This document shows, piece after piece, positions 1 to 64,000 of a stretch of 64,000 bases of DNA (within the stretch, counting starts at the first letter, position 1; every line of letters starts with the position of its first letter). Source of the stretch: a virus (taxonomy: Duplodnaviria > Heunggongvirae > Uroviricota > Caudoviricetes); the IMG/VR virus record IMGVR_UViG_3300031867_000033, positions 344 to 64,343 of that record. One strand, 5' to 3'. Made by a program: the position numbers and the translations under genes. The notes beneath the pieces were generated by a model. It saw nothing but the letters and a program-made list of their open reading frames with translations, made no database searches and was not told where the DNA came from.

Positions 1-685
1 TTTCTCCTATTGGATAGGAGTTATTGATTTCATTTCTATTAAAAGTCGCAATATACTCAAAGCCTTTAGAAGTTAATAGGTAATAGTTAATTTCCTTTCT
101 TTTATTATACTTATTATTATAATACTTAATTAGTATTTCATTTAAATACCATTTAAGTCCTATTTCTAGGGGTATTTTATAAAGTTCTAATTCTCTATAT
201 CTCTCCCAATATCCTTCTTGAAATTCTTTTAATACTTCTTTTAAATCTTCATCTGTAATTTCAAACTTATCTTCTTTTAATTCTTCTTCTACTTGATTGA
301 AATTATAGGCTTCTCGTATATCATGGTGAACTTTATCGTGACTTGTTATTGGAATTGACTTAGCCCCGTTATTTTCAATTTTATAATCGTCTCTATGCTT
401 TGTTGAAGAACTCCTATTATTTGAATTTTGACTTATTATATGAGCTTTTGGGGATTGATAGGGTTCTCTTGAACCATAGGGTTTATCATAATTGTTATCA
501 ATTGGTTCTATTTCATATTGAATTGGGTCAAGTTTATATGGGTGGAAATTATTTAGAGCTTCTAAGTATTTTATATAATCAATTTCTTTACTTAAGTTTT
601 GATTTTCTTTTTTAGATAAATAGGTATTTAAATTTTTTGACTAAGTTTCTAAGTATTTGAGAATTGCATTTAAACGATGATCCAT
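1..685 (-). CDS. hypothetical protein; start ATG at 683-685 after GGAGGT; contains 1 in-frame TAG; 3' end runs off window start
   Basis: RBS GGAGGTATGTCAA before ATG; >225 codons open to position 1 if TAG is read as sense; not in ORF track because split by TAG. Confidence 0.45.
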
Positions 686-828
686 TTGACATACCTCCTA
701 TTATTATAATTATTATTATAATTATATAGATAATTATATATAATTATTTTCCTATTTTATTTTCCGCTTTAAATCTAAACAAAATCTTTTTCAAATTTTG
801 CTCATTCAATATTATTAGCTTCTTTCAT

Positions 829-1158
829 CTACTCTGCGCCGCCCTCCCAAAATAAGTATCCATGATTACCTTTCTGCAAATCATATTCTTGTAAATACCC
901 CTTTGTAATTAATTCATTTACTGCATCGCTATAAGTATTTCGAGACATATTACAAAAGTCTTTTACATCTGCGTTACTTAATGCAAACTCATAATGATCT
1001 TTATTGCCGCAAATATATAACCATAATTTAAAAGCATTAGGACGTAGTTCATTCATTGCTTTTTTTATAGACTATTTATTAATCAGCATAAAAGAGGTCT
1101 TCTATTGAGGCTACCGACACACGTGAATAGCTTTCTATACTCCAAATAGTTTATACAT
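829..1158 (-). CDS. winged-helix DNA-binding protein (replisome-organizer / Rep-N-like HTH family); N-terminal 34 codons contain 4 TAG
   Basis: Track ORF 829..1056 extends upstream in frame to ATG at 1156-1158 preceded by GGAGGTGATGAA; HTH-like segment NAFKLWLYICGN...TYSDAVNELITKGYL shared with 22651..23130 and 57568..58413. Confidence 0.5.
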
Positions 1159-1168
1159 TTCATCACCT

Positions 1169-1909
1169 CCATTAAAGCTCCATTAATTGACCCTCACAAA
1201 AATTTAATTTATCAATCATTCTTTGAGATAATGCACCATTATTCTTTTCTGCTGATATATCACTTATATAATCCTCATTCTCAGGTAAATCATTAACTTT
1301 CTATAAATGATAAACAGTATAATTACCTAGTTGAGAATCATAAGCCGTATGATATTTAAGCTCAATAAAACCCCATGCCGCAAGTAATGCTAAATAAATT
1401 CTAATATTATCATACATTTCAGAAGTTGAATCACTATGACCTAATAGTATAATCATCTCTCTTTTTGTAAAACATCTATCTTCAGGATTTTCTGCTAACT
1501 TATCTATTCTTTTTAATATTAAATATGTTCTTAATAAATCTATATTTCCTTCTTTCTTTTTTCCAGAAGAATATTCTATAAGATTAGATAAAACATCTTT
1601 TTTAACGTCTATGGGTGTTCTGGAATATAAAATAAAATGCTCACCATCATCTCTAACTAAATGATGTTCATGTAATCTTTGAATAGCATTATAAAAAGTC
1701 TATGTGCTTTTTACCCCTAAAAACCTACAGCAAGCAGAAATATTAAAATCTTTTTTATATACATACCTATGGTCTTCTATTTTCTAAGCGTTAAATTTAG
1801 AAACAGAAAGAAGATAATAATAAATCTTCCAATGTTTTGAAGTTATTCCTTTATCCTTTTTAGGCGATTCCTTATCTGATGTCTAAACGTAAATTGAATC
1901 TTTTGGCAT
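1169..1909 (-). CDS. iteron-adjacent winged-helix (Rep-like) protein, 246 aa, 4 in-frame TAG
   Basis: RBS AAAGGAGGTGGCGAC-ATG at 1907-1909; 247 codons with no TAA/TGA; stop TAA 1169-1171 overlaps RBS of next gene; missing from track because of TAGs. Confidence 0.55.
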
Positions 1910-1961
1910 GTCGCCACCTCCTTTGTTATTTTCTATATTATAAGTAGAATGATAATAAAAA

Positions 1962-2096
1962 CTATCTAAAAAAAATCATAAATTAGTATCCCTATCTAAA
2001 AATTGATAAACCCTATCTAAAAATTGATAAGGAAATGTCTAAAAATTGATAAAGAACTATCTAAAATTGATAATAGACTATCTAAAAATTGATAAT
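1962..2096. repeat. iteron-like direct repeats, 5-6 x TATCTAAAAATTGATAA at 21-22 bp period
   Basis: Units at ~1963 (degenerate), 1993, 2014, 2037, 2058, 2080; immediately upstream of Rep-like gene start at 1909. Confidence 0.6.
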
Positions 2097-2102
2097 ATTT
2101 AT

Positions 2103-2400
2103 CTTACTCTTTTCCGAAAGAGTAAGCAGAAAAGGCTTCCGCAAAATGCGCGGAAGCGGGCATTAGGCGCTACGCGCCCATCAAGTCTATATAATCCCTA
2201 TACTAGCTCGGCCTCCGGCCTCGCAATCAAAAGGTCTTCACTAAGTAATCTTTTTCTTCCTACAATGCGCCGCCCTATCATAATTTACTCTTCCAAAAAC
2301 TAACCTCTATCCTCCTTGGACGCCGGCGCATCATAAGAAAAAAGGTTAGACCTTTTAGTCTAACCCTACCTTGCGCCGCCATATCATAGGTCTTCTTCTG
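2103..2400. repeat. GC-rich composite hairpin segment (multiple stems incl. GGCGCTACGCGCC) plus three GCGCCG-core palindromic elements
   Basis: Hairpins cttactcttt/aaagagtaag, gcttccgc/gcggaagc, ggcgc-tac-gcgcc, ggttagac/gtctaacc; shares motifs with 58690-58950. Confidence 0.5.
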
Positions 2401-2644
2401 GCGGCTTAATTTGTTCAATTTTAGATTTACTATGAGTTTTCTCTTCTACCTTATCTATTGCGTCGAAGAAACAAAGAATTAAAATTGTGATTAAAATACT
2501 TAAAATCCCTATTGGTACTCCCCAATAGATAAAACAAAAAGGAATTATAAAGATTGCTATAGAGAGATAGACAGATAGTAATATTAAGAAGATAAAGTAA
2601 AGAGTTTTAAGAAAATTTTTTAATGTTTCTTTAAGGATTTCCAT
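2384..2644 (-). CDS. small membrane protein (2 predicted TM helices)
   Basis: ORF track; RBS AAAGGAGGC before ATG; hydrophobic stretches. Confidence 0.55.
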   Translation of the reverse strand: MEILKETLKNFLKTLYFIFLILLSVYLSIAIFIIPFCFIYWGVPIGILSILITILILCFFDAIDKVEEKTHSKSKIEQIKPPEEDL

Positions 2645-2668
2645 TAAAGCCTCCTTTGATTTCTACTG

Positions 2669-2860
2669 TCAATTACTAAGCCTTATCTGGTTTCTACTGT
2701 CAATTTCTATTAGTTTTTCTTTACATTTATCGTTATAGACTTGAATGCAATAGTTGTCATTGAGTTTTATATGAGTATCTATAAGTGATTGTAATGCTCC
2801 GATTGATTTACAAGTACCTAAGAACTTATATCCATTATACATATCTATTAAGTAAAACAT
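2669..2860 (-). CDS. hypothetical small protein
   Basis: ORF track; weak RBS. Confidence 0.35.
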   Translation of the reverse strand: MFYLIDMYNGYKFLGTCKSIGALQSLIDTHIKLNDNYCIQVYNDKCKEKLIEIDSRNQIRLSN

Positions 2861-2898
2861 TTATATTTCCCCCCTATAATGCGCCAGCGTATCAAATT

Positions 2899-3108
2899 TT
2901 AATCCTTTTCAAAATAATTTTTAAGTTCCTTATAAAGTTGTTCTGCATCAACCCAAGTAGAATTATACCCACCTTCATTATAAGCAACTACACATAACTT
3001 TCCTTCATATGTACCCAATTCAACTTCCATTCCTTCACCATATTCCTTAACATTTAAAATAATCTTTACCAAATTAAATCTTCCTCCTATAATGCGCCGG
3101 CGCAGCAT
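2899..3108 (-). CDS. hypothetical small protein; true start probably internal (TTG/ATG after AGGAGG at ~3050-3065), N-terminus of track ORF reads through a GC palindrome
   Basis: ORF track; palindrome GCGCCGGCGCATTATAGGAGG directly abuts the RBS. Confidence 0.3.
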   Translation of the reverse strand: MLRRRIIGGRFNLVKIILNVKEYGEGMEVELGTYEGKLCVVAYNEGGYNSTWVDAEQLYKELKNYFEKD

Positions 3109-3177
3109 TAGTATTTGTTTATACCAAGCCAGCGGAATGTAATCATTTGATAGTTTTATTCCTTATACTTTCCTTTC

Positions 3178-4080
3178 TTATTCTACATTATAAGTTCCTA
3201 AGATAAATGCTCTTTTACAACGAATTTTTCCTTTTTGAACCGTAATTATATCTTCAAGTTTTATCTTTGCTATTAAGAACGTAGAAGATTCTATACGCTC
3301 ATAAGTGTTCCAATAGTTTGGATTACTAAAATGTAATCCACTTGCACAAGAAGCAGAAGAAGTATCATAATCAGTAACCTCTGCCCACTCACCAACTTTG
3401 TAAATAAAAGAATCATCATAAAAACTTGATAAATTCTTATTTACTTGTTTATAAGCAATAACTTCTCCATTAATAGGAAGCAAACCAACTTGTAATCTTA
3501 TACTTTCAGTTAAATTCTTTGAGAGGTCACTAATGCAACATCCATCTTGAATACAATGATCATCTTTTAATATCGCTTTACCCTTTATAAGAGCATTACC
3601 CCATACTATAGCATTATCACATATATGAGCATCACCGTATACCGCAGCATCTCCACTTATGTTAGCATTACCATATATCTTAGCATTACCGCTTATGCTA
3701 GCATTACCATATACATGAGCATTATCATATATGCAAGTATTGCCGCTTATACCAGCCTTACCATATACATGAGCATTACCATATATACGAGCATTATCAT
3801 ATATGCAAGTATTACCACTTACATAAGCATTATCATATACACAAGCATTATCATATACACGAGCATTATCATATATACGAGCATTACCGCTTACATAAGC
3901 ATTATCATATATCCAACAATTACCTTCTGTACTCAAATTCTTTTCCTTTTCTATAAATCCTCCTAAATCGCCTTCTTTTACATAAGAAAAACTTTTTATA
4001 GCTTTGATTCTAAATGCAGTTGCACCATTCGGAAGCGTAATACATTCATCTGTAATAATATATTTATCGTTCATAAACAA
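3178..4080 (-). CDS. hexapeptide-repeat (left-handed beta-helix type) protein with distinct C-terminal domain
   Basis: About 20 consecutive 6-residue repeats [IV]-[YS]-[GD]-N-[AT]-x (IYDNAR, VYGNAH, ISGNTC ...) seen directly in translation. Confidence 0.7.
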   Translation of the reverse strand: MFMNDKYIITDECITLPNGATAFRIKAIKSFSYVKEGDLGGFIEKEKNLSTEGNCWIYDNAYVSGNARIYDNARVYDNACVYDNAYVSGNTCIYDNARIYGNAHVYGKAGISGNTCIYDNAHVYGNASISGNAKIYGNANISGDAAVYGDAHICDNAIVWGNALIKGKAILKDDHCIQDGCCISDLSKNLTESIRLQVGLLPINGEVIAYKQVNKNLSSFYDDSFIYKVGEWAEVTDYDTSSASCASGLHFSNPNYWNTYERIESSTFLIAKIKLEDIITVQKGKIRCKRAFILGTYNVE

Positions 4081-4110
4081 TACCTCTCTTTTTGATTTTT
4101 ATTTTCTTTG

Positions 4111-4398
4111 TTACATCTCAGAGAATACTTCGTCTTTATATTCTTCACTAAGAGGATTTACTTCAACCCATTCAAAGTATAGAGAACTTATTAAATCTTC
4201 TAATACATTTTTATACTCTTCAGGGTCATCATAATCTTCTTCGTTAAGTTGTCCTTCTATGTCAAAGTAATAATCATCAAGCCTACCATAAAGATAATTT
4301 TCAATATCTTTAATACAGTAATTATCGGGAACAATAAAATAATCCTCTTCTCGAAAACCCGCCAGCTCACAATCATAAATTACTCTAATATATTTCAT
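4111..4398 (-). CDS. hypothetical acidic protein
   Basis: ORF track; conserved promoter-like element and RBS upstream. Confidence 0.5.
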   Translation of the reverse strand: MKYIRVIYDCELAGFREEDYFIVPDNYCIKDIENYLYGRLDDYYFDIEGQLNEEDYDDPEEYKNVLEDLISSLYFEWVEVNPLSEEYKDEVFSEM

Positions 4399-4400
4399 TA

Positions 4401-4465
4401 AATTTTACCTCTTTTCTTTTTTTTTCTATAATAATTATAACATAAATTTTTTAAAAATACAAATT
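4401..4465 (-). promoter_or_regulatory. conserved ~50 bp promoter-like element (coding-strand form AAAAATATTTGTATTTTTTAAAAATTTTTGATATAATTATTATAGAAAA)
   Basis: One of >=28 near-identical copies placed 20-40 nt before an RBS+ATG on the minus strand. Confidence 0.55.
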
Positions 4466-4469
4466 TTTT

Positions 4470-4680
4470 ACAATATAATTGTGCCGCCCTACCATAATTT
4501 TCCTTTCTCAAATCTAGCCTCTGTCTTCCTTGAACGCCGGCGCATTGTAGGCTTAAAAATAAAAGAAAGGTTAAGACTTAGCTTAACCTTTAATATAAAA
4601 CCTTATTATACTTACAACTTCTTTCCTACAATGCGCCGGCGCAATAAACCTTATTTTGCTTCTTCTTTCTCAATAATTTT
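4470..4680. repeat. composite GC-rich palindromic element (3 cores + GGTTAAGAC..TTAACC hairpin), homolog of 2271-2400
   Basis: Shared order of motifs with 2271-2400: GCGCCGCCCTAYCATAATTT ... ACGCCGGCGCAT ... AAAGGTTARGAC hairpin. Confidence 0.55.
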
Positions 4681-5010
4681 GAAAAAATCCCCCATATCAA
4701 ACCACTTATCTTCAATTACATTTCCAATTATTTTAATTTGTCCACCCCAGCCTTCAGTTTTAACTCGGCAGTACTTCCCTTTTAAATCCTCCCATTTTTC
4801 AACTCCCACCGTATCCATAATTTTCATCATGGCAACTAATCCTTTACCAGTAGCATTAAATTCCTTTGCACCAAGATAACCATGCCCTATGCAATAGCCA
4901 CCAAATCCACACTCCCAGTCAGCACCTGATAACCAAATCGTAAAGGTTAGACAACCATGATCTGCCATTGAAATAGATACGTTTTTAATTCTTGCATTTT
5001 CAATTGTCAT
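4651..5010 (-). CDS. hypothetical protein
   Basis: ORF track; ATG abuts TAA of upstream gene. Confidence 0.5.
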   Translation of the reverse strand: MTIENARIKNVSISMADHGCLTFTIWLSGADWECGFGGYCIGHGYLGAKEFNATGKGLVAMMKIMDTVGVEKWEDLKGKYCRVKTEGWGGQIKIIGNVIEDKWFDMGDFFKIIEKEEAK

Positions 5011-5271
5011 TTAGTCTTCCTCCTCAACCCATTTAAGGACCTTAACCTCTTTAAGTTTAACTTCTTTAAGAACTTGAGGCTCCCATTCATCACCACACAT
5101 ATAGTTATTCCAAACGTTTCCCATGTAGTGCTTGTCTCTAAAGTGAAAAATTACTTCTTGTAAATGCCAACCATGACGACCTACTTCTATTATCTCACCT
5201 TCTTCGTAGTCTCCTATGTCCATAAGACAATTATATATATCAGAAGTAATTTCTTCCTTATTTTCAATCAT
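5011..5271 (-). CDS. hypothetical protein
   Basis: ORF track; TAA stop verified at 5011-5013. Confidence 0.5.
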   Translation of the reverse strand: MIENKEEITSDIYNCLMDIGDYEEGEIIEVGRHGWHLQEVIFHFRDKHYMGNVWNNYMCGDEWEPQVLKEVKLKEVKVLKWVEEED

Positions 5272-5280
5272 TTCATGAAT

Positions 5281-6520
5281 AATATGTGTTATTAACTAAT
5301 TAACATTACTTAATTAGCAATTAACCATGTTATGGTTTTTAAAGAGTGCCACAAACACTCTTTGCAGCTATATTTATAGCTGCATTTATATCTCTATCTA
5401 TTTCAAATCCACAAGAACATTTAAATATTCTATCTTTAAGAGTTAATTCAATTCTGTTTCCACAACAACTACAAGTCTAAGAAGTATAAGCAGGATTTAC
5501 TTCATACAAGTCTGTTCCAAACTTTTTACACTTCCATTTTAAAGTGTCAGTAAATCTACTTAATGGACTTATTTGAATTAATCTTCGTCTGTTTTTATTA
5601 GACATTTTAATTTTAGCATTAGTCAAATTTTCTATTGCAACATTATTATATCTACACAACTTTGTAGTTGTTTGTTTAATAAAATCTTTCTTTAAATTCT
5701 TAAATCTTTCATAAGCTAATTTTACTTTTTCATTTAGTTTATTATAGTTATTTGAGTTTTTAATCTTTTTATCTCTTAAAGATTTCAATTTATTTATTCT
5801 ATAAAATTCTCTTATAATACTTTTAGGATAGTTAATAAACTTTCCTTCAGAGCTTGTCATAAAATTCTTTATACCCCAATCAAGACCTATAGTAGTTGAA
5901 CTATTCTACTTAATAGGTTCAGGAGCATCATAGCTACCCGTAATATACCATTTTCCCAATTCATATTTGAATCTTGGCTTTTTAATTTCTGATATATTAA
6001 ACTTAGTTATATATTTCCTATCAACTACTATTTGCGATTTACCTTTAACACTAAAACTCTAAGCAGCGGGTAATTTTACTTTAAAATTATTAAATTTTAA
6101 CGTTTGTGAAGGTAAATAGAATGATTGTTTATTTGGATTATATTTATGAAATTTAGGCTTTCTTCCAATCTTTTTATAAACTCTTTGAACAGTATTAGCA
6201 TAATTCAAAAGAACTCCTTTAACAATTCTATTATGTAATGGAATTTCTGTTTCTCCGAAATCATTAAGTAAGTCTTTTTCTTTATAACCAATAATTCCAA
6301 AAGAACTAACCTTTGGTAATTTTTCCTAAAATTTTTCAACAAGAAAATTTCGCATTATATGAGAGTACTTACAATAAATAAATAAAATTTCTTCTTGTTC
6401 TTTAGTTGGATAAATTCTAAATTTACAGCCTTTAGTTAACATGATTTCACCTCCTATAAATATAAATAGTAAATTTGTTTTTATATTTATATAATATCAT
6501 AAGTTTGATTTAAAATCAAA
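5281..6520 (-). mobile_element. IS200/IS605-family TnpB-only element, copy 1 (no TnpA seen)
   Basis: Conserved left end ...TATAAATATAARTAGTAAATTT...ATATCATAA and right end AACCATGYTATGGT...TGTTATTAA shared with copies at 56170-57460 and 60121-61345. Confidence 0.65.
5339..6442 (-). CDS. tnpB: TnpB (OrfB, RuvC-like + Zn-finger) ~367 aa, continuous only if 4 in-frame TAG are read as Gln
   Basis: Translation matches copy 2 along full length (MLTKGCKFRIYPTKEQE...CSCCGN...DRDINAAINIAAKSVCGTL); three of the four TAGs are aligned to Q in copy 2 or 3 (below), and a fourth such pair is a TAG in copy 3 opposite Q in copy 1. Confidence 0.8.
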
Positions 6521-6573
6521 TCTTTGATATTGAAGGCTAAAATCTATAATGCGCCGGCGCATCATAAGTTTTT

Positions 6574-6750
6574 AATTAATTCCTTCTTCACCATCTTCTA
6601 CATCAATTATATCAATCTCACAGTCTCCATCGTTTTCATTGTAAAATTTTTCTGCCGCATTTATAGCTTCTTTATAAGTTTTCACTTCTGCAATTAAATA
6701 AGAACCTCTAGAATAATCAACAACTCTATACATCGAAACCTCCAAAAATC
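6574..6750 (-). CDS. small acidic protein (58 aa), paralog of 45761..45913
   Basis: RBS GGAGGTTTCG-ATG; MYRVVDY...DGDCEIDIIDVEDG resembles MYKVYDYYEDEF...DGECDVRIFNCEEVEG. Confidence 0.4.
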
Positions 6751-6851
6751 AATTGATTTAATTTCCTCTGTATTAGTGCACTAAAGGTTAATAAAATTAA
6801 CGCCGCAGTATTACTACCACGGCGCATTATTTTATTCGCCGCTATTCAAGT

Positions 6852-7256
6852 TTAGTTAACTCGTCTATACTCCTTAGCAGCATTCTTCTTAGTCTCTACC
6901 TCCTCAATTCTCTCATCTGCAACCATCAGTCTCAGCATTGCGGATGCCTTCTGAGTGCTGATGTCAAAGGTCTCAGCTATTACCTTAGCAGTATAAATAG
7001 TTCCGACCTCCATTCCATCAAATATCGTATTCTTCAGAGCCTCATTCTCAGGATTGGTCTTAGCGGACTTTCTCTCTCTGCCCTTAGCAGCCTCATTCTT
7101 CTTGTTAATCTTCTCAATAGAAGTCTTAGCGAACTCTACCAGCTCATCAATCAGAACGCCATCAGCATAAGCAGGATAAGAAGTCTCAGTTTCCTTACCA
7201 GCATTCAGAACTACAGTACCAGTTACGATTGCATTAAAGAACTCACGGTTAGTCAT
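6852..7256 (-). CDS. hypothetical protein (locally higher GC)
   Basis: ORF track. Confidence 0.55.
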   Translation of the reverse strand: MTNREFFNAIVTGTVVLNAGKETETSYPAYADGVLIDELVEFAKTSIEKINKKNEAAKGRERKSAKTNPENEALKNTIFDGMEVGTIYTAKVIAETFDISTQKASAMLRLMVADERIEEVETKKNAAKEYRRVN

Positions 7257-7404
7257 AAATCATTTCTCCTTTTTATTTGACTTAAAAATTTATTGATAAC
7301 TAATTTCTTAGGTCTGATTTAAGGTTCAGACCTTTAGAAAAGAAACCTCTCTTTTTTTTTATTACTTTTTTAAGTAATTTTTTAAATTATGCTTTATTCA
7401 GTTT

Positions 7405-7465
7405 TATTTCTCATTTTCTATATATATTATACCAAAATTTTTTCATTTTGGCAAATATTTTTATG
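7405..7465 (-). promoter_or_regulatory. conserved promoter-like element copy
   Basis: TTTCTATATATATTATACCAAAATTTTTTCATTTTGGCAAATATTTTTAT on plus strand. Confidence 0.5.
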
Positions 7466-7511
7466 TTTAATTTTTCTTTAAATTAATTGCGCCACCGTCT
7501 CAATTTTATTT

Positions 7512-7970
7512 TTAAGACCATAAGTTTTTTTCCATTTCTTTTAACTCTTCTAATTCTTTCCTATTAAATCCCTCTCTTTCTAAAATATCATCTTCTAAGA
7601 GAATTAATTCAGAAATAGGAATAAAAGAACCTTGTATTTCAACCCAAACATAAAGCCCCGGATGTGGCACGAGTGAAGAGCAATCATAATCAGGCATATA
7701 TTCTGGAGCATAATGACAAATTGCATTAAAAGCATCCATATCAGGAATAAAAATTACTTCACTTTCCTCAATAGCAACTGCTACTGCATCGTCGTAATTA
7801 GCATCATCGTAATATTTAGGTTGTTTTCCCATGAGAGAAAATTCATTATTAAAATAAACATAGCTATAATATTTTATATTATTATAAAGGTTTTCATGAT
7901 ATTGTGCATCAATTTCTTTATCAAAGAGTTTTCCATCAGAAGTTTCATACATAACTTTCATCTTTATCAT
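7512..7970 (-). CDS. hypothetical protein
   Basis: ORF track. Confidence 0.55.
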   Translation of the reverse strand: MIKMKVMYETSDGKLFDKEIDAQYHENLYNNIKYYSYVYFNNEFSLMGKQPKYYDDANYDDAVAVAIEESEVIFIPDMDAFNAICHYAPEYMPDYDCSSLVPHPGLYVWVEIQGSFIPISELILLEDDILEREGFNRKELEELKEMEKNLWS

Positions 7971-8083
7971 AATATTAGCCCTTTCAAAATAATTATAGTT
8001 TCATATTTAATTTCTCTCTCATTTTCTATATATATTATACCAAAATTTTTTCATTTTGGCAAATATTTTTATTTTAAATTTTC

Positions 8084-8452
8084 TTAAAAAAGATTTGCTT
8101 CAGGAGGAGAGCAAAATACTTTACTATCTTTATCTCCCCAAAATTGGTGTATCCACCAGTCCCCTCTCTCTTCTCCATACCCCTCCATCTCAAACATATA
8201 ATCAGGAAAACTTTTTGCCAACTTCTTCATATGGTCTTCATAATCATACCACTTAAGGTCACCACTTCCATTATTAAAAATTTCAATTATTACATCGCTC
8301 AGCTCTTCAATTGTATCACAAGGATACTCATCATGCATAAAATTAGCGAGAGTCTTAATTATATTAAGAGTAGTTGAATTAGGATTTTCAAAATCTATCT
8401 GATTAAAGTCTTTATTATATACTCTTCCATCATAATAAGTATAGTAACCCAT
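8084..8452 (-). CDS. hypothetical protein
   Basis: ORF track. Confidence 0.5.
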   Translation of the reverse strand: MGYYTYYDGRVYNKDFNQIDFENPNSTTLNIIKTLANFMHDEYPCDTIEELSDVIIEIFNNGSGDLKWYDYEDHMKKLAKSFPDYMFEMEGYGEERGDWWIHQFWGDKDSKVFCSPPEANLF

Positions 8453-8469
8453 ATTTAATCTTCCTTTCT

Positions 8470-8739
8470 TTAAGCATCAACTTCAACTTCTGTAACTTCT
8501 ATATAATCATTGCCTTCGGCATCTAACCAGACTATACTAATAAGTTCTGGTTTATCATTATACGTATCAATTTCTATTTCATTAAGAAAATCTATTATTT
8601 TTTCTTTATTGTCTTTCCTACAGAAAATTTCAGTTCCAATATACTGTCGTATATATCCCTGTGCTTTTTCCATCGTAGAGAAAGCTTTAGATGTAATTCC
8701 CCAGTCTCTTACGTATTCATTAACAACATATATAGTCAT
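8470..8739 (-). CDS. hypothetical protein
   Basis: ORF track. Confidence 0.5.
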   Translation of the reverse strand: MTIYVVNEYVRDWGITSKAFSTMEKAQGYIRQYIGTEIFCRKDNKEKIIDFLNEIEIDTYNDKPELISIVWLDAEGNDYIEVTEVEVDA

Positions 8740-8925
8740 TACTTCTCCTCCTTAACAACTACATCAAAAGCATCATAGTATCTCATGAGCTGAAGTCTAG
8801 CCTCTTCTATATCATTCTTATCAGGAGTAAGAGTTCCAAAGACACTCATAAAGTCCTCTATCTTAACGTCCTCTTCTGCAATAAGTTCAGAATCAATATC
8901 AAAAACCTTAAAATTATAAGTCATA
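8739..8925 (-). CDS. hypothetical protein (start moved to MTYNFKVFD after AAAGAGGTAAAG RBS)
   Basis: ORF track 8739..9005; internal ATG with good RBS. Confidence 0.45.
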
Positions 8926-9291
8926 AACTTTACCTCTTTCTTTAAAATAAATTTCAGTTTATTTTGAAGAAGGTTCTTTCGCTGACAGTTAAACTCGCTA
9001 TTCATTCTGTTACTTCTTCAAAATATCCCTAACGGATTTCGCCGCCGCTTGATTTAGAACAACGCAGTAATGTTCGCGGGAATCTTTCTGAGTCAAGCTC
9101 GCTCCAACTCTCATCACTTTATTTTACATCTTTTTGATGATAAGATGTAGAAAATAAGATTGATTTTTAATTTCTTTCTCATTTTCTATATATATTATAC
9201 CAAAAATTTTTTCATTTTGGCAAATATTTTTATTTTATTGTTTTTCCTATAATGCGCCGCGGTATCATAAAAAGTTTGATGCGCCGGCGTA

Positions 9292-9858
9292 TCAAGATTT
9301 TAAGAGACCTATTTTATTTATCTCATTGTAGATTTCTTTCCAATTATAAACTCTTTTGAAGTCGTAAGTAAAGTTCTCGCCAATAAATCTATTCCAAGGG
9401 TAGTCAAGACAAAGACTAAAATAAGTTCTATCTCCAATTAAATTCTCTACATAATCATCAATTAAAATGTCAAGACGAACAAGTCTTTTATCTTTTATAT
9501 TTATCATATGATTCTTTACAAAATCATATGAAAAGTTTGTATGTCTTGAAATATACTTAATCTTTTTTCGTAGATTCTCTGGCTCAGTACTTGTGCAGAA
9601 ATAAATTGTATGCCCATCATCATATAATTTTTCTACTGTTTCAAACGCGTCTTTAATTGGTTTAACCTTCTGCCACATAGCTTTATTCAGAAAACTTTCT
9701 TTAACTATCCACTGATATTGCGGATTAAGTAGGTTTTCAATGTAATACTCCTTTATATCTTCAATGGTAAAATTAGTTCCTAAACGTTCATTTATATATT
9801 CAAGAACAGCAGCGCTTGTCGTAACAAGTGTATTATCTATATCAATTCCTATAATCAT
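9292..9858 (-). CDS. HAD-superfamily hydrolase, 5'(3')-deoxyribonucleotidase-like
   Basis: N-terminal MIIGIDIDNTLV (DxDxT HAD motif I). Confidence 0.55.
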   Translation of the reverse strand: MIIGIDIDNTLVTTSAAVLEYINERLGTNFTIEDIKEYYIENLLNPQYQWIVKESFLNKAMWQKVKPIKDAFETVEKLYDDGHTIYFCTSTEPENLRKKIKYISRHTNFSYDFVKNHMINIKDKRLVRLDILIDDYVENLIGDRTYFSLCLDYPWNRFIGENFTYDFKRVYNWKEIYNEINKIGLLKS

Positions 9859-9880
9859 TTAACCCCTCCTATTTTTCTCC

Positions 9881-10108
9881 TTAATTAAGATAGATTTTAT
9901 TTACCTCTACTTCAAATATTCCTATGTCAAACCAGTCTCCCTCAAACCAGCCAACAGACAGATAATTCTGTGCAAATTCATCATCAGGGAACTCTTCATT
10001 TTCTTTCTTATATATCATTTTAACAACTTCAAGAACCTTTTCAAGAGAATCAAAAGCCCCGACTATTTTTTGATTGTCATATCTATCTATGTATTTTACT
10101 ATATACAT
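9881..10108 (-). CDS. hypothetical protein
   Basis: ORF track. Confidence 0.45.
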   Translation of the reverse strand: MYIVKYIDRYDNQKIVGAFDSLEKVLEVVKMIYKKENEEFPDDEFAQNYLSVGWFEGDWFDIGIFEVEVNKIYLN

Positions 10109-10124
10109 ATTATTTTCTCCTTTA

Positions 10125-10574
10125 TTAAATACTCGCTATCTTATAAAGTTCTTCAATATCTATTAAATACTGCTTCTCAAAAAGCTCCTCGTTTCCTTCA
10201 AGAGGAAGGAAACAGTCATCGTTGAACTTATCAGTTGATACCATATAGTTGTAAAAGTACCAACCCCTTCGAGCGATGTGCTTATCAATATAATTAAAAA
10301 GATCAAGATTAAGACTCTTCTGTTTAATTATAATAAATGCATTATCATCATAAGCAAAAAATACATCACAAGCCATAATAGCAGACTGAATAGGATTGCC
10401 ATAGCAAAGTTCCGAATCTGTCCATGCATCTTTACAATCATAAAGATCGTTATGTCTAATACAATAAAAGTGACAATAATCTGCTACTTTTGCGAACTGC
10501 CCTGCATCACGAGGATTATCGCAAGGAAAATTGTTGAAGCCATCTACACAATACTTAATATTGATACCACTCAT
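10125..10574 (-). CDS. hypothetical Cys-rich protein
   Basis: ORF track. Confidence 0.5.
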   Translation of the reverse strand: MSGINIKYCVDGFNNFPCDNPRDAGQFAKVADYCHFYCIRHNDLYDCKDAWTDSELCYGNPIQSAIMACDVFFAYDDNAFIIIKQKSLNLDLFNYIDKHIARRGWYFYNYMVSTDKFNDDCFLPLEGNEELFEKQYLIDIEELYKIASI

Positions 10575-10787
10575 AGATATTACCTCTTTCTTTTTATTTA
10601 TTTCTTATTTTCTATATATATTATATCAAAAATTTTTAAAAATTGCAAATATTTTTTTGATTTTTCTTTCCTATAATGCGCCGCCCTACCATAATTTGGT
10701 AGGAATTATAAGTTTTAAGAGATAACAGAAGATAAGGGGAAGAAATAAAATAAAGCGCCGCAGGATGATACCGCGGCGCAAGGTAAA

Positions 10788-11222
10788 TTATAGATTATTT
10801 TCTGCTTTATGGAATTCCTCAAGAATGGTCGTATAAACCTTCATATTAGGCTTATAAAAACTATTTCCAAAAATCTGCATATCGCTTCCAGTAAAATACT
10901 TTAATATTGCCGCGGCACAGCCAGCGCTACGACTGATTCCTGCATTACAATGTACAATTATTGTATCAACATGAGATTGCCAGCGATTTACAAAATTAAC
11001 AATATCCCGAGCTTCGGAAACAGTAATTACTCCCTTCCCTTCTTCCACATCGTTAAAAAATACAGGCAATACTGCTGCAATATGATTACGGTATTTACAA
11101 TGAGGAATATCATTAGGCTCCATATTACAATCATTTATTGATATAACAATTGAAATCTCAGAATGAGGTGCATATGCATATTCACGCGCTTTAGGACGAT
11201 TCATTACTATGACATTCTTCAT
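10788..11222 (-). CDS. Cys-based phosphatase (dual-specificity / PTP-like, HCx5R P-loop)
   Basis: VHCNAGISRSAG motif; start set at MKNVIV after AAGGAGAACAAT. Confidence 0.6.
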   Translation of the reverse strand: MKNVIVMNRPKAREYAYAPHSEISIVISINDCNMEPNDIPHCKYRNHIAAVLPVFFNDVEEGKGVITVSEARDIVNFVNRWQSHVDTIIVHCNAGISRSAGCAAAILKYFTGSDMQIFGNSFYKPNMKVYTTILEEFHKAENNL

Positions 11223-11232
11223 ATTGTTCTCC

Positions 11233-11487
11233 TTAACTCCATATTCTATGCTTTTCATGAATAGTCTCAACTCCATCGTAATCGTCAATAAACCATTCAA
11301 TATCATCAGGAATTTCAACGACCTTTAAACGAGAAAAGTGTCCATTAGCTTCTTCTCCTAAACTTTCAACAACTTTAACAAGATTAGGGTCATTCCTTTC
11401 TATATCCCAAGGATATATTCCAAGAATATCCATCGCCTTATCAGAGAGATTAAAACCACCGTAACAAGTGTTAATAACAACCTTCAT
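11233..11487 (-). CDS. hypothetical protein
   Basis: ORF track; TAA stop checked. Confidence 0.5.
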   Translation of the reverse strand: MKVVINTCYGGFNLSDKAMDILGIYPWDIERNDPNLVKVVESLGEEANGHFSRLKVVEIPDDIEWFIDDYDGVETIHEKHRIWS

Positions 11488-11521
11488 TTAGTCTGTCTCC
11501 TTTTTATATTATACTAACATA

Positions 11522-11686
11522 TTAAAATATATCGAACAAATAGTCAGGCTCTACCCCGAGAATGTCCATCATTGGTTCAAGAGTTCCTTCTTCAAGCATT
11601 ATATCTCTTGTTTCATCAATAAGTTCTTTAGCCTCCTCTAAGGTCAAATCATCTCGCTCTATTAAAATCTTTTCAAGTTCAGTCAT
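11522..11686 (-). CDS. hypothetical small acidic protein (start at MTELEK; TAATG overlap with upstream gene)
   Basis: ORF track 11522..11731 trimmed to ATG with RBS. Confidence 0.45.
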   Translation of the reverse strand: MTELEKILIERDDLTLEEAKELIDETRDIMLEEGTLEPMMDILGVEPDYLFDIF

Positions 11687-11871
11687 TAGTCTTCCTTTCT
11701 TTTTAAAGAAACATAGTCTTCTGCAATCCAACAGTCATAAGGTGCCCAAGGACCTATTTTAAGTTGTATTAATCGTTTTTCCGCGTCTTCTAAATCCTCC
11801 CATATGGAGTCGATATAATATTCATTAGGGTGATCATAATCAATTGAATACTTTATAATATACACGTCCAT
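11686..11871 (-). CDS. hypothetical protein
   Basis: ORF track. Confidence 0.45.
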   Translation of the reverse strand: MDVYIIKYSIDYDHPNEYYIDSIWEDLEDAEKRLIQLKIGPWAPYDCWIAEDYVSLKRKED

Positions 11872-11892
11872 AATATAATACCTCTTTCTTGA

Positions 11893-12366
11893 TTAAAAAT
11901 TCTCCATATTAGTTTCGACTTCATAGTCGAATACGTCTAAAATTGTATTATAAAGAGTTGTTCTTTTGAAACTATTCAAATCCTGATTCGGCTCCTCTTC
12001 TATCTTATTAAAATCTACTACTTCAAGATATTTTGCATCAATATTATCTTCATAAATACAAGAGTCTATATCATTATAATACTCGCAACGATTATTCCAG
12101 TCATAATAGAATTTATTTTCATCAAGCTCTTTATAAGCAATCCTAAAAAGAATAATCTCTTCTTTATTCTCATTCACAATAGTCTTATAATCATTCATTG
12201 CCTTTGCATAAGCAATAGCATTATGAATATTAAAAGCAAGAAAAATCTTATCGTCACAGTCCATTTCCGTCCAATTATGCTTTGGAGGATTTATCAGCAA
12301 ACCCTTCTTTAAAATTGAATTGAGATTAGACTTATAAGTTGCATGATAAAGATATAACTCTTTCAT
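11893..12366 (-). CDS. hypothetical protein with N-terminal LYHAT motif (weak resemblance to Tpt1/KptA-type ADP-ribosyl/2'-phosphotransferase fold)
   Basis: ORF track trimmed to MKELYLYHAT after AAAGAGGTATTATA; motif resemblance only. Confidence 0.4.
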   Translation of the reverse strand: MKELYLYHATYKSNLNSILKKGLLINPPKHNWTEMDCDDKIFLAFNIHNAIAYAKAMNDYKTIVNENKEEIILFRIAYKELDENKFYYDWNNRCEYYNDIDSCIYEDNIDAKYLEVVDFNKIEEEPNQDLNSFKRTTLYNTILDVFDYEVETNMENF

Positions 12367-12623
12367 TATAATACCTCTTTCTTTATTTCTCATTTTCTAT
12401 ATATATTATATCAAAAATTTTTCAAAAATGCAAATATTTTTTTATTTTATAAGATACAATACTAAGATTACAATGCGCCGGCGAATTATAAGTAAATAAT
12501 TGATACTAATTTCTTTATTATAGACAATTTAATTAAAACTTCTACTTAATAATAAGGAAGAATTTTGATTTTCAAAAGGAAAATTAAAAACTAACCTAAT
12601 AACTTACAAGAGGTGAATTATGG

Positions 12624-13118
12624 ATGCCTATCAACGACCTTATTTACAACGCGGACTTAGTTAACTACCCGCACATATGCACTTGCGGAACTTCTACTGA
12701 CTCGTCTAATGGGGCTACAAAAGAAACCGAGAAAATCTATGTAATGATGCCTCCTCCTCCTTCTAAATTCCCGCTGTATCCAATTCCTTATCCTCCTTAT
12801 CCTGTGCCAGATTGTGATTGCGATGATAAGGATAATGCAGTAAAACAAAGCGAGGTAGAAAAGAAGATTTGCCGACTGAGTAAAAAAGCTGCTACTCTTA
12901 GAACTTTAATTGAAAATATTTCTGAAAAGAATAAACCAGTTATTGTAAAATCTGGAGCTACATCTTATTCACTAGGTGAATTCAAGACAGTAGATAGTAC
13001 AGATCCTGACATAATCAATGAGGACGAAAGTATTGAGTCAATTATTGAAATCCTCAAGGCTAAGTTAGCAGAGATTAAGGAAGAAATTAAAACTTTATCT
13101 GACGAGTTAACTGATTAA
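12624..13118 (+). CDS. plus-strand protein: Pro-rich N-terminus (PPPPSKFPLYPIPYPPYPVP, Cys cluster) and coiled-coil-like C-terminus
   Basis: ORF track; RBS AGAGGTGAATT; one of very few plus-strand genes. Confidence 0.55.
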   Translation: MPINDLIYNADLVNYPHICTCGTSTDSSNGATKETEKIYVMMPPPPSKFPLYPIPYPPYPVPDCDCDDKDNAVKQSEVEKKICRLSKKAATLRTLIENISEKNKPVIVKSGATSYSLGEFKTVDSTDPDIINEDESIESIIEILKAKLAEIKEEIKTLSDELTD

Positions 13119-13123
13119 TTAAT

Positions 13124-13149
13124 GGGCGGCAGAAGTCGCCCATTTCTTT
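13124..13149 (+). terminator. intrinsic terminator GGGCGGCAGAAGTCGCCC + T-tract
   Basis: Hairpin plus ATTTCTTT directly after TAA at 13116-13118. Confidence 0.6.
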
Positions 13150-13164
13150 AAAGAGGTGAAATGA

Positions 13165-13404
13165 ATGAATATGCAAATGAGTTATATCCTTGGTTTGCCA
13201 ACTAATAGAGTATTTGCTGCTACTACTTAGGCAGATATTGATCAAATTAAGTCTTATGAAAAACCAATTGAAGAAATTCACAAGTATCAGCCTGATACAA
13301 AATATTTTAAGTCAACCGCTGGAAATGAAGTATGGGATGTTTATTCTTATAACCGTCATGCAGAAATGTTTGGTCCTGGCGCAGCAAAAGAAATAACTAC
13401 TTAA
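13165..13404 (+). CDS. plus-strand small protein (79 aa, 1 in-frame TAG)
   Basis: RBS AAGAGGTGA; open to TAA 13402-13404 only if TAG is sense; followed by terminator. Confidence 0.4.
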
Positions 13405-13409
13405 GGTTA

Positions 13410-13445
13410 AAACGACCTAGGAGAAAATCCTAGGTCGTTTTTCTA
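13410..13445 (+). terminator. intrinsic terminator AAACGACCTAGG-loop-CCTAGGTCGTTTTTC
   Basis: 12-bp stem + T-tract. Confidence 0.65.
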
Positions 13446-13525
13446 TACTATGTCTGCGTATCAAAAACTCTTTTCTTACAATGCGCCGCGAGTCCAAAAA
13501 ATTGGACAGCCGGCAGTTCAAGGCT

Positions 13526-13565
13526 TTAAATAAAACAAAAGCACCGCAGTTGATACCGCGGCGCA
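13526..13565 (-). terminator. intrinsic terminator built from GC-palindrome core (RNA 5' GCGCCGCGG-UAUCAA-CUGCGGUGC UUUUGUUUUAUUU)
   Basis: 9-bp stem with two G.U pairs followed by U-tract, directly after stop of 13574..13762; same sub-element recurs at 28971-29005, 58941-58975, 10741-10775. Confidence 0.6.
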
Positions 13566-13573
13566 ATGTAGAC

Positions 13574-13762
13574 TTAATCTTTTCTCTTGTAAAATTCCCA
13601 TTCACTAACTTGAATAAAATTATGGCTATTTTTACATATAGGGCAATATAAATTCTTCAAATGCTTCCCTACACTCGTCATTCTTGAAGCTCTTTTATAA
13701 GCAATCATCTTATAATCACAATCTGGACAAACAAAAAATCTTGGAGATACAGTATGTTTCAT
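13574..13762 (-). CDS. small Zn-ribbon protein (CPDC...CPIC)
   Basis: ORF track (alt-start form 13574..13771) trimmed to ATG after AAGGAG. Confidence 0.5.
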   Translation of the reverse strand: MKHTVSPRFFVCPDCDYKMIAYKRASRMTSVGKHLKNLYCPICKNSHNFIQVSEWEFYKRKD

Positions 13763-13779
13763 TTCCTTCAACTCCTTTT

Positions 13780-14180
13780 TTACAACGCAAATCTATCTTC
13801 AATCGACATTTGACTTTCATACCCATTAATCTTGTCTTTATACTTCATAAGCATTATCTATGCTTCATGCTTTTCCCCTTTAACTGCTTTTTCAATCGCT
13901 CTATCTATTCCATTTGCTGGTAAAGCATTAGTTAAAAGAATTCCTTCAAGAAAGCTAAAATCATCAAATAAAAAACAATAGTTAATAAAGAATTGAATTT
14001 CTTTTTGAATGAATTCTCCTGCAATAGGTGTTGGATTATCTTTAAAAGCTTGAACTATTTGCTAAGTCTAATCATCTTTATATTCAAGAGGAATTCTGTC
14101 TAATGGAATCCCAACTCCATCTTCAAATAATATATAATAAAAGTAATAATCTCCACTTTTAGAATACTTCTTTTTAATCT
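13780..14180 (-). CDS. hypothetical protein (~130 aa, 3 TAG; start uncertain, possibly TTG after GGAGGTGA)
   Basis: Protein-like frame ...EFIQKEIQFFINYCFLFDDF...AIEKAVKGEKHEAQIMLMKYKDKINGYESQMSIEDRFAL with stop TAA at 13780-13782. Confidence 0.3.
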
Positions 14181-14293
14181 CCAAAAGACATTCACCTCCG
14201 CGTCTCGCCGCCCTATCATAAAGTCAATAAAACTTGATACCGCGGCGCATTGTAAATTTAAAATTTAAGGGGAGAAAAATCTCCCCTTTTCTT

Positions 14294-14719
14294 TTATTCC
14301 TCCCAGTCAGGGTCAATCTCTCGGAAGTCATAATCTACCTCTTCCGCAGGAACAATTGACTGCTTTGCAAGTTCCAACCACTTTTCCTCTCTCTTCTTCT
14401 TTCTAATTGTCGCAGGGTCAGATTCCCATTCATAAATAGCTCCAAGACAGGAATAAGCAGGAGTAAATTTACCATCTTTTCTAGGAACATCATAAAACTT
14501 AGGAATTTTAACTCCTACTATTGCTCCTACATCAACAGTAAATCCTTCAAGTGTTGTGGTCGCAATAGGAAAAGTCATTTCTGTGGCAGAAATCCTACGA
14601 ACACCTTCATAACGAGACTGGAGAAACTCCATTATATCCGCGAGTATTTGCGCCCTACAGGTACCCTCTATGTCAGTTTTATTTTGGACAGAAGTTAAAT
14701 CCAACATTATCTTTTCCAT
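14294..14719 (-). CDS. hypothetical protein (locally higher GC)
   Basis: ORF track. Confidence 0.55.
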   Translation of the reverse strand: MEKIMLDLTSVQNKTDIEGTCRAQILADIMEFLQSRYEGVRRISATEMTFPIATTTLEGFTVDVGAIVGVKIPKFYDVPRKDGKFTPAYSCLGAIYEWESDPATIRKKKREEKWLELAKQSIVPAEEVDYDFREIDPDWEE

Positions 14720-14788
14720 TTAAACCTCACTTTTCTGCGGACTTCCGCGTTATATTTTTTTAAACGATTAAAGATTGGTTTTGGTTGA

Positions 14789-15235
14789 TTAGAAATCAAC
14801 CAATCCCTTCTCAGCAGCTTCCTTTGCTGCAGCGCGTCTAGCTTCATCTACAGCTATCTTCTTTTCTTTATTCTTCTTAGCTGTGGCTGCCTTTTCCGCT
14901 TTCTCTTCCAGATATTCCTCATAAAGCTCACGCATTATATTAAATTCGTAAGCACTATATACCTTACCCTTATCTGACGTATGCTCACGATAATCCTTAG
15001 CAGATGCATTTACACAAACAACACAGGGATACTCTTCTCCTTCTGCATCAACTGTACCTATTCTTACGGCATATTCCTTTACCTTAGAATTACCGCTTCC
15101 GTTTCTTACATATCCACAGTTTTCCTCTCCGTACTTCGCTATTAGGCACTCGATAATGTAATCCATAACGTCCTCTTTCATAGCCGCCTTTACCTTCGTC
15201 AACGAGTTATTCTTAGTCTCAACATAATTTGCCAT
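14789..15235 (-). CDS. hypothetical protein, Ala/Lys-rich C-terminus
   Basis: ORF track. Confidence 0.55.
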   Translation of the reverse strand: MANYVETKNNSLTKVKAAMKEDVMDYIIECLIAKYGEENCGYVRNGSGNSKVKEYAVRIGTVDAEGEEYPCVVCVNASAKDYREHTSDKGKVYSAYEFNIMRELYEEYLEEKAEKAATAKKNKEKKIAVDEARRAAAKEAAEKGLVDF

Positions 15236-15277
15236 TTTACATTTCTCCTTTTATTTTAATTTAATTTTTAACTATTT

Positions 15278-15532
15278 TTATCTCTTAGCAATTGATGGCT
15301 CATCCATGCTTGAAGGAATTGCTCTTATCAATCTTCCATTAACTTTATCGCTAATCTCCTTTATAGAACTAACTCTTACTCTTGTTTTATTACATACTTT
15401 TAGCCCCTCTGGAGTTTCCATTCTAATTATATCGCCTACCTTTGGAATTTTCTCATTTGGTGCAAGCTCAAAATCATATTCCTTACCACCAAATTCACCA
15501 TTTCTTTTAAACTGAACAGAAATTATTGCCAT
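15278..15532 (-). CDS. hypothetical protein
   Basis: ORF track. Confidence 0.5.
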   Translation of the reverse strand: MAIISVQFKRNGEFGGKEYDFELAPNEKIPKVGDIIRMETPEGLKVCNKTRVRVSSIKEISDKVNGRLIRAIPSSMDEPSIAKR

Positions 15533-15616
15533 AATCTTACCTCTTTCTTTGATTTTTATTTATTTCTCATTTTCTATAAATATTATATCATAAATTTTTT
15601 AAAAAATCAAATATTT

Positions 15617-16450
15617 TTATGATTCTGAATCTTCAAAAGTAAGCCATTTGTTTATATAATTTCTATCTTCCTTGAACAGAGGAATTCGATCATCTACGAT
15701 CCAGCCCTTACCTCTATCCATTAAGCAACAGCTTCCTCTCTGGAATTTTAAAGGAATATTATGCCAAAGAATTCCTTTCTGCGTGGCAATCATTCTTTTA
15801 ATATCTTCACAATTTTTCCCTTCAAGCTGTCTCTGAGAAAAGAAAAGCTGACCTAATCCTTGAACTGAATTTCTTATCGCGTCTTGTTGTCTCCAAATAA
15901 GACAATTACACACTTCTTCTGGAGGAATATTAAATACGCGGGAATCAAATGTTGCTCCTTTTATTGAAGCTTTTGAATAGGCTTCAACTAAAGTTGCTCT
16001 CCTTTTTTCCTCTTCTGAAAAAGTTCGATTCGTTCCGCCCTCATCCCAATCTGGAAAACTTTCTCTTCCATATGAATATATATTAGCGGTAAATTTTTGG
16101 TTAAAGGCACATGTTGCAAGACTCGCTGATACGCTCGCTATTTTTTGAATGTTATTATTAAACCATGCCGTAGTATTAAGGGTTTTATAATCACAAAGAA
16201 CTAAAGTTATTTCATCAGATTGAGTATATCCAAAAACACAATTTTGAATATTTTCACAAAGATACTTCATTGTATCAGTCATAGTTTTGTTTAAAATTAA
16301 ATCATAGGGTTTGTCAAATTTCTTTGTAAAGGAATGGAAATGACAACCATCAACGCGGACAATAACTGGCGTCCTCCGAGTCAAATAATTTCGTGTTACA
16401 TTTTCATATGTTTTCATTCTATCTCCAAGAGAATCTCTTTTATTACTCAT
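15617..16450 (-). CDS. Thg1-like protein (tRNA-His guanylyltransferase family, 3'-5' nucleotidyltransferase)
   Basis: PVIVRVDGCHFHSFTKKFDKPYD...CVFGYTQSDEITLVL matches the Thg1/TLP signature (VRLDGRNFHKF...KPND...YGQSDE). Confidence 0.75.
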   Translation of the reverse strand: MSNKRDSLGDRMKTYENVTRNYLTRRTPVIVRVDGCHFHSFTKKFDKPYDLILNKTMTDTMKYLCENIQNCVFGYTQSDEITLVLCDYKTLNTTAWFNNNIQKIASVSASLATCAFNQKFTANIYSYGRESFPDWDEGGTNRTFSEEEKRRATLVEAYSKASIKGATFDSRVFNIPPEEVCNCLIWRQQDAIRNSVQGLGQLFFSQRQLEGKNCEDIKRMIATQKGILWHNIPLKFQRGSCCLMDRGKGWIVDDRIPLFKEDRNYINKWLTFEDSES

Positions 16451-16472
16451 ATTTTTCTCTCCTATCTTTTAA

Positions 16473-16799
16473 TTACAAAAAATCACTAATACGTTTATTA
16501 GTTATCTGATAACAATATAACTTATCTTGATAATTTAAATAATCTCCATATGAATTAAATATATATAAATAAGGTTCATTAGCCTGTTTAAAATTTGAAG
16601 GTGTATAAGCATACATTTCTTTAAAATTTCCAAAAGCTAAATGTTTTTTCTTTAAAACTTTAGGGAGAATTTTATTATACTGCTTGTAAAACCCCGAATT
16701 TAATATGATAAAGTTTTCTATTTTATTTTGTGGATTATTTATATCTTGACGCAAATAGAAATAACATTTTATAAAGTCTATTAAATATCTCATTACCAA
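16473..16799 (-). CDS. hypothetical protein
   Basis: ORF track. Confidence 0.45.
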   Translation of the reverse strand: MVMRYLIDFIKCYFYLRQDINNPQNKIENFIILNSGFYKQYNKILPKVLKKKHLAFGNFKEMYAYTPSNFKQANEPYLYIFNSYGDYLNYQDKLYCYQITNKRISDFL

Positions 16800-17110
16800 A
16801 CCTCAATAATATCTATCATATCTTTTGCTTCTTTAAAGAAATTATCAGTTAGTCGGTAAAATCTTGCAATTCCACCATTAGGAAGACTAATTGCAATACT
16901 TTCAACTAAATTATCCTTCATAAAACGAGTAAGGCAACCAGTAATTGTTCCATTGTGAACAAAATATCCTTGTTCCTTTATCTGCTTTGTAGATAACCAA
17001 CCACAATCTTTCTCTTTGTTCAATTCATCTTTACAACGCTTTGTAAAGAGTATATTAAGAACTTTCTTATGATTTTCAGTAAAAGGCTTAAAATTTGTAA
17101 TTTCTATCAT
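16793..17110 (-). CDS. hypothetical protein
   Basis: ORF track. Confidence 0.45.
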   Translation of the reverse strand: MIEITNFKPFTENHKKVLNILFTKRCKDELNKEKDCGWLSTKQIKEQGYFVHNGTITGCLTRFMKDNLVESIAISLPNGGIARFYRLTDNFFKEAKDMIDIIEVW

Positions 17111-17295
17111 GTTACTGTTTCCTCTATTTCTATAATCTTAAAATCTAATCCTCTGCTTTTTTCTAAATACTTTTTAATTTCATAAAGCACCGCGATATTA
17201 AACTCTTTACCTAAGATTACTCGAATATCTCTTTCATTGTATATAATATCTATGCTGCTATCGCGAGATATAGCTTTAAAAATCCAAGCTTTCAA
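17107..17295 (-). CDS. hypothetical protein
   Basis: ORF track. Confidence 0.4.
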   Translation of the reverse strand: MKAWIFKAISRDSSIDIIYNERDIRVILGKEFNIAVLYEIKKYLEKSRGLDFKIIEIEETVT

Positions 17296-17489
17296 TCTTT
17301 CTCACCGCCTAAATACTCCCAACTAAAAGTTCCAGAGTTATTATATTCATCAAGTAACCTATATCCAAGTTCGTCCAAGTCCTGCCAAGTGTAAGCGATA
17401 CTATCAAACTTTTCTGCAAGTTCTTCAGCAGTAAAGCAAACAGTATCAATCTCATCTCCATCTTCGTTATAAAGTGTAAATAATACCAT
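17292..17489 (-). CDS. hypothetical acidic protein
   Basis: ORF track. Confidence 0.4.
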   Translation of the reverse strand: MVLFTLYNEDGDEIDTVCFTAEELAEKFDSIAYTWQDLDELGYRLLDEYNNSGTFSWEYLGGEKD

Positions 17490-17517
17490 AAATTAACCTC
17501 TTTCTTTAATTTTTATA

Positions 17518-18414
17518 TTATGGAAGAATTTTTATTTTATAAGCATTACTCTCTAAATCTGCGATTTGTATTAATCCCTTGTCTTGTAACCTTTTTATTC
17601 TTTCTCGAATTTTTGCAATTGTTGTTCCAGAATGATAACAACCTGCTGAATTTACTTTATACATCCAAATAAAATCAATTCCAAAAAAATATATTTGAGA
17701 AAATTCTGCCATATGTTTTTTAATATACCAAAGCATCATGCAATCTTCTTTAGCAATTAATATTTCTTCGTTGGATAGATATTTAAAAATATCTGGAATA
17801 TAATTAAATTCTAGATATGGAGCAGCCTTATCATTAATATCTACCGGCGCAAGAAAATGCTTCTCCTTTAATATTGACTAATATTTTGTTATTGTATTAT
17901 ATTTTATATTATCAATATAATTATTTAAATGCTTAGCAGTAGCATTTTTCTTTAAAATTAAATACTTATTTTCCTATTTATTATAGGATGACATTAAATA
18001 ATTGAGACAATAAATGTAAAATAATTTATCATTAAATAGATATAAAATATCATTGATGGTTATTTCTTTTTCTGCCTCTTCTTGTCTTAATGCCTTCGCT
18101 TTATCTGCTTCAACTTTGACTTTTATTGATGCTCGTATCGTTTCATCGTTATTCCATCTTCTATTATATCCACTTGGAAAATAGCAATCGTAATATATGA
18201 TATAATAATCTTCCCAATAATCTAATTCTTCTTTTGCAACTTCTTTAAGTAATTCAAAGGTAAAATTTTCTTCTCCTTCTATCTAAATAGTCATATCAAT
18301 AAATTGGTTTGAATGACCATCGTAATGCTAATCTAATCGACCTCCACATTTTTTTGATTGACCTACATAAATTTTACCATTAAGCTTGTTTGTAATTTTA
18401 TATATACCTACCAT
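17518..18414 (-). CDS. GIY-YIG homing endonuclease (298 aa, 5 in-frame TAG)
   Basis: RBS GGAGGTGTCAAT-ATG; N-terminus MVGIYKITNKLNGKIYVGQS; continuous to TAA at 17518 only with TAG as sense; track shows only the C-terminal 73 aa. Confidence 0.7.
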
Positions 18415-18597
18415 ATTGACACCTCCAAAATATATAAAATTTTAAATAAAATTTTATATCTTATATAAATATTATACCATATTTTTATGAATTTTTCAAA
18501 TATTTGATTTTAATAAATAGTAAAATTTTATTAAAAATTTTGTAAATAAATTAAAATTTTTAACAAAATCATATATCTAATTAAAAATTCTTATAAG

Positions 18598-18828
18598 TTA
18601 AATTAAGCATCCCTTAATTTCAACCATTTCGGAAGGATTAAACTCTTCCCAAGAACTATTAGCATCATCATATTCACACACACTCTTCAATTCCACATTC
18701 ACAAAAACTCCAACAGTAGTTACATAGACATAACCACTTTTTGAAGTATTATCTATACAAACTAAAGTATAGCCATCAGGAGTTTCAAAAATATCACCTT
18801 TGGTTAAATTCATAATTTTCTTCTTCAT
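18598..18828 (-). CDS. hypothetical protein
   Basis: ORF track. Confidence 0.5.
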   Translation of the reverse strand: MKKKIMNLTKGDIFETPDGYTLVCIDNTSKSGYVYVTTVGVFVNVELKSVCEYDDANSSWEEFNPSEMVEIKGCLI

Positions 18829-18842
18829 AAATAATACCTCTT

Positions 18843-18900
18843 TTCTTTATTTTCTATATATATTATACTAAAAATTCTTTAAAAATACAAATATTTTTTT
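18843..18900 (-). promoter_or_regulatory. conserved promoter-like element copy
   Basis: TTTCTATATATATTATACTAAAAATTCTTTAAAAATACAAATATTTTT. Confidence 0.5.
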
Positions 18901-18920
18901 GTTAAAAGAAATTTTTAGTT

Positions 18921-19044
18921 TACAATGCGCCGCGGTACCATAAATCTTTACTTCGCCAATTGTCCAAAAAATTGGACTCGCGGCGCATTACAAGCGAAAG
19001 ATAAAATTAAAGCGCCACGATTGGGCCGCAGCGCATTATAATTT
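18921..19044. repeat. cluster of GC-palindromic elements incl. nested GTCCAAAAAATTGGAC hairpin
   Basis: TACAATGCGCCGCGGTACCATAAA ... GGACTCGCGGCGCATTACAAG ... AAAGCGCCACGATTGGGCCGCAGCGCATTATAA. Confidence 0.55.
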
Positions 19045-19830
19045 TTAACAAGCATAATAGCCTGATTTAGTAATTATTGAAGTAAGCTCTGGATGGGGAA
19101 GTCGAATAATTTCTTCTTTAAACTTATTTTTCTTTCTCAAATCTCTTATTTTCTTAAATGTATTATAATCACTCCATTCAACAGTGCGTATATATTTATC
19201 CAATTCAAAATAAGTAAAACCTAAATTGTCTTCATCACTTTTTCCACAAAGACCATCAGAAGGAGCTTTAAAAGCAAGGTCTTTCGAAATGCCAAGCCAC
19301 TTTGTAAAGTTCTTAACCTCAGTGCAAGTCAACTGAGCTATCGGCGCATAAGCTCCACAATCGTCGCCAAATAGCGTAGAATATCCAATAAATGCTTCAC
19401 TAAAATTCGCTGTGCAAATTACCTTACCACTTACTGTCTGAGCAACAGCAAATAAAGTTGCCATTCTAATTCTTGCTGGTAGGTTAATTTTTGCCTGAGA
19501 GCTCATGTCATCAATAAGATTTATTCCATTGGCAATAGATTCAACTGCTTCTTTTATATTTATTTCAAATGATGTAATTTCTAATTGTTTACAAACATTT
19601 CTGGCATCTTCAATATCACTTTGAATTCCGCTTGGCATTAAAACTCCAATAACATTTTCTTTTCCAAAAATTTTTGTTGCTAGCGCGGCGCAACAAGTTG
19701 AATCTTTACCTCCGGAAATTCCAATTATAAATTTAGAAGTATTTGTATCTATTGCCCATCTCGACCAGTCAAAACGAATAGCGTCGTAAATCTTTTCCCA
19801 AGGAAGCTCTCCAGTATATTTATTATCCAT
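19045..19830 (-). CDS. nadE: NH3-dependent NAD+ synthetase
   Basis: PP-loop SGGKDSTCCAALA and overall NadE-like sequence. Confidence 0.75.
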   Translation of the reverse strand: MDNKYTGELPWEKIYDAIRFDWSRWAIDTNTSKFIIGISGGKDSTCCAALATKIFGKENVIGVLMPSGIQSDIEDARNVCKQLEITSFEINIKEAVESIANGINLIDDMSSQAKINLPARIRMATLFAVAQTVSGKVICTANFSEAFIGYSTLFGDDCGAYAPIAQLTCTEVKNFTKWLGISKDLAFKAPSDGLCGKSDEDNLGFTYFELDKYIRTVEWSDYNTFKKIRDLRKKNKFKEEIIRLPHPELTSIITKSGYYAC

Positions 19831-21584
19831 TATATTCCCTCCATCTCCAAATTTTTATCAATTCTTGTTCTTATATCGTTAAATCTTGTGCGATAAAGAT
19901 TACCATTTTTAAAATAAGGATAAAAAGCACTAATTTTTTCAAAGTTCTTAAATTCTTCTTCATTTAGCTCGCTCTTAACTTTAAGTTCTCCATTTTCCCA
20001 ATAAGGAACACAAAGTCCTTTAAGCGATTTCTTACTACTAAAATTCTTAGGGTCTTTAAAAATTTGAAGTTCTTTTCCGTCAGAAGTCTTTCCATATGTT
20101 GCTTTAATTGCAATTGAAAAAGTATCACGAGTAAAAGGCTTAAGTTCCTTTTTTTCCTCTATTGCTTCCATAGAAAATGAACCAACGCCAAGACTTACAC
20201 AATTTGCTGCGAATCCTTTAAGAGCAAGATTTTCATAAATTTTCTTTGCTCTCTGAATTGTTATAGAGTCTCCATAAACAGCTTTAACTTTGGGATTTAA
20301 TTCTATATAGCCTTTAGAATTTTTATTTCCTCCAAAAAATTCATAAAGGGTTTCAACCATTCCTTTATCCTCATAAGTTGTGTCTCTAAGAAATTTAACT
20401 TCCCATTCCCAAGCAGTTTCATTTCTTCCATCTATATATGCCCTTTGATATATCTTATAAATACCATCAAAGTGCATATATTTAACTCTTATTTCAAAAT
20501 CATGCCCATAGGTATCAAGAATATATTTTACATGACTATCTGCCCAATCTAAAAGTTTTTCCTCAATTTCATTCATTGCGTGATCGTGATATATTTTAAT
20601 TATATCATTCATATCTATTACAGGAATTCCACAAAGTGCAGCAACTGGCTCTGCACTATCATGCCTTAGCCCAATAAAACCTTCATGCTCTTCAATTTCT
20701 TTCTTTAAACTAGGTAATACTTCCGTAGCGATACGCCAAAAATTATAGCTATCTGCAACAGCTGCAAAACTAGTCTTAGGATAAATTTCAGTTAAAAGTC
20801 TACGATAAGTTTCTCTTTCATCACCGCAGATTGCAAAATCAGAAGTCATAACAGAATGTTCAGTAGAAGTCAAACCTCCAATTATAACAGGTTCAACATC
20901 TTTATAAATTTCCTTAATTTCAAATCTTGCTCCAACAGTAGAAGAATTATAAAAAGTAGTAAGCCAACCAAGTGAAGAATTAACTGCGCTTTCATAACTC
21001 TCTTGACCACGCATTGAAAAATCACAGCATCCTCTCTTCCAAGTGTCTACATTATCAACTGTCATATTATAGTAATATTTAACAATCTTTCCATATTCAT
21101 ATCCAACAGTTGCACTTATAGAGGGATGCCATATCAGACATGAAAGCAAACTTTCAATGCTTTGTGCTACAAAACAAAAATCTTTATGTGTAGAGCGAAT
21201 TTCAATTGCAGGAACTTGCATAGGAACGAGAGTTCCCTCAGGGAGTGCATTAACTTCAATAGGAAGATAGCCAAGATCATGAAGTGCTAAAACTTTTTCT
21301 AAAGTTTTGTCTACTACTTCTTTAGTATATCCAAGGCCATTCATTAAAACATCATAATATTCTTGTTTAATTTGTTCCTTTGAAACATCAAAAAACGTTT
21401 CATTAAAATCTTTATATAAATATTTGTAACAAAAACTACTAAGTCCAAAAAACACCATTTTATCTATTTTTTTCAATCTAGATGAACGTGGAGTTAAATA
21501 AGAAGTAAAATGAACTAATTCTGGTCTATATTGATTTAGATGAGTAAGCTTATAAAAATCTGTCTTTAACATTGAATTATACAT
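19830..21584 (-). CDS. nadV: nicotinamide phosphoribosyltransferase (Nampt/NadV-like)
   Basis: 584-aa protein of the Nampt/NAPRTase family by overall sequence; RBS AAGGAG; start overlaps stop of upstream endonuclease gene. Confidence 0.65.
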   Translation of the reverse strand: MYNSMLKTDFYKLTHLNQYRPELVHFTSYLTPRSSRLKKIDKMVFFGLSSFCYKYLYKDFNETFFDVSKEQIKQEYYDVLMNGLGYTKEVVDKTLEKVLALHDLGYLPIEVNALPEGTLVPMQVPAIEIRSTHKDFCFVAQSIESLLSCLIWHPSISATVGYEYGKIVKYYYNMTVDNVDTWKRGCCDFSMRGQESYESAVNSSLGWLTTFYNSSTVGARFEIKEIYKDVEPVIIGGLTSTEHSVMTSDFAICGDERETYRRLLTEIYPKTSFAAVADSYNFWRIATEVLPSLKKEIEEHEGFIGLRHDSAEPVAALCGIPVIDMNDIIKIYHDHAMNEIEEKLLDWADSHVKYILDTYGHDFEIRVKYMHFDGIYKIYQRAYIDGRNETAWEWEVKFLRDTTYEDKGMVETLYEFFGGNKNSKGYIELNPKVKAVYGDSITIQRAKKIYENLALKGFAANCVSLGVGSFSMEAIEEKKELKPFTRDTFSIAIKATYGKTSDGKELQIFKDPKNFSSKKSLKGLCVPYWENGELKVKSELNEEEFKNFEKISAFYPYFKNGNLYRTRFNDIRTRIDKNLEMEGI

Positions 21585-22470
21585 ACATTCCTCGCTCCTT
21601 TAAATAATCTAAACTTATATTTTTTATATCATAATAAGGTATTGTAATTAATTTTATACCATTTATACTACAATAATCTTCTTTTTTTAAATCATAACGC
21701 TGCTATCTTTTTAAATAGTTTTCTCCTCCAAAGTATTCAATTGCCTAATAATGTTGAATACCATTAAATTCAATTAAATTAACAAGCTATCCCTATGAAT
21801 TATATATTCCAAAATCAAAACGTAAAGAGATTTTATCACCTTTTAAATCTGGAAAGGTTATTTGTGTCTTATAACTAATATTATTATTTTCAAAAATTTC
21901 TTTCAATTTTAATTCTCCCGCAGATGAAGAGCCACACCATTGACATCCATTGAAGTCTTGATTGATAATATGATCTCGTCTAACTGAATATAGGGTAGGA
22001 TTTCCACAGTTACACTAAATCCAATAATAAATTGAACTGCTTTTATTGAACTATGGATTTTCATTTCTTTTTATAACTTTATATCTTCCAATTTGCTATC
22101 CTGATAAATCCATAAATTTTCCACCTAAACAGCCACAACTTTTTACTTCTCCAGAAGTTAAATTACTTCCTTTAACAATTACAGGTTCAGGATTACCACA
22201 GTCACATAAACATTTCCAATAAATACAGCCATTCCTTCTTTCTTTTATCTCTTCTATAACTTTTAATTTATTGAATTTCTTTCCTGTAAGATCTATTTTT
22301 CTTCCTAAATGAGAATATTTTAAGTCTGGATATTTTTCAATAATTTTATTCCATATTTTATAGCTATATCTTTGGTATCCCATTTTAAGGAAAAAATCTT
22401 TTTTTGTCTAACTTTCATTTATTAGTTTTTGTAACTATTCTTTACTATAATTCTACCATTTGCTAGGCAT
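21578..22470 (-). CDS. HTH + Zn-ribbon-repeat + DUF559 (PD-(D/E)xK) endonuclease-like protein, family copy D (~297 aa, 14 in-frame TAG)
   Basis: RBS TTAGGAGGGG; repeats YWKCLCDCGNP...KSCGCL; C-terminal RFDFGIYNSQGQLVNLIEFNGIQHY; track has only fragment 22096..22383. Confidence 0.6.
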
Positions 22471-22650
22471 AATTATCCCCTCCTAATTCTTTTATTTATT
22501 TCGTAAAAGTTATTATAGAAATATCTTTTTTTCTTTATTTCTATAATAATTATAGCAAAAATTCTTTAAAAATACAAATCTTTTTTAAAAATTTTAACCT
22601 ATATTACGCCGCGGCGCACTGTAGAACAAATACTAATAGTATAAAATATA

Positions 22651-23130
22651 TTATAAAAAATCAAAATAATCTTTTTTGACCCTTCTTTTATTATATTCTT
22701 GTTTTAAATCTTTTACTAAACTTTTAGTTCTTTGTATCTTATCTTGTTTATCTTTTGAAACTTGTTTAATAAACTTTGCTTTATCTCTAAAAATAGCTTC
22801 TTCCTCTGGGGTTAATCCTAATTCTATCAATTTACTCATTAATTCATTTAATTGTACTTTTAATTCATCTAAGGTTAATGATCCATCTTTACAATTGGTA
22901 TAAAAATAAAAATGATTATCTGAATCATAAACAATATAACCTTTATCTATCAATTCAGTTTTCGCTCTCTTTGCAGTACTTTCACTTACGTCATAACTTT
23001 TCTAAAAGTCTTTTGGTGAATAAGCAAAGTCATAATTATCCTAATTTTGAGCAAAATATAAATATAATTTTAATGCACTTGGAGTTAAATTCTTTGCTGC
23101 TTCTTGAAGTTCTTCAATAGAAATCTGCAT
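22651..23130 (-). CDS. winged-helix DNA-binding protein (replisome-organizer / Rep-N-like), 2 in-frame TAG
   Basis: RBS CAGGAGGG-ATG at 23128-23130; ALKLYLYFAQNQDNYDFAYSPKDFQKSYDVSESTAKRAKTELIDKGYI. Confidence 0.55.
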
Positions 23131-23369
23131 AAATGGCTTCCCTCCTGTTTTATCAATACGTTTTTTAATCGTACCATTATGCTAATTTGCATACGTCATA
23201 TTAACAACTCCCATTTTTTATTTTATTTACTCCTCTTCAATAATGAATAATAATAAAGATAGGAGGAGGTGGGAGTAAACCTCCTTTTAAATAGAGTAGC
23301 TAATTCTATTTCCTATCATATATTATGTAATAATTATATCATAAGAATCTAAAAAAATCAATCATTTTT

Positions 23370-23606
23370 GACCTTTATTTTTGAACTATACGTATCAAAT
23401 TTAAGCTAATTTCAAATGTAGTATAGTTCAATAATGATACATAGTAATTCCAAATTTTAAATTAGGGCTGTATTAAAAATGAACCCGTTCAGAGGTCAGA
23501 AATAATACAGCCCTTATAACAAAATTTAAATAACAAATATATAATATATAATAAATAAATATTATAGATAAAATAGAATTGTGCCCTACGGGCATCCTTT
23601 TTTAAA
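23370..23606 (+). ncRNA. candidate plus-strand structured RNA ending in a strong intrinsic terminator
   Basis: Hairpins GAACTATAC/GTATAGTTC and GGGCTGTATTA/TAATACAGCCC, then TGCCCTACGGGCATCCTTTTTT at 23586-23606; no ORF. Confidence 0.25.
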
Positions 23607-23700
23607 TTTTTAACCTATATTGCGCCGCGATAGCAAACCCTTAGATATAGATATTAAAAATCTATATTAAAGTTTCATCAAGCCGCGGCGCAATGTAAAC

Positions 23701-23727
23701 TAAAAAAGGCTTGGTTTTATCCAAGCC
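23701..23727 (-). terminator. intrinsic terminator GGCTTGG-AUAAAA-CCAAGCC + U-tract
   Basis: Downstream of stop of 23765..24205. Confidence 0.55.
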
Positions 23728-23764
23728 TCCTAAATTTAATACTCTATTTATTATTTCTATACGC

Positions 23765-24205
23765 TTAATAGTCAATAATACTATTAACAAAATCATCGAC
23801 ATTATTTTCAAAGTTGTTTAAAGACTGTAAAGATTCCCAAAGTTTTTCTTTATAATAAGTCGATTGAACCCATTTACATTCCTTATCACTCCAAAAATTC
23901 AAACCCACTTCCATACAAGTGGTATTTATTTCCTCTTCTTCCCCAATCTTTTCTATTATACTAAGTACATCTTTGTTTGGAATAAAAACAATAGAATAAT
24001 CATAAATAGCTTTTCCAACTTCATCAACAGACTTAAATATAACCTTTTTCACATCATTGGATATGCCATTCTCACAATCAAAGCCTATATTATCGCCGCC
24101 CCAACATATTATAAAAGAAAAACTTTTATATCTATTTTCATATGCTAAGCACGCTTCCTTTGTTTCAAACCTTCTTCCATTATCACTTTCATAAACAACT
24201 TTCAT
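23765..24205 (-). CDS. hypothetical protein
   Basis: ORF track. Confidence 0.5.
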   Translation of the reverse strand: MKVVYESDNGRRFETKEACLAYENRYKSFSFIICWGGDNIGFDCENGISNDVKKVIFKSVDEVGKAIYDYSIVFIPNKDVLSIIEKIGEEEEINTTCMEVGLNFWSDKECKWVQSTYYKEKLWESLQSLNNFENNVDDFVNSIIDY

Positions 24206-24298
24206 AAATAAACCTCATTTCTTCTATTTTCATTTTCTATAATAATTATAATAAAATTTTTTTTAAAAATGCAAATATTTTTATGAATCTATAATACA

Positions 24299-24661
24299 TT
24301 ATAAGATAAAATTTTCTCTTCTTAATGTATTCATATAGCGTATACACATTAGTGTTATTTCATGATAATTATTATTTTCAGCGATAACAATAAGATCATC
24401 TAAAAATGCATCATAAGACCCTGATTTTAAAAGAACTTCAAAAAATTCATATGCTTTATAATAATATATGTATTCAAGCATCAAAAACCCTGTTTCATCT
24501 GGAAAAACATAAAACAAATGTCTAAACAAAGAATGTCTGTCTCTAGCCAATTCATGTGTCTCTGGTGCCCATGTAATAAAAGAACTTCTTCCTAGGTAGC
24601 TAGTAGTTCGAATGCCCCATTCAAATTCTTTAAATCTAAAGGTTATAACTTTATTTATCAT
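24299..24661 (-). CDS. hypothetical protein
   Basis: ORF track. Confidence 0.5.
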   Translation of the reverse strand: MINKVITFRFKEFEWGIRTTSYLGRSSFITWAPETHELARDRHSLFRHLFYVFPDETGFLMLEYIYYYKAYEFFEVLLKSGSYDAFLDDLIVIAENNNYHEITLMCIRYMNTLRRENFIL

Positions 24662-24710
24662 TACTTTCTCCTAATAATAAAAGGCTTAGATAAAATCTAA
24701 GCCTTGATTG

Positions 24711-25106
24711 TTAAGGTGCAATAAGTTCATCAATATCTGTCTGAACATCAGCAATTTTCTTGCTAATTGTTGTTCCAAAATCAAAACAGTCGGCATATTC
24801 TCTGTAAATAGCTTCCGTAATCTCATTGGTAAGAACTCTAAAAGCTTTAAATGCCGCCCTTACTGCCTTAGCTCTTGCAATAGCCTTCGCCGTCTCAATA
24901 TCGGAGTTATCTCCCTTTTTAAGCCTTGCAATGCCCTTGTATTCAACATTGATAGTATTCTTAGGCTTCTCACCTCTAAGACCTATATAAAGAGCAGTAT
25001 AGCGCTTAAGTTCATCATTCTCCATAGCAGGCTCAGCAAAGCAAATAACAGCGCCATCATTGATCACATAACGATAAGTAAACTTCATTCTAAATCTCTT
25101 AAACAT
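24711..25106 (-). CDS. hypothetical protein (locally higher GC)
   Basis: ORF track. Confidence 0.55.
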   Translation of the reverse strand: MFKRFRMKFTYRYVINDGAVICFAEPAMENDELKRYTALYIGLRGEKPKNTINVEYKGIARLKKGDNSDIETAKAIARAKAVRAAFKAFRVLTNEITEAIYREYADCFDFGTTISKKIADVQTDIDELIAP

Positions 25107-25125
25107 AATATTTTCTCCTTTTTAA

Positions 25126-25584
25126 TTAGTCCTTATTTTCATCAAAAACCATATTAAGAAAATCAACAAAACTTATATCAGTCTTGTTACTATAATTAGC
25201 ATTAGTCTTAGTCTTTTCATTTACACCTATCTCATTAATAAACTCATTAAGAATATTAACAAATTCATTATTTTCATTACTCTTATTCTTATTTTTATTC
25301 TCTACTGACTTTTCGCAAGTTTTGTTAGAAGATTCTCTAGGAATGGCTGTCTTCTTTCCGTGTTCAAAAAAATTAAAATTATAAGTAATATTTATGAGAT
25401 TGGAATACTTTTCATTAAAAGCATCAATTTCATATTCTACATCAGAAATTTTTTCTTTAATCATATCAAGGTCTTCATTCATATAATATTTCTGCTGCTC
25501 TTCCTCCTGATGACCACTCAAATGATCAATAAGTTCGGCAATATTATTAAAAACCTCTCCACAAATTGAACACTTATATTCCAT
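25126..25584 (-). CDS. hypothetical protein with N-terminal C2H2-like Zn-finger (CSICGEVF...HLSGH)
   Basis: ORF track. Confidence 0.5.
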   Translation of the reverse strand: MEYKCSICGEVFNNIAELIDHLSGHQEEEQQKYYMNEDLDMIKEKISDVEYEIDAFNEKYSNLINITYNFNFFEHGKKTAIPRESSNKTCEKSVENKNKNKSNENNEFVNILNEFINEIGVNEKTKTNANYSNKTDISFVDFLNMVFDENKD

Positions 25585-25586
25585 AA

Positions 25587-25981
25587 TTACTTATCCTCCT
25601 TATTAAATTTTGTCTTGGCATCAATAACAGCTTGATTACCAGGAACTCCATCAAATAAATACTCAAGATAACCTATGTATTCATCACTAACTAAATTAAC
25701 AGCGCCACATCTTTCGATGATTTTATTAGTTAATTTAGAACCATCTTCAAGTTCCTTTACTTTTTTCTTTTCAATAACATTCTCACAAATTAAAGAATTA
25801 GTTCCTTTAGCATAAGTCATCATGCCACCACAAATCTTACAACGACAAAACTTAATTCTCTGTGCTGAACGCTTTTGCTCGTCATAAGTCTTCGTCTTCT
25901 AAGTGCTACCTTTTATACCCAGCTTCTTATTGATTTCTTTAAACTCATCTACACCATAATACTTACGTCCATTACTCATAA
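25587..25981 (-). CDS. hypothetical Zn-ribbon protein (131 aa, 1 TAG joins track ORF to its N-terminus)
   Basis: ATG at 25979-25981; CRCKICGG motif. Confidence 0.45.
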
Positions 25982-26009
25982 TTATCTCTCCTTTAATTAA
26001 AGCTCTTCT

Positions 26010-26210
26010 TCAAAGCAATATTGAAGATATATCATCATTATAATCATATGAATCCTCATGATCTTGCTGACGTCTTCTTCTAAATTGTTGATGACGCTTC
26101 CTATCAGCCTTTCCATTAAAATCCTTCTTCTTTTTACGTCGTTCTTTATCTTTTTCTTTATTTTGACGACGTTCATCGTAAGAGCGCTCCACTCTTATCT
26201 CATTATTCAA
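26010..26210 (-). CDS. small highly basic Arg/Lys-rich protein
   Basis: ORF track. Confidence 0.4.
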   Translation of the reverse strand: MNNEIRVERSYDERRQNKEKDKERRKKKKDFNGKADRKRHQQFRRRRQQDHEDSYDYNDDISSILL

Positions 26211-26391
26211 TTGCTTCCTCCTCCATTATTTCAGCTATAAGATTATCATCAATATAATTCTCAAATATTGCATAATCTTCAACTTGTATAAAATCAAAGC
26301 TATCCATAAAATCTTTTCTCCTTTTAATTTTAATTTTCTTTCCGATTTTCTATAATAATTATATCAAAAATTTTTAAAAAAATCAAATATT

Positions 26392-26877
26392 TTATAGCTT
26401 ATATGCAAGGAATAACACGCATTCTTCTCTTTCTATTTGCTCTAATATTTGTTTTACTTCATTCCAGTCTCCTCCGCCGCGACAACAACCAATTTGAAAA
26501 GGAATAGCTATTGGTATCTGTGCATAGTTAGGGAGTAAATCAGATTCTCGAATTCTTCTTATCGCATTAATAAACCCATTCTTTAATGCTTCATAATTTG
26601 TATATTGGTGTCCATCATATCCATAGCCATATTGTCCAAAGATATTAATTACTTCACGAATATCATTTACTTGAACAATTAAAGAATGACCTAACATTTC
26701 TTTCCCCGGCAGTATGTCTTTATTTATTTCAATAAAATCTTGATACTTTTCAAAAACAATAGGATAAGTTTCTCGTATTTGCTTAGCAACTCCAGAATTC
26801 ATTTTACCCATACAATTTACTTGATGGGCAATATAAATACAAGAACTCTTTAACAAATCTCCATTTATTATCTCCAT
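26392..26877 (-). CDS. Macro domain protein (ADP-ribose binding / processing)
   Basis: IAHQVNCMGKMNSGVAKQI fits the macro-domain nucleotide-binding motif; start at MEIING. Confidence 0.6.
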   Translation of the reverse strand: MEIINGDLLKSSCIYIAHQVNCMGKMNSGVAKQIRETYPIVFEKYQDFIEINKDILPGKEMLGHSLIVQVNDIREVINIFGQYGYGYDGHQYTNYEALKNGFINAIRRIRESDLLPNYAQIPIAIPFQIGCCRGGGDWNEVKQILEQIEREECVLFLAYKL

Positions 26878-26878
26878 A

Positions 26879-27661
26879 TTACCTCCCAAGCATTAACTTA
26901 ACTTTTTCATTGACAAGCCAAGAGGGAAACTCATTGAGAAGATTAAAATAAGTAATTTTATCAATTCCTTCAACAATAAAGAAATCAGCATTGTCTACAT
27001 AGCGTCCTTCCATATCATCAAGTTTCTGAAGAAAATCAAAGTCATCATCAATTCCTAATCCAACAAACTGCCAGAAAATTGGAAGTCTGGATGCTTCCTT
27101 TATAGTTAATTCTGAATCATTATGATCAAAACAATCTCCATCAGTTAAAAACAAAACATAAGAAGGAAGTTTAGAATTAGAATAATTATCAATGACATTT
27201 TTCATAACGGGAGCATACTCTGTACCACCCATAGAATATCTTATAGTTTCCCTTTCTATATAATTGGTTATATTATTAAGCGTAACATCAGGCAATCTAT
27301 GATACCCATTTTCAAAAATCCAAACTTCCATAGTTCCATTATCATCAAATTCCATAGCCATTGGAAGAATCTTCTCTAGAACTTTCTGAACTGTTCCGTT
27401 GTTATATAGCGGACGCATAGAGCCAGAAAAGTCAAGAACAACTCCTACTTGAGCTTTAAGTCCATTAAGTACGGGCTTCATTAAACAAACTTTATGGACT
27501 TCATCTTTAGCAAGATTTATCTTCTTTGTTAAATCAATAGAAGGTTCAATTGAAATGTTCTGTTTTACATAAATATCAACATCATTTTGATTTTGAATTA
27601 CCTGTCCCGACGCATCATCAATCTTGTTATTCTTATTAAACATCTTATTAAAAAATCCCAT
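26879..27661 (-). CDS. von Willebrand factor A (vWA/MIDAS) domain protein
   Basis: DFSGSM ... T ... LTDGD MIDAS-type motifs. Confidence 0.65.
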   Translation of the reverse strand: MGFFNKMFNKNNKIDDASGQVIQNQNDVDIYVKQNISIEPSIDLTKKINLAKDEVHKVCLMKPVLNGLKAQVGVVLDFSGSMRPLYNNGTVQKVLEKILPMAMEFDDNGTMEVWIFENGYHRLPDVTLNNITNYIERETIRYSMGGTEYAPVMKNVIDNYSNSKLPSYVLFLTDGDCFDHNDSELTIKEASRLPIFWQFVGLGIDDDFDFLQKLDDMEGRYVDNADFFIVEGIDKITYFNLLNEFPSWLVNEKVKLMLGR

Positions 27662-27662
27662 A

Positions 27663-28157
27663 TTAATCTCCTTTTAAATTATTGTTAACAAAAGCTTCAA
27701 TGATTTCAATTATATTTTCAATTTTTTTTCTTTCTTCTCCAGTATACATATATTCAAATTCTTCCCAGTGCCAAAAGCACATATCATCATTACTCAAATG
27801 AATAAAAAAGTTGATTCCTTTCTTTAGCCCGTCAAACATGCGTTCATCTATAATTCTAGCCCATTTAGGGTTGAGAAAGCCAAAAAGAACTTCTGCGGCT
27901 TTATCTGTGTGACAATAAATAATAGAACACTTTATAAAATAATCAAGAATTTTTTCTATTTTATTTGTATGCCAAAAAGCTTCAATATCTATATCATTAA
28001 GCTTTATTTCATTAAATCCCTTATCTTCTATTCCTAAATCAACAAACCAAATATCATTAGATACTGAATTAAGAGCATTGCTATCATAAGTATAACCTTC
28101 TTGAATATTTTCAAACTTAGTTCCATCATAAGCAATATAAATTCTTTTATTATTCAT
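27663..28157 (-). CDS. hypothetical protein
   Basis: ORF track. Confidence 0.5.
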   Translation of the reverse strand: MNNKRIYIAYDGTKFENIQEGYTYDSNALNSVSNDIWFVDLGIEDKGFNEIKLNDIDIEAFWHTNKIEKILDYFIKCSIIYCHTDKAAEVLFGFLNPKWARIIDERMFDGLKKGINFFIHLSNDDMCFWHWEEFEYMYTGEERKKIENIIEIIEAFVNNNLKGD

Positions 28158-28158
28158 A

Positions 28159-28482
28159 TTAAAGCTCCCTTAAGTAATTATAATACTCATGAAAATTCTT
28201 AATAACAGTCCAATTATTGTTACAAGCAGCCATGTTATTATTATATTCGTCAAAATTATCATTACACTCATAGAAAAAATAGCATAGCTCTCCTTCAACA
28301 GCATTTACATTTTTAAATCCACAGGCAATTGCAGAAATAACAAGATTTAAATGAGAATGCTCAGCAAAAGATTCAAAAAAGCCACTACCCAAAACTTCAT
28401 CTACCTTATTATAAAAATCTTCATTTTCATGAAAAGCAACACGAAGTTGATGTATTATAGCAATAAAAGAAGCCTCAGTCAT
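28159..28482 (-). CDS. hypothetical protein
   Basis: ORF track. Confidence 0.5.
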   Translation of the reverse strand: MTEASFIAIIHQLRVAFHENEDFYNKVDEVLGSGFFESFAEHSHLNLVISAIACGFKNVNAVEGELCYFFYECNDNFDEYNNNMAACNNNWTVIKNFHEYYNYLREL

Positions 28483-28788
28483 TTAAACCCCTCCTATGTC
28501 ATAAGAATCATTAATCTCTTCTCCTAAGTAATCAAGTGTCCACTCTATTGCTCCATTACCATCTCTCATTCTATAAATCCATTCAATGCATTCTTTTCCA
28601 ATTTCTTTTTCTGTTATACGGTTTTCTTTAAAATCTTCTGCATAACCTTTAATAAAAGTATCAATGAAATAATCTTGCCAGTTTTCGATCAAATCTTCTT
28701 TTACCTCTTCAGGAGTTACTCCTTCAGCTTCATATTCTCTTTTATCAACAATATCATTGTTATAGTAAAATCTAAGTTCTAAAGCCAT
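28483..28788 (-). CDS. hypothetical protein
   Basis: ORF track. Confidence 0.5.
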   Translation of the reverse strand: MALELRFYYNNDIVDKREYEAEGVTPEEVKEDLIENWQDYFIDTFIKGYAEDFKENRITEKEIGKECIEWIYRMRDGNGAIEWTLDYLGEEINDSYDIGGV

Positions 28789-28870
28789 ATCTTAAAATAC
28801 CTCTTTTCTTATTTTCTATATATATATTATATCAAAAATTTTTAAAAAATACAAATATTTTTATGCTTTT

Positions 28871-29006
28871 ATTCTTACAATTCGCCGCAATATCAACTTT
28901 TTAGACAAGACTTTAAATTTTATCACATTAAGGATTTTCAAAGGGCGCCGGCGCAACGTAAATTTAGCAATAAAATAAAGCACCGCAGTTGATACCGCGG
29001 CGCATT
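28871..29006. repeat. cluster of GC-palindromic elements ending in terminator sub-element AAAGCACCGCAGTTGATACCGCGGCGCATTGTAGAT
   Basis: Directly after stop of 29013..29786. Confidence 0.55.
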
Positions 29007-29012
29007 GTAGAT

Positions 29013-29786
29013 TTAAACCTTTATGGATTCCTGTTTAATCCAAGACAATCTTAGTGTATTAGCTGTATAATAATTATCAATTCCATTTTCCTTTAAATTC
29101 TCATAAAATTCTCTTGCAGAAGGCATAGTATGAGTAATATAAAGGTCAACCTGAGCAGCACCCATCTCTCGTAATGCTTTTGCGGCGTATTTATAGGTTC
29201 CGCCACGAATTATCAAATCGTCACGAATGAGTATCTTCTTTCTTTCAATGTCTTCCCTATCTGCGATGATTTCATAGCTAATAATCTCACCAGTATCAAG
29301 ATTACGCTTCTTCATTCCGTAACGATACTTAACATTTGGATATATCTCAGAATATTTTGCTCGACTTCCTTCGTCTGGATAAAAATAAAGGTCATATCCG
29401 CTAGGTAAGGCTGGATACATGATTAAACATTTATTGATAGAACTTTCTACAACTCTGCTATGAGGGTCATAAATTATTACTGTATCAAAATTAGCATCGT
29501 TAATTAGCTGTGCAAAGTATTTAAAAGAAAAAACTTTATCACCTATAGGACGGTCCATTTGAGCATAACAACAAAAATGAATTTTTAATCTATTAGGTTT
29601 AGTATGATATACTAATTCATCATAATACTTCTTGTAAAGCAATAGATTAAAAATATCTTCATTATTTTCAAAAATTAAGGTAAAAGTATCTAGATGGTTA
29701 TGAAGAAAGGTATTAGCTTTATTATAATATTTTTCTCCATTAGGAAAGGTTCCGCCAATTATATTCTCATCATTAAATAAAACCAT
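29013..29786 (-). CDS. phosphoribosyltransferase-fold protein, Prs (ribose-phosphate pyrophosphokinase)-like
   Basis: PRPP-binding motif ILIRDDLIIRGGT; DPHS motif; NAD-salvage neighbourhood. Confidence 0.5.
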   Translation of the reverse strand: MVLFNDENIIGGTFPNGEKYYNKANTFLHNHLDTFTLIFENNEDIFNLLLYKKYYDELVYHTKPNRLKIHFCCYAQMDRPIGDKVFSFKYFAQLINDANFDTVIIYDPHSRVVESSINKCLIMYPALPSGYDLYFYPDEGSRAKYSEIYPNVKYRYGMKKRNLDTGEIISYEIIADREDIERKKILIRDDLIIRGGTYKYAAKALREMGAAQVDLYITHTMPSAREFYENLKENGIDNYYTANTLRLSWIKQESIKV

Positions 29787-29789
29787 AAG

Positions 29790-30350
29790 TTAAATCTCCT
29801 CTCCTATAATATTTATTTGCTGACATTTCATTACTAACATTGCTGCATCATGATCTTCTTTTGTTAATCCTGCACAGCAACTAGCATCGACAGTTATCGG
29901 AAGCCAAGGATAATGTGCCCTGAGCAGACAAGCGTTAGCAGCAATACATATACTCGAAACAAGTCCTATAATTTCAATTTCTTCTAAATAATTAAAATCT
30001 TCAAACTTCTTATTATAAGCTGCCTGTATTGCAAAAGGTAAATCTATATATCCAAAAGTATTCTTTTCAACGACCTGAATATTTGCACCTTCTGCAGCGG
30101 CATAAATTTCAGGATCTATATTCCAACCCTCAGTTCCTTTTATACAATGAGGAATAGGAAGATTCTTCCCTTCAAAAGTTTTAAGATAATTATCATCATG
30201 AGTATCTTTAGTAAAAATAATACAATAATCCTCATTTGCTTTTTGCTTAATTTTTTCAATCATTTTTGGCTTTCTTTTGATTGCCTCTTCATTTCTTAAA
30301 GCTAAATCAAAAAAATCTCTCTGCAAATCTATACAAAGTAATATCTTCAT
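29790..30350 (-). CDS. isochorismatase-family cysteine hydrolase, nicotinamidase (PncA)-like
   Basis: LLCIDLQRDFF N-terminal motif typical of PncA/isochorismatase fold. Confidence 0.6.
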   Translation of the reverse strand: MKILLCIDLQRDFFDLALRNEEAIKRKPKMIEKIKQKANEDYCIIFTKDTHDDNYLKTFEGKNLPIPHCIKGTEGWNIDPEIYAAAEGANIQVVEKNTFGYIDLPFAIQAAYNKKFEDFNYLEEIEIIGLVSSICIAANACLLRAHYPWLPITVDASCCAGLTKEDHDAAMLVMKCQQINIIGEEI

Positions 30351-30361
30351 TCTAATCCTCC

Positions 30362-30622
30362 TTAATCTACTTTAACGCTATATTTAGTTTTTGATGACTT
30401 TATAGTAGTTTTATATGTAAGTCCTGTCTCATTACTTAGTTCAATACACAAATCTACTGGCTTCCAAAGATGATAACCCGTCATATACTGAATGTTCTCT
30501 TCTGTAAGTATCTCATACTTTCCAGTATACTTACATTGAGAAAAATCTCCGACCTCTGCCCTTCCATGAGGTGAAAAAATATAAAGCTTCCCATCGACCA
30601 ATATAAGCCTTTTAATTTCCAT
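30362..30622 (-). CDS. hypothetical protein
   Basis: ORF track. Confidence 0.45.
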   Translation of the reverse strand: MEIKRLILVDGKLYIFSPHGRAEVGDFSQCKYTGKYEILTEENIQYMTGYHLWKPVDLCIELSNETGLTYKTTIKSSKTKYSVKVD

Positions 30623-31407
30623 TATGCAACCTCTCCTTCTTCAAAGAAACTATAAGTATCGTGACGACTGTATCCAGAATAATCAAAAAGTTTCCCATTA
30701 CCATTATAATCATAGCCATAATTCCAATCATGAATATCATTAATTTCATTAGAAATATCTTCAAATACCTTTATTGTATTTAAGAATCCAATTTTTAAAA
30801 TTATATTAAGAATAAAATCATCTGAAAAATCACAACTAATATCATTAATTCTATTTATTTCATTAGAAATAAAATTATTAACCCTACCCAAAATAAAAAG
30901 CTTATCTTTATCTTGTGCTACAGCTGAAATTGTTTTAACTCTTTCCTGAATATATATTGGAATATTATTATAAATTCCTACATAATTAATTTCAGACAAA
31001 ACTTCTTTTAAAGACTCACTTGCTTCTTCATATATACTAATTTCTTCATCACAAAGATTAGAAATTGCTTTGCCTACTCTTTTATAACCTAAAAAATTTT
31101 CACTATTATAGTCAGAAAAATCTTCTTCTTCATCTATCCATTTTTCAGCATATATATCTGTTATAGGAATTTTTATAACCCAATTAGTTTTTTTCTTGGG
31201 AACAATACAAATTTTAGTTAGTCCAGAAAGCACGTCATATTTTTCAGTGGGAATAATTTCAAAAGGAGTGTCAAGAGAAGAATAAAGAGCAGCATCATCG
31301 GCATCTATTTCTCTATTTATAACTTCTTCACTGATATATACTCCATTTGCATTATCACCTAACACCTCTTTTACAATTTCCATAATTTCATTCTTGTCAT
31401 AAATCAT
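30622..31407 (-). CDS. hypothetical protein
   Basis: ORF track. Confidence 0.5.
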   Translation of the reverse strand: MIYDKNEIMEIVKEVLGDNANGVYISEEVINREIDADDAALYSSLDTPFEIIPTEKYDVLSGLTKICIVPKKKTNWVIKIPITDIYAEKWIDEEEDFSDYNSENFLGYKRVGKAISNLCDEEISIYEEASESLKEVLSEINYVGIYNNIPIYIQERVKTISAVAQDKDKLFILGRVNNFISNEINRINDISCDFSDDFILNIILKIGFLNTIKVFEDISNEINDIHDWNYGYDYNGNGKLFDYSGYSRHDTYSFFEEGEVA

Positions 31408-31556
31408 ATAGAAATACCTCTTTTTCTTATTTTATATATATATTATAACAAAAATTTTTAAAAATTGCAAATATTTTTATGATTATGCATATATTATTAA
31501 AATTACAATACGCCGCCATACCATAGCTCTCTATGATACCGCGGCGCGTTGTAATT

Positions 31557-32402
31557 TTATTCAACCTTTCCTATATCAAACATGAAATTTCCATTTGATA
31601 CAACCTTAGGATATGTTCCATCCCAAGATTCTATTATCTTATACTGAATAACCTTTTCACTTAAAGAAGCTTCAATCTCCTTATTTGCCTGTGCTTGTGC
31701 ATCAGCAACGGCTAAAATTCTATTGGCTTCTGCTTCTGCTGCAATAGTTTTCTTTTCAGCCTCGGCTTTAGCCTTTACAATTTCTTGCTCCTGTTCTGTC
31801 TTTGTTCTGAGCAAATTCTGCTCTGCCGCGGTCTTCTGCTCGATTGCATCATTAAAGGTCGTAGAAAAGTCAAAATTTACAATATTAAATTTTTCAATAT
31901 AAACGCCATAACCGTTAAGCTTTCCATTGAGAAAGTCCTTAACACCTTCTCCAACTTCAGTACGACGAGTAATAAGCTCTTCTGCTGTATACTGACTTGA
32001 AATTGCCTTCATGCCCTCTTGTATTGCAGGAGCAATTAAAACATTTTCATAATCCATTCCAATGTTCTGGTAAACGCTTGCAGACGAAGTAGAATTTATT
32101 CTATAATTCACGGCTATTGTTGAACTTACAGCCTGCAAATCTCTTGATACAGCATCAGCATCAGACTCATATTTCTGTATCTTATTAGATACATCTACAA
32201 CATGAGTTATAAATGGAGTTTTTAAATGGAAACCCTCTGGAAAAGTATCATTTGATACTTTTCCAAGAACTACCTGAACTCCAGTATGGCCTGCTGGGAC
32301 TATTGTTGAACTAGCAATAAAAGTTGTAATTGCAAGACCACCGATAATTCCAGCAACAAATTTACCAGCAATATTATTCTTTTTCTTATTTTCTGCACTC
32401 AT
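31557..32402 (-). CDS. SPFH / band-7 (prohibitin-like) membrane protein
   Basis: N-terminal TM helix, SPFH core, Ala/Glu-rich coiled-coil tail. Confidence 0.7.
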   Translation of the reverse strand: MSAENKKKNNIAGKFVAGIIGGLAITTFIASSTIVPAGHTGVQVVLGKVSNDTFPEGFHLKTPFITHVVDVSNKIQKYESDADAVSRDLQAVSSTIAVNYRINSTSSASVYQNIGMDYENVLIAPAIQEGMKAISSQYTAEELITRRTEVGEGVKDFLNGKLNGYGVYIEKFNIVNFDFSTTFNDAIEQKTAAEQNLLRTKTEQEQEIVKAKAEAEKKTIAAEAEANRILAVADAQAQANKEIEASLSEKVIQYKIIESWDGTYPKVVSNGNFMFDIGKVE

Positions 32403-32479
32403 ATCTTTTTTTTCTCCTTTTATACAACTATATATTTTAATTTAATTATTCAATTATATATTACTACATAAAGAGTTGA

Positions 32480-32701
32480 TTATACTACCCACTTCTTTAC
32501 AAGCTCATATATATCTTCCTCACACTCAATATAGGTTTCGTTCCATTCAGCCGATGCTAAAATTGCAGCTAGCTGAGATTTAGCATTAACCTTAAATCTA
32601 TGAAATCTATCAACAAGATAAACATCCGCTGACACAGTATTAACTGCCGCAACAAAAGCCATAACATCCTTCATACCTACAAGCTCAATCCTATTCTTCA
32701 T
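32480..32701 (-). CDS. hypothetical protein
   Basis: ORF track. Confidence 0.45.
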   Translation of the reverse strand: MKNRIELVGMKDVMAFVAAVNTVSADVYLVDRFHRFKVNAKSQLAAILASAEWNETYIECEEDIYELVKKWVV

Positions 32702-32705
32702 TAAA

Positions 32706-33042
32706 ATTCCTCCTTTTATTTTTTCCCAAAAACATCAATATAACTTCCCCACCTAGTTATCTGTTCACCGCTCGCCAAATCCTCAACTGCAATTATTGCC
32801 GCCCAAATAATATCTCCTACTTCGTTTTCACATATATCTTCTTGTGAGCAAATTAAAACTTTATAATGTCTAGCGAAATTAAGTACAGTTTGTGCAAATA
32901 TGGAAAATCCAACTTCCTAATACTCATCATACTTTATATAATCCGCAACCTCTGGAAAAGAAGATTTAAGTATATCATCTCTCTATATAAAAGGTCCATG
33001 AATATAGAAAAAATCAATTAACTCATCAACAATTGTCCAGTC
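32706..33042 (-). CDS. hypothetical protein (~112 aa, 2 TAG)
   Basis: RBS AAAGGAGGTAATT-ATG at 33040-33042; open only with TAG sense; absent from track. Confidence 0.35.
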
Positions 33043-33181
33043 CATAATTACCTCCTTTCAATTATCTTTATAAATTAAATTTTAGACGCCTCGTAGTCTC
33101 TTTACTTTTTATTCTTAAAAAACCAATTAAAAAATATCTCCCATATAAATTTTGAAGTTAAATAAATTAAATAAATAAAAA

Positions 33182-33436
33182 TTATAATTTTAACCATTGC
33201 AATACCCTTTCTATTCGATGATTCGATTTATTTAAATCAAGATAAATATTACCAAGATACCACCAAGCTATTGCTCCTAATATAATAAAAATTCCTGCTA
33301 AAACTGCATTATGTGCAATTTCAATTATTCCAAGTCCAATTATTCCTATAGGAATAACTATTCCAATAATAAACATTAAAATTAAATCTATAATATAAAT
33401 AAAATTTACCAAAGCCTTTTTAAGAAGCCTCCTCAT
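33182..33436 (-). CDS. small membrane protein
   Basis: ORF track; hydrophobic. Confidence 0.45.
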   Translation of the reverse strand: MRRLLKKALVNFIYIIDLILMFIIGIVIPIGIIGLGIIEIAHNAVLAGIFIILGAIAWWYLGNIYLDLNKSNHRIERVLQWLKL

Positions 33437-33450
33437 TTAGTATAACCTCC

Positions 33451-34530
33451 TTATACTCCTATATTAAAAATCTTAACTAACTTCTTCGTAGGTAACGAAT
33501 CAATCCACTCCTTTGCAACACCATCATAAGCCTTAAACCAAAGAACAGGAGTCTTTGCTATCTCTCTTACAAATTCACTAAACTCTCTTCTTCCTCTTTC
33601 AGGGTTCTCTTTCTTCCACTGGTTAACTCTATCCTGAACAATTTCTGCTCTAGACTGAATCTCGTTCCATTCAGCTCTAATCTTATCAAAAAAATCACTT
33701 AACTCTCGAAAATAAGTAAGTAACTCTACATCTTCTCCACTTCTAATTAAATCAAGAGCATACTCAGTAGTTATATTATGATTGTTTATTGCTCTATGAA
33801 GCTCAAAATACTTTAGAGTCTTTAATTTAACTCTATGATTATACTTATCCTTAATAACAATTCCCTCGGTATTAGAATCAAAAGAATTAACTAAGTCTCT
33901 ATAATCCTGCTCATTTTCCAGTATATACTGCGCCGGCTTGGGTAATCCTATGTCTATATCTAACTCCTCTAAGGTATCATTATCACGAGTTAATATATGG
34001 AATAACTGAGGCTTGTCATATGAAACAACTATTTTATTAAATTTACTACATAATTCTAAACAAGTAGTATGCTTAGGATTTAATTTAGAATAATCGAAAC
34101 CAACCTGCGCCGCGACATCATCAAACAAATCCTTAAAAGAATTATAGCCAGGGTAAGACAAATCTGCCTCATCTGCGTCAAAAGTAGAACGAGTTCCCAC
34201 ATGCCACTCATCATCATAGTAGTAAATGAATATTAAAGTTCCATCCTCCTTGCGACTAGCCGTAGCAGTATTCCAGTCTATCTCATCACAGCCATACTCT
34301 CCTAAGTTAAAGAACCGATAGAAGCCATATCTGACTACTCTCCAAGTCCCCTTCTCCAGAATCAACCCTCTAGACTCACGAGTTATCTCCTTTAAAGTAT
34401 CAGACTCTATCTGATTATAGTTAAATAATATCAAATTCCCCTTCTTCTTTATCTTTAAAGAATAAGGAGGGGCAGTAAGTAAATCTTCCCAATTCTTATT
34501 AGCTTTTATAAACTCAACAATCTTTAACAT
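33451..34530 (-). CDS. ATP-dependent RNA ligase, Rnl1-like (T4 RnlA-type)
   Basis: Motif I KEDG (RKEDGTLIF), motif IV EGIVIKD, motif V HRVKLK; adjacent to polynucleotide kinase gene. Confidence 0.65.
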   Translation of the reverse strand: MLKIVEFIKANKNWEDLLTAPPYSLKIKKKGNLILFNYNQIESDTLKEITRESRGLILEKGTWRVVRYGFYRFFNLGEYGCDEIDWNTATASRKEDGTLIFIYYYDDEWHVGTRSTFDADEADLSYPGYNSFKDLFDDVAAQVGFDYSKLNPKHTTCLELCSKFNKIVVSYDKPQLFHILTRDNDTLEELDIDIGLPKPAQYILENEQDYRDLVNSFDSNTEGIVIKDKYNHRVKLKTLKYFELHRAINNHNITTEYALDLIRSGEDVELLTYFRELSDFFDKIRAEWNEIQSRAEIVQDRVNQWKKENPERGRREFSEFVREIAKTPVLWFKAYDGVAKEWIDSLPTKKLVKIFNIGV

Positions 34531-34556
34531 TAAAATTCTCCTTTAAAATAACCAAG

Positions 34557-34733
34557 AAACAATTCCATCTGTTGCAATATAAAGAATAATTCCACACAGA
34601 AGTACAAGACTAATATTTAAAATTCTTTCTGGAACGGTTTGCTTTTCAAAAAATTTCTTAGTTAGATAATTAAGAAAAATCAATACTACGGGAATTATAA
34701 TAACATTTAGAACTATCATTTTATTATCACCTC
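34557..34733 (-). CDS. small membrane protein (58 aa)
   Basis: RBS GAAGAGGTGATAATAAA-ATG; hydrophobic; below track length cutoff. Confidence 0.35.
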
Positions 34734-35041
34734 TTCATTTTCTATAAATATTATATCAAAAATTTTATAAAAATACAAATATTTTTATGATTTATAATCC
34801 TACAATGCGCCGCGGTACCATAAAATTTATGATACCGCGGCGCAACGTTAATTAAAATGTTCCTATTTAGCAAGAAAAATTTCCATAGCTTTTGCGCTTT
34901 CTTCTTTTAAAAACTCCGCAAAAGTTTCTTGATAAGACTCGAAGTCATCTCTCTGTTTACTAATCTCCCTTTCTACTTCTTGTGTAGCAGCAAGATTAAG
35001 TATATATTCAATCGTATCCTCCAAAAATTAACTTACCTCCT

Positions 35042-35929
35042 TTAATGACCAGCCTCATCTGCTTCATGAAGCATTTTTAATTTCTCAAAGAAATCATTTC
35101 CATAAAGATTTTTAATATTCCTAAGTCTATTCTCGCCTTCGTAAAAAGCCATGTGAAGCTGAATTAAATTAGCAGTTTCAATTGTTGAAAAATTAGCATC
35201 GACGCTTGTTATATAATCATAAGCGCTAACATTAGCATGAAAAAAATAGTGGGCTTCTTCCGTTTTTATTCCTTTCTTATTTGTAAAAACTTTAGTAACT
35301 TCTTTTCCGATGTCATGAAGATACGCCGCAGAGACTACTTCAATCGGGAATTTATTTTTCATTGCATAATCTCCCGCAGCTATCATATGGTCTCCTATAG
35401 ACAAACTATGATGGTGATTATCATGAGGTACGTTTCTAAGTACTTCTACTCTTTTAATTAAATCAACTTCGCTATTTTCATCATGAATAAAATGAATTTC
35501 CGACCAACCCTCACAATAGGCAGGCACCTGGAAGCTTCTATACATTCTATCCATCACATAAGAAGGGACAGTTCTTTCTCTATTTAAATTTCTTCTTACG
35601 CAAGTATCAAAAGGAATTGCAAAAACAAGTGCAATTGCATCAAATTCAACATGAGTTCTCTCTCGAAGCGCATTAAGAAATTTAATACGACGTTTCTGAT
35701 TTAAATTAGTCGCATCATAAAAAACATTTTTCTCTGCATTTAAACTAGCTACTGTTCTATTCATCATCTCATTAAAAATAATATCATTATGAGACTGATC
35801 ATTTACATCTCCAAACATCTCTTCTCTTAACTTATCAGATGAAATATAAACAGCATTAGATAATTCATTTCTCCAATAAGTGCTCTTACCTGCTCCAGGC
35901 AAGCCTATGGTCATCCATAACTTAGTCAT
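35042..35929 (-). CDS. polynucleotide 5'-kinase (P-loop) fused to C-terminal HD phosphohydrolase domain (RNA end-healing enzyme)
   Basis: Walker A GLPGAGKST at N-terminus; HD signature AAYLHDIGK and His cluster in C-terminal half. Confidence 0.65.
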   Translation of the reverse strand: MTKLWMTIGLPGAGKSTYWRNELSNAVYISSDKLREEMFGDVNDQSHNDIIFNEMMNRTVASLNAEKNVFYDATNLNQKRRIKFLNALRERTHVEFDAIALVFAIPFDTCVRRNLNRERTVPSYVMDRMYRSFQVPAYCEGWSEIHFIHDENSEVDLIKRVEVLRNVPHDNHHHSLSIGDHMIAAGDYAMKNKFPIEVVSAAYLHDIGKEVTKVFTNKKGIKTEEAHYFFHANVSAYDYITSVDANFSTIETANLIQLHMAFYEGENRLRNIKNLYGNDFFEKLKMLHEADEAGH

Positions 35930-36263
35930 TATTTTCTCCTTCCGAAATTAAATTTTCAAATTCACCTTGCGCCGCGGTATCAATTATTTCAGTCTTATCC
36001 TGCGCCGGCGCATCATCTTTTTCATTAAAATCTTGATAGGGCGGCATATCGTTTTCTAAAATCATAGGCTCATAGACCATATGCATATATGTTATAGGTA
36101 AAGTTAAATTTGCACCCGTTGACATCGGAATAACAATATTATGTTCTTTATTCTTTTCTTTGCCCCACTCTATTGCTTCCTCTTCTGTATCAAATTCATT
36201 TTTATAAATAACTCCCGATTGGGGATTACCCCAATCTACTACCCATTTATTATTATTCGGCAA
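35922..36263 (-). CDS. hypothetical acidic protein; coding sequence contains two GC-palindrome cores (35960-36015)
   Basis: ORF track. Confidence 0.5.
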   Translation of the reverse strand: MPNNNKWVVDWGNPQSGVIYKNEFDTEEEAIEWGKEKNKEHNIVIPMSTGANLTLPITYMHMVYEPMILENDMPPYQDFNEKDDAPAQDKTEIIDTAAQGEFENLISEGENND

Positions 36264-36264
36264 T

Positions 36265-36477
36265 TTATCTCCCCTCTTTTTTTACCCAAGCTACTCCAAA
36301 AACCCCATAATCATTAGAATCCTTTCTATAATTATACTTTAATTCAAGACACCAATCAATATACTGCTCAAAATATTCTGATTTCTCTTTTAAATATTCA
36401 AGCATTTCAGCATAAGCATCTTGCGATGTTTTTACTACACAAAAAATCTCTCCAAAATCATTATATAAACTCCACAT
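36265..36477 (-). CDS. hypothetical protein
   Basis: ORF track. Confidence 0.45.
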   Translation of the reverse strand: MWSLYNDFGEIFCVVKTSQDAYAEMLEYLKEKSEYFEQYIDWCLELKYNYRKDSNDYGVFGVAWVKKEGR

Positions 36478-36545
36478 TTGTATTCCTCCTCATTTCTTTC
36501 TAAAATAATTATAACAAAAATTTTAAAATTTTGCAAATCTTTTAT

Positions 36546-36577
36546 AATAAAAATAGCCCAAGAGTTAATCTTGGGCT
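36546..36577 (-). terminator. intrinsic terminator AGCCCAAGA-UUAAC-UCUUGGGCU + U-tract
   Basis: After stop of 36609..36932. Confidence 0.6.
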
Positions 36578-36608
36578 AAAATAAATTATTTTAAATTTCT
36601 TTTAAATA

Positions 36609-36932
36609 TTAAGCCAAACCACTCTTTATAAGAAACTTTTTAAACTCGTCATCAAGCACCTTACAAAATCTCTGACAATCAGTAATATCTTTAAACATAG
36701 GATAGCAATAACCATTTCTTCCACCCAAAGTTGCATTATATTTCTTCACGCAATAGAGTAGATAATCAGCATAAGAAAGTCCAAGAAGTCTTGCGCCGAG
36801 AATATGGTATGTACTTTCAAAACGATAGCCCTCTTGCTTAGAAAGTAATCCGTCGTCATCAAAAGCAGCAAGATAATAATTATTGCTCATAGACTGTTGA
36901 GCTGAAAAGAATCTTCTATACTTAAAATCCAT
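36609..36932 (-). CDS. hypothetical protein
   Basis: ORF track. Confidence 0.5.
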   Translation of the reverse strand: MDFKYRRFFSAQQSMSNNYYLAAFDDDGLLSKQEGYRFESTYHILGARLLGLSYADYLLYCVKKYNATLGGRNGYCYPMFKDITDCQRFCKVLDDEFKKFLIKSGLA

Positions 36933-36945
36933 ATTAAACTTCCTT

Positions 36946-37281
36946 TCATATAGTCACAAATTCTGCTTGTACTGCTTTCATTTCATTCCATTCTTCATCT
37001 GTAATCTTACAAAAATCACAGAATGCTTTTATTGGATTATCTGCCGCGCTTACTGCAAGAACAAAATCAAATGAACCTTTTGGCTCTATATTCTTACGTT
37101 CAAGAATTTCTTCAATACCTTCTGCTACAACCTCAGGAGGCTGCCAATTTTTTATAAGATAACGCGAAACACTTGAAGCTGAGATGCCAAGCTGCCGCGC
37201 CACCTGAGCCTTAACGCCACATTCATAGTAAAGTCTGTTAATTTGTTCTTTCTGTTCCTCTGTGATTCTTGAACCTGCCAT
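36946..37281 (-). CDS. HTH DNA-binding protein
   Basis: GVKAQVARQLGISASSVSRYL helix-turn-helix. Confidence 0.5.
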   Translation of the reverse strand: MAGSRITEEQKEQINRLYYECGVKAQVARQLGISASSVSRYLIKNWQPPEVVAEGIEEILERKNIEPKGSFDFVLAVSAADNPIKAFCDFCKITDEEWNEMKAVQAEFVTI

Positions 37282-37580
37282 TATACATTCTCCTTTCTAA
37301 CCTTATCCCAAACTGAATGAAGTTGTTCAATAGTACAGTTTAATTCAATTACTTTATCCTCATCTTTAAAAAGAATTGAGACATCACTTGGATTAATTTC
37401 ACTCCGACGATAATTCCAACCGCTCTTCCGAATTAAGTTAAACAAACCATCACTAACATTATGAAGAAGATAGTAACGATTTTTACCAGCTACCCGAATG
37501 ATCTGGTCTATAATATAAAATTTGTTCTCGTCAATTATTGACGGCTTAATAAATCTCTTAAAAAATTCCATTTTCCTCAC
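37281..37580 (-). CDS. hypothetical protein
   Basis: ORF track. Confidence 0.45.
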   Translation of the reverse strand: MRKMEFFKRFIKPSIIDENKFYIIDQIIRVAGKNRYYLLHNVSDGLFNLIRKSGWNYRRSEINPSDVSILFKDEDKVIELNCTIEQLHSVWDKVRKENV

Positions 37581-37696
37581 CTCTATATATATATTATATC
37601 AAAAATTTTTAAAAAATACAAATCTTTTTTTATATTTCTAAGCCTATAATACGCCGCGGTACCATAAAATCTACGATACCGCGGCGCATTATAGGC

Positions 37697-38023
37697 TTAA
37701 GTTTCAATTTTAGTTATATCACTTATTTCTTTATCAGAATTAATCTCATTAAACACATAGACTTCTCTTCCATCTTTTCTTATATAAAGTGTTCCAAGAG
37801 AAAAAATCTCAGGTTCTCCATTGCAAAACTCAATCTTACGTTCTACTTTATTATTATAGTCTTCTCTTAGACTTCTTTCAAAGTCAGAACCACGGCACCA
37901 ATTTGTCTTAGAATCAACAATCTTTAACTTAGTTTCCCCATCGACTTCAACCTTTTCAACTTCGTTAATCTTAAAACGAAACTTAGCCTTTGTAAATCTT
38001 AAATTGACATTCTTATTAAACAT
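37697..38023 (-). CDS. hypothetical protein
   Basis: ORF track. Confidence 0.45.
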   Translation of the reverse strand: MFNKNVNLRFTKAKFRFKINEVEKVEVDGETKLKIVDSKTNWCRGSDFERSLREDYNNKVERKIEFCNGEPEIFSLGTLYIRKDGREVYVFNEINSDKEISDITKIET

Positions 38024-38034
38024 AAATTACCTCC

Positions 38035-38460
38035 TCAATCCCATAATCCACTCCAGACTTCAACCAGATATTGTTTTGCTTTTTCCCAAAGTTCTTGCTC
38101 CTCCTTATTCATTTGATATAATTCTCTTGAATAGTAAAGATATAACCCTTCTACAATTGTATTAAGTTTTTCCTGATATTCGTTAGCAAGCTTATCCCTG
38201 TTCTTAATCTCTCCATTTTCGTTTAAATTATCAAGATTACAAGGAAAGCCAGTATGTTTCTCAGCAAAGAAAGCCATGCGAGGAAGAAGAAAGCCAGTAA
38301 GGGTTTGGTCAAGATCCCAAATATCAGAATACTCAAATCCATATTTATGCTTGAATTTCCTCATTTTCTTTCTTCGAGATTTGGATTGCCTTTTATCTTT
38401 AACTCCAGAATAGGGAGGATTTTCTTTTATATAATTTGCATAGAACTTCCAACTTTTCAA
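38035..38460 (-). CDS. hypothetical protein
   Basis: ORF track. Confidence 0.5.
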   Translation of the reverse strand: MKSWKFYANYIKENPPYSGVKDKRQSKSRRKKMRKFKHKYGFEYSDIWDLDQTLTGFLLPRMAFFAEKHTGFPCNLDNLNENGEIKNRDKLANEYQEKLNTIVEGLYLYYSRELYQMNKEEQELWEKAKQYLVEVWSGLWD

Positions 38461-38662
38461 ATTTAATCTCTCCTTTTCATTTTCTATTATAATTATAATA
38501 TAAAATTTTAAAAATTACAAATATTTCTTACATTGCGCCGCGATAACAACTTATTATACTCACCTTATTAAAATTCTACATTAAGAAATTTTTATAGCGC
38601 GCCGGCACATCAAAGTTTAAATCTAAACAAAAATGCCGTAGCTATTGCCACGGCATTTAATC

Positions 38663-40725
38663 TTACGCATCATTATTCATAATCTCTGCAAGGTCTCTCT
38701 TATTATTAAACTGCTCTATACTAGCCTTAATCTCCGCTATATCTTTCTTAAGTCCTTCCACATTCTCATTCCCGTCCTCTATGGGCGCCGGCGCATTGTA
38801 GGAATTAAAATTCTGAGCAAGCATCATCATAAGCATAGGATTAATTTCCTTATCTTCACTCATGAGCATAAAAGGAAGCATCTGATTTATATTGCTATTC
38901 CCATTTCCCATAAAAGAAAACATCATAAGATATTTAAACATATCACTATTGTCGCTATCATTATCCTTATTCATAAACATAAAGGGAAGCATATTACCAA
39001 AAGGATTAGCCTCATTTGCTGTATTGCCAATCATCGAAAAAGGCGAAATTACCTTTGTATAGTAATTAAAACCGAATATACTCTTCTCGGGGATAAGGAA
39101 CTGAATAGTACCACCGATAGGATCAATTGCTTCAAAAGTAGTAGGTGTACTTACCTTTACTATATAAAAACTACCCTTATGCCGAATTACATCTCCTCTT
39201 GTAAGGCTTTCCTTATTCACAGGGATAGTATAAAGAGGAATATCCATTACAAAATCAGATACATTTGTCGCTTCATTTGTATCAATATTATAAACACAAT
39301 AATCCCCATTCACATCTCTAAAAGCTATTCCATTAAAGGAATAAGCAATTTCCTTTGTCTTAAGCTCACCAAAGCTAAAGTTCTTAAAAATATTCTTCAT
39401 AGTTTTTCTCTCCTTCTTATTATTATTATCAATTTTTATACCAATCGTTTTAACTCTAGACAATCTATAATAGTCGTCTCCCTTTCTAATAACAGCCCCA
39501 TCAGAATAAGGCTTCATTGTACAAGGGTCTATATAGATAAACTGTTCTTTAAGTTCATTAGAAAATCCATCTTGATTACCAGGATGTACAATATAATCTG
39601 CACCTGCAATACATCTTTCCATTCTATCGAAAAAGACTTCATCTGAATTTTGTGATTCTTTTTCTTGTGATTTATCTATATCCTTTACATCTTCTACTAT
39701 AGGAATTTCTGTAGGCTTAAAACAATCAATTGCTATAGCCTCGTTATCCATTTCCTTTTGACAATCTCTTCTTGCCTTTATATAATTCTCTAATTCATTA
39801 AAATCATTAGCATGAAAAGCATAAATATTATCATGTTCTCGTATTTCAAAACCTTCACTACTGTTGTTCCAAAAAATAATTCCTAATTCTTCAGTTGTAA
39901 AGGATTCTTTTATAATATCTGCTCCATAAATAGTATAAATACGAACAGTATCAAAAGTTGAAATTTCAATTCTTTTATTCGCTTCATCTGGAGTTAAATC
40001 CATAATTTTCTCAACTCTTAACTGTTTTTTATCATAAGGATTGTCAACCATATAAGAATTGTCAATTATATAAGAATCCTTATAAAGTTTAGTAACGTTA
40101 ATTATTGTACCAAGATGAATTTTTGATTTTATATTCTCGCCAAGTTCATATAAATAACTCTTTTGCGAAGAAAAATTACCCCATCTATCAGCAAATTTTG
40201 CTAAAATATAGCTATGTTTCATTATATCTTCATTCTTCATCTCTACTGGTATATTATCTTTCTCATTAATTGCTTTCGCCCTTTCCGAATCAATAAAATC
40301 TGTAAATGCAGTATAATTAGGATAAATTTTACCCCACGGATCAGTATACTGAACATGACGATAATCTGATGTTAAGTCACAAGTATCAAGATAATTAGCT
40401 AAAATAACATTAGAATAACTTTCCCTTACTAAAAGGAAATGCTTAATTCCTTTCCAATTATTAAGTATATTGCAGTAATAGGAAAAAGACTCAAAATCTT
40501 CATCATCAAAACCTTTAACCATTTCAACACAAAATGGTCCGTGCGCTATGCTATCTTCTTCATACGGATAATAATTTTTTCCATAGTCATTCTTATGTCT
40601 ATTTACAAAAGAAACATCTCGAATATAATCTCCAATCTTTAACTTATGTTCAAAGATTTCAACTGGAGTTAAAATATCACAACTTAAATCTCTAATCCAT
40701 GCAACTCTTACCATTATTCTTTTCT
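38663..40725 (-). CDS. large hypothetical protein (~687 aa) with Met-rich C-terminal repeats (MLPFMFM / MLPFMLM / PMLMMML)
   Basis: ORF track trimmed to MVRVAW after AAAGGAGAAAAGAATA; contains an in-gene GC-palindrome core at 38781-38803. Confidence 0.65.
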
Positions 40726-40837
40726 CCTTTCGCTTAAAATTGTTGCGCCGCGATACCATAATTTCTTAATGCCGCGGCGCGTTGTAAGAAAGAGGTGTAA
40801 AGTTAAATTTGGCGGAATAAATTCTGATTATATATCT

Positions 40838-41724
40838 TTCCATTCTTCATCTGTATATTCTTTTATGTCTCTTTTTCTTCTTGGCAATTTATATCCATCA
40901 CACCATTTACGTACTGCATTATCTGACACCCCATATTGTTTACCAATAGAAACAAAAGAATTAGTCCGTATCATTTCCTTTAATTCCTCTCTTAATGGGC
41001 AGCGAGAACTTGACGATGGAGAGTATTCTGTTTTATAAGAAATTTTATTTATCTAATAAGATAAAAACTCTTCATCTGTTATTTCAGGAATAATTTCATT
41101 TTCTCTTTGCCTTCTCCAGTAATATCCACAAAATTTATGATTGTATGAAAGATCATTATAAAAATTATTTTTATTTTTATCTGTTAAATGGAAAAAAGAT
41201 AAAATCTCTTGAATATTTTTAAAACTTTTTAATGGATATTCCTCTTTTACATAAGCGACATAACTAGAATAATTTCCACCTTGTTCTTTAATTTTTTCTG
41301 GTTCTACATCAAAACGTTTTAAAACTCTAGTAATAGTTGAACCTGAGCAGTTAAAAATTTTTTCTAGCTATTCACATTTATATCCTTCTAACCATTTCTA
41401 ATATATAGCCTAATAATCATACTATGAAGCAGTAAAATTATTACCGCCAGAGCCATAATTATATCCTTTTTCTCTATTAGTAGAATCAAAATATTCAATC
41501 CAATAAACTTCTCTATCATTTAATTCTTCTTTGGAACATTTTTCAATAATTTCAAAAGAAAAATTTTCTACACCATATTTTCTCATTGCTCGATGAATAT
41601 AACATTCATCTTTATGAGTTTTTGTATCTGATATATGCTATCTCCATCTTTTTTCGATGTTAATAGACTATCCAACATAAATTTTCCCATTAATCTAATT
41701 AGTAATTTTATATATACCTATCAT
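40838..41724 (-). CDS. GIY-YIG homing endonuclease #2 (~295 aa, ~8 in-frame TAG) with C-terminal HTH
   Basis: RBS CAGGAGGTTTT-ATG; MIGIYKITN(Q)INGKIYVG(Q)S; C-terminus KQYGVSDNAVRKWC similar to GIY-YIG #3. Confidence 0.6.
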
Positions 41725-41832
41725 AAAACCTCCTGTTTCTCCTGAAAAAAATTTTATTGAAGAGAAGGTCAGGAGAAACCTTATCAAAGTAGACGCGACC
41801 TACTTCTATCTCTTCAATTTTAGCGAAGTGAG

Positions 41833-41923
41833 CGGGATTCGGACCCGCGCCAAAGAATTACCTGTGCTACACGATTAGCAATCGCGCCCCTTATAACCAC
41901 TTGGGTATCACTCCATTTAACAG
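41833..41923 (-). tRNA. tRNA-Ser (anticodon GCU), long variable arm
   Basis: Manual fold: acceptor GGAGTGA/TCACTTC, D-arm with GG, anticodon loop UUGCUAA, 21-nt variable arm, T-arm GCGGG-UCCGAAU-CCCGC. Confidence 0.65.
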
Positions 41924-41929
41924 GCTGTG

Positions 41930-42001
41930 AAAGACTCGAACTCTCATCTCGCAGACTTGGAATCTGGTATTCTACCATTGAACTAACAACCTAAAGCCAT
42001 T
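41930..42001 (-). tRNA. tRNA-Trp (anticodon CCA)
   Basis: Manual fold: acceptor AGGTTGT/ACAGCCT (one G.U), D-arm GTTC-AATGGTA-GAAT, anticodon loop UUCCAAG, T-loop TTCGAGT. Confidence 0.55.
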
Positions 42002-42371
42002 TGGTGCGTGCACTCACCCTTAACCACAGCAGGCTCACTGAGAAATTCCTTTTTCTCGATCTTAAAAGAAATTATAAACGCCGCTACCACACTAGCAGTA
42101 TATCTAGTTGACCATACTAGAACGGACTGAGTTTGTTATCGTAAAACTAGTAAAACGGGGTTATTCTTTAAAGAGGTTACTCGCTGCCCTCTGTTGCAAC
42201 TTATATTAAACTGTCTAGTTGCCAAAGACATTTGTTTATACTCCGAAGAGTCGCCACTTGCGTTTTGAGATTCGACTTACAGCGCAATTTTTTAATAACC
42301 AAAACCACTTAAATATGCTCCATGCAATTTACTTCTAATTTTATTCCCATATAGTTTACATATTTAAGATA

Positions 42372-42444
42372 AGCACCCTATCCGCTACGATCGGATAACT
42401 GTAGATTACAAATCTACTATTTTGCCAAATTAAACTAAGGGTGC
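42372..42444 (-). tRNA. candidate tRNA-Thr (anticodon UGU) with atypical T-loop
   Basis: Acceptor GCACCCT/AGGGTGC, anticodon arm GTAGA-TTTGTAA-TCTAC; T-loop reads ATCGTAG, hence lower confidence. Confidence 0.4.
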
Positions 42445-42564
42445 AAATTAACTACTGTAAAACAATAGTTAATTTTATAAGAAAGAGGTTTAAGGTAAAA
42501 TCTTTATTTATTTCTTATTTTCTATAATAATTATAGCATAAATTTCTTAAAAAATCAAATATTT

Positions 42565-42960
42565 TTATCTCTCTGGAAGCTCAATTGTTGGTTGCTCTGC
42601 TATTGCTCTTGAAGCGAACCAGTTAAACCAAGGGTTAGTATAATAATAATATTGAAGTTCTATCTCGGTATTATACTCACAGATAGCTTTGTAAGCCTCG
42701 ACACTTGGATACCAATGTTCTAGGTCTAACTCGGCTACAATTGCTTCTCTGCGTTGAGTATAAGTGATACGCCGCGCCTCTTCTTTAAAAGGCAATTTCA
42801 TAGCAAGAATTATAGCTATTTCACAAAGTAGACACACTACTGAAAAAGCAGATAAAATTGTCCCAAATATTTCAAAACCTTCAGCTTCAAGGTAAGAACT
42901 TATAAAAGTTATAATAAACCCAATTAAAATAAGTCCAATTGTTATTAGCGTAAGAATCAT
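42565..42960 (-). CDS. membrane protein (two N-terminal TM helices + soluble domain)
   Basis: ORF track. Confidence 0.5.
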   Translation of the reverse strand: MILTLITIGLILIGFIITFISSYLEAEGFEIFGTILSAFSVVCLLCEIAIILAMKLPFKEEARRITYTQRREAIVAELDLEHWYPSVEAYKAICEYNTEIELQYYYYTNPWFNWFASRAIAEQPTIELPER

Positions 42961-43041
42961 TTAAATTTTCCTTTCTAAAACAAATCTTCCAATACGAAGC
43001 ACTACTGTAACAACGATTAAAATTAAACTAATTTTTGCCAT
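42961..43041 (-). CDS. possible 26-aa hydrophobic leader peptide MAKISLILIVVTVVLRIGRFVLERKI
   Basis: RBS GAGGTGA; preceded by GC-rich nested hairpin GGACCCGGGGGCGGTGCCCGGCAAGTCC. Confidence 0.25.
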   Translation of the reverse strand: MAKISLILIVVTVVLRIGRFVLERKI

Positions 43042-43416
43042 AACTCACCTCATGACCGTTTATGGACTTGCCGGGCACCGCCCCCGGGTCCGCAAAAAAC
43101 TATTTCATATTATCTACACGTTTAGTTGCGTCATTTATCTATTCTTTACCCTGCACCGACGCAACAAGTTCAGAGTTATGTCAGCCTAAAATACTTTACC
43201 TACTCGGCAATAGAATAAAGAACTATTTCTAAAAATATAAATCAATAGTAGTTATAATGAAATAGTTAAAACGAAACCACTAATGATACCGCGGCACATC
43301 GTCCGCAAAAATTAAAAAATTAAGCAGCGTTTATTTTGCTTTATGCCGTAAAGTGGACATCTACTACGTGCAATATGCTTTCATTTCCACGTCGATTCTA
43401 AAAAAAAAACAAGCCC

Positions 43417-44287
43417 TTAAAATTTACTTAATAAATAATCTTTATCTAACTTATCAAAATCCCAATAAGGAATTTCAATTAATTTAATATTATTTTTATT
43501 ACAATATTTTCTTTTTTTATCATCATATATTTGCCTTTCTTTAAATTTTTCTTCGCCATTGGAAAAACGCATTGGAGTATAATGCTGTTCACCCTAATAT
43601 TCAATACAAGTATTGTAATCAGGCAAATAAAAATCAAAGGGTAAAGGCTTTGACTTTCCTATTAAATCTTCAAATTTTTTCTACTTATCATATTTTATAT
43701 TTAAATTTTGTAATATTTCTTCTATTTTATTTTCTCCTTTAGAAACTAAACAGCCGCAAGAAGAAGTATGCCCATTACAAACACTTATTTTAGATTTTAT
43801 ACATTTTTTCCCACAATCGCATTGGCATTCAAGGAGAGTTTTATTGTTTTCGTCTTTAAAAATTCTTAATATGGTCAACTATCCAAACTTTTTGCCCACT
43901 ATATTTTTATTAAGAGACTTACCACTAATTAAACAACCACAAGATTTTGTTTTTCCCGCCGTTAAATCTGTTCCTCTAATTGATTTTACTCCTCCACATT
44001 CACATTGGCATATCCAATATGTCTGCCCTGAACTTCCTATCCTAGTTTTATCCATCTCTATTACTTCTAATTTTCCATAGTGATTACCTCTTAAATCTTT
44101 AACCCTACCTCGTAAATGTTTAATTGATATATTATATTTTTCTGAAATTTCTTCAACTATTGATTTCGATGCTCCTTCTTTATATCCTATTTTTCTTAAT
44201 ACTTCTGTATAGGTTAAAGAATTATTAATAATTATTTCAAGGGATTCTTTAGACAAAGATTCATATAATTTCATTTTTATTCCTCCT
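43417..44287 (-). CDS. HTH + Zn-ribbon-repeat + DUF559 endonuclease-like protein, family copy A (~290 aa, >=3 TAG)
   Basis: RBS AACAGGAGGAATAAAA-ATG; WICQCECGG...KSCGCL; C-terminus PFDFYLPDYNTCIEYQGEQHY...IKLIEIPYWDF; track ORFs 43879..44466 + 43681..43878 are same frame joined by TAG. Confidence 0.65.
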
Positions 44288-44452
44288 GTTTTATTTTTCT
44301 GTAATAAAGTAAAAAAAATAGAAATAAAATCTAAGATTTCGACTTCTGTAAAGAAAAATCTATATAAGGAAAGAGGGCAGGGACTAAGTCCCTGCATATA
44401 ATCTGAATTTTGTCTACTCTTTTTAAACGAACGAGTTTGAGATTTCAGAAAC

Positions 44453-44593
44453 TCAATATCTAACAACCCAATATTTAATTATTCTATTGGTAGTATTATC
44501 CCAATCATATCTAGCATTAACAATTCCACCAACCGTTTTAGCAAAAGAAATCGCACGAGACTCGGTATTAAACTCTCTAACAAATCTTGCCAT
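44453..44593 (-). CDS. possible small protein (46 aa; TGA stop)
   Basis: RBS GGAGAAATATT-ATG. Confidence 0.25.
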   Translation of the reverse strand: MARFVREFNTESRAISFAKTVGGIVNARYDWDNTTNRIIKYWVVRY

Positions 44594-44609
44594 AATATTT
44601 CTCCTTTAA

Positions 44610-44981
44610 TTATATAGGTTTACAGTTATATGCTTTTAAAAATTCATTTTCATTATGATACCACTCATTATTCAATTCATCAATAGTTTTATTTTTAATC
44701 TTTGTTTCATCAACAGTATAAATTGTAAAATCCATATTCATTTCAATTATTTCTTTTGCTATTATTTCTTCATCTCGTTCATCACCAAGTTCAGTAATAG
44801 CATACTCAATTTCTGCGTCTATGGTTCTCTGAATATCTTCATAGCTTTCCATTACTCCTTCAGACATTTCCATAGCAATAGCAGTTGCTTCTTTTTCATT
44901 TTTTACTTCACAAACCAGCTTGTCATAAATGCCATGATAACCACCATATTCATTTTCACAAGCATAAATCGCAACAAGCAT
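44610..44981 (-). CDS. hypothetical acidic protein (start at MLVAIYACE)
   Basis: ORF track trimmed to ATG after GAAGGAGAGG. Confidence 0.5.
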   Translation of the reverse strand: MLVAIYACENEYGGYHGIYDKLVCEVKNEKEATAIAMEMSEGVMESYEDIQRTIDAEIEYAITELGDERDEEIIAKEIIEMNMDFTIYTVDETKIKNKTIDELNNEWYHNENEFLKAYNCKPI

Positions 44982-45127
44982 TAGACCTCTCCTTCCCAAT
45001 CTTCAATCTCTGATTTCTTCCAAGCCTCTTCTATTGCCTTATCTGCTTCACTTGCTGAATGGCACAGAGAATAAAATACTAAAACATCAATGAAAATACC
45101 TATAAATATTATAAGGAAAATCTTCAT
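44981..45127 (-). CDS. small membrane protein (48 aa)
   Basis: RBS AAGAAAGAGGTGGAAAGA-ATG; TAATG overlap with next gene. Confidence 0.35.
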   Translation of the reverse strand: MKIFLIIFIGIFIDVLVFYSLCHSASEADKAIEEAWKKSEIEDWEGEV

Positions 45128-45236
45128 TCTTTCCACCTCTTTCTTATTTTCTATAATAATTATATCAAAAATTTTTTAAAAAATCAAATATTTTTTACGC
45201 TCTGTACCGCTGCATCAAACTACGGCATATTATAAG

Positions 45237-45761
45237 TTAAAAAGAATAATAACACTCAACTTTTAAATTTTCAAAATCCCACTCTTCTTCATGACCAATT
45301 ATATACTTATTTATATATTCTTGTTCTTTTTCTGTTAAAGGTAAAGCATCTATTAACTCTTCAAAGCTAATTCTTTTTTCCATGAACATTATAAACATAG
45401 AAATACTATTTATAGCATACATAATTTGCTTTCCATAAACACCTATATCCCAGATAGTATCGTTAGTATACTCATCGGGATAATTCTCAAAGACTTCCTT
45501 ATAAGTCTTAGTAAGTTCTTTTCCTATATCATAAAGTATAGGATGTGCCGGCGAAGCATCATTACGAGAAGTATTTAATCTCCAAAGATAACCATCCCAA
45601 TCAGTAGCAAAATTATAATCATTCTCATACTTATAATAAAGTTCAAGAATATCTCTTGAAATAGAATAACACTTCCTAAAATAAATTATTTCAATAGAAT
45701 AAAAACTATTTTTATTTCTAGCTCTCGGAAGTTTAAAATTTACAGAAAAATCTAATCCCAT
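45237..45761 (-). CDS. hypothetical protein
   Basis: ORF track. Confidence 0.5.
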   Translation of the reverse strand: MGLDFSVNFKLPRARNKNSFYSIEIIYFRKCYSISRDILELYYKYENDYNFATDWDGYLWRLNTSRNDASPAHPILYDIGKELTKTYKEVFENYPDEYTNDTIWDIGVYGKQIMYAINSISMFIMFMEKRISFEELIDALPLTEKEQEYINKYIIGHEEEWDFENLKVECYYSF

Positions 45762-45913
45762 TAACCTTCTACCTCCTCACAGTTAAATATCCGAACGTCA
45801 CATTCTCCATCAGTATCCTCACAGAACTCATCTGCCAAATACATTGCCTCCTCATAAGTATCAGCGCTTCCTATGTAGAATTCATCTTCATAGTAATCAT
45901 ATACTTTATACAT
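45761..45913 (-). CDS. small acidic protein (50 aa), paralog of 6574..6750
   Basis: TAATG overlap with downstream gene; sequence similarity to 6574..6750. Confidence 0.4.
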   Translation of the reverse strand: MYKVYDYYEDEFYIGSADTYEEAMYLADEFCEDTDGECDVRIFNCEEVEG

Positions 45914-46077
45914 CTTTTTTTACCTCATTTCTTATTTTCTATAATAATTATATCAAAAATTTTTTAAAATTACAAATAGTTTTATATTTTAAAAACTATT
46001 AAAATTAACTTCTGCCGCGCTACCAAATGCTGGTAGAATTAGAAAATTATGGAAGCGCGGCGCATTGTAAACTTAAA

Positions 46078-46106
46078 GATAAAATAAAAACTCCTCTTTC
46101 GAGGAG
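46078..46106 (-). terminator. intrinsic terminator GCUCCUC-GAAA-GAGGAGU + U-tract
   Basis: Hairpin ctcctctttcgaggag with A-tract on plus strand. Confidence 0.5.
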
Positions 46107-46199
46107 CTTTAACAAGACCACTGAGTTAACTAATTGCGCGCTTTTTAGCTTAATCCTACTCTTCGGTATTAAACTATTTTATAATCTTCTATATATTAT

Positions 46200-46330
46200 A
46201 TTTGCTTAATTTGCTGTGCTGGTCTTTACGCATATAAAACCCGCATTAACGCAGCGGAACATCATTTTTAAAGTTAGACTTTTAACGGGAAATCACAAAT
46301 CATCTTTAAAGTTAGACTTTTAACGAGAAG
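46200..46330. repeat. tandem ~38-bp direct repeat (x2) ATCATYTTTAAAGTTAGACTTTTAACGRGAARYCACAA
   Basis: Two adjacent near-identical units seen directly. Confidence 0.5.
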
Positions 46331-46383
46331 CCACAAACCATCTTTAATAAAATAAAGATTTATTTCTAGGCTCTTATTTCTAA

Positions 46384-47448
46384 TTAAGAGTTTATTAAAC
46401 TAAGTAAATAGTCTTCATTAAGTTTATTATAATCCCAATAAGGAATTTCTATTAATTTTATGTTATGGGACTCACAATAGTCTCGTTTTAAAGAATCATA
46501 TTCTTGCTAAGTCTTTAATCTTTCTTCTCCACCAAAATGGTCAAAACTTTCATAATGCTATGAACCCTAATATTCAATTAATATATTCTAATCTGGTAGA
46601 TAAAAATCAAACTTAAGCTATTTACCTTTTCCAGTTAAATCTTCAAATGAATACTAATCTAAAAACTCTATCTAAAGAGAATTTAAAATATTTCTAACTT
46701 TTAATTCTCCTCTTGATTTAAGACATCCACAACTCTATACTGTGCCAGCTCTAAGATCAGGACCCGAAACTGATTTTAATTTAGGATTTCCACAATCACA
46801 TTTGCATAACCAATACGCTTTTGGACCTCTTGTATAGTCCCTATCTACTACTGTAAGCATACCAAAACGCTAATTATATAAATCTCCTACTATTGAACAT
46901 CCACAACTCTTTGTATGTCCATTTTTTAATGCATTTCCATCTACTTTTAAAATGGTCTACTAACTACAGTCACACTAACACTTCCAATATACTCTCGATA
47001 AATCACTCTTATCTCTTCCTAAAACTGTTAAATGTCCAAATTTCTATCCCGTTAAATCATTATAATGCTACTCATGTATTAAACAGCCACAACTCTTTGT
47101 ATTTCCTTGCGTTAAATGATGACTGCTACATATCTTTATATTATGTTCTGGACATGAACAAATACATTTCCAATATGTATAAGTAGATTTTTTAAGATTA
47201 CTATTTTGAATTTCTTCAGGTGTAGCTTTAGCAATAACTGTTAATCTTCCAAAAGTCTATCCTATTAGATTATGTTCCTTACTTAAATGAGAAATATCAA
47301 TATTATACTTTTCTGCTATTTTTTTAATAACTCGAGTATACGTCTATGAATATCCCAATCTTTTTAAACACTCTGGTATAGTTTTACTTGTTGTTAAAAT
47401 TTCTTCCAATTCATCCTTAGAAAAATTTTCATATATAGGTTTTTTCAT
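46384..47448 (-). CDS. HTH + Zn-ribbon-repeat + DUF559 endonuclease-like protein, family copy B (~354 aa, ~16 in-frame TAG)
   Basis: RBS AGGAGGACTAAT-ATG; three YWKCxCxCP...KSCGCL repeats; C-terminus LKFDFYLPD(Q)NILIEY(Q)GS(Q)HYE; entirely absent from track. Confidence 0.6.
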
Positions 47449-47577
47449 ATTAGTCCTCCTAGTCCTTTATAATATTAAAAATATGAGAGGGCGGCACAGG
47501 ACTAAATGCCTTCATAGGTTAATTACTCCTATTTATCCTCTCATATATTAAGTATATTTAATTAGTATTTTGTCTAA

Positions 47578-49095
47578 TTATTTCCAACAAAACTGGGGCT
47601 GAGTTAAAATTTCTACCATTGCTTCATAGCCGCTCTTATTAATTAACTTGTTAAGTTGACCAAACGGACCAGCACCATAACCTGATACATAGGCAACATT
47701 ATCACTCTCCGGCGCAAGAACTGTTCCATTACGTGCAGCGACATTCCAGCTTATGAGCTTGGGGGACTTAAGTCCTACCTCTACGTATTTCTTTGCCCAT
47801 TTTGAAGCAATAGAATCAAGTTGACCGCTACGAGCATAACTATCTATTTCTCCATCACTAACTACCACTAAAGCAGAAGGAGTCTCGCCACTTTCCTTTG
47901 CAACATTGAAAATAGCTTTGAAGCAAAGGTCAAGATTTGTATTATACTCAACAGCGCTACTCAATACATAAGAAAAGCACTTTTCAATATCCCAATCTTC
48001 TTCTAATTTAATAAAAGAAGGATTTCCTGCGAAGCTCATGTAGAGATTCTTATATCTTCCTGTGTTTCTCTGTGCAAAATAAGTAGCTAATCCTACACTC
48101 GCTGCGATAGGCTCATAATTAGGACTACTCATGCTTCCTGAGATATCCGAACATACGACTACATCATGTCCGCCTTCAACGTAATTAGGCAAAGAACTCC
48201 ACTGAGCCTTGTCGACTTCATCAAGAATTCCAACGACAGGCTTGGTATTAGAGCTTCCATACCAACCGCTGTTCCAAGCTCTATTTCCGCCATTGATTAT
48301 ATACTTCCTACAAATCTCGCTAGGAGTTATGACAGAAGCATTAACCTTAGCCTCTCCCTTAGAAAGCTTATTCTTATATTCTCCAAAAGCTTCAGGATTA
48401 TGAATACTAAAAGCCTTAGTATAACGACTCATAGCAAGAGAAGGAACTGCCTCATAATCAATCTCATTCCATTCTCCTGCACTCATCTTACGTTCTACAA
48501 CATCAAGATAAGCACGAAGCTTGGAAAGAGCCTTTCTATAAGTTCTAGGAGAAATTCCAGCTATCTTACAAAATTTATTAGCAAGTCTACGAGATTCCTT
48601 TGAAGAAGTATTTATACTACAAAGCCACTTACTAGCTAAAGAAATAGGCTTTTCCTCCTTCATACGAGTTATATCAAGAACAAATCTATTCTTAATAAAA
48701 TCCCACATTGCAGTTTCACAAGGTGTTCCTTCAAGTGAATAAAGATCATCCCATCTTCCAATATCCACAATGGTCTGAAGATTACGCTTAACCTTTTCAG
48801 GCTCTAACTTTGCAAGTTCCTTAAGTAAAAGTCTTCCAATTCGTCTTTCACCAAGGCCACCATTTCTTCCTGCATCTCTAGTATAAAGGATTAAATTCGC
48901 CGCCAGTTCAGAATTCTCATTATAGGCAGCCTTCCACTTGCTTATAATTTCGTTATCAGATTGATGACGCATTCCACCAATTAGAGCGAAAAGATCAAGT
49001 AATGCTCCTTCACCAGTATGCGAAAATACTATTCCACCATTTTCACTTAAAGTCTGATTAGCCATTCTTTCAAAATTCTTTACAAAATTACTCAT
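47578..49095 (-). CDS. possible Ro60-like protein (TROVE + vWA architecture; Rsr-like); TROVE assignment tentative
   Basis: C-terminal vWA/MIDAS VVCSDISGSMSS ... VVSDGEID; N-terminal ~300 aa helical region resembles a TROVE domain by architecture only. Confidence 0.45.
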   Translation of the reverse strand: MSNFVKNFERMANQTLSENGGIVFSHTGEGALLDLFALIGGMRHQSDNEIISKWKAAYNENSELAANLILYTRDAGRNGGLGERRIGRLLLKELAKLEPEKVKRNLQTIVDIGRWDDLYSLEGTPCETAMWDFIKNRFVLDITRMKEEKPISLASKWLCSINTSSKESRRLANKFCKIAGISPRTYRKALSKLRAYLDVVERKMSAGEWNEIDYEAVPSLAMSRYTKAFSIHNPEAFGEYKNKLSKGEAKVNASVITPSEICRKYIINGGNRAWNSGWYGSSNTKPVVGILDEVDKAQWSSLPNYVEGGHDVVVCSDISGSMSSPNYEPIAASVGLATYFAQRNTGRYKNLYMSFAGNPSFIKLEEDWDIEKCFSYVLSSAVEYNTNLDLCFKAIFNVAKESGETPSALVVVSDGEIDSYARSGQLDSIASKWAKKYVEVGLKSPKLISWNVAARNGTVLAPESDNVAYVSGYGAGPFGQLNKLINKSGYEAMVEILTQPQFCWK

Positions 49096-49235
49096 TATAA
49101 ATTCCTCCTTAAATTAAAGGACACGACGAAGGTAATTACAATTTAAAAGATTGCTCCTAAAATATTGCTGATATCGTCGTATTACTTTTTATTTTCTATA
49201 AACATTATACTAAAATTTTAAGAAAAATCAAATAT

Positions 49236-49404
49236 TTATTTTCTTTGTCTAAATTTTTCAACTAATTTCATACCTTCATTAATTCCATATTGAATACCAT
49301 AAGGAATTTTTTCTTTATCTTCTATATTCTTTAAAATTTGTCCCATTGAAAGAAAAATTGCTAAAGCTAAAAGATAGTCACCATACATATTATTTTCATT
49401 CATA
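49236..49404 (-). CDS. small membrane protein (start at MNENNMYG after TATAGGAG)
   Basis: ORF track trimmed; N-terminal part of track ORF is read-through of a GC palindrome. Confidence 0.4.
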
Positions 49405-49529
49405 TTTTTACTCCTATAATGCGCCGCGACATCATAAATCATCAAATCTAACCTTCGCCACGAGTCCAATTTTTTGGACAGTCGGCAGAGGTTAAGAAAA
49501 TAATTAAATCTATGATATGGCGGCGCAAC

Positions 49530-49650
49530 AAAAATAATAACCGCCTTCCGGAGGTGTCGGGCCCCACTACGTTCTTCACGAAGCCAACCGATTTCAAGTC
49601 GGTGCTCAGCGCCGGCTGAGTTCAGAAGGCAAAAAACAAGACCATTATAA
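49530..49650 (-). ncRNA. GC-rich multi-stem structured RNA candidate closed by a 7-bp terminal helix (GCCUUCU/GGAAGGC); not a canonical tRNA
   Basis: Stems CTCAGC/GCTGAG and ACCGA-CUUGAAA-UCGGU seen; lies ~450 bp from the Ro60-like gene. Confidence 0.3.
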
Positions 49651-49771
49651 TTTATTAATGCTCTACCAATTTGAGCTAATTTTCTAAAAGAAGAAAATAA
49701 AAGATTTGAACTTTCAACACTAAATAAATATTTAAAAATTTGCTGAAATGGTCTTTAATTAAATTTTTAAA

Positions 49772-50287
49772 TTACGGCCATTCACCAAGAGGTTTACCAA
49801 GCATTGTAGGATTATCTACATTAGTACTATAAAGAATACCCTCCTGCGGCGTAAAAATTTCTCTTGCTATATCCTCATAAAGGGTACTACGCATACCATA
49901 GTAATCTCCTAAATCATCTGTGTAGTACTGAACAACTTCCTTTCTAAAGACAATATAAGTAAGTGGATTACTAAATACGCCTTCAATGGTATTTATAGCA
50001 TCTACTGCCTGATTACCAGTAAAAGCAACTGAAAAAATACTCCTAGGAATGCTAAGAACCACTCCATTTGCAGGAACTACTGCTATACGAAGTGTTACAT
50101 TTCCGAAAGGAATTTCATCTGGAAGTATCGCATCAAGTGCTCCTGCTTTTTCTCCATTATTTACGAGAAGCTTAACAATTCTCTCATCATTATCATAAAT
50201 AACCTTAACTTCGGGATCTCTCTTAAAGAAAGCCTCGATTTTATTATAATGCTCAACCCAAGGTGTCGTCAAATTTAAACTTGCCAT
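49772..50287 (-). CDS. hypothetical protein (locally higher GC)
   Basis: ORF track. Confidence 0.55.
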   Translation of the reverse strand: MASLNLTTPWVEHYNKIEAFFKRDPEVKVIYDNDERIVKLLVNNGEKAGALDAILPDEIPFGNVTLRIAVVPANGVVLSIPRSIFSVAFTGNQAVDAINTIEGVFSNPLTYIVFRKEVVQYYTDDLGDYYGMRSTLYEDIAREIFTPQEGILYSTNVDNPTMLGKPLGEWP

Positions 50288-50829
50288 TTTATCATTCCTC
50301 CATTTAAAAATTAAAAGGTCTAAAATCTAAGCACCATGTCGGTTACGCTCCGACGTCTGCTGGGTGGAAGCCAACAGTTCTACTATTAAACTAATGGTGC
50401 AAACGATACTTCTTTTAATAGATTAAGACGTTTGGGAAAAGTATCAAGCCCTAATTGTCGCTCTGATTATACTCAAGAGTCAAGAGTTGGAGTCCATTTT
50501 GGTACAAAGACCCCTGCATGATTCGCACATGCGGTCCGGAGGTTGCAGCTCCGAGTCTTAACTACTTGACTAAGGGGTCAAAACAAGACACACTTATAAA
50601 CGGCGTGCTAGCGATTACACCATCTCCCCATAATATGGCGGAGAGAATAGGACTCCAACCTATACTACCGGCTCCAAACGCAAAAGAAAATAGTTGCTGA
50701 TGTGTCTTAAGGGAATTTGTGGTTACGCTCCACAGTCTTGAGTGCCACAAACTCACGAACTAACTATTGTTCTAAATTCCCAAATGGCATTGTTTATACT
50801 CAAATGCCAAGAGTTAAGGTAGATGCAAA

Positions 50830-50904
50830 TGACGCATGAAGAACTCGAATCTTCAACATCTACGTTCTAAGCGTAGCCTCTCTTGCCAGTTGGAGTAATG
50901 CGCC
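50830..50904 (-). tRNA. tRNA with anticodon UAG (Leu by anticodon) but short class-I variable arm
   Basis: Manual fold: acceptor GGCGCAT/ATGCGTC (one G.U), U8A9, anticodon stem CTACG/CGTAG with loop CUUAGAA, 5-nt variable region, T-arm GAAGA-UUCGAGU-UCUUC. Confidence 0.5.
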
Positions 50905-51579
50905 ATAACTAGATCGAAAACGTCAGAATCGGACTGCCCCTCCGCATCCCTGGTGCTAGCTAGTGGAATTGCACCACTTAATACTTTTAGCTAACAAATG
51001 CGGCGTGCTACCACTACACCACGTTCTCGTTAATTTTAGTCGGCGATACCAGACTTGAACTGGTACGAGTTTTACCTCGAGGGATTTTGGTCTTGATGGT
51101 TGGTGCTGCCCCAACAATTAACTCGACACTGTTCGACACCAAGTAAGTCCCTTGTGTCTGCCTATTCCACCAATCGCCGAAGTTACTAGACAGTTAAATT
51201 TAAAGGACTTGAACCTTCTCTAAAAATTATACGAAAAATTTTTATTTATCCAATTAAATTTTGCTGTAACTGTCTAAATGGTTTTACATTAAGCCGCGGC
51301 TATATGGGAACCGCTAAACCATATATCTTAATGTAAAGTCACCTATATCCGTAATGCTCGGATTTCTCCGCCTTGAGAGAGCGGTGTTCTACTTTTAAAC
51401 TAATAGGCGAAAGACTAGGCAGTTAACTTTGAAGGGCTTGAACCTTCTATAAAAATTATACAAAAATTTTTAATTAACCATTTTAAATTTGCTGTAACTG
51501 TCTAAATCACCCCAACCGGTTATGCTCCGATGTCTTGAGGTTGAAATCCTCATATTCTACTATTAAACTATGGGGCGAA

Positions 51580-51656
51580 TGGCTGGGTAGGTGGGACTTA
51601 AACCCACGACCTGCTGGTTAACAGCCAGCTGCTACTATCGACTGAGCTACTACCCA
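51580..51656 (-). tRNA. tRNA-Asn (anticodon GUU) with encoded CCA
   Basis: Manual fold: acceptor TGGGTAG/CTACCCA, anticodon arm GCTGG-CUGUUAA-CCAGC, T-arm GTGGG-UUUAAGU-CCCAC, 3' GCCA. Confidence 0.65.
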
Positions 51657-52102
51657 TCAAATCGGTACCAACCAAGTACTTTATGCTATAGCCGCTGTGA
51701 ATGGAGTTTAAAACCACCTTCGTAGAGGTTGATGGTTCCCATTACTGGTTCTCGCAAAAGATTGCTTTAGAACTAAAGCCGTCTCCTATAGCTTCCCAAT
51801 GGACCGTCAGGGCTTTGCTCCCTGCACCTCCAGCTTGCAAAGCTAGCGTTCTACTAAATGAACTAACAGCCCAAATCAAGACAGCTTTAATCAATCAGTT
51901 CCAAAAATAACAGATTCTTTAAAATTGCTGTCGCCGTCTTTAATCGCGGATACGAGATGTGCGCTCGTGTCTGAGGAGCATGAATCCCCTATGCTAACTT
52001 CTACACCAATCCGCAAAATTAGTCAAGACACTTTTAAAAAATTTTAATAGCCAAAAATTTTCAAATTAAATATTGCTGTATGTGTCTTTTAATTATTTAA
52101 AT

Positions 52103-53034
52103 CTATTCCCATTCTTCATCTGAATAAGAATTTATATCTTTCTTTTTTCTAGGTAATTTTTCAAAATCACACCATTTACGTATAGAATTATCTGAAACTC
52201 CATACATTTTACCTATTTCAGTAAAAGGTTTAGTCCGAATTAGCTGTTTTAATTCTTTGCGAGAAGGTCTAGTAACGGTTCTCTTTGTTAAAGACATTTC
52301 TAATTTTTCTCTATCTGTATAAACTTTAGTCTATATCATTCGATAAGATAAAAATTCTTCATCAGTTAATTCTTTTATTGGGATATTATTCTCATTTAAA
52401 ATTTCCCAATAATATCCTAAAAACCTATATCCTGCATAAAGTGAACTATAAAAACTATCTATCTATGATTTATTTAACTAAAAGAAACTCATTATTTCTC
52501 TTATATTAAACACTCTTAATGATATTTTATCTTCTGATAAGGCAACATACTTATTCTTCTAAGTTACACGAGAACGTGTCTAATCTTCATCTATTCCATA
52601 ATATCGTAGAGCATTGGTTATTACAGAATCAGCACATTTATATAAATCCTACAATTCTTTACAAGATTTTCCTTCCACCCATTTTTCATAGATTTCTTTA
52701 TAATTGTAAAGATTTCCACCTGATTTTCCACCAAGAAGAATATTATATCCTTTATTTCTATTTGTGGAATCATAATATGAAATCCAATAAATTTCTCTAT
52801 CATTTAATTCTTCAACCGAACAATATTCAATAACATCATATTTAAAATTTTCAATTCCATATTTCTTCATGGCTGAATACAAATGATTATCATCATGTCT
52901 CTTATTTTCTTTTGCTTTTGCCTTATGTACGCCCCATCTTTTCTTTAGTTGGACGCTCTATCCAATATAAACTTTTCCATTTATAAGATTCTCAATCTTA
53001 TAAATGCCACAATTCTACTATTCTACTCTTGTCT
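52103..53034 (-). CDS. GIY-YIG homing endonuclease #3 (~310 aa, ~8 in-frame TAG) with C-terminal HTH
   Basis: CGIYKIENLINGKVYIGQS; C-terminus KMYGVSDNSIRKWC; track shows fragments 52649..52882 and 52103..52297. Confidence 0.6.
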
Positions 53035-53226
53035 CCATTTTACATAACCTCACTTGATTATTTTATTTACGCTTTAAGCCGCGCATGAGCTAATTTAATG
53101 GTTTCAGGGGCCCAGTTCGGACGGGGCTTCGAGAGTTTTAGAGACTCACAGACTACCTTCATATCTTACCCTGAATAGCAAACGTCTGGTATCGAACCAA
53201 ACACTTCATATTTCTATGCGTGCCCA

Positions 53227-53496
53227 TTACACCACTTCACTAATAATTTCTTCAATATTCAACTTTTTAAAAACCCAGTTTCCCTTTTCATTTAAGTAAA
53301 TCCAACCATATTTTTTAAATTCTTCAAACAATTCCTCAATTTCATCTGCCCAATTTTTTGCTATATCTAAACTTTTTGGTTTATACCCATCTGGATAATA
53401 TCTTGGATAAGATAAAACAAAAATTATATGTGACCAAGCATCAGCTGTAGTTTTAAAATTATCTTTTGAATAAAGCAAACAATCTTTAGCTTTCAT
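53227..53496 (-). CDS. hypothetical protein
   Basis: ORF track. Confidence 0.45.
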   Translation of the reverse strand: MKAKDCLLYSKDNFKTTADAWSHIIFVLSYPRYYPDGYKPKSLDIAKNWADEIEELFEEFKKYGWIYLNEKGNWVFKKLNIEEIISEVV

Positions 53497-53955
53497 TTTA
53501 ATCTCCTTTTTAATTTTCTATAAATATTATATCAGAATTTTAAGAATTTTTCAAATATTTAAATCCAATTTTAAGTAGTAAGTAGTTTCAACCTTACGCA
53601 TCCTCTATGGATTTCACAAACTTGATAATGGAGTTGGACCTCCAAGTGTTCCATGAACGAGGCTCCTATTGTCTTAGTGCCTTTTAATTCTTGGCTATAC
53701 TTAAATTAGATTTAAAGTCCGCCTTCCGGGCGACGATCCCGGCACCCCCAGATTAATGGTGTTGAGTAGTGGAATCGAACCACTTATTATCCTTTACCCA
53801 ACAAGTCTGGTGCTCTAGCCAATCATGAGCTAAAGGCGGAAAATTACAAGACAGCTTTTAAAATTTTAATGCCAAAAATTTTAAATAAATTGCTGAACTG
53901 TCTTTAAGTTTCTATAAATATTATAACAAAATTTTATAGAATTTTCAAATATTTA

Positions 53956-54027
53956 TACGCTGTGAAAGAATCGAACTTTCATCAGATGCTTATCAGACAT
54001 CTATTCTAACCATTGAAATAACAGCGT
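53956..54027 (-). tRNA. tRNA-Ile (anticodon GAU)
   Basis: Manual fold: acceptor ACGCTGT/ACAGCGT, anticodon arm GATGT-CUGAUAA-GCATC, T-arm GAAAG-UUCGAUU-CUUUC. Confidence 0.55.
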
Positions 54028-54323
54028 ATTGGGTATAGCTTCGAGGCTATACCATTGTACAATTGTATGACCTCTATATTTATAGTCCAGTTGCCATACG
54101 GTGGACTGGAGCTTCCACATTTGGGCTTGAACCAAAACTGGCAGAGTCTGGTAGCTGATATTGGATTTGCACCAATCAAAGTTCGTATATTATCAACTAA
54201 AGTCTGCTGTGCTAACCTTATTACACCATGTGGAAATATAATAGAGAATCTAATTAAAATGTATTTATTTCTCTCAAACTCTCTATAAATATTATAGCAA
54301 AAATTTTTAAAAATTTCAAATAT

Positions 54324-54575
54324 TTATTCCATTTTTAACGTATTATAATCAATTTCATAATAACAAACTGAACCAATTTGAGCTATTCCAAAGCATTTAT
54401 CATTTTCTCTTAAATGCTCCTCTTTATTTCTTATTGCTTCATGTATCAAAAAATCTTGATCTTCTAATGGCGCTTTTATTTTTATTTGTTCTATTAAAAA
54501 ATTTAAAGCATCTTCTACATTTATAAAACATTTACTTAATAAGTCATGCTCTGGTTCATTAAAATATACCCACAT
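54324..54575 (-). CDS. hypothetical protein
   Basis: ORF track. Confidence 0.45.
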   Translation of the reverse strand: MWVYFNEPEHDLLSKCFINVEDALNFLIEQIKIKAPLEDQDFLIHEAIRNKEEHLRENDKCFGIAQIGSVCYYEIDYNTLKME

Positions 54576-54656
54576 TATTTTCCTTTCCCTCTCTCAACTC
54601 TCTATAAATATTATAACAAAAATTTTAAGAATTTTCAAATATTTTATTTTTTATTC

Positions 54657-55448
54657 TCAGTCTAAATTCATCTCTGCTAAATCCAGAAGATAAATTAAAC
54701 CCTTGTCTAAATAACTTCTTGCTTTCTTTTTCAAATCTTCGTCTACACCATAATAAGCCTCAGCAATACTTCCAGCTATCGCAGCAATAGTATCACTGTC
54801 TCCACCTATTGAAATTGCATTTCTTATACAATCCTCAAAGTTTTTTGATTCAAGAAAACATTCAATTGCTTGTGGCACTGAACCTTGACAGCTTTCCTTA
54901 AAAGTATAACTTGGACGTATATCATCTAAAGTAAAATTTATAATATAATAAGTATTTGCGTAATATCTTAAATACTCTTTGTCTTTACCTTCTTTAGCAA
55001 GAAAAATTAAAGAGCTAATTGCTTCTGCTCCCTTTATTCCTTCTGGATGGTTATGAGTAACTTTTGCAGTTAATCTTGCATTTTCTACCGCTTCTGCTAT
55101 AGTTCTTGCATATAAGCCACATGGACTTACTCTCATAGCAGACCCGTTACCCCAAGAATTATATGGTTGAGGATTGTCGGATTTAATCCACTGATAAAAT
55201 CTCTAACCATATCCTGCTCCATTATACTGTCTGCCTAATCTTTGCATCCAATACTGCGCCGCGGTATTAAGTCTAGTTCCACTCATTTTATTTTGAACCA
55301 TTGCCGCAGCTATAGCTATAGTCATAACAGTATCATCTGTATAACTACATCCACTATCAAATAAATCAAAATCTTTTGATTTGATATTATTAAATTCAAA
55401 ACGAGAACCAACTATGTCTCCAATTATTGCACCGTAAATTGTTTTCAC
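54657..55448 (-). CDS. ADP-ribosylglycohydrolase (DraG/ARH-like), 263 aa, one in-frame TAG joins two track ORFs
   Basis: IYGAIIGDIVGSRFEF...DDTVMTIA at N-terminus, GNGSAMRVSPCG in joined region, GGDSDTIAAIAGSIAEAYYG near C-terminus; ORFs 55203..55448 and 54657..55136 same frame, separated by TAG at 55203-55205. Confidence 0.7.
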
Positions 55449-55510
55449 CTCAACTTTCTATAATTATTATACTATGAATTTTATAAAAATTCAAATATTC
55501 TACTTTAAAA

Positions 55511-55966
55511 TTACTCACAAGGCATATGTATAACTTCTACCTCTTTATTTCTTTGTTCCTGTGTCATTGATGAAGTTAATTTATCCAAGTTATAGATATC
55601 TCTATAGCCAGGGGAAAAAGACAGTTCACTACTTATACCCCAATCTATTATTATATCATAAGTATTACAATTTACCCAGAGATCATCTGCTAACTTCCCA
55701 TAAATTTTATATCCTTTACTATAAAGAGACGGTGCTATTTCATGTATAAAAATATAATAATCATTAGATTTGTCTTCTAAATAAATATTTGTATATTCAT
55801 TTCCTGCTATTGAAGCTGTTCTTATATTATCATATATATGCTGTTTTAACTTATTAGCTGCCATCCAATAATCATTTTCTTTTAAAAATCTAACGTATTT
55901 CCTGACTTCTTCGGCTGTAGGAAAATGACTTTCCCACCTAGGTATTTCAAAACAAAAATTTTCCAT
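55511..55966 (-). CDS. hypothetical protein
   Basis: ORF track. Confidence 0.5.
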   Translation of the reverse strand: MENFCFEIPRWESHFPTAEEVRKYVRFLKENDYWMAANKLKQHIYDNIRTASIAGNEYTNIYLEDKSNDYYIFIHEIAPSLYSKGYKIYGKLADDLWVNCNTYDIIIDWGISSELSFSPGYRDIYNLDKLTSSMTQEQRNKEVEVIHMPCE

Positions 55967-55980
55967 TTAAGTCCTCCTTA

Positions 55981-56109
55981 TTTTAAACTCTTAAAAAAAT
56001 CTTCCAAAAGAAAACGAAAGCATTCATTACAATAAAAGCCTTCTTCATCTTCTGTTAAAAATTCCTTACCACAACGATAACAAATCCTATTATATAATTG
56101 CTTCATTTT
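55981..56109 (-). CDS. small Zn-ribbon protein (42 aa; CYRCG...CNEC)
   Basis: Manual read; below track cutoff. Confidence 0.3.
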
Positions 56110-56169
56110 TAACCTTCTATAAATATTATATCAAAATTTAAGTTTAAACTCAAATATTTACAAAGAAAA

Positions 56170-57460
56170 TAAGTAAAATCAAATAGTTCAAACTCTACTG
56201 TGTTATTAATCTATTAATATTATTCAATAGACAAACTAACCATGTTATGGTCTTAAAGAGTACCACAAACACTCTTTGCAGCAATGTTTATTGCTGCATT
56301 TATGTCTCTATCCATTATGTTTCCACAAGAACATTTAAACACTCTATCTTTAAGAGTTAATTTAATTTTATTTCCACAACAGCTACAGGTTTGACTAGTA
56401 TAAGCAGGATTTACTTCAAATAGGTCTGTACCAAACTTTTTGCATTTCCATTTTAAAGTTTCAGTAAATCTGCTTAATGGATTTATTTGAATTAGCCTTC
56501 GTCTATTCTTATTAGACATTCTAATCTTAGCATTAGTTAAATCTTCTATCGCAACATTATTATTTCTACACAATCTTGTAGTAGTTTGTTCAATAAAATC
56601 TTTCTTTAAATTTTCAAATCTTTCATAAGCTATTTTTACTTTATTATTTAGTTTATTCCAATTATTTGAATTTTTAACTTTCTTATCTCTTAAAGACTTT
56701 AATTTATTTATTCTGTAAAATTCTCTTAATACTGTTTTAGGATAGTTTATAAATTCACCTTTAGAATTTGTCATAAAATTCTTTATTCCCCAATCAAGCC
56801 CTATAGTAGTTGTTTCTTGTCTTTCTGGCTCTTCAATTTCATAAGAACCAGTTATGAACCATTTACCATTAATATAATGATATCTTGGCTCTTTAATTTC
56901 TTTAATATTGAATTTCTCAATATACTCATTATCTACTACTATTTTTGACATCCCCTTAACACTTAGCTCTCTTGAATGAGGTAAATTAATACCTTTTTTA
57001 TCAATTTTATAAGTTTTAGAGGTAATGTAGAATGATTGTCTATTTGGATTATATTTGTGAAATTTTGGTTTTCTTCCTAATTTCTTATAGCATCTATCAA
57101 CTGAATATTTATAATTCATAATAATACCTTTAACTAAATAAATTGGTAAAGATATCTCCTAAACTTCATAGTCAGTTAATAGATTTTTTTCATTATAACC
57201 TACTAAACCGAATATGTTAGTTTTAGGTAAATTATCTTGATATTTTGCTACTAAAAAATTTCTCATAATATGAGAATATTTACAGTAAATCAATAATATT
57301 TTCTCTTGTTCCTTTGTTGGATAAATTCTAAATTTACAGCCTTTTAACATGATTTCACCTCCTATAAATATAAGTAGTAAATTTATTTTATATTTATATA
57401 ATATCATAAATCTGATTTGAAAACAAATATTTCATTATACATTATAATATTAACCTGCGC
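56170..57460 (-). mobile_element. IS200/IS605-family TnpB-only element, copy 2
   Basis: Shared end sequences with copies 1 and 3. Confidence 0.65.
56253..57407 (-). CDS. tnpB: TnpB, 384 aa, two track ORFs in the same frame joined by one TAG (57159-57161)
   Basis: 57159..57407 (N-terminal HTH-like part) and 56253..57119 are in frame; the 13 intervening codons are open; C-terminal Zn-finger CSCCGN...CSCG and RuvC-like DRDINAAINIA. Confidence 0.8.
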
Positions 57461-57567
57461 CGCGCTACCAATTTTTGATAAAATTGGTAAACTTTAGAAG
57501 CGGTAAAAATCTAACATAAAAGTACTGTGAATAACATCGCAACGCTTTGTAGGTATCATTTCAATTA

Positions 57568-58413
57568 TAACTCATCGTCTTTAATCTAAGAAATTCTTTC
57601 TTCAATCTCTTGTCTTATACTCTAATCTATATATTCTTTTTCATCCTCTTCACAATCTATGTATTTACTATCAATATAAAAATTTACATTAGTTAAAATA
57701 TAATGTTTAATTTTCTTATGTTTACTATTTAATTCAATTTTTTCATAAAAATCAATTAATTTATATTTCTATAAAAGTAAAAGAGATTTATAAATTGAAA
57801 TATGATTTTTCTATTCTTTCTTCTTTCCTAAAAACGTTCTTAAATCCATCATTGAGAAATCAAAAGATTTATACATTCTTTCTATTCCAACTTCTCTATA
57901 GGTTAATAAAAACTGATAAAGCCTAAAATCCTATTCTGAGAATTTTAATTTTTCATTCATAATTTTTAAAGTTTCTTTTGGGATATTTCTGGACTTGTGC
58001 CCAGGTCTAGTTTCATAGTATTCGCAAGGTCGTTTTTTTCTAATCGTCCAAAGCTTTAACCAAATTTTATAATCTTCTTCTTTTGTTAATTCCCAAGAAG
58101 ATTTTTCTGGATAATCTTTTTTCATTATCTCTTTTCTTAACTTTTTTGCTTCTTCTGGTTCCTCTCCATTGTTTCCATAAATTATTTTTCCATTTCTTTC
58201 GAGTTCCCACCAGTATTTTTTAATTGAATTAACACTTAAATCAATGGTTCTTGATATTTCAGAAAGATTAATATTTTTATGCTGAAAAACTCTTTGCTAC
58301 ATATTAGGAGGATTGCCACCTAGACATACTAAATAATTAAATAATTTTTGAGAATTATGGCTTATATCATGCTAGTCTCCCATAGTCTTTAAGCCTTTTT
58401 CATAAATACTCAT
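57568..58413 (-). CDS. iteron-adjacent winged-helix (Rep-like) protein #2, 281 aa, 7 in-frame TAG
   Basis: RBS GAGGTGATAAA-ATG; KLFNYLVCLGGNPPNM(Q)(Q)RVFQHKNINLSEISRTIDLSVNSIKKYWWELERNGKI; stop TAA 57568-57570; track has only a 64-aa piece. Confidence 0.55.
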
Positions 58414-58469
58414 TTTATCACCTCATTTATTATTTCTATTATATAAGTAGCAAAATTAATAAATATGTC

Positions 58470-58680
58470 TAAAATTTTGATAATTTCTATAATCATTAAA
58501 AATATCAAAAATTTCTTTATCATAAAAATTTTATCAAAAAGTATCACCAATTTATCAAAAAGTAATACCGAATTTATCAAAAAGTAATATCAAATTTATC
58601 AAAAAGTATCACCAATTTTATCAAAAAGTATCACTATATGTAGATTACTTTTTCCTAGTCGGCAAAAAGTAATCAAAAAG
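58470..58680. repeat. iteron-like direct repeats, ~6 x TTATCAAAAAGTA(A/T)YACC at 21-22 bp period
   Basis: Units at ~58530, 58551, 58573, 58594, 58617 plus degenerate flanking copies; immediately upstream of Rep-like gene #2. Confidence 0.6.
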
Positions 58681-58689
58681 CGACGCGAC

Positions 58690-58950
58690 CGTTGGTCGCA
58701 CAAAAGATTTCTAAAACTAATTAATTTAATCTTAAGCCTATATTTACGACCGCCGGCGCTACGCGCCTCTGGTCTATTTTCAAAAGCTCTCAACTAAGGA
58801 AACTCTTCCATTTAATCCTCTGCCGCCCTTCCTTCAAAATCGATTGCACGCGCAACGCGCGGGCAAGGCTTTCGTTTTGCGCGAGGCCGCAGGCCGAGTA
58901 GCAAAACAAAGCCCAAGAAGCATCAAGGCTTTAATTTCTATTTTAAAACA
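58690..58950. repeat. GC-rich hairpin cluster sharing GGCGCTACGCGCC and GCGAGGCCGNAGGCCGAG motifs with 2130-2260
   Basis: Direct comparison of the two segments; 13-mer GGCGCTACGCGCC identical. Confidence 0.5.
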
Positions 58951-58982
58951 AAAGCACCGTGGATAATACCGCGGCGCAAAAT

Positions 58983-60120
58983 TTATTTTTTAATCCATTT
59001 AGTAAAATGAATAGCTAAATAATATAAACAAAATATAACTGGAAAAATTACTAAATAACTTCCACTTAAACTATGAACTAATGTTGTAATTTGATTTCCA
59101 ACAAGTCCAGCTATTGCCCAAGCAGATAATGCTGTTCCATGAATTTTACTTATATGTTTCATTCCATATAAGTCTGAAAGTAAAGGAGCAATACAACTAA
59201 AACCTGCTCCATAACAGGCAGAAATTAAAATTAAAGCAATAACTGAAAATTTAGAAAAACAAAAAGCAAATATTGCACAAACCATAGAAATTAAAAAGAT
59301 TATATAATAAATTGTTTTTCTTTCTTTTAGCTTATCTGAAGCTGCAGAAAATACTAATCTTCCTGCTCCATTAAAAATCCCCATTATAGAAACGACTAAA
59401 GCAACTGCTCCAACACTAAAGCCAAGTTCTCCAAGAATTAAACTTGCAGTAGGAATTAAAGCAAGACCACAAGCAATATTTAAAAAGAATAACAGCCAAA
59501 TAAAAATAAAATTCTTATCTTTTAATAATTCTTTAATTTTAAAATCTGTTTTTGTTTGCGGCTCGTTCCAGCCCTCTGGTTTCTTCAAAAGAAAATGTCC
59601 TATTAGCATTGGAATAAAATATATTCCAGCAAGGATTAAAAATACAATTGGCAATGCAAAATGTGCCATTAAAAAAGTAATAATAGGACTTGCAAGAGTT
59701 GACGCGAATCCAAAAGCACAAACTGAAATTCCAGTTGCTAGTCCCTTATTGTCTTTAAACCATAACATTAAGGTTTTAACAGGAGTTAAATAGCCAATTC
59801 CTAGTCCAATTCCCATTAAACATCCATAGCCCAAATAAAGAAGAACTAAAGATTTTAAACCGACTGCTAAACCAGCAAGACAAAGTCCTCCACAAAAACA
59901 AAATATACTAATTAAAGAAGAGCGATGAATATTTTTTTCAACAATTGAACCACCGAAAGCAGCACTCATTCCCAGAAAGAAAATTGCTAAACTAAAAGCG
60001 AATTGAACTAAACCAACTGATACTCCTAAAGCTAAAGCGATAGGTTGGACAAATAAAGACCAGGCATAAACAGAACCTATACAAATATGAAGTAAAATTG
60101 CGGGAAGTGCCGCATTTACT
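58983..60120 (-). pseudogene. MFS transporter, oxalate/formate antiporter (OFA) family, 5'-truncated by TnpB element copy 3
   Basis: Track ORF 58983..59969 extends in frame upstream (…AALPAILLHICIGSVYAWSLFVQPIALALGVSVG…, OFA-type GSVYAWS motif) to the IS right end at ~60121 with no start codon. Confidence 0.55.
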
Positions 60121-61345
60121 GTGTTATTAACTTAGTTCGTTAAACTAAGCAACTAACCATGCTATGGTTTTTAAAGAGTGCCACAAACACTCTTCGCAGC
60201 TATATTTATAGCCGCATTTATATCTCTATCCATTTCAAAACCACAAGAGCATTTAAATACTCTATCTTTAAGAGTTAATTTGATTCTATTTCCACAGAAA
60301 CTACAGGTTTGACTAGTATAGACAGGATTTACTTCATATAAATCCGTTCCAAACTTTTTACATTTCCACTTTAAAGTATCAGTAAATCTACTTAAAGGAT
60401 TAATTTGAATTAGTCTTCTTCTATTTTTATTAGACATTTTAATTTTAGCATTAGTTAAATCTTCTATTGCTATATTATTATATCTACACAGTCTAGTAGT
60501 TGTTTGTTCTATGAAATCTTTCTTTAAATTTTCAAATCTTTCATAAGCTAATTTTACTTTATTGTTTAACTTATTCCAATTGTTTGAATTTTTATTTTTC
60601 TTATCTCTTAAAGATTTTAGCTTATTTATTCTATAAAATTCTCTTGTAACACTTTTCGGATAATTTATAAATTCACCACTAGAACTTGTCATAAAGTTCT
60701 TTATACCCCAATCAAGCCCTATAGTAGTTAAACTGTTCTGCTTAACAGGTTCAGAAATATTATAGCTGCCGGTAATATACCATTTACCAGATTCATATTT
60801 AAACCTTGGTTCTTTTATCTCTAATATATTAAACTTAGTTATATATTTCTTATCAACAACTATTTTTGATTTACCTTTTACCGAAAAATTTCTAGCAGAC
60901 GGTAATTGAATTTTAAAATTTTTAATATTAAGATTCTATGAAGGTAAATAGAATGATTGTTTATTCGGGTTATACTTGTGGAATTTTGGTCTCTACCCTA
61001 TCTTTTTATAAACTCTATTTACGGAATTGGCATAATTATAAAGAACGCCTCTATATAATCGCTTAGGAAGTGATATTTCTGTATTAAAATCTTTTATAAG
61101 ATTTTCTTCATTATACTTAATAATTCCAAAAGAGCTTACATTAGGTAAATTATCCTAAAATTTCTCTACGAGAAAATTTCTCATAATATGAGAGTATTTA
61201 CAATAAATAAACAAAATTTCTTCTTGTTCTTTAGTTGGATAGATTCTAAATTTACAACCTTTTAACATTTGATTTTCACCTCCTATTGTAATATATTAAG
61301 TCTCTCACTTTAAATATATTATAACTTAAAACAGAGATAAAATCA
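60121..61345 (-). mobile_element. IS200/IS605-family TnpB-only element, copy 3, inserted into 5' end of MFS gene
   Basis: Right-end motif TGTTATTAACT...AACCATGCTATGGT and left-end motif shared with copies 1 and 2. Confidence 0.65.
60171..61268 (-). CDS. tnpB: TnpB, ~366 aa, 3 in-frame TAG
   Basis: ATG at 61266-61268 after GGAGGTGAAAATCAA; MLKGCKFRIYPTKEQEE...; TAGs at F(Q)D, G(Q)R, S(Q)N. Confidence 0.75.
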
Positions 61346-61795
61346 AATATTTGACATGGCTAATTCTCTATTTTTCAATAGAGCATAGGTCATATCATAA
61401 TCCTTAAACTAAGGATCCTCCCCATTTCAGATTCACTTGAATCCTACTCCATTTCTGGATGACCGTCGAACCTTCTCCTGTTCGGAGCTTGGCTGCTGAT
61501 TGTCGATTACATTAATATTTAGGTTTGCACCATATATTATCTAATTATTTCTTTCTACTTTCGTAACATTCACGCTTAGTTGTATTTCAAACTTACGTTG
61601 TAGTATAATTAGCTTTACGACTTCCCAGCAATTAAAGGAGTTATTCGACACTAATTACTTAGTGAAGTGGCAATTACTTACCATTTATTTCTTTTCATTT
61701 AATTCCTCCTTTTAATTTAAAGCCTTAATCTACAATGCGCCGCAACATCATAAAATCTATCAAACATGATAGGGCGGCGCAATGTAAGAATTAAT

Positions 61796-62329
61796 TCAAA
61801 TAAAATTTTCTTTAAAATATGTTTTTGAACAGTCAACAAAATAATCAGAAATTCGTTTCCAACAGCGTTGATTTGTACTACCTCGAAAATCTAGTATTCT
61901 TGTCTTTTTTTCTTTCTCATATCGTCCGTCTATTAAATAATCAATATTTCTTAATATTAAAGCAGTATACTCTTTTTCTATATCCTTTCTTGTTTGCAAT
62001 TCTTCAAAAGTATAACCAGTATAAAGTATAATATTCTAGTTATTTTCCTAAGTAATTGGTTTTATAGCTGTAAGAAGTAGTATTATTCCTTCTAAATTTT
62101 TTGGATGTAAAGGATCTCCACCTGAAATTACCAAATTCTTAATATGAGAATTTTCCAAGTTAGAACGAATTTCATCTATTTTTTTATCAAGTGGTATTCC
62201 ATAATTAAAGTCCCAAGCTATTTTATTATGACATTCAGGACATGCATGAGTACAACCTGATACAAATACTACTGTCGATAAACCCCTTGCATTACCTGAA
62301 TCAAAATTAATTATATTTGCTATATTCAT
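61796..62329 (-). CDS. nrdG: anaerobic ribonucleotide reductase activating protein (radical SAM), 177 aa, 2 in-frame TAG; TGA stop
   Basis: GLSTVVFVSGCTHACPECHN (Cx3Cx2C); track ORFs 62048..62329 and 61796..61999 joined by TAG at 62048-62050. Confidence 0.7.
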
Positions 62330-62417
62330 TTTTATTCCTCACTTTTTGATTATAATGCGCCGCGATATCATAAGTCCTATGACTTACAATAAACAGCGCA
62401 TTGTAAAATTTTTAGTT

Positions 62418-63307
62418 TAAATGCTTAACTCTTTATTTAAAATTTCTTCTAATTTTTCTATGGTATTATCTTTATATGTAATTTCATACAATCTAATACC
62501 ATATTTTTTACAATAATCTCGTTTCTTTTGGTCGTATTTTTGCTATTGTTTAAATTTATCAATACCACCAAAATACTCTACACTTCTATAATGCTATTCG
62601 CCCTAATATTCTAAAAGAAAATCATTAATTTTAAAATCAAAAAATAATTTTCCATTTTCTCCCTTTAAATCTTCAAAGCTATATTGAGGAATAAAATCAA
62701 TATTATGCTCTTTTAAATAATTACTAATTATCACTTCATTTTTAGAATGGCGTAAACAATTGCAATTAAAAGAGCGTCTTTCCTGAATAGTATCGCCTCG
62801 AATTACTCCTATTGTATTACATTTAAGGCATATAACATTCCAATATGCACTGTTTCCTTTACCAGATTTTTCTTCATTTAAGGATAAAACCTTTAAATCA
62901 TCAAAAACCTAATTAGTTAAATCTTTAATTCTACCTTTTGTTTTTAAACATCCACATGATTTTACTGCTCCTCTTTTTAAATCTGCCGCCCATACATCGT
63001 GAATATTTCCACAAGAACATCTACACGTCCAAAAAGTTTTTCCTCTTTCTTTGGTTAAGTCTTTATTTAAAAATAAAACTGTTAATTGCCCATAAATCTA
63101 ATTAGTTAAATCTTCTAATTCTCCTTTTTTTGGATAATGAGATATATCTATATTATATTTTTCTGCATATTTTCTAATTAATGGAGCATTGTTAGTTTTT
63201 TTATATCCAAATCTTTCTAACGCTTCTTTCGCGGTCTTTGATGAGGAAATAATTTCAATTATTTCCTCATCACTAAATTTTTCTATTTTACAAATTGCCA
63301 TACACAT
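62418..63307 (-). CDS. HTH + Zn-ribbon-repeat + DUF559 endonuclease-like protein, family copy C (~296 aa, ~6 TAG), between nrdD and nrdG
   Basis: N-terminal HTH (track ORF 63098..63307), WTCRCSCGN...KSCGCL, C-terminal FFDFKINDFLLEY(Q)GE(Q)HY; stop TAA 62418-62420. Confidence 0.6.
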
Positions 63308-63607
63308 TTCCTCAATTTAAATGTTTAACTCTATTAATTATATCAGATGACCTTGCTTTATTAGGAGTATAATTACTAATATCATTTACTACCCTCGGTT
63401 TCCCGATATTTTTTAAGGGATTGGACTATACCTTCATAATATTTATGTCGCTATTATAGTCTCTGAACGTCTCTCTCTAACAAGAGATTTCGCTGCGTTT
63501 GATTACCCAATCCTTAACGATTTTACCGTACCAGTTCCGTTACTAACTGCCGTATTAATATCACTATTAATATTTGGTTGTTAAGGCTCTAAGGGAGTCC
63601 CCGCAAT

Positions 63608-64000
63608 TTAAGCGATTTTAAGTGACCTATTAATAATTAAGCCACAAATTCTATATGATGTTCTTACTTTCTCAGGGTTAGTTTCTCCACAACGAGGGCA
63701 TTTCCATCTTACTGTTCCATCTTCTGCTGCAACCTTTTTAAAATCATATCCTTCAAATCCACAAGAACCACAACTAGAAACTTCCGAATTAATCTCTGCA
63801 TATAAACATTCATTGCCAATATGCTCTATTATTTCAAGCATAGCATCAAGATTATTACTCATACAAGGAACTTCAACATAACTAATACTTCCACTAGTAG
63901 TTTTATTACTAAATTGTGCTTCATTAGTTAACTTAGTAAAAGCATCAACTTCTTCGCTTACTAAATAATGATACGAATTAGTTATAAAATTTCTATCCGA
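63608..64000 (-). CDS. nrdD: anaerobic ribonucleoside-triphosphate reductase, C-terminal part (5' end beyond window)
   Basis: C-terminal Zn ribbon CGSCG...CPRCG followed by glycyl-radical-like RTSYRICGLI; reading frame stays open upstream to the window edge. Confidence 0.6.
   Translation of the reverse strand, partial: SDRNFITNSYHYLVSEEVDAFTKLTNEAQFSNKTTSGSISYVEVPCMSNNLDAMLEIIEHIGNECLYAEINSEVSSCGSCGFEGYDFKKVAAEDGTVRWKCPRCGETNPEKVRTSYRICGLIINRSLKIA

What the first reader, a model, noticed from the sequence alone, without database searches (positions are those of the whole stretch)
5339..61268. TAG reads as a sense codon (most likely Gln, table 15-like); TAA and TGA remain stops
Three lines of evidence.

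(1) The three TnpB paralogs are full-length (366-384 aa) only if in-frame TAGs are read through. At five positions a TAG in one copy aligns to a CAA/CAG glutamine in another copy:
- copy 1 VEKF-TAG-EKLPK vs copy 2 VAKYQDNLPK
- copy 1 PEPIK-TAG-NSSTTIG vs copy 2 PERQETTTIG and copy 3 EPVKQNSLTTIG
- copy 1 AYTS-TAG-TCSCCG vs copies 2 and 3 AYTSQTCS
- copy 3 PS-TAG-NLNIK vs copy 1 LPSQTLKF
- copy 2 DYEV-TAG-EISLP

(2) Dozens of stretches of 250-360 codons contain 2-16 TAGs but no TAA or TGA in a ~70% AT genome. These are preceded by good RBS and encode recognisable domains (GIY-YIG, DUF559, nrdG, ADP-ribosylglycohydrolase, Rep-like wHTH).

(3) TAA and TGA are used as terminators (checked at 5011, 28483, 61796, 44453).

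Consequence: the standard-code ORF track fragments or misses at least 20 genes here.
Basis: seen in the sequence. Interest (0 to 1): 0.85.

Follow-up and report, generated by a model that had tools for sequence, protein, structure and literature searches.

The report
Phage genome reading TAG as glutamine
This stretch comes from a large uncultivated phage that reads the stop codon TAG as glutamine, a recoding already known in gut phages, and here the recoded codons sit mostly in selfish nuclease genes.

Summary
About 20 minus-strand genes are intact only if TAG is read through. TAA and TGA are the only terminators.

- **Residue:** homologues place Gln opposite TAG far more often than chance, 38% against a 4.4% background. 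Gln is the best fit at 17 of 30 sites. An almost invariant Gln is TAG in two paralogues.
- **Not pseudogenes:** the three TnpB copies are under purifying selection (dN/dS 0.12-0.18).
- **Suppressor tRNA:** a tRNA with anticodon CUA lies in the window's tRNA array at 53099-53175(-). Four related contigs carry CUA tRNAs in the same array, three of them clearly tRNA-Gln-like.
- **Source:** the window is part of ENA contig ERZ27256863:k141_3536858 (98 kb). Its public gene calls already translate TAG as Q.

This is genetic code 15, well documented in gut phages, so it is a new member of a known kind.

The added point is the skew in TAG use. TAG supplies 52% of Gln codons in 10 homing-endonuclease and TnpB genes, but 4% in 57 other genes (p = 2e-25).

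Weak points:
- The window's own CUA tRNA is atypical and gets no Rfam match.
- No release-factor gene is in the window.
- No structural gene is in the window.
- There is no peptide evidence.

The parts
5339..6442 (-). TnpB copy 1 (367 aa), 4 in-frame TAG
   Evidence: Pfam OrfB_IS605, Cas12f1-like_TNB and HTH_OrfB_IS605 match across the TAGs. dN/dS against the other copies is 0.12-0.18.
17518..18414 (-). GIY-YIG homing endonuclease, 4 TAG
   Evidence: Pfam GIY-YIG. It carries CAA in the YVGQS motif where its paralogues carry TAG.
21577..22470 (-). Free-standing homing endonuclease of the E-x-Q-G-x-Q-H family, 10 TAG
   Evidence: Paralogue of 46384-47448.
22651..23214 (-). Small winged-HTH, replication-initiator-like protein, 3 TAG
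   Evidence: PHROG 270/186.
25587..25979 (-). Hypothetical protein, 1 TAG
   Evidence: ORF table. No family match.
32716..33045 (-). Hypothetical protein, 2 TAG
   Evidence: ORF table. No family match.
40828..41724 (-). GIY-YIG homing endonuclease, 8 TAG, including one at the YVG-TAG-S motif
   Evidence: Pfam GIY-YIG. The public gene call is 298 aa.
43417..44274 (-). Homing endonuclease paralogue, 3 TAG, abutting the tmRNA gene
46384..47448 (-). Homing endonuclease (354 aa), 16 TAG against 3 CAA and 0 CAG
   Evidence: PHROG 374/559/9084. The public product P0001 has Q at all 16 TAG sites.
50330..54028 (-). tRNA array with at least 11 tRNAs, holding the CUA tRNA between Ile(GAU) and Ala(UGC)
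   Evidence: ARAGORN and Rfam. The order Ile, CUA, Ala, Asn, Glu recurs in relative L003.
52097..53038 (-). GIY-YIG homing endonuclease, 10 TAG, directly downstream of the CUA tRNA
   Evidence: Pfam GIY-YIG. The public gene call is 313 aa.
53099..53175 (-). Candidate amber-suppressor tRNA with anticodon CUA. It has a 7-bp acceptor stem, U33, A37 and an encoded CCA, but an atypical T arm.
   Evidence: ARAGORN calls it. ARAGORN made 0 calls in 9.6 Mb of composition-matched random sequence. A clade-derived covariance model scores it 32.2 bits, E 1.5e-7. The Rfam tRNA model does not match it.
54657..55325 (-). ADP-ribosylglycohydrolase, 1 TAG inside the domain, ends in TGA
   Evidence: Pfam 2.7e-38. 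The PDB alignment puts Q or T opposite the TAG, with catalytic motifs on both sides of it.
56253..57350 (-). TnpB copy 2 (365 aa), 1 TAG
57565..58413 (-). Hypothetical protein, 7 TAG
   Evidence: No Pfam or PHROG match.
60171..61268 (-). TnpB copy 3 (365 aa), 3 TAG. It lies between nrdG and the MFS gene, which are adjacent in relative L003.
61796..62329 (-). NrdG-type radical-SAM activase, 2 TAG, ends in TGA
   Evidence: Pfam Fer4_12, 2e-35, spanning both TAGs.
62417..63307 (-). Homing endonuclease paralogue, 5 TAG, between nrdD and nrdG
802..1909 (-). Two small DNA-binding proteins, one wHTH-like and one ScpB-like (802-1158 and 1172-1909), with 5 and 4 TAG.
   Evidence: PHROG 270/186 and 3396.

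Best explanation
The window is part of a large uncultivated phage genome that uses genetic code 15. TAG is a sense codon read as glutamine, and TAA and TGA are the only stops.

**How decoding works (inferred).** A phage-encoded tRNA with anticodon CUA sits in the tRNA array at 53099-53175(-). The host GlnRS presumably charges it, as happens with E. coli supE.

**How TAG is distributed (shown).** TAG provides about half of the Gln codons in free-standing homing endonucleases, TnpB and a few small DNA-binding genes. It is almost absent from the metabolic, RNA-repair and other accessory genes.

**What the skew means (inferred).** It implies that TAG decoding is costly or restricted in time. Genes that must work before or without efficient suppression avoid TAG. 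AT-rich selfish genes under weak codon selection let CAG drift to TAG, or are held back until suppression is established.
For: **Shown: TAG is read through.**
- Long ORFs appear only with TAG as sense.
- Pfam domains span the TAGs.
- In the ADP-ribosylglycohydrolase, essential motifs lie on both sides of the TAG.
- The public product P0001 equals the window gene with Q at all 16 TAG sites, and the window is 100% identical to that ENA contig.

**Shown: the residue is Gln.**
- In 119 homologues of four paralogous endonucleases, Q lies opposite TAG in 38% of aligned cells against a 4.4% background.
- Q is the best BLOSUM62 fit overall (1.93, against 0.88 for E) and at 17 of 30 sites.
- The G-x-Q-H Gln, present in 108 of 111 homologues, is TAG in two paralogues.
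- In relatives, window TAGs face TAG (35), CAA (34) or CAG (4). All 129 in-frame stops in their homologous genes are TAG. The MFS orthologue, 81% identical, has TAG where the window has Q.

**Shown: the genes are functional.** TnpB dN/dS is 0.12-0.18 at dS of about 1, and the TAG positions differ between copies.

**Shown: a suppressor tRNA is present.**
- ARAGORN calls the CUA tRNA, and makes 0 calls in 9.6 Mb of random sequence.
- A clade covariance model scores it 32.2 bits, E 1.5e-7.
- Relatives L003, L004, L007 and L008 all carry CUA tRNAs in the same array.
- L003's scores 60 bits in Rfam.
- The L003, L007a and L008 copies are closest to tRNA-Gln(UUG), at 71-77% identity.

**Shown: the skew.**
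- TAG against CAA plus CAG is 64 to 58 in 10 mobile genes and 8 to 202 in 57 other genes (Fisher p = 2e-25).
- Mobile genes have GC3 of 0.16 against 0.23, and CAG makes up 0.14 of CAR codons against 0.50.

**Precedent.** Code 15 and its late-gene model are described in bioRxiv 10.1101/2021.08.26.457843. Peptide proof of TAG as Q is in PMC9523058.
Against: - The Rfam tRNA model does not match the window's CUA tRNA even at E up to 10.
- That tRNA has an aberrant T arm (TCCGAAC loop, G53-U61) and A73. It is only about 62% identical to the relatives' CUA tRNAs, no closer than to unrelated tRNAs. Its Gln identity, and even its function, are therefore inferred from context.
- No tRNA-Gln(UUG), GlnRS or RF2 gene is in the window.
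- 34 kb of the contig could not be read.
- No structural or lysis genes are in the window. Both the phage assignment and the early/late reading are therefore indirect.
- Some database homologues may themselves be code-15 translations, which would inflate the Q counts.
- At 13 of 30 sites another residue (K, N or E) fits better.
- There is no peptide evidence.
Confidence: 0.88

Rival explanations
1. TAG is fully and constitutively reassigned. The skew towards selfish genes has no regulatory meaning. It reflects only weak codon selection, AT-biased drift (CAG to TAG is one transition), or import of these elements from other code-15 phages.
For: - Mobile genes form a distinct compositional class, with GC 0.26 against 0.32, GC3 0.16 against 0.23, and all NNG codons depleted.
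- TAG (64) and CAA (50) are about equal in mobile genes, as neutral drift would give.
- The elements are insertion polymorphisms relative to L003.
Against: The near-total absence of TAG from 57 other genes holding 202 Gln codons still needs selection against TAG in them. That selection implies a cost or a timing constraint on decoding. In relatives, TAG does enter PhoH, the methyltransferase, NrdD and MFS, but not DUF2828, the ligases or Rnl1.
Confidence: 0.3
2. The TAG-containing genes are decaying pseudogenes of mobile elements, and TAG is an ordinary stop.
For: Most TAGs lie in homing-endonuclease and TnpB genes, which often decay.
Against: - The interruptions are TAG only, with no TAA, TGA or frameshift.
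- TnpB dN/dS is 0.12-0.18.
- TAG sits at invariant Gln positions.
- TAG also occurs in NrdG, the ADP-ribosylglycohydrolase and, in relatives, NrdD, PhoH and MFS.
- No gene ends in TAG.
Confidence: 0.02
3. TAG is a sense codon for another residue, such as Lys, Glu or pyrrolysine. ARAGORN labels the tRNA 'Pyl'.
For: - K is the second most common residue opposite TAG (12%) and the best fit at 5 of 30 sites.
- The identity of the window's own tRNA is not established by similarity.
Against: - Q fits best by a wide margin and occupies the invariant sites.
- The relatives' CUA tRNAs share the tRNA-Gln(UUG) D arm and acceptor end.
- ARAGORN's 'Pyl' label follows from the anticodon alone.
- The tRNA has a normal-sized D loop with GG and a 5-nt variable loop. 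From my own knowledge, this is unlike pylT.
- No Pyl-related Pfam match appeared among the proteins scanned.
Confidence: 0.05

Closest known systems
Code-15 (TAG to Gln) gut phages: crAss-like, Lak, Agate and others (Borges et al., bioRxiv 10.1101/2021.08.26.457843; Peters et al., PMC9523058)
   Same: - In-frame TAG at Gln positions.
- TAA and TGA kept as stops.
- A phage-encoded CUA suppressor tRNA.
- A set of genes that stay compatible with the standard code beside a recoded set.
- One intron homing endonuclease was already noted there as preferentially recoded.
   Different: - No detectable nucleotide or close protein similarity to deposited phages.
- In this window the recoded set is dominated by free-standing homing endonucleases and TnpB, not structural or lysis genes, which are not in the window.
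- No RF2 is seen.
phAss-1 / proposed Phassvirus group (Babkin et al., PMC10607447)
   Same: A genome of about 100-136 kb from the human gut, with many tRNAs, CUA suppressor tRNAs and TAG read as Gln. In that paper, as here, recoding was inferred from broken conserved genes.
   Different: Not related at sequence level. Megablast found no match in the phage collection.
E. coli supE (glnV amber suppressor), a tRNA-Gln with anticodon CUA (own knowledge)
   Same: The proposed decoding step is the same: a tRNA-Gln-type molecule with a CUA anticodon charged by GlnRS. The relatives' CUA tRNAs share U1-A72 and the GCCAAGYGGNAAGGCA D arm with the clade's tRNA-Gln(UUG).
   Different: Here the tRNA is carried by the phage and supports dozens of essential in-frame TAGs, not leaky suppression. 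The window's own copy is divergent.
Phage genomes with blocks of different codes (Mgcod, bioRxiv 10.1101/2022.06.29.495998)
   Same: TAG-free and TAG-using genes coexist in one genome.
   Different: Here the two classes are interleaved gene by gene, because mobile elements are inserted among TAG-free genes. They are not arranged in large blocks.

Membership tests
Genetic code 15 phage (TAG to Gln) | In-frame TAG, and only TAG, inside intact conserved genes and domains | tested here: met
Genetic code 15 phage (TAG to Gln) | TAG aligns to Gln in homologues | tested here: met
   Q is 38% of aligned cells against a 4.4% background and is the best fit at 17 of 30 sites. TAG faces CAA or CAG in relatives.
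Genetic code 15 phage (TAG to Gln) | TAA and TGA remain stops, and TAG is never the terminator | tested here: met
   71 genes end in TAA (65) or TGA (6) and none in TAG. The TGA-terminated NT5C, ARH and NrdG proteins are domain-complete. Reading TGA as sense gives no new ORF of 300 aa or more.
Genetic code 15 phage (TAG to Gln) | Genome-encoded suppressor tRNA with anticodon CUA | tested here: met
   Window tRNA at 53099-53175, though Rfam does not match it. It is conserved in the arrays of four relatives.
Genetic code 15 phage (TAG to Gln) | The suppressor tRNA is of glutamine type and charged with Gln | tested here: inconclusive
   The L003, L007a and L008 CUA tRNAs are nearest to tRNA-Gln(UUG). 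The window copy is no closer to Gln than to other tRNAs. Charging cannot be tested with these tools.
Genetic code 15 phage (TAG to Gln) | The replicon is a phage | tested here: inconclusive
   There are PHROG matches, a tRNA array, homing endonucleases, T4-type Rnl1 and kinase genes, and best hits to 'Bacteriophage sp.' from faeces. No capsid, portal or terminase gene lies in the window.
Genetic code 15 phage (TAG to Gln) | Peptides with Gln at TAG positions | not testable with these tools
   This needs metaproteomics of the source sample.
Pyrrolysine decoding of TAG | pylT-type tRNA plus pylS/pylBCD genes, with TAG at a few specific sites | tested here: not met
   No such Pfam match appeared among the proteins scanned. 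There are 91 TAGs, mostly at Gln positions. The tRNA has an ordinary D loop and variable loop.
Pseudogenised mobile elements | Mixed stop codons, frameshifts and relaxed selection | tested here: not met
   Interruptions are TAG only, and dN/dS is 0.12-0.18.
TGA-recoded codes (4 or 25) | In-frame TGA in conserved genes | tested here: not met
   TGA ends domain-complete proteins. Long ORFs do not increase when TGA is read as sense.

The most novel reading that the evidence does not exclude
In this phage lineage the code switch may act mainly as a gate on selfish nucleases. Free-standing homing endonucleases and TnpB carry TAG as about half of their Gln codons, so they would be made only once the phage's suppressor tRNA is active. 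The converse is also possible: these elements could form a mobile gene pool confined to code-15 phages, because their genes are untranslatable elsewhere.
Probability: 0.2. Interest if true: 0.55.

Novelty: new member of a known kind. Interest (0 to 1): 0.3.

Why it matters
**For annotation.** A standard-code gene call breaks or loses about 20 genes in this window. Public calls for close relatives are inconsistent: one contig has nrdD split into four pieces, while a near-identical contig has it whole.

**For biology.**
- It adds a lineage with no close deposited relative to the code-15 phages.
- It gives a clean within-genome contrast. Selfish nuclease genes use TAG freely, while accessory metabolic genes avoid it.
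- That contrast could be used to test whether recoding times gene expression or merely drifts.

Tried and rejected
- **Phage collections:** Megablast of 22 kb against the phage collection found no match.
- **IMG/VR:** Scans with peptide patterns from the DUF2828 protein and with the tRNA anticodon-arm sequence found nothing.
- **Rfam:** The Rfam tRNA model did not match the window's CUA tRNA at any threshold. No HDV-like ribozyme match appeared around the array.
- **Extending the contig:**
  - I tried to read the contig beyond position 64000, to look for RF2, further suppressors and structural genes.
  - My guessed MFS start is not on record.
- **NrdG in the PDB:** The search gave no hit, so there is no residue evidence for its two TAGs.
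- **Candidate phage identities:**
  - Jug phages are reported to use no alternative code (PMC12880540).
  - The phAss-1 group shows no sequence similarity.
- **Summed ORF length of 100 aa or more:** I rejected it as a test. It rises almost as much for TGA (19,209 aa) as for TAG (20,049 aa), because spurious ORFs lengthen in AT-rich DNA. Only ORFs of 200 aa or more discriminate.

Full report
**What the window is**

The window has 30.6% GC, and nearly all genes lie on the minus strand. It is 100% identical to part of ENA metagenome contig ERZ27256863:k141_3536858, which is 98,360 bp long. The public product of gene 46384-47448 on that contig (P0001) equals the window's gene with Q at all 16 TAG positions. 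The database's gene caller therefore already applied code 15.

- **ORF lengths:**
  - With TAG as sense, ORFs of at least 300 aa rise from 9 to 17, and those of at least 200 aa from 17 to 29.
  - With TGA as sense the counts go 9 to 9 and 17 to 18.
- **Long ORFs:**
  - Twelve minus-strand ORFs of at least 250 codons carry 2-16 TAG and no TAA or TGA.
  - TAA plus TGA occupy about 5.7% of trinucleotide positions.
  - A 360-codon stretch free of both is therefore about a 6e-10 event by my arithmetic.
- **Domains:** Pfam domains run straight across the TAGs in these genes:
  - TnpB (OrfB_IS605 and the TNB domain);
  - three GIY-YIG genes;
  - the ADP-ribosylglycohydrolase (2.7e-38);
  - the NrdG-type activase (2e-35).
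- **Catalytic motifs:** In the glycohydrolase the TAG lies between the N-terminal YTDDT motif and the C-terminal GGDSDT motif. PDB homologues have Q or T at that position.

**Which amino acid**

- **External homologues:**
  - I aligned 119 database homologues to four paralogous endonucleases.
  - Gln lies opposite TAG in 38% of aligned cells, against a 4.4% background.
  - It is the majority residue at 17 of 34 sites.
  - The nearly invariant Gln of the G-x-Q-H motif (108 of 111 homologues) is TAG in two paralogues.
- **Best-fit residue:**
  - By mean BLOSUM62 fit, Q scores 1.93, E 0.88 and K 0.75.
  - Q is the best residue at 17 of 30 well-covered sites.
- **Source of the homologues:** Homologues held by NCBI or JGI carry Q at the motif.
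- **TnpB paralogues:** Among the three copies, TAG faces CAA or CAG most often, and otherwise AGA, ACA or AAA.
- **Related contigs:**
  - Window TAGs face TAG (35 times), CAA (34) or CAG (4).
  - All 129 in-frame stops in the relatives' homologous genes are TAG.
  - The MFS orthologue, 81% identical, has TAG where the window has Q.

**Pseudogenes are excluded**

The TnpB copies differ by a dS of about 1, yet dN/dS is 0.12-0.18. Their TAG positions also differ between copies. They have therefore evolved under selection with TAG as a sense codon.

**Stops**

None of 71 credible genes ends in TAG. Sixty-five end in TAA and six in TGA. The TGA-terminated NT5C, glycohydrolase and NrdG proteins are domain-complete.

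**The decoding machinery**

*The window's CUA tRNA*

- ARAGORN finds a 77-nt tRNA with anticodon CUA at 53099-53175(-).
- It has a perfect 7-bp acceptor stem, U8, A14, GG in the D loop, U33, A37 and an encoded CCA.
- Its T arm is abnormal, and the Rfam tRNA model does not match it at any threshold.
- ARAGORN made no calls at all in 9.6 Mb of random sequence of the same composition.
- A covariance model built from the clade's Gln and CUA tRNAs scores it 32.2 bits (E 1.5e-7) over its full length. That is within the range of the window's accepted tRNAs. The model finds no other hidden tRNA.

*Relatives*

- I found related contigs through the TAG-free DUF2828 protein, at 57-94% identity.
- L003, L004, L007 and L008 each carry CUA tRNAs in the same array.
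- L003's CUA tRNA scores 60 bits in Rfam.
- The L003, L007a and L008 copies are closest to the clade's tRNA-Gln(UUG), at 71-77% identity. They share its D arm and U1-A72.
- The window's tRNA occupies the same slot between Ile and Ala. It also follows the homologue of the same small ORF as in L004.
- It is nonetheless only about 62% identical to the relatives' CUA tRNAs.
- Its Gln identity is therefore an inference from context.

*Other factors*

No release factor or GlnRS is among the window's larger proteins.

**Distribution of TAG**

| Gene class | Genes | TAG | CAA + CAG |
|---|---|---|---|
| Mobile (3 TnpB, 3 GIY-YIG, 4 other homing endonucleases) | 10 | 64 | 58 |
| Small DNA-binding or unknown | 4 | 19 | 20 |
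| All other genes | 57 | 8 | 202 |

- The contrast between mobile and other genes gives Fisher p = 2e-25.
- The TAG-free genes, identified, fall into these groups:
  - an NAD salvage set;
  - Thg1-like, Rnl1-like and kinase genes;
  - macro, vWA-TerF, SPFH, DUF2828 and MFS genes.
- The mobile genes are compositionally distinct. Their GC3 is 0.16 against 0.23, and CAG makes up 0.14 of CAR codons against 0.50.
- They are also insertions relative to L003, where nrdD, nrdG and the MFS gene are adjacent.
- In relatives, TAG also occurs in PhoH, a methyltransferase, NrdD, NrdG and MFS. Endonuclease genes still carry the most.

**Interpretation**

- **Shown:**
  - TAG is translated as a sense codon.
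  - Gln is the best-supported residue.
  - TAA and TGA are the only stops.
  - CUA tRNAs are a feature of the whole clade.
- **Inferred:**
  - The window's own tRNA is the functional suppressor and is charged by host GlnRS.
  - The avoidance of TAG in most genes reflects a cost or a timing restriction on decoding.
- **Fit to the published model:**
  - In Borges et al. (bioRxiv 10.1101/2021.08.26.457843), early genes stay compatible with the standard code.
  - Recoded genes are translated once the suppressor acts.
  - That paper already notes one intron homing endonuclease as preferentially recoded.
- **Prior evidence for code 15:**
  - Peptide evidence for TAG as Q in other gut phages is in PMC9523058.
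  - Another unrelated code-15 phage group is described in PMC10607447.

**Comparison and novelty**

The window has no close relative in the deposited phage collection or in IMG/VR. Mechanism and signature match code-15 phages on every feature I could test. It is a new member of a known kind, and the public gene calls already reflect the recoding.

The strong concentration of TAG in selfish nuclease genes is the only part that goes beyond the textbook picture. Drift and gating both remain open as explanations for it.

Noticed in passing
window 43060-43416 (-): A phage-encoded tmRNA gene (Rfam RF00023, 52.4 bits, full-length match). A homing endonuclease gene ends at the base next to it. ARAGORN at default settings missed it.
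   Followed up: partly
window 19045-21584, 26392-26877, 29013-30350, 54657-55325 (-): An NAD+ and ADP-ribose gene set: NAMPT, NAD synthase, a phosphoribosyltransferase, an isochorismatase/nicotinamidase-like gene, a macro domain and an ADP-ribosylglycohydrolase. All are TAG-free except the last. The set may counter NAD-depleting host defence (my inference).
   Followed up: no
window 15617-16450, 33451-34530, 35042-35929 (-): An RNA repair-type set: a Thg1-like guanylyltransferase, a T4 Rnl1-like RNA ligase and an AAA_33+HD kinase/phosphatase. All are TAG-free.
   Followed up: no
window 50829-50905 (-); also L002-L008: The tRNA with anticodon UAG, labelled Leu, is only 75-77 nt and has no long variable arm. 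This is conserved across relatives. From my own knowledge, bacterial tRNA-Leu normally has a long variable arm, so its identity is uncertain.
   Followed up: no
window 51339-51409, 51507-51577, 51944-52015 (-): Three tRNAs, Glu(CUC), Glu(UUC) and a CAU-anticodon tRNA, have unusual T loops. ARAGORN at default settings missed them and Rfam found them. tRNA counts in this phage therefore depend on the tool used.
   Followed up: partly
window 58983-63307 (-) against L003 15777-19792: In relative L003, nrdD, nrdG and an MFS transporter gene are adjacent. The window has a homing endonuclease between nrdD and nrdG, and TnpB copy 3 between nrdG and MFS. The window's NrdG is only 32% identical to L003's, while MFS is 81% identical, which suggests module replacement. 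The MFS start codon is unclear.
   Followed up: partly
L004 16552-18798 against L005 12040-14286: Public gene calls split nrdD, which has 4 in-frame TAG, into four pieces on one contig. A near-identical contig has it as one 748-aa gene. Code assignment is inconsistent among relatives.
   Followed up: yes
window 5285-6525, 56200-57450, 60117-61286: The three TnpB loci share about 79-80% nucleotide identity over about 1.2 kb, extending slightly beyond the ORFs. I did not look for a TnpA gene or for the associated guide-RNA region and element ends.
   Followed up: no

Follow-up and report, generated by a model that had tools for sequence, protein, structure and literature searches.

Copy 3 of a set of three tnpB elements in a phage genome fragment is very probably a complete, spliceable IStron, with copies 1 and 2 being intron-less members of the same family. 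This overall reading is built in silico on the anatomy of the elements, their boundaries, the restoration of an open reading frame, covariation, and purifying selection. By "the window" we mean the whole stretch of 64,000 nucleotides that was analysed.

Copy 3 and its group I intron

The features of copy 3 and of the MFS transporter gene that it interrupts are as follows.

60119-61679 (minus strand): copy 3, complete IStron (1,561 nt, AAGTAATTGCC... to ...TTAATAACACAG)
61366-61679 (minus strand): group I intron ribozyme core (P1-P9), the 5' 314 nt of copy 3
61318-61346 (minus strand): promoter-like site (TTGATT-17-TATAAT) in the intron, ahead of tnpB
61680-61698 (minus strand): MFS exon 1, ATGAAAAGAAATAAATGGT (MKRNKW plus 1 nt; the last base is the U of the P1 U.G pair)
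58983-60118 (minus strand): MFS exon 2 (PF07690; the predicted spliced product has 384 aa)

Judged from its sequence, copy 3 is an IStron, as a group I intron makes up its 5'-most 314 nt. The intron is at the 5' end, TnpB is at the 3' end, the ends of the element coincide with the predicted splice sites, and the element occurs at several unrelated sites; the intron part is present in copy 3 only and in neither copy 1 nor copy 2. The original prediction had given copy 3 an extent of 60121-61345 (about 1,225 nt), but its true left limit is 61679. A related locus, L003, carries the same element elsewhere (84-89% identity), and there the homology starts at AAGTAATTGCC, right after TGGT, and stops at ACACAG.

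The full RF00028 model of Rfam matched 61366-61690 (38.2 bits, E=2.3e-8), which falls below the gathering score of 50 bits, and gathering scans of the 64-kb DNA and of 6-kb DNA reported no intron. With RF00028, the corresponding introns at related loci reach 55.5-81.7 bits, and five of them are above the gathering score. By blastn, the copy 3 intron matches introns of phages c-st, D-1873, and Kayvirus. The match in Clostridium phage D-1873 is annotated as a group I intron with an OrfB transposase after it, and this intron and OrfB element together are the IStron CbISt4 (PMC4227781). The P, Q, R, and S elements of the copy 3 intron (UUGCUGGGAA, CAGCAGCC, GUUCGACGGUCAU, AUGAUAUGACC) and the conserved core P3-P8 are present, the Rfam alignment places the U.G pair of P1 at the 5' splice site, and the terminal G of the intron is the last G of the element. 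With 10 of 12 positions matched, the promoter-like site is better than any other in the region, and it shares its consensus with about 25 phage promoters.

The interrupted gene, whose best NCBIfam match is the SfMCT and OFA family, was expected to be disrupted and to have lost its start codon. Instead, an ATG with a strong RBS before it (AAAGGAGG) survives at 61698, and the 1,561-nt element lies after codon 6, directly behind ATGGT. Joining AAAUGGU to UAAAUG in silico restores MKRNKWLNAALPAIL, the conserved N-terminus of uninterrupted homologues, which argues against disruption. The gene is uninterrupted in 13 phage contigs, with which the restored ORF is collinear (for example, AAATGGTTAAATGG (MKENKWLNGALPAIL) in L038 versus AAATGGT/TAAATGC (MKRNKWLNAALPAIL) in the window), and the predicted ligated junction is AAAUGGU-UAAAUGCGG. 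Because related genomes show the gene without the element, copy 3 is an insertion, as had been proposed, yet apparently a spliceable one. An exact intron-less allele of this phage's own MFS gene was not found.

The same IStron is in frame-preserving positions in three further phage genes. In four different genes (copy 3, or W3, and L003, L052, and L053), the element is 1561-1566 nt long, and the frame is open across the junction at all four independent insertions, which interrupt the MFS gene, a GH25-like lysin, a tail-fibre-like gene, and one further gene. Their flanks read ATGGT (twice), TTGGT, and TTGAT, and from these four flanks only we infer a putative TAM of WTGRT. The TTGAT flank of L053 goes with the intron guide sequence GTCA, while the TGGT of the other insertions goes with GCCA, a covariation in P1. 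An intron lies just upstream in most related tnpB loci.

The TnpB genes and their TAG codons

5339-6442 (minus strand): tnpB of copy 1 (367 aa, 4 TAG codons)
56253-57350 (minus strand): tnpB of copy 2 (365 aa, 1 TAG codon)
60171-61268 (minus strand): tnpB of copy 3 (365 aa, 3 TAG codons)
53099-53175 (minus strand): tRNA with anticodon CUA, the suppressor needed for the in-frame TAG codons

All three elements bear a diverged, intact tnpB gene on the minus strand with in-frame TAG codons. As predicted, the genes belong to one family: all three proteins pass the Pfam cut-offs (80-84 bits for PF07282 and 63-64 bits for PF01385). For NCBIfam NF040570, TnpB of copy 3 scores 178.6 bits against a cut-off of 100, and the IS200-type NCBIfam model (134 bits) scores above the IS607-type model (82 bits). 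The lengths had been put at 365-385 aa, but the upper value came from an upstream in-frame ATG in copy 2, for which the homologous start gives 365 aa. The RuvC D/E/D residues (GLDWG, IE(D/N)L, DRD.NAA) and the zinc-finger cysteines (CxxC) are intact in all three, and dN/dS is 0.09-0.21. The genes, which had been supposed to be functional and not decayed, are under purifying selection. Because the pairwise identity is 77-83% and dS is 0.8-1.2, the divergence indicates that the three copies are old relatives, not products of recent transposition.

A Pfam scan of 47 window ORFs (about 100-360 aa) found no TnpA-like family (Y1 transposase or resolvase), and the elements have no room for TnpA (the gap between the intron and tnpB is about 100 nt and holds no ORF). 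The absence of TnpA that had been noted is confirmed to that extent, and the view that the three elements are TnpB-only and form one family related to IS200/IS605 is supported.

The window belongs to a large phage in which TAG is a sense codon, most probably for Gln. ORF coverage rises from 0.70 to 0.93 once TAG is read as sense; the restored coding density together with the suppressor tRNA-CUA fits a recoded phage of the code 15 type. Across the tnpB family, one invariant-Gln column has 4 TAG versus 42 Gln, and Gln is about 6-fold enriched in TAG columns, several of which are mostly Lys or Arg. All three tnpB genes were said to use TAG at Gln positions. The sense reading holds for all of them, and Gln is indicated at five of the eight TAG codons, where a sibling copy has CAA or CAG. 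By alignment, in-frame TAG in these genes is most consistent with Gln.

The right end and the candidate guide RNA

60119-60215 (minus strand): structured 3' RNA of copy 3, candidate omega-RNA scaffold
60099-60118 (minus strand): candidate guide template, the start of MFS exon 2 (TAAATGCGGCACTTCCCGCA)
61355-61368 (minus strand): post-P9 segment GAGAAUUAGCCAUG, a potential pairing partner of CAUGGUUAGUUGCU in the right end (60146-60159)

The right end (AACCATRRCATGGTTA...TTAATAACACA) is common to all three copies, as had been reported, and occurs three times and nowhere else (the 16-mer is observed 3 times versus 0.09 expected). It is also structured: the fold z-scores are −2.6 to −3.7, and hairpins B, C, and D covary, with compensatory changes in 13 of 23 pairs. 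The scaffold of the guide RNA was expected to begin right after the stop codon, but RNA structure already begins inside the tnpB coding region. In copy 3, the last tnpB codons contain hairpins A and B; AACCAUAGCAUGGUU forms hairpin C, and CUUAGUUUAACGAACUAAG forms hairpin D, after which comes UUAAUAACACAG. This architecture is kept across about 45 distinct sequences, and no Rfam family matched the right-end RNA. TnpB takes its guide from the DNA directly after the right end, and the copy 3 candidate fits this (bioRxiv 10.1101/2023.11.20.567912). The structured right end directly adjoins the flanking DNA, which agrees with the earlier suggestion that this DNA is a putative guide. The window holds no second match to the candidate guide of copy 3 beyond chance.

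The post-P9 segment and the right end could form an alternative, long-range helix. In 11 IStrons, 89.6% of cells are paired and 5 of 14 pairs are compensatory, and the covariation score was reached by 0 of 500 shuffles; as the 5' strands were picked by best complementarity, these counts lean toward structure. The helix is absent from the intron-less copies.

Copies 1 and 2

5284-6545 (minus strand): copy 1, a cassette with promoter, tnpB, and right end but no intron (limits from homology to element-free relatives)
5011-5283 (minus strand): 5'-truncated gene adjoining the right end of copy 1 (first 30 codons and RBS gone)
56198-57432 (minus strand): copy 2, an intergenic cassette, likewise without intron, with promoter, tnpB, and right end (...ACACAG)

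Each of the two copies starts with a promoter that imitates those of the phage itself. The shared left end of about 75 nt that had been described is a sigma-70-type promoter plus RBS, like about 25 native phage promoters, rather than a demonstrable transposon end. Homology to relatives without copy 1 stops at about 6545 and resumes at 5285. The left junction is somewhere in 6527-6545, where it is not separable with certainty from ordinary phage intergenic sequence, and the right junction (5286-5284) is ambiguous by 2 nt. The empty site, AAGAT, fits WTGRT at 4 of 5 positions. Intact homologues of the adjoining gene (P0121-P0123, 120 aa, 87-94% identical) begin MTRLEEIE...EEKD/IIHEMIENK, and the truncation of this gene at copy 1 is a real disruption. 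The left region of copy 1 is like the post-P9 linker of IStron L055 (17/27 positions), and copy 1 probably derives from an IStron by deletion. For copy 2, no empty site was found, and an identical piece is present in a second sample (L048). Relatives also include intron-less cassettes (L049 and L051) and a partial-deletion intermediate (L050).

Alternative explanations

The sharing of tnpB and the right end among all three copies would also be expected if they were plain TnpB-only IS200/IS605 insertions, with copy 3 inactivating the transporter by cutting it off from its start codon. Read with code 11, the ORF that follows copy 3 indeed has no start codon until 59969, and the Rfam gathering scan gave no intron. 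We nevertheless consider this very unlikely, as the MFS start codon, RBS, and six codons are found 1,561 nt upstream and the 5' end of copy 3 is a group I intron whose junction restores the conserved N-terminus. Another possibility is that the parts of copy 3 are nested but independent, with an ordinary group I intron arriving first and a TnpB cassette entering its P9 region later, in which case copy 3 would not be one unit. The existence of intron-less cassettes (copies 1 and 2, L049, L051) and of an intron-like core downstream of tnpB in L013 fit with this. However, the same composite with the same outer limits (1561-1566 nt) is in four unrelated genes, its right end pairs with the intron, with covariation, and the flank motif covaries with the intron guide sequence, so we regard independent nesting as very unlikely.

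The history of copies 1 and 2 could be different: they might never have had an intron and might be free-standing TnpB/guide-RNA cassettes that homed without it between co-infecting phages, with co-conversion of the flanks, in the manner of the T4 endonuclease genes Seg and Mob. They start at a phage-type promoter, where intergenic hairpin-promoter modules normally sit; the copy 1 flank ATTATTCATGAAATGATTGA perfectly matches the intact allele in L097 and L098; neighbouring DNA is replaced at copy 1, as co-conversion would give; and tnpB is under purifying selection. We see this as a possibility worth keeping in mind but a doubtful one, given that the same type of promoter and 5' UTR is also inside the bona fide IStron L055, that the left flank of copy 1 is like the linker of that IStron, and that L050 is a partial-deletion intermediate. 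Finally, TnpB could have been domesticated and have lost its nuclease function, for example as a TldR-type RNA-guided repressor serving the phage. Although the lack of TnpA, the age and conservation of the copies, and the phage-like promoters would suit such a role, the RuvC and zinc-finger residues are intact in all three, the guide region is merely local flank, as in mobile elements, and related copies are at many different sites. We think that domestication is the least likely of these explanations.

A model for the IStron family

Under the IStron reading, we infer splicing, nuclease activity, the TAM, homing, and a history of deletions. The MFS gene would be transcribed from upstream, and the 5' ribozyme would excise 1,561 nt (between AAAUGGU and ...ACACAG) and religate the exons, so the transporter would still be made. 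Transcripts of a second class, started at the promoter in the intron, would be devoid of the ribozyme and would serve as tnpB mRNA and guide-RNA precursor. As guide RNA we would expect at least the last ~100 nt of the element together with ~16-20 nt of exon 2. The 3' segment would either fold as the guide-RNA hairpins or pair with the intron, and splicing and guide-RNA formation would therefore be mutually exclusive. Such exclusion has been shown experimentally in other IStrons (bioRxiv 10.1101/2023.11.20.567912), and there is further mechanistic precedent for IStrons (PMC13565253).

Without TnpA, the spread and persistence of the element would depend mainly on TnpB, which would be guided to intron-less alleles in co-infecting relatives and cut them; the cut allele would be repaired from the genome that bears the IStron (homing). 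In copies 1 and 2 the intron has been lost, and the promoter, the guide-RNA region, and an intact tnpB are retained. At copy 1, an IStron in the 120-aa gene would have been followed by deletion of the ribozyme, exon 1, and an upstream gene, which leaves the 120-aa gene truly truncated.

Comparison with known systems

The family would be a phage-borne, TAG-recoded IStron of a known kind. CdISt1 (or CdiIStron) of Clostridioides difficile is a group A IStron, which combines an IA2 group I intron with an IS200/IS605 element (PMC4227781, PMC13565253), and copy 3 seems most like this group. Loss of TnpA is common in IStrons (PMC4227781, PMC13565253), and the family assignment therefore rests on the TAM and on TnpB similarity. 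In group A IStrons, as in copy 3, the ribozyme is 5' and tnpB and the guide RNA are 3', the outer limits are the splice sites, the 5' exon ends in the T of a TTGAT-like pentanucleotide, the element ends in ...CAG, and TnpB is retained despite the loss of TnpA. Insertions are inside unrelated genes with the frame preserved, as in the copy 3 family, and TnpB scores as IS200-type rather than IS607-type. As to the group A motif, the flanks here are mostly ATGGT or TTGGT, and P1 has the U.G pair; throughout the clade the element terminates in ACAG, versus TCAG in group A (CAG is common to both). Unlike CdISt1, the element here is phage-borne and has in-frame TAG codons, its internal promoter copies the phage promoter consensus, and it has no tnpA remnant (Y1 is not among the 47 ORFs); the likeness to CdISt1 is drawn from its described features.

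Group B IStrons (IS607-type; CbISt3, CbISt4, and CboIStron of C. botulinum and phages c-st and D-1873) can also be phage-borne, and their intron DNA is similar to that of copy 3 (78.5% over 175 nt). Their conflict between splicing and guide RNA was shown experimentally (bioRxiv 10.1101/2023.11.20.567912), and the alternative helix is its structural counterpart here. However, group B elements employ a serine recombinase, lie behind GG (TGGG), terminate in CGG, and form a G-C pair at the 5' splice site, whereas here the pair is U.G, with U as the last base of the 5' exon, and the terminus is CAG.

As nuclease cassettes with a promoter of their own, placed between phage genes, copies 1 and 2 recall the free-standing homing endonuclease genes Seg and Mob of T-even phages. 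They are predicted to target the allele without the cassette, but the targeting here would be by an RNA guide instead of by the protein.

An IStron in the MFS transporter gene

The third TnpB element (copy 3, 60119-61679, minus strand) splits a gene for an MFS transporter. The gene has an ATG at 61698 (minus strand) with a strong ribosome-binding site (RBS) before it and encodes MKRNKW, and then the frame is broken; it picks up again at 60118, 1,561 nt downstream, where the sequence reads ..NAALPAILLHICIGSVYAWSLF. On the minus strand, the two parts of the gene are 61680-61698 and 58983-60118. Group I intron elements P, Q, R, and S lie within the first 314 nt of the interruption. Rfam RF00028 aligned over the full model at 61366-61690 in a focused scan, with 38.2 bits and E = 2.3e-8, which falls short of the gathering score (50). 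Among the Rfam searches, the intron was recovered solely by this 421-nt scan: at the gathering threshold and at E <= 5 on 6 kb, neither intron nor guide-RNA families were reported. By blastn, the intron region matches group I introns of Staphylococcus Kayvirus phages and of the Clostridium phages c-st and D-1873. The D-1873 match is annotated as a group I intron and then an OrfB transposase, and this element is the IStron CbISt4 (Tourasse et al., 2014, PMC4227781).

In the Rfam alignment, P1 pairs AAAUGGU|AA with UUGCCACUU, with a U.G wobble on the last exon nucleotide, and the terminal nucleotide of copy 3 is G. When ...AAATGGT is joined to TAAATGCGG..., the frame is kept and the sequence becomes MKRNKWLNAALPAIL (the predicted ligated junction is AAAUGGU-UAAAUGCGGCAC). 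A related contig (L003) carries the same element, 84-89% identical, at a different site, and its similarity to copy 3 extends precisely from AAGTAATTGCC, which follows ..ATTGGT, to ..ACACAG. It was the only contig to match a strict search with the right-end pattern; two further related loci (L052 and L053) also hold copies of the element. Joining the flanks gives an open frame at all four sites (the MFS gene, a tail-fibre-like gene, a GH25-like lysin, and one other). The 5' flanks of the four IStrons are AAATGGT, ATATGGT, ATATTGGT, and AGTTTGAT. The internal guide sequence is GTCA in the copy that is flanked by TGAT and GCCA in the other copies, and P1 is supported because this change is compensatory. 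The same change ties the flank motif WTGRT, which resembles the IS605 TAM TTGAT, to the splice site.

The MFS gene is uninterrupted on 13 IMG/VR phage contigs, and one of these (L038) reads ATGAAAGAAAATAAATGGTTAAATGGTGC, with the two exons of the window abutted. The uninterrupted homologues and the restored junction therefore argue that copy 3 is a real insertion that can be spliced out and that leaves the start codon in place. Thus, the original prediction of an insertion, to be checked by empty sites in relatives, is borne out; its claim that the start codon was removed is not, as the ATG is at 61698 and the exons rejoin in frame as in L038. We did not find the exact intron-less MFS allele of the window phage. 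The split gene is probably intact through splicing.

The best model for the MFS product is the SfMCT L-lactate transporter (262 bits, cut-off 320), and the OFA family scores 168 bits. Since at least 13 phage contigs (L033-L045) carry homologues, the transporter seems to recur as an auxiliary gene in this group of phages. The interrupted transporter has no in-frame TAG.

The TnpB genes and their family

The tnpB genes of the window are:
5339-6442, minus strand, tnpB of copy 1, ORF with 4 in-frame TAG
56253-57350, minus strand, tnpB of copy 2, ORF with 1 in-frame TAG
60171-61268, minus strand, tnpB of copy 3, ORF with 3 in-frame TAG

As predicted, all three are TnpB ORFs: each passes the Pfam cut-offs for PF07282 and PF01385, and the copy 3 protein also passes the NCBIfam NF040570 cut-off. 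The proteins can be aligned end to end, with the RuvC D/E/D residues and the CxxC motif intact. The genes are 77-83% identical in nucleotides, with a dS of 0.8-1.2, and are not recent duplicates. Their dN/dS is 0.12-0.18 among themselves and 0.09-0.21 against relatives. The noted lack of TnpA was also upheld, with TnpA-like families absent among 47 ORFs of the window and zero matches in a simple scan for the HUH motif.

The idea that TAG stands at glutamine positions in all of the tnpB genes is partly supported. A sibling copy has CAA or CAG at 5 of the 8 TAGs, but several TAG columns of the family are mostly Lys or Arg. In an alignment of 46 distinct members, one column has 42 Gln and 4 TAG, and the columns with TAG are enriched about six-fold for Gln. 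The first in-frame TAG is codon 38 in copies 1 and 3. The tnpB genes with TAG are confined to a subclade from recoded phages.

A search with TnpB gave 607 homologues at E <= 1e-20. The nearest of them have 70-87% identity and come from contigs of phage size. At most of the loci that we retrieved from IMG/VR and metagenomes, an intron lies directly upstream of tnpB, and five of these introns are above the Rfam gathering score (55.5-81.7 bits). The clade is missing from cultured-phage records, in which the best TnpB match has just 29% identity. It is rare among representative bacterial genomes, which gave 4 matches, all in MAGs, one of which is the same contig as an IMG/VR virus. In one relative (L013, IMGVR_UViG_2531839741_000003, 2900-4400; tnpB 58% identical), group-I-like P/Q/R/S elements are downstream of the gene, not upstream, and the locus appears to lie within a DNA methyltransferase-like ORF.

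Copies 1 and 2 as intron-less cassettes

Searches of the window with nhmmer and blastn found no second intron, and copies 1 and 2 thus lack one. Their similarity to IStrons starts at AAA(G/T)ATTTG, which forms the −35 region of their promoter (TTGATT-17-TGATATTAT), a close match to about 25 native phage promoters. The same promoter lies inside the copy 3 intron and is the best sigma-70-like site of that region. The phage promoter itself is highly conserved (AAATATTTGATT-N17-(TG)ATATAAT-ATTTATAGAAAAT, about 25 minus-strand sites ahead of many genes, such as 15616, 26392, 42564, 45193, and 49237), and the tnpB cassettes bear a look-alike.

The ORF downstream of copy 1 has homologues of 120 aa (87-94% identical, MTRLEEIE...EEKD then IIHEMIENK). 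Homology to element-less contigs starts at 5285/5284, directly after the right end; the empty site is GAAGAGAAAGAT|ATTATTCATGAAATG, and the intron-less allele junction in the 120-aa gene is GAAGAGAAAGAT|ATTATTCATG. The window is without the first 88 nt of this gene and without the upstream 91-aa gene, and on the left, homology stops in a phage intergenic hairpin at about 6545. Given the missing 88 nt and the homology junctions, copy 1 therefore does truncate the 120-aa gene. In the search for empty sites of copy 1, the surrounding synteny was poorly conserved in IMG/VR. Copy 2 is intergenic and retains ...ACACAG; no relative without it was found, and its flank gene has no relatives.

We favor the view that copy 1 is a deletion derivative of an IStron. 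Its type of promoter and 5' UTR is also found in a bona fide IStron (L055), and about 27 nt to the left of its promoter resemble the post-P9 linker of L055 at 17 of 27 positions. One relative (L050, 2340-2500) has an internal deletion that fuses the P4-P6 region straight to the tnpB RBS. Also, copy 1 has an altered terminal G, as do two further relatives without the intron, which is expected once splicing no longer matters. The likeness to L055, the partial deletion in L050, and the changed terminal G together therefore favor a deletion origin; less probably, copy 1 is a free-standing cassette spread by co-conversion.

Several candidate left boundaries were rejected. A GC-rich palindrome upstream of copies 1 and 2 might have been a transposon left-end hairpin, but it is a phage-wide intergenic repeat (GCGCCGC...GCGGCGCATTGTAGATT, on both strands, with 14 matches in the window vs. 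1.2 expected; for example 6541-6554, 29000-29013, and 61727-61740) and is found in a relative without the element. It is often 12-19 nt upstream of a promoter. TGGT motifs upstream of the promoters, at 38 nt in copy 2 and at 71 nt in copy 1, were also rejected; for copy 1, this boundary would fuse a 53-aa upstream ORF to the downstream ORF, and the homologues differ at the N-terminus. A tRNA-like 3' fragment (GGGGTTCAAGTCCCTCGTCGCCCA) adjoins the right end of a related intron-less cassette (L049, 3604-3760); we looked for a matching 5' half and did not find it.

The right end, the candidate guide RNA, and a competing fold

The right end that the three copies share runs from the stop codon and AACCATRRCATGGTTA through to TTAATAACACA, and each motif is present exactly 3 times. 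Across the family, the 3' RNA keeps the same order of parts. The final codons of tnpB form a hairpin whose loop, UUUGU(G/U)G, is conserved. After the stop codon come hairpin C (CCAUAACAUGG and its variants), the UARUU linker, hairpin D (variable stem, loop UAACGAA), and (U)UAAUAA(C/A)ACAG, and then the flank. RNAalifold on 14 representatives gave three hairpins, with compensatory changes in 13 of 23 pairs, and single sequences fold better than shuffles (z of −2.6 to −3.7). TnpB guide RNAs usually begin inside the ORF. Here too, the folded region starts inside tnpB rather than immediately 3' of the stop codon, where the scaffold had been placed.

In the IStron copies, a 14-nt segment just after P9 (61355-61368 in copy 3) can base-pair with the linker and with hairpin C in its 3' half. 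Across 11 IStrons, 89.6% of cells in this helix are paired and 5 of 14 pairs have double changes (the 5' strands were chosen by best fit, so these counts lean toward structure, yet they fall at one consistent position). None of 500 shuffles reached the covariation score, and slid controls were 31-53% paired. The intron-less copies lack an equivalent pairing. In other IStrons, splicing and guide RNA were found by experiment to be mutually exclusive (bioRxiv 10.1101/2023.11.20.567912), and the post-P9 pairing would be the structural basis of this either/or choice. Another possible long-range pairing, 60293-60298 with 60160-60165 and at equivalent positions in copies 1 and 2, joins the CxxC-coding segment to the 5' half of hairpin C. 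The two strands are UUGUGG and CCAUAA, for which copy 3 has CUGUGG and CCAUAG. The pairing has one compensatory change and may belong to the guide-RNA fold.

The putative guides were taken, as suggested, from the 16-mers that follow the right ends. In the window, none of them has a target beyond chance apart from its own flank, as a homing model predicts. The guide flank of copy 1 is a perfect match to the intact allele in two related contigs (L097 and L098).

Recoding in the phage

The window is AT-rich (about 30% GC), and the minus strand holds almost all of the genes. ORF coverage rises from 0.70 to 0.93 when TAG is taken as a sense codon. Its RNA genes include:
53099-53175, minus strand, tRNA with anticodon CUA, within a tRNA cluster
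43060-43416, minus strand, phage-encoded tmRNA (Rfam RF00023, 52.4 bits, gathering score 47)

The tRNA cluster has 11-13 genes (41823-54028, minus strand), including tRNA-CUA; comparison with other tRNAs was uninformative as to its amino-acid identity. The gene set is that of a large phage (NrdD, NrdG, GIY-YIG endonucleases, NAD synthase, Thg1, RNA ligase, a macro domain, and ADP-ribosylglycohydrolase), and relatives are found in IMG/VR as viral contigs that reach 258 kb. The window comes from a contig of 98 kb in an ENA metagenome assembly. Six TAG-rich ORFs (46384-47448, 21577-22470, 52097-53038, 40828-41724, 57565-58413, and 62417-63307, with 16, 10, 10, 8, 7, and 5 in-frame TAGs) look mobile, and two of them are GIY-YIG endonucleases; most other ORFs of the window have no in-frame TAG. 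The genes at 21577, 43417, 46384, and 62417 resemble paralogues, with CxC repeats and a C-terminal ..IEYQGxQHY motif.

It is conceivable, if rather unlikely, that stop-codon recoding acts as a timer for the IStron. While tRNA-CUA was inactive, TnpB would be incomplete and the intron would be free to splice, so that the host gene is expressed. Once TAG was read through, TnpB would be made and would take the 3' RNA as its guide. Guide-loaded TnpB would then repress splicing and, in co-infecting relatives, cut the alleles that lack the intron. On this view, copies 1 and 2 would correspond to free-standing homing endonuclease genes but be guided by RNA, and phages would use them to compete with one another.

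We infer splicing, cleavage, the TAM, and homing from sequence. The annotation changes: an MFS gene that would be called broken is probably intact, and the truly truncated gene is the one beside copy 1. The family also provides natural covariation data on two competing 3' RNA folds, and the elements of the window are a natural system for candidate TnpB-driven homing between phages. As phages co-infect and recombine, an IStron that lacks TnpA and resides in a phage is therefore a natural test case for intron homing by TnpB alone. TnpB-only IStrons have been proposed to spread via intron homing (PMC13565253).

Comparison with known IStrons

We found no paper that joins IStrons or TnpB to stop-codon recoding. 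IStrons are known from Bacillota, Fusobacteria, and two Clostridium botulinum phages. The phage IStrons already listed, those of c-st and D-1873, are of the IS607 type (PMC4227781). Judging by its sequence features, the window element is an IStron of group A (IS200/IS605-like). It shares with that group a 5' exon that ends in the U of a TTGAT-like pentamer, an element that ends in CAG, and a TnpB nearer to the IS200-type than to the IS607-type NCBIfam model. It differs in its motif, for the most part (A/T)TGGT, in ending with ACAG, and in lacking tnpA, and also in its phage host, the TAG codons in tnpB, and an internal promoter like the phage's own. A whole clade of IStrons in large TAG-recoded phages adds to the known range of these elements.

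What the first reader, a model, noticed from the sequence alone, without database searches (positions are those of the whole stretch)
17518..63307. Ten homing-endonuclease or IS genes in 64 kb, strongly enriched in TAG codons
There are three GIY-YIG endonucleases (17518..18414, 40838..41724, 52103..53034).

There are four copies of an HTH + 2-3 Zn-ribbon repeats (YWxCxCxCG...KSCGCL) + DUF559/Vsr-like PD-(D/E)xK family (21578..22470, 43417..44287, 46384..47448, 62418..63307).

There are three TnpB genes.

Their placements are classic for homing endonuclease genes: between nrdD and nrdG; next to or inside tRNA clusters; immediately upstream of nadV.

These genes carry many more TAG codons than housekeeping-type genes. 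Copy B has ~16 in 354 codons and copy D has 14 in 297. Most annotated enzymes have 0-2.

Possible explanations are recent proliferation within a recoded lineage, or TAG-dependent dampening or timing of selfish-gene expression.
Basis: seen in the sequence. Interest (0 to 1): 0.6.

Follow-up and report, generated by a model that had tools for sequence, protein, structure and literature searches.

The report
TAG-rich selfish genes in recoded phage
In a phage that reads the stop codon TAG as glutamine, ordinary genes almost never contain TAG while ten homing-endonuclease and transposon genes are full of it, so these selfish genes can only be made when the phage's own suppressor tRNA works; one such case was already published, and this window shows it applies across several selfish gene families.

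Summary
The window is an accessory region (RNA repair, NAD salvage, tRNAs) of a TAG-to-Gln recoded phage; close relatives sit on contigs of about 179 kb. It holds three GIY-YIG genes, four genes of a Zn-ribbon plus Vsr-like nuclease family, and three TnpB genes, all intact.

TAG makes up 60% of Gln codons in the seven endonuclease genes and 28% in TnpB. In 56 ordinary genes it makes up 4% (8 TAG in 10,131 codons). Seven TAG-recoded loci from related phages show the same contrast.

The signal is mainly depletion. Ordinary genes avoid in-frame TAG about 28-fold relative to their off-frames, while selfish genes sit at roughly the unconstrained frequency.

Pfam DUF559 is not matched, although the fold is Vsr-like. 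The paralogs are old (24-49% identity), so there was no recent burst.

The most likely effect is that translation of the selfish genes depends on the suppressor tRNA and is therefore attenuated or delayed. This is inferred, not shown. Borges et al. described one such case (an intron endonuclease in TGA-recoded phages), so this is a broader new example of a known phenomenon.

The parts
17518..18414 (-). GIY1, free-standing GIY-YIG endonuclease gene, 4 in-frame TAG
   Evidence: Pfam GIY-YIG 31.2 bits, cut-off 22.6. Own consensus promoter at 18499-18471. TAG count.
21577..22470 (-). Copy A of the Zn-ribbon + Vsr-like nuclease family, 10 TAG; overlaps the nadV start by 8 nt
   Evidence: PHROG 559/374/9084 at E 1e-24 to 1e-29. 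Invariant D/E/G/Q/H/D/K residues present. Own promoter at 22577-22549.
40828..41724 (-). GIY2, I-TevI-like GIY-YIG endonuclease gene with HTH, 8 TAG; lies just downstream of the tRNA-Ser/Trp/Thr cluster
   Evidence: Pfam GIY-YIG 45.6 bits. Aligns to the I-TevI catalytic domain 1mk0, E 3e-9.
43417..44274 (-). Copy C of the Zn-ribbon + Vsr-like nuclease family, 3 TAG; its stop codon abuts the tmRNA gene
   Evidence: PHROG hits. 4,715 homologs. AlphaFold model pLDDT 91.7. Top PDB matches are Vsr 1cw0 and 1vsr.
46384..47448 (-). Copy B of the same family (three Zn-ribbon repeats), 16 TAG in 354 codons; downstream of a TAG-free 505-codon DUF2828 gene, with no consensus promoter found between them
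   Evidence: TAG encodes the near-invariant Gln230 column.
52097..53038 (-). GIY3, GIY-YIG endonuclease gene, 10 TAG; 60 nt downstream of the suppressor tRNA and upstream of further tRNAs
   Evidence: Pfam GIY-YIG 34.3 bits. Context.
53099..53175 (-). Suppressor tRNA with anticodon CTA; U1-A72 pair, A73, encoded CCA. The nearest consensus promoter upstream is at 53554-53526.
   Evidence: ARAGORN. Cloverleaf fold. Promoter. Two tRNA(CTA) genes of relative L062 share the same acceptor ends.
62417..63307 (-). Copy D of the Zn-ribbon + Vsr-like nuclease family, 5 TAG; free-standing, starts 5 nt after the nrdD exon 2 stop and lies upstream of nrdG
   Evidence: The site is empty in L054 and L055.
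63404..63639 (-). ORF-less group I intron interrupting nrdD right after the glycyl-radical Gly codon
   Evidence: Rfam Intron_gpI 56.4 bits (gathering score 50), E 2.5e-13, full-length model. P1 with a U.G pair at the 5' splice site. Coordinates.
63313..63403 (-). nrdD exon 2 (WKPRVVNDISNYTPNKARSSDIINRVKHLN, then stop)
   Evidence: The spliced protein aligns to the C-terminal end of T4 NrdD and of 9d3x.
63640..64000 (-). 3' part of nrdD exon 1, which continues beyond the window; the whole exon has 3 TAG
5339..6442 (-). TnpB1 (TnpB-only IS200/IS605-type element, about 5316-6520), 4 TAG
   Evidence: Pfam OrfB_IS605 and Cas12f1-like_TNB. Element limits from the three-copy alignment.
56253..57350 (-). 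TnpB2, 1 TAG
60171..61268 (-). TnpB3, 3 TAG; promoter at 61346-61318 lies inside the conserved element
   Evidence: RuvC D/E/D motifs aligned to TnpB structures.
22651..23214 (-). Member of a multi-copy, TAG-rich winged-helix family (others at 802-1158, 1172-1909 and 57565-58413); together 19 TAG against 20 CAA/CAG
   Evidence: Weak PHROG hits to replication-initiator and DnaD-like N-terminal domains. TAG share 49%. A homolog next to an endonuclease gene in L041 has 4 TAG against 3 CAA/CAG.
61796..62329 (-). nrdG (anaerobic RNR activase), 2 TAG
   Evidence: PHROG 626, E 9e-46.

Best explanation
The window is an accessory region of a phage that has reassigned TAG to glutamine and carries its own CTA-anticodon suppressor tRNA. 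Close relatives sit on contigs of about 179 kb.

Ordinary genes here are kept compatible with both codes. They have essentially no in-frame TAG and never use TAG as a stop. The likely reason is that they must be translated by unmodified host ribosomes before the suppressor has accumulated, or without depending on it.

The selfish genes are seven free-standing homing-endonuclease genes of two families and three TnpB elements. A multi-copy winged-helix family behaves the same way. These genes are not under that constraint and have settled at, or slightly above, the frequency of TAG expected from base composition.

The consequence is that their proteins can only be completed when the suppressor outcompetes the host release factor RF1. 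Yield falls multiplicatively with the number of TAGs, so they are attenuated and probably delayed relative to TAG-free genes driven by the same promoter type.

Shown: the recoding, the gene identities and intactness, the codon contrast, and its replication in other recoded phages.
Inferred: the effect on translation.
Not known: whether that effect is selected for, either to limit nuclease toxicity or by analogy with late translation of T4 endonucleases.
For: - TAG is a Gln sense codon. It occupies a Gln column conserved in at least 90% of 52 family members, and a consensus-Gln column. At other TAG positions the paralogs have Q, K, E, R or N.
- None of the ten genes is interrupted by TAA or TGA. 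Catalytic residues are intact where aligned: all four Zn-family copies, TnpB3 and GIY2.
- TAG share of Gln codons: 4% in 56 ordinary genes, against about 55% expected from composition. It is 60% in endonuclease genes, 28% in TnpB and 49% in the winged-helix family.
- In-frame against off-frame TAG per 1000: 0.8 against 22.5 in ordinary genes, and 25.7 against 21.8 in endonuclease genes.
- 39 of the 63 TAG-free ORFs are under 150 aa, with no function identified here. Probable dispensability alone therefore does not seem to admit TAG.
- The promoter type is the same for TAG-rich and TAG-free genes. About 33 intergenic TTGnnn-N17-TGnTATAAT sites were found, including ones directly upstream of GIY1, copy A, TnpB3 and a winged-helix gene. 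Copy B and GIY3 follow TAG-free genes with no consensus promoter found in between.
- Replication: in 7 of 7 TAG-recoded related loci the selfish genes have the higher TAG share (pooled 93/231 against 117/843, odds ratio 4.2, p=6e-17). In L009 the helicase, primase and Pol III alpha genes have 0 TAG, while the endonuclease gene between them has 5.
- Precedents: Borges et al. and the T4 review.
Against: - No expression data exist, so attenuation or delay is inference only.
- The suppressor tRNA lies behind the same promoter type as everything else. Nothing in the window shows a temporal switch, and any delay would come only from the time the tRNA takes to accumulate.
- Structural and lysis genes of this lineage could not be reached, so it is unknown whether the endonuclease genes look like late genes or exceed them.
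- The endonuclease TAG share (60%) is above one neutral estimate (33% from their own four-fold sites, binomial p=1e-7). That hints at something beyond drift.
- nrdD (3 TAG) and nrdG (2 TAG) show the ordinary/selfish split is not absolute.
- The seven replicate loci represent only about two or three independent lineages.
Confidence: 0.6

Rival explanations
1. Adaptive gating. TAG codons are positively selected in the selfish genes, either by the phage or by the elements themselves. They would hold back nuclease production until late or keep it very low, as T4 does with RBS-sequestering hairpins.
For: - The endonuclease TAG share of 60% exceeds the neutral estimate from their own four-fold sites (33%, p=1e-7). 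In-frame TAG (25.7 per 1000) exceeds the positional expectation (13.9 per 1000).
- Other G-ending codons are rare in these genes (AAG/AAA 42/205, CAG/CAA 7/30), which makes TAG stand out.
- Several TAG positions are kept between paralogs only 36-49% identical.
- T4 precedent for delayed endonuclease translation, and the interpretation of Borges et al..
Against: - In-frame TAG density roughly equals off-frame density.
- TAGs are spread evenly along the ORFs with no 5' clustering (KS p=0.54).
- TnpB reaches only 28%, and copy C has only 3 TAG.
- The base after TAG does not differ significantly from that after CAA/CAG (p=0.11).
- The neutral expectation depends on the model and ranges from 33% to 55%.
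Confidence: 0.3
2. Imported codon usage. The selfish genes circulate horizontally among TAG-recoded phages, and their TAG content and AT-rich codon usage reflect donor genomes rather than any process in this genome. The reader's 'proliferation within a recoded lineage' is a version of this.
For: - Selfish genes have lower GC (25-27% against 32%) and a distinct codon usage.
- Homologs of the same endonuclease family in an unrelated recoded lineage (L009-L012) also have about 50% TAG.
- Shared TAG positions indicate long residence in recoded backgrounds.
Against: - The copies are far too diverged for a recent burst (24-49% identity).
- Most family members in the databases come from standard-code contexts with no TAG, so TAG must have been acquired after entry into recoded genomes.
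- This rival does not explain why resident ordinary genes stay TAG-free.
- It is not exclusive of the main explanation.
Confidence: 0.2
3. The TAG-rich genes simply belong to late transcription units, so the contrast reflects operon-level code blocks as described for crAss-like phages.
For: Block-wise use of two codes is the published norm.
Against: - TAG-rich and TAG-free genes alternate gene by gene.
- GIY1, copy A, TnpB3 and a winged-helix gene each have the same consensus promoter as TAG-free genes.
- Copy B and GIY3 follow TAG-free genes with no consensus promoter found in between.
Confidence: 0.1
4. The genes are decaying pseudogenes and the TAGs are real stops.
For: Under the standard code all ten genes are fragmented.
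Against: - Only TAG interrupts them, never TAA or TGA, over about 3,300 codons of an AT-rich sequence.
- TAG falls on conserved Gln columns.
- All catalytic residues checked are intact.
- A suppressor tRNA is present.
Confidence: 0.02

Closest known systems
Stop-codon recoding as a translational timer in phages (Borges et al., bioRxiv 10.1101/2021.08.26.457843), including their 'Agate' intron endonuclease
   Same: - Phage-encoded suppressor tRNA.
- Standard-code-compatible genes alongside genes that need the new code.
- They report one group I intron endonuclease family, inserted in an early gene, as preferentially recoded (p=1.3e-3). They argue that in-frame stops should prevent its production until late.
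   Different: - Here the codon is TAG to Gln, not TGA to Trp.
- The effect covers seven free-standing endonuclease genes of two families, three TnpB elements and a winged-helix family, not one intron ORF.
- The mosaic is at single-gene resolution behind one promoter type, not in blocks.
- The contrast is shown to be mainly depletion in ordinary genes.
- Lysis and structural genes were not available for comparison.
Delayed translation of T4 homing endonucleases (I-TevI/II/III, segB, Aeh1 mobE) through RBS-sequestering RNA hairpins (review PMC2988022)
   Same: Endonuclease genes are embedded in early or middle transcription units, and the protein appears only late or at low level through post-transcriptional control.
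   Different: The proposed block is at elongation or termination (in-frame reassigned stops) rather than at initiation. No hairpin mechanism was examined here, and nothing is shown experimentally.
Collaborative or trans homing: a free-standing endonuclease next to a gene carrying an ORF-less or defunct intron (T4 mobE with the nrdB intron; review PMC2988022)
   Same: Copy D is a free-standing endonuclease gene starting 5 nt after the nrdD stop. It lies about 100 nt from an ORF-less group I intron in a functionally critical nrdD codon. Related phages have alleles without the intron and alleles without the endonuclease.
   Different: The cleavage site of copy D is unknown. Relatives with an intron at the same site (L047, L048, L056, L057) have no recognisable endonuclease gene downstream. 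The partnership is therefore only a hypothesis.
Vsr-like PD-(D/E)xK nucleases, and by recollection the 'EDxHD' homing endonuclease I-Bth0305I
   Same: The C-terminal domain is predicted to have a Vsr-like fold (top PDB hits 1cw0 and 1vsr, probability 1.0, TM 0.52 normalised to Vsr). It has invariant D, E, H, D and K residues.
   Different: - No Pfam DUF559 or Vsr match; only sub-threshold DUF2726 and RAP hits.
- The motif is D...E-Y-Q-G-x-Q-H...D-x-x-K rather than E-D-x-H-D.
- The DNA-binding part is an N-terminal helical domain plus 2-3 CxCxC...SCGC zinc-ribbon repeats.
TnpB of IS200/IS605 elements (RNA-guided nuclease that promotes transposon retention)
   Same: Pfam OrfB_IS605 and the TNB zinc-finger domain match. 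RuvC D/E/D motifs align to TnpB structures. The three copies share conserved ends.
   Different: No TnpA was recognised among the ORFs that were scanned. The omega RNA and element ends were not analysed. The elements carry the phage's own promoter consensus and use TAG codons, so they are adapted to a recoded phage.

Membership tests
TAG-to-Gln recoded phage (genetic code 15) | In-frame TAG is needed to restore full-length conserved proteins | tested here: met
   Minus-strand ORF coverage rises from 40.7 to 57.0 kb with TAG as sense, against 44.4 kb with TGA as sense. Full-length GIY-YIG, TnpB, NrdG and ADP-ribosylglycohydrolase proteins appear only with read-through.
TAG-to-Gln recoded phage (genetic code 15) | TAG aligns with glutamine in homologs | tested here: met
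   The Gln230 column is conserved in at least 90% of 52 homologs. Copies A and C use CAA/CAG there and copies B and D use TAG. The consensus-Gln227 column is TAG in B, C and D.
TAG-to-Gln recoded phage (genetic code 15) | Phage-encoded suppressor tRNA with anticodon CTA | tested here: met
   tRNA at 53099-53175, anticodon CTA, with a cloverleaf fold. Its aminoacylation identity was not tested.
TAG-to-Gln recoded phage (genetic code 15) | TAG is not used as a terminator | tested here: met
   Stops of 90 minus-strand ORFs: 76 TAA, 14 TGA. Apart from GIY3, whose TAG at codon 312 of 313 is followed by ATA TAA, no gene examined carries a TAG at its C-terminal end.
GIY-YIG homing endonuclease (I-TevI-like) | GIY-YIG catalytic domain above the curated threshold | tested here: met
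   Pfam PF01541: 31.2, 45.6 and 34.3 bits against a cut-off of 22.6.
GIY-YIG homing endonuclease (I-TevI-like) | Catalytic residues (GIY, YxG, Arg27, Glu75 and Asn90 equivalents) | tested here: met
   GIY2 aligns across I-TevI residues 4-91 with these positions conserved. GIY1 and GIY3 were checked by eye only.
GIY-YIG homing endonuclease (I-TevI-like) | Site-specific cleavage and gene conversion into alleles lacking the endonuclease | not testable with these tools
   Only indirect support: relatives of GIY3 occur in the tRNA clusters of other phages.
   No hit even at E<=10 with the isolated domains. Only DUF2726 and RAP at E 0.015-0.1. A few database homologs carry a precomputed PF10881 (DUF2726) annotation.
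   AlphaFold model pLDDT 91.7. Foldseek top PDB hits are Vsr 1cw0_A and 1vsr, probability 1.00, TM 0.51-0.52 normalised to the target. The E-value is only 0.016-0.023 because the query has several domains.
   D214, E225, G228, Q230, H231, D251 and K254 are invariant or near-invariant in the family. All are present in copies A-D and in the stand-alone nuclease upstream of nrdD.
EDxHD homing endonucleases (I-Bth0305I type) | E-D-x-H-D motif | tested here: not met
   The family consensus is IEYQGxQHY with a separate D..K. My knowledge of the EDxHD motif is from memory, and no direct comparison with I-Bth0305I was made.
TnpB (IS200/IS605) | OrfB_IS605 RuvC-like domain plus C-terminal zinc finger | tested here: met
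   PF01385 at 63-64 bits and PF07282 at 80-84 bits in all three copies.
TnpB (IS200/IS605) | RuvC catalytic D/E/D | tested here: met
   GLDWG, IEDL and DRDINAA align with the corresponding motifs of a TnpB-type nuclease structure. ISDra2-type TnpB structures are among the hits.
TnpB (IS200/IS605) | Omega RNA at the right end, and defined left and right element ends | not tested
   Only the limits of conservation were mapped: about 80 nt upstream of the start to about 20-25 nt past the stop.
Group I intron | Covariance-model match above Rfam's gathering score | tested here: met
   RF00028 at 56.4 bits against 50, E 2.5e-13, model positions 1-253, window 63404-63664. It was missed in the whole-window scans.
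Group I intron | Splice sites that restore the host reading frame (U.G in P1, terminal G) | tested here: met
   P1 pairs GUGGCU with GGUCAC. Joining position 63640 to 63403 gives a NrdD tail that aligns to the end of T4 NrdD and 9d3x.
Group I intron | Self-splicing activity | not testable with these tools
   Needs an in vitro splicing assay.
Collaborative homing pair (free-standing endonuclease plus ORF-less intron) | The endonuclease cleaves the intron-less allele at or near the intron insertion site, and the intron protects its own genome | not testable with these tools
   Only adjacency and the existence of intron-less alleles in L040, L042 and L045.

The most novel reading that the evidence does not exclude
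Alternative coding may act as a lock on mobile elements. Endonuclease and TnpB genes carrying up to 16 in-frame TAGs can only be expressed where a TAG suppressor is active. Recoded phages would then hold a semi-closed pool of selfish elements. These elements would be inert if transferred to standard-code phages or hosts, and throttled by suppressor level inside their own phage.

A corollary concerns endonuclease genes lodged beside suppressor tRNA genes. GIY3 lies 60 nt from the CTA tRNA here, and a GIY-YIG gene ends 7 nt before one in L062. Such genes could spread the suppressor, and with it the recoded state, to related phages by co-conversion. The two would then form a mutually dependent selfish pair.
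Probability: 0.2. Interest if true: 0.75.

Novelty: new member of a known kind. Interest (0 to 1): 0.42.

Why it matters
- **Resolution of code use.** In a recoded phage the two codes are used gene by gene rather than only block by block. The genes that depend on the new code in an otherwise code-neutral region are the selfish ones.
- **A testable system.** It offers a natural way to ask how phages, or the elements themselves, restrain nuclease expression. It also lets one ask whether a changed genetic code limits the exchange of mobile elements.
- **Annotation.** Under the standard code all ten genes are fragmented or lost. Scans for homing endonucleases, TnpB and introns in such phages will therefore undercount them badly. 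The group I intron was also missed by a routine whole-window Rfam scan.

Tried and rejected
- **Copy D as an intron ORF, with nrdD exon 2 downstream of it.** Rejected. The Rfam model ends at 63404, before the ORF, and the exon 2 that starts there aligns to the NrdD C-terminus. The candidate 'exon' downstream overlaps a dispersed hairpin repeat.
- **Other group I introns near the remaining endonuclease genes.** None found by motif search, regex or a 6.9-kb Rfam scan. The regions around GIY1, copy A and GIY3 were checked only by motif search.
- **Megablast of 22 kb against GenBank phages.** No match. tblastn with NrdD gave at best 38% identity, so there is no annotated close relative.
- **Empty-site comparisons for copy A and GIY2.** Queries with NadV and the 698-aa protein returned no relatives, or only 33% identity.
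- **Reaching structural genes of this lineage.** A hairpin-motif scan of viral contigs gave only scattered, unrelated single hits. Contexts of family homologs on long contigs showed no recognisable structural genes.
- **A conserved endonuclease-suppressor pairing.** Of 14 GIY3 relatives, three lie in tRNA clusters, and only one of those clusters holds CTA tRNAs.
- **5' clustering of TAGs.** Absent.
- **Base after TAG.** Differs from all codons (p=2e-4) but not from CAA/CAG codons (p=0.11), so inconclusive.
- **Pfam on the isolated nuclease domains.** No DUF559.

Full report
**What the window is**

The 64-kb window is AT-rich (28-38% GC) with nearly all genes on the minus strand. ARAGORN finds 11 tRNAs, including one with anticodon CTA at 53099-53175. 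Treating TAG as a sense codon raises minus-strand ORF coverage from 40.7 to 57.0 kb, while treating TGA as sense gives only 44.4 kb.

The window comes from a 98,360-bp metagenomic contig, ENA ERZ27256863 k141_3536858. The closest relatives found are 178.7-178.9-kb viral contigs that are also TAG-recoded.

Gene content is accessory and early-type. It includes an Rnl1-like RNA ligase, a kinase/HD protein, Thg1, NAMPT, NAD synthase, isochorismatase, a macro domain, a DUF2828 protein, ADP-ribosylglycohydrolase, nrdD/nrdG, a tmRNA and tRNA clusters.

**Check of the observation**

All ten genes exist as full-length ORFs only when TAG is read through, and none is interrupted by TAA or TGA.
- Pfam confirms three GIY-YIG and three TnpB genes above curated cut-offs.
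- The four-copy family has no Pfam hit. It matches PHROG families annotated as homing, HNH or intron-encoded endonucleases.

TAG counts are 4, 8 and 10 for GIY1-3; 10, 16, 3 and 5 for copies A, B, C and D; and 4, 1 and 3 for the TnpB copies. Copy D has 5, and copy A has 10 in 297.

| Gene class | TAG | CAA+CAG | TAG share | Test against ordinary genes |
|---|---|---|---|---|
| Endonuclease genes (7) | 56 | 37 | 60% | odds ratio 38, p=2.5e-27 |
| TnpB (3) | 8 | 21 | 28% | p=1e-4 |
| Winged-helix family (4) | 19 | 20 | 49% | p=6e-12 |
| Ordinary genes of at least 80 aa (56) | 8 | 202 | 4% | reference |

With a laxer gene list, 63 of 80 other ORFs have no TAG.

**TAG means Gln, and the genes are functional**

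In an alignment of 52 members of the four-copy family, Gln230 of copy C is conserved in at least 90% of sequences. At that column copies A and C use CAA/CAG and copies B and D use TAG. The neighbouring consensus-Gln column is TAG in B, C and D.

Elsewhere TAG aligns with Q, K, E, R or N in paralogs. All invariant residues (D214, E225, G228, H231, D251, K254) are present in all four copies. TnpB3 keeps the RuvC D/E/D motifs, and GIY2 aligns along the I-TevI catalytic core. These are not pseudogenes.

**Enrichment or depletion?**

| Measure | Ordinary genes | Endonuclease genes |
|---|---|---|
| In-frame TAG per 1000 codons | 0.8 | 25.7 |
| Off-frame TAG per 1000 positions | 22.5 | 21.8 |
| Observed TAG share of Gln codons | 4% | 60% |
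| Neutral share from four-fold-site composition | 55% | 33% |

Ordinary genes thus exclude in-frame TAG almost completely, and TAG is never used as a stop. They work under either code. Endonuclease genes sit at about the unconstrained trinucleotide frequency.

TAGs are spread evenly along the selfish ORFs (KS p=0.54). The main signal is therefore strong purifying selection against TAG in ordinary genes and its absence in selfish genes.

Of the 63 TAG-free ORFs, 39 are under 150 aa and no function was identified for them here. What seems to matter is probably not whether a gene is essential, but whether it must be translated independently of suppression.

The endonuclease genes also differ in general codon usage. 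They have far fewer G-ending codons (AAG/AAA 42/205 against 362/431) and lower GC.

**Transcription context**

A consensus extended -10 promoter (TTGnnn-N17-TGnTATAAT) occurs about 33 times in intergenic positions on the coding strand.
- GIY1, copy A, TnpB3 and a TAG-rich winged-helix gene each have their own copy.
- Copy B follows a TAG-free 505-codon gene with no consensus promoter found between them.
- GIY3 follows a TAG-free ORF and the suppressor tRNA, again with no consensus promoter found between them.

TAG-rich and TAG-free genes are therefore not separated by promoter type. The mosaic is at single-gene resolution. The suppressor tRNA lies behind the same promoter type, so nothing here shows a transcriptional switch. 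Any delay would come from tRNA accumulation and competition with RF1.

If read-through per TAG were 0.8-0.9, ten TAGs would leave 11-35% of full-length product and sixteen would leave 3-19% (illustrative only).

**Replication elsewhere**

Homologs of the four-copy family occur in 36 viral loci, most of them standard-code. In an unrelated TAG-recoded lineage (L009-L012, L016) the homolog has 5-7 TAG against 3-7 CAA/CAG. In L009 the flanking helicase, primase and Pol III alpha genes have none.

In the closest relative, L041, the ligase, nrdG, methyltransferase and topoisomerase genes have 0 TAG. By contrast, a family member has 9 TAG against 7 CAA/CAG, an HNH gene inside an nrdD insertion has 3 against 0, and a winged-helix homolog has 4 against 3. 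In L062, three GIY-YIG genes in a tRNA cluster have 5:5, 4:5 and 5:4.

Pooled over seven recoded loci, selfish genes have 93/231 and other genes 117/843 (odds ratio 4.2, p=6e-17). The direction is the same in all seven. These loci represent only about two or three independent lineages.

**Age of the copies**

GIY paralogs are 24-48% identical, the four-copy family 36-49% and TnpB 74-84%. Some TAG positions are shared between deeply diverged copies. 'Recent proliferation' is not supported. Long residence in TAG-sense genomes is.

**The nrdD locus**

The nrdD reading frame stops 10 codons after the radical glycine. A small-region Rfam scan finds a full-length group I intron at 63404-63664 (56.4 bits against a gathering score of 50). 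Both whole-window scans had missed it.

P1 pairs GUGGCU with GGUCAC, with a U.G pair at the splice site. Joining 63640 to 63403 gives WKPRVVNDISNYTPNKARSSDIINRVKHLN, which aligns to the very end of T4 NrdD and 9d3x. The intron is 236 nt long and has no ORF. Copy D is free-standing and starts 5 nt after the nrdD stop.

In 18 related phages nrdD carries insertions at five or more sites, including this one in L047, L048, L056 and L057. L040, L042 and L045 are uninterrupted. L054 and L055 have nrdD and nrdG 16 nt apart. Other relatives carry a GIY-YIG gene, methyltransferases, or a different PD-(D/E)xK nuclease followed by a duplicated nrdD 3' end at the junction.

Copy D is therefore a mobile insertion at a hotspot. 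It is a candidate partner of the intron in collaborative or trans homing, but that remains untested.

**The four-copy family**

The architecture is an N-terminal helical domain, 2-3 CxCxC...SCGC zinc-ribbon repeats and a C-terminal nuclease domain. The AlphaFold model has pLDDT 91.7. The top PDB matches are Vsr (probability 1.0, TM 0.52 normalised to Vsr, E 0.016), followed by RAP-domain proteins.

Pfam gives only sub-threshold DUF2726 and RAP hits, not DUF559. The family has 4,715 database relatives. The Pfam family label is not.

**Comparison with known work**

Borges et al. showed that recoded phages keep some genes standard-code compatible and use the new code in structural and lysis genes. 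They reported one group I intron endonuclease in an early gene of TGA-recoded Agate phages as preferentially recoded, with the same timing interpretation.

T4 restrains its homing endonucleases by delaying translation from early and middle transcripts.

The present case extends this to TAG recoding, free-standing endonucleases of two families, TnpB and a winged-helix family. It adds the depletion-versus-enrichment analysis and the replication. I found no prior statement on TnpB or on free-standing endonucleases in the recoding papers I searched.

**Verdict**

This is a broader new example of a known phenomenon, with moderate interest.

The key missing piece is the TAG share of true late genes in this lineage, which I could not reach.

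Noticed in passing
window 63404-63639 (-): ORF-less group I intron in nrdD, inserted right after the glycyl-radical Gly codon. Both whole-window Rfam scans missed it, and it appeared only when 1.35 kb was scanned alone. Its core resembles introns of Lak megaphages and of Enterococcus, Staphylococcus, Listeria and Bacillus phages.
   Followed up: yes
L040-L057 (nrdD loci of related phages): nrdD is an insertion hotspot, with interruptions after residues ~167, ~379-383, ~404, ~540 and ~686 in different relatives. In L042 and L045 a 491-aa PD-(D/E)xK nuclease gene directly after nrdD is followed by a duplicate of nrdD's last 21 codons (81% identity).
   Followed up: partly
window 802-1158, 1172-1909, 22651-23214, 57565-58413 (-); L041 3030-3881: A multi-copy family of winged-helix proteins with weak similarity to replication-initiator and DnaD-like N-terminal domains. 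They are as TAG-rich as the endonuclease genes (49% of Gln codons), and two of the four lie next to endonuclease or TnpB genes. Their function is unknown. They may be another selfish or late-acting family.
   Followed up: partly
L003 2967-4179 (just beyond window position 64000, upstream of nrdD): A TAG-rich three-gene cluster (3, 4 and 6 TAG in 141, 134 and 128 codons). It includes a stand-alone Vsr-like nuclease domain with an ELDGRQH motif. A homolog lies upstream of nrdD in about 11 related phages, most of which use the standard code.
   Followed up: partly
window 43060-43416 (-): Phage-encoded tmRNA (Rfam 52.4 bits, full-length model). It begins at the base after the stop codon of endonuclease copy C.
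   Followed up: no
window 47578-49095 and 49660-49719 (-): A 505-aa DUF2828/DUF7788 protein, with a weak YrlA-like (Y RNA-like) hit (27.9 bits, E 0.08) about 560 nt upstream of its start, on the far side of the promoter at 49231-49204. If DUF2828 is Ro60-related, as I recall, this could be a Ro/Y-RNA-type pair in a phage.
   Followed up: no
window, about 33 intergenic sites on the minus strand (for example 45187-45159, 26386-26358, 15610-15582): A highly uniform promoter, TTGayTTTTTTAAAAATTTTTGATATAAT (extended -10), heads most transcription units, including several selfish genes and the TnpB elements.
   Followed up: partly
window, about 24 sites (for example 34843/34812, 18986/18932, 62362, 61780/61742): A dispersed 22-nt GC-rich element, TACAATGCGCCGCGGTATCATA, occurs in both orientations (24 matches against 1.9 expected). 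It forms long hairpins between transcription units and just upstream of ribosome-binding sites. It may be a terminator, an mRNA stabiliser or a processing site.
   Followed up: partly
window 51339-51409, 51507-51577, 51944-52015 (-): Three further tRNA-like genes were found by Rfam but not by ARAGORN. Conversely, the CTA tRNA and tRNA-Cys were found by ARAGORN but not by Rfam. This suggests unusual tRNA structures in the cluster.
   Followed up: no
window 3539-3960: An 18-nt periodic repeat (15 or more copies) lies inside the 298-aa gene at 3178-4074, which encodes a hexapeptide/beta-solenoid repeat protein (Pfam YdcK repeat, Hexapep).
   Followed up: no
L062 4788-5536; window 52097-53175: GIY-YIG genes lie immediately beside CTA suppressor tRNAs in two related phages: 7 nt upstream of one in L062, and 60 nt downstream of one here. 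This could allow co-conversion of the suppressor gene. Other relatives of GIY3 are mostly not near tRNAs.
   Followed up: partly
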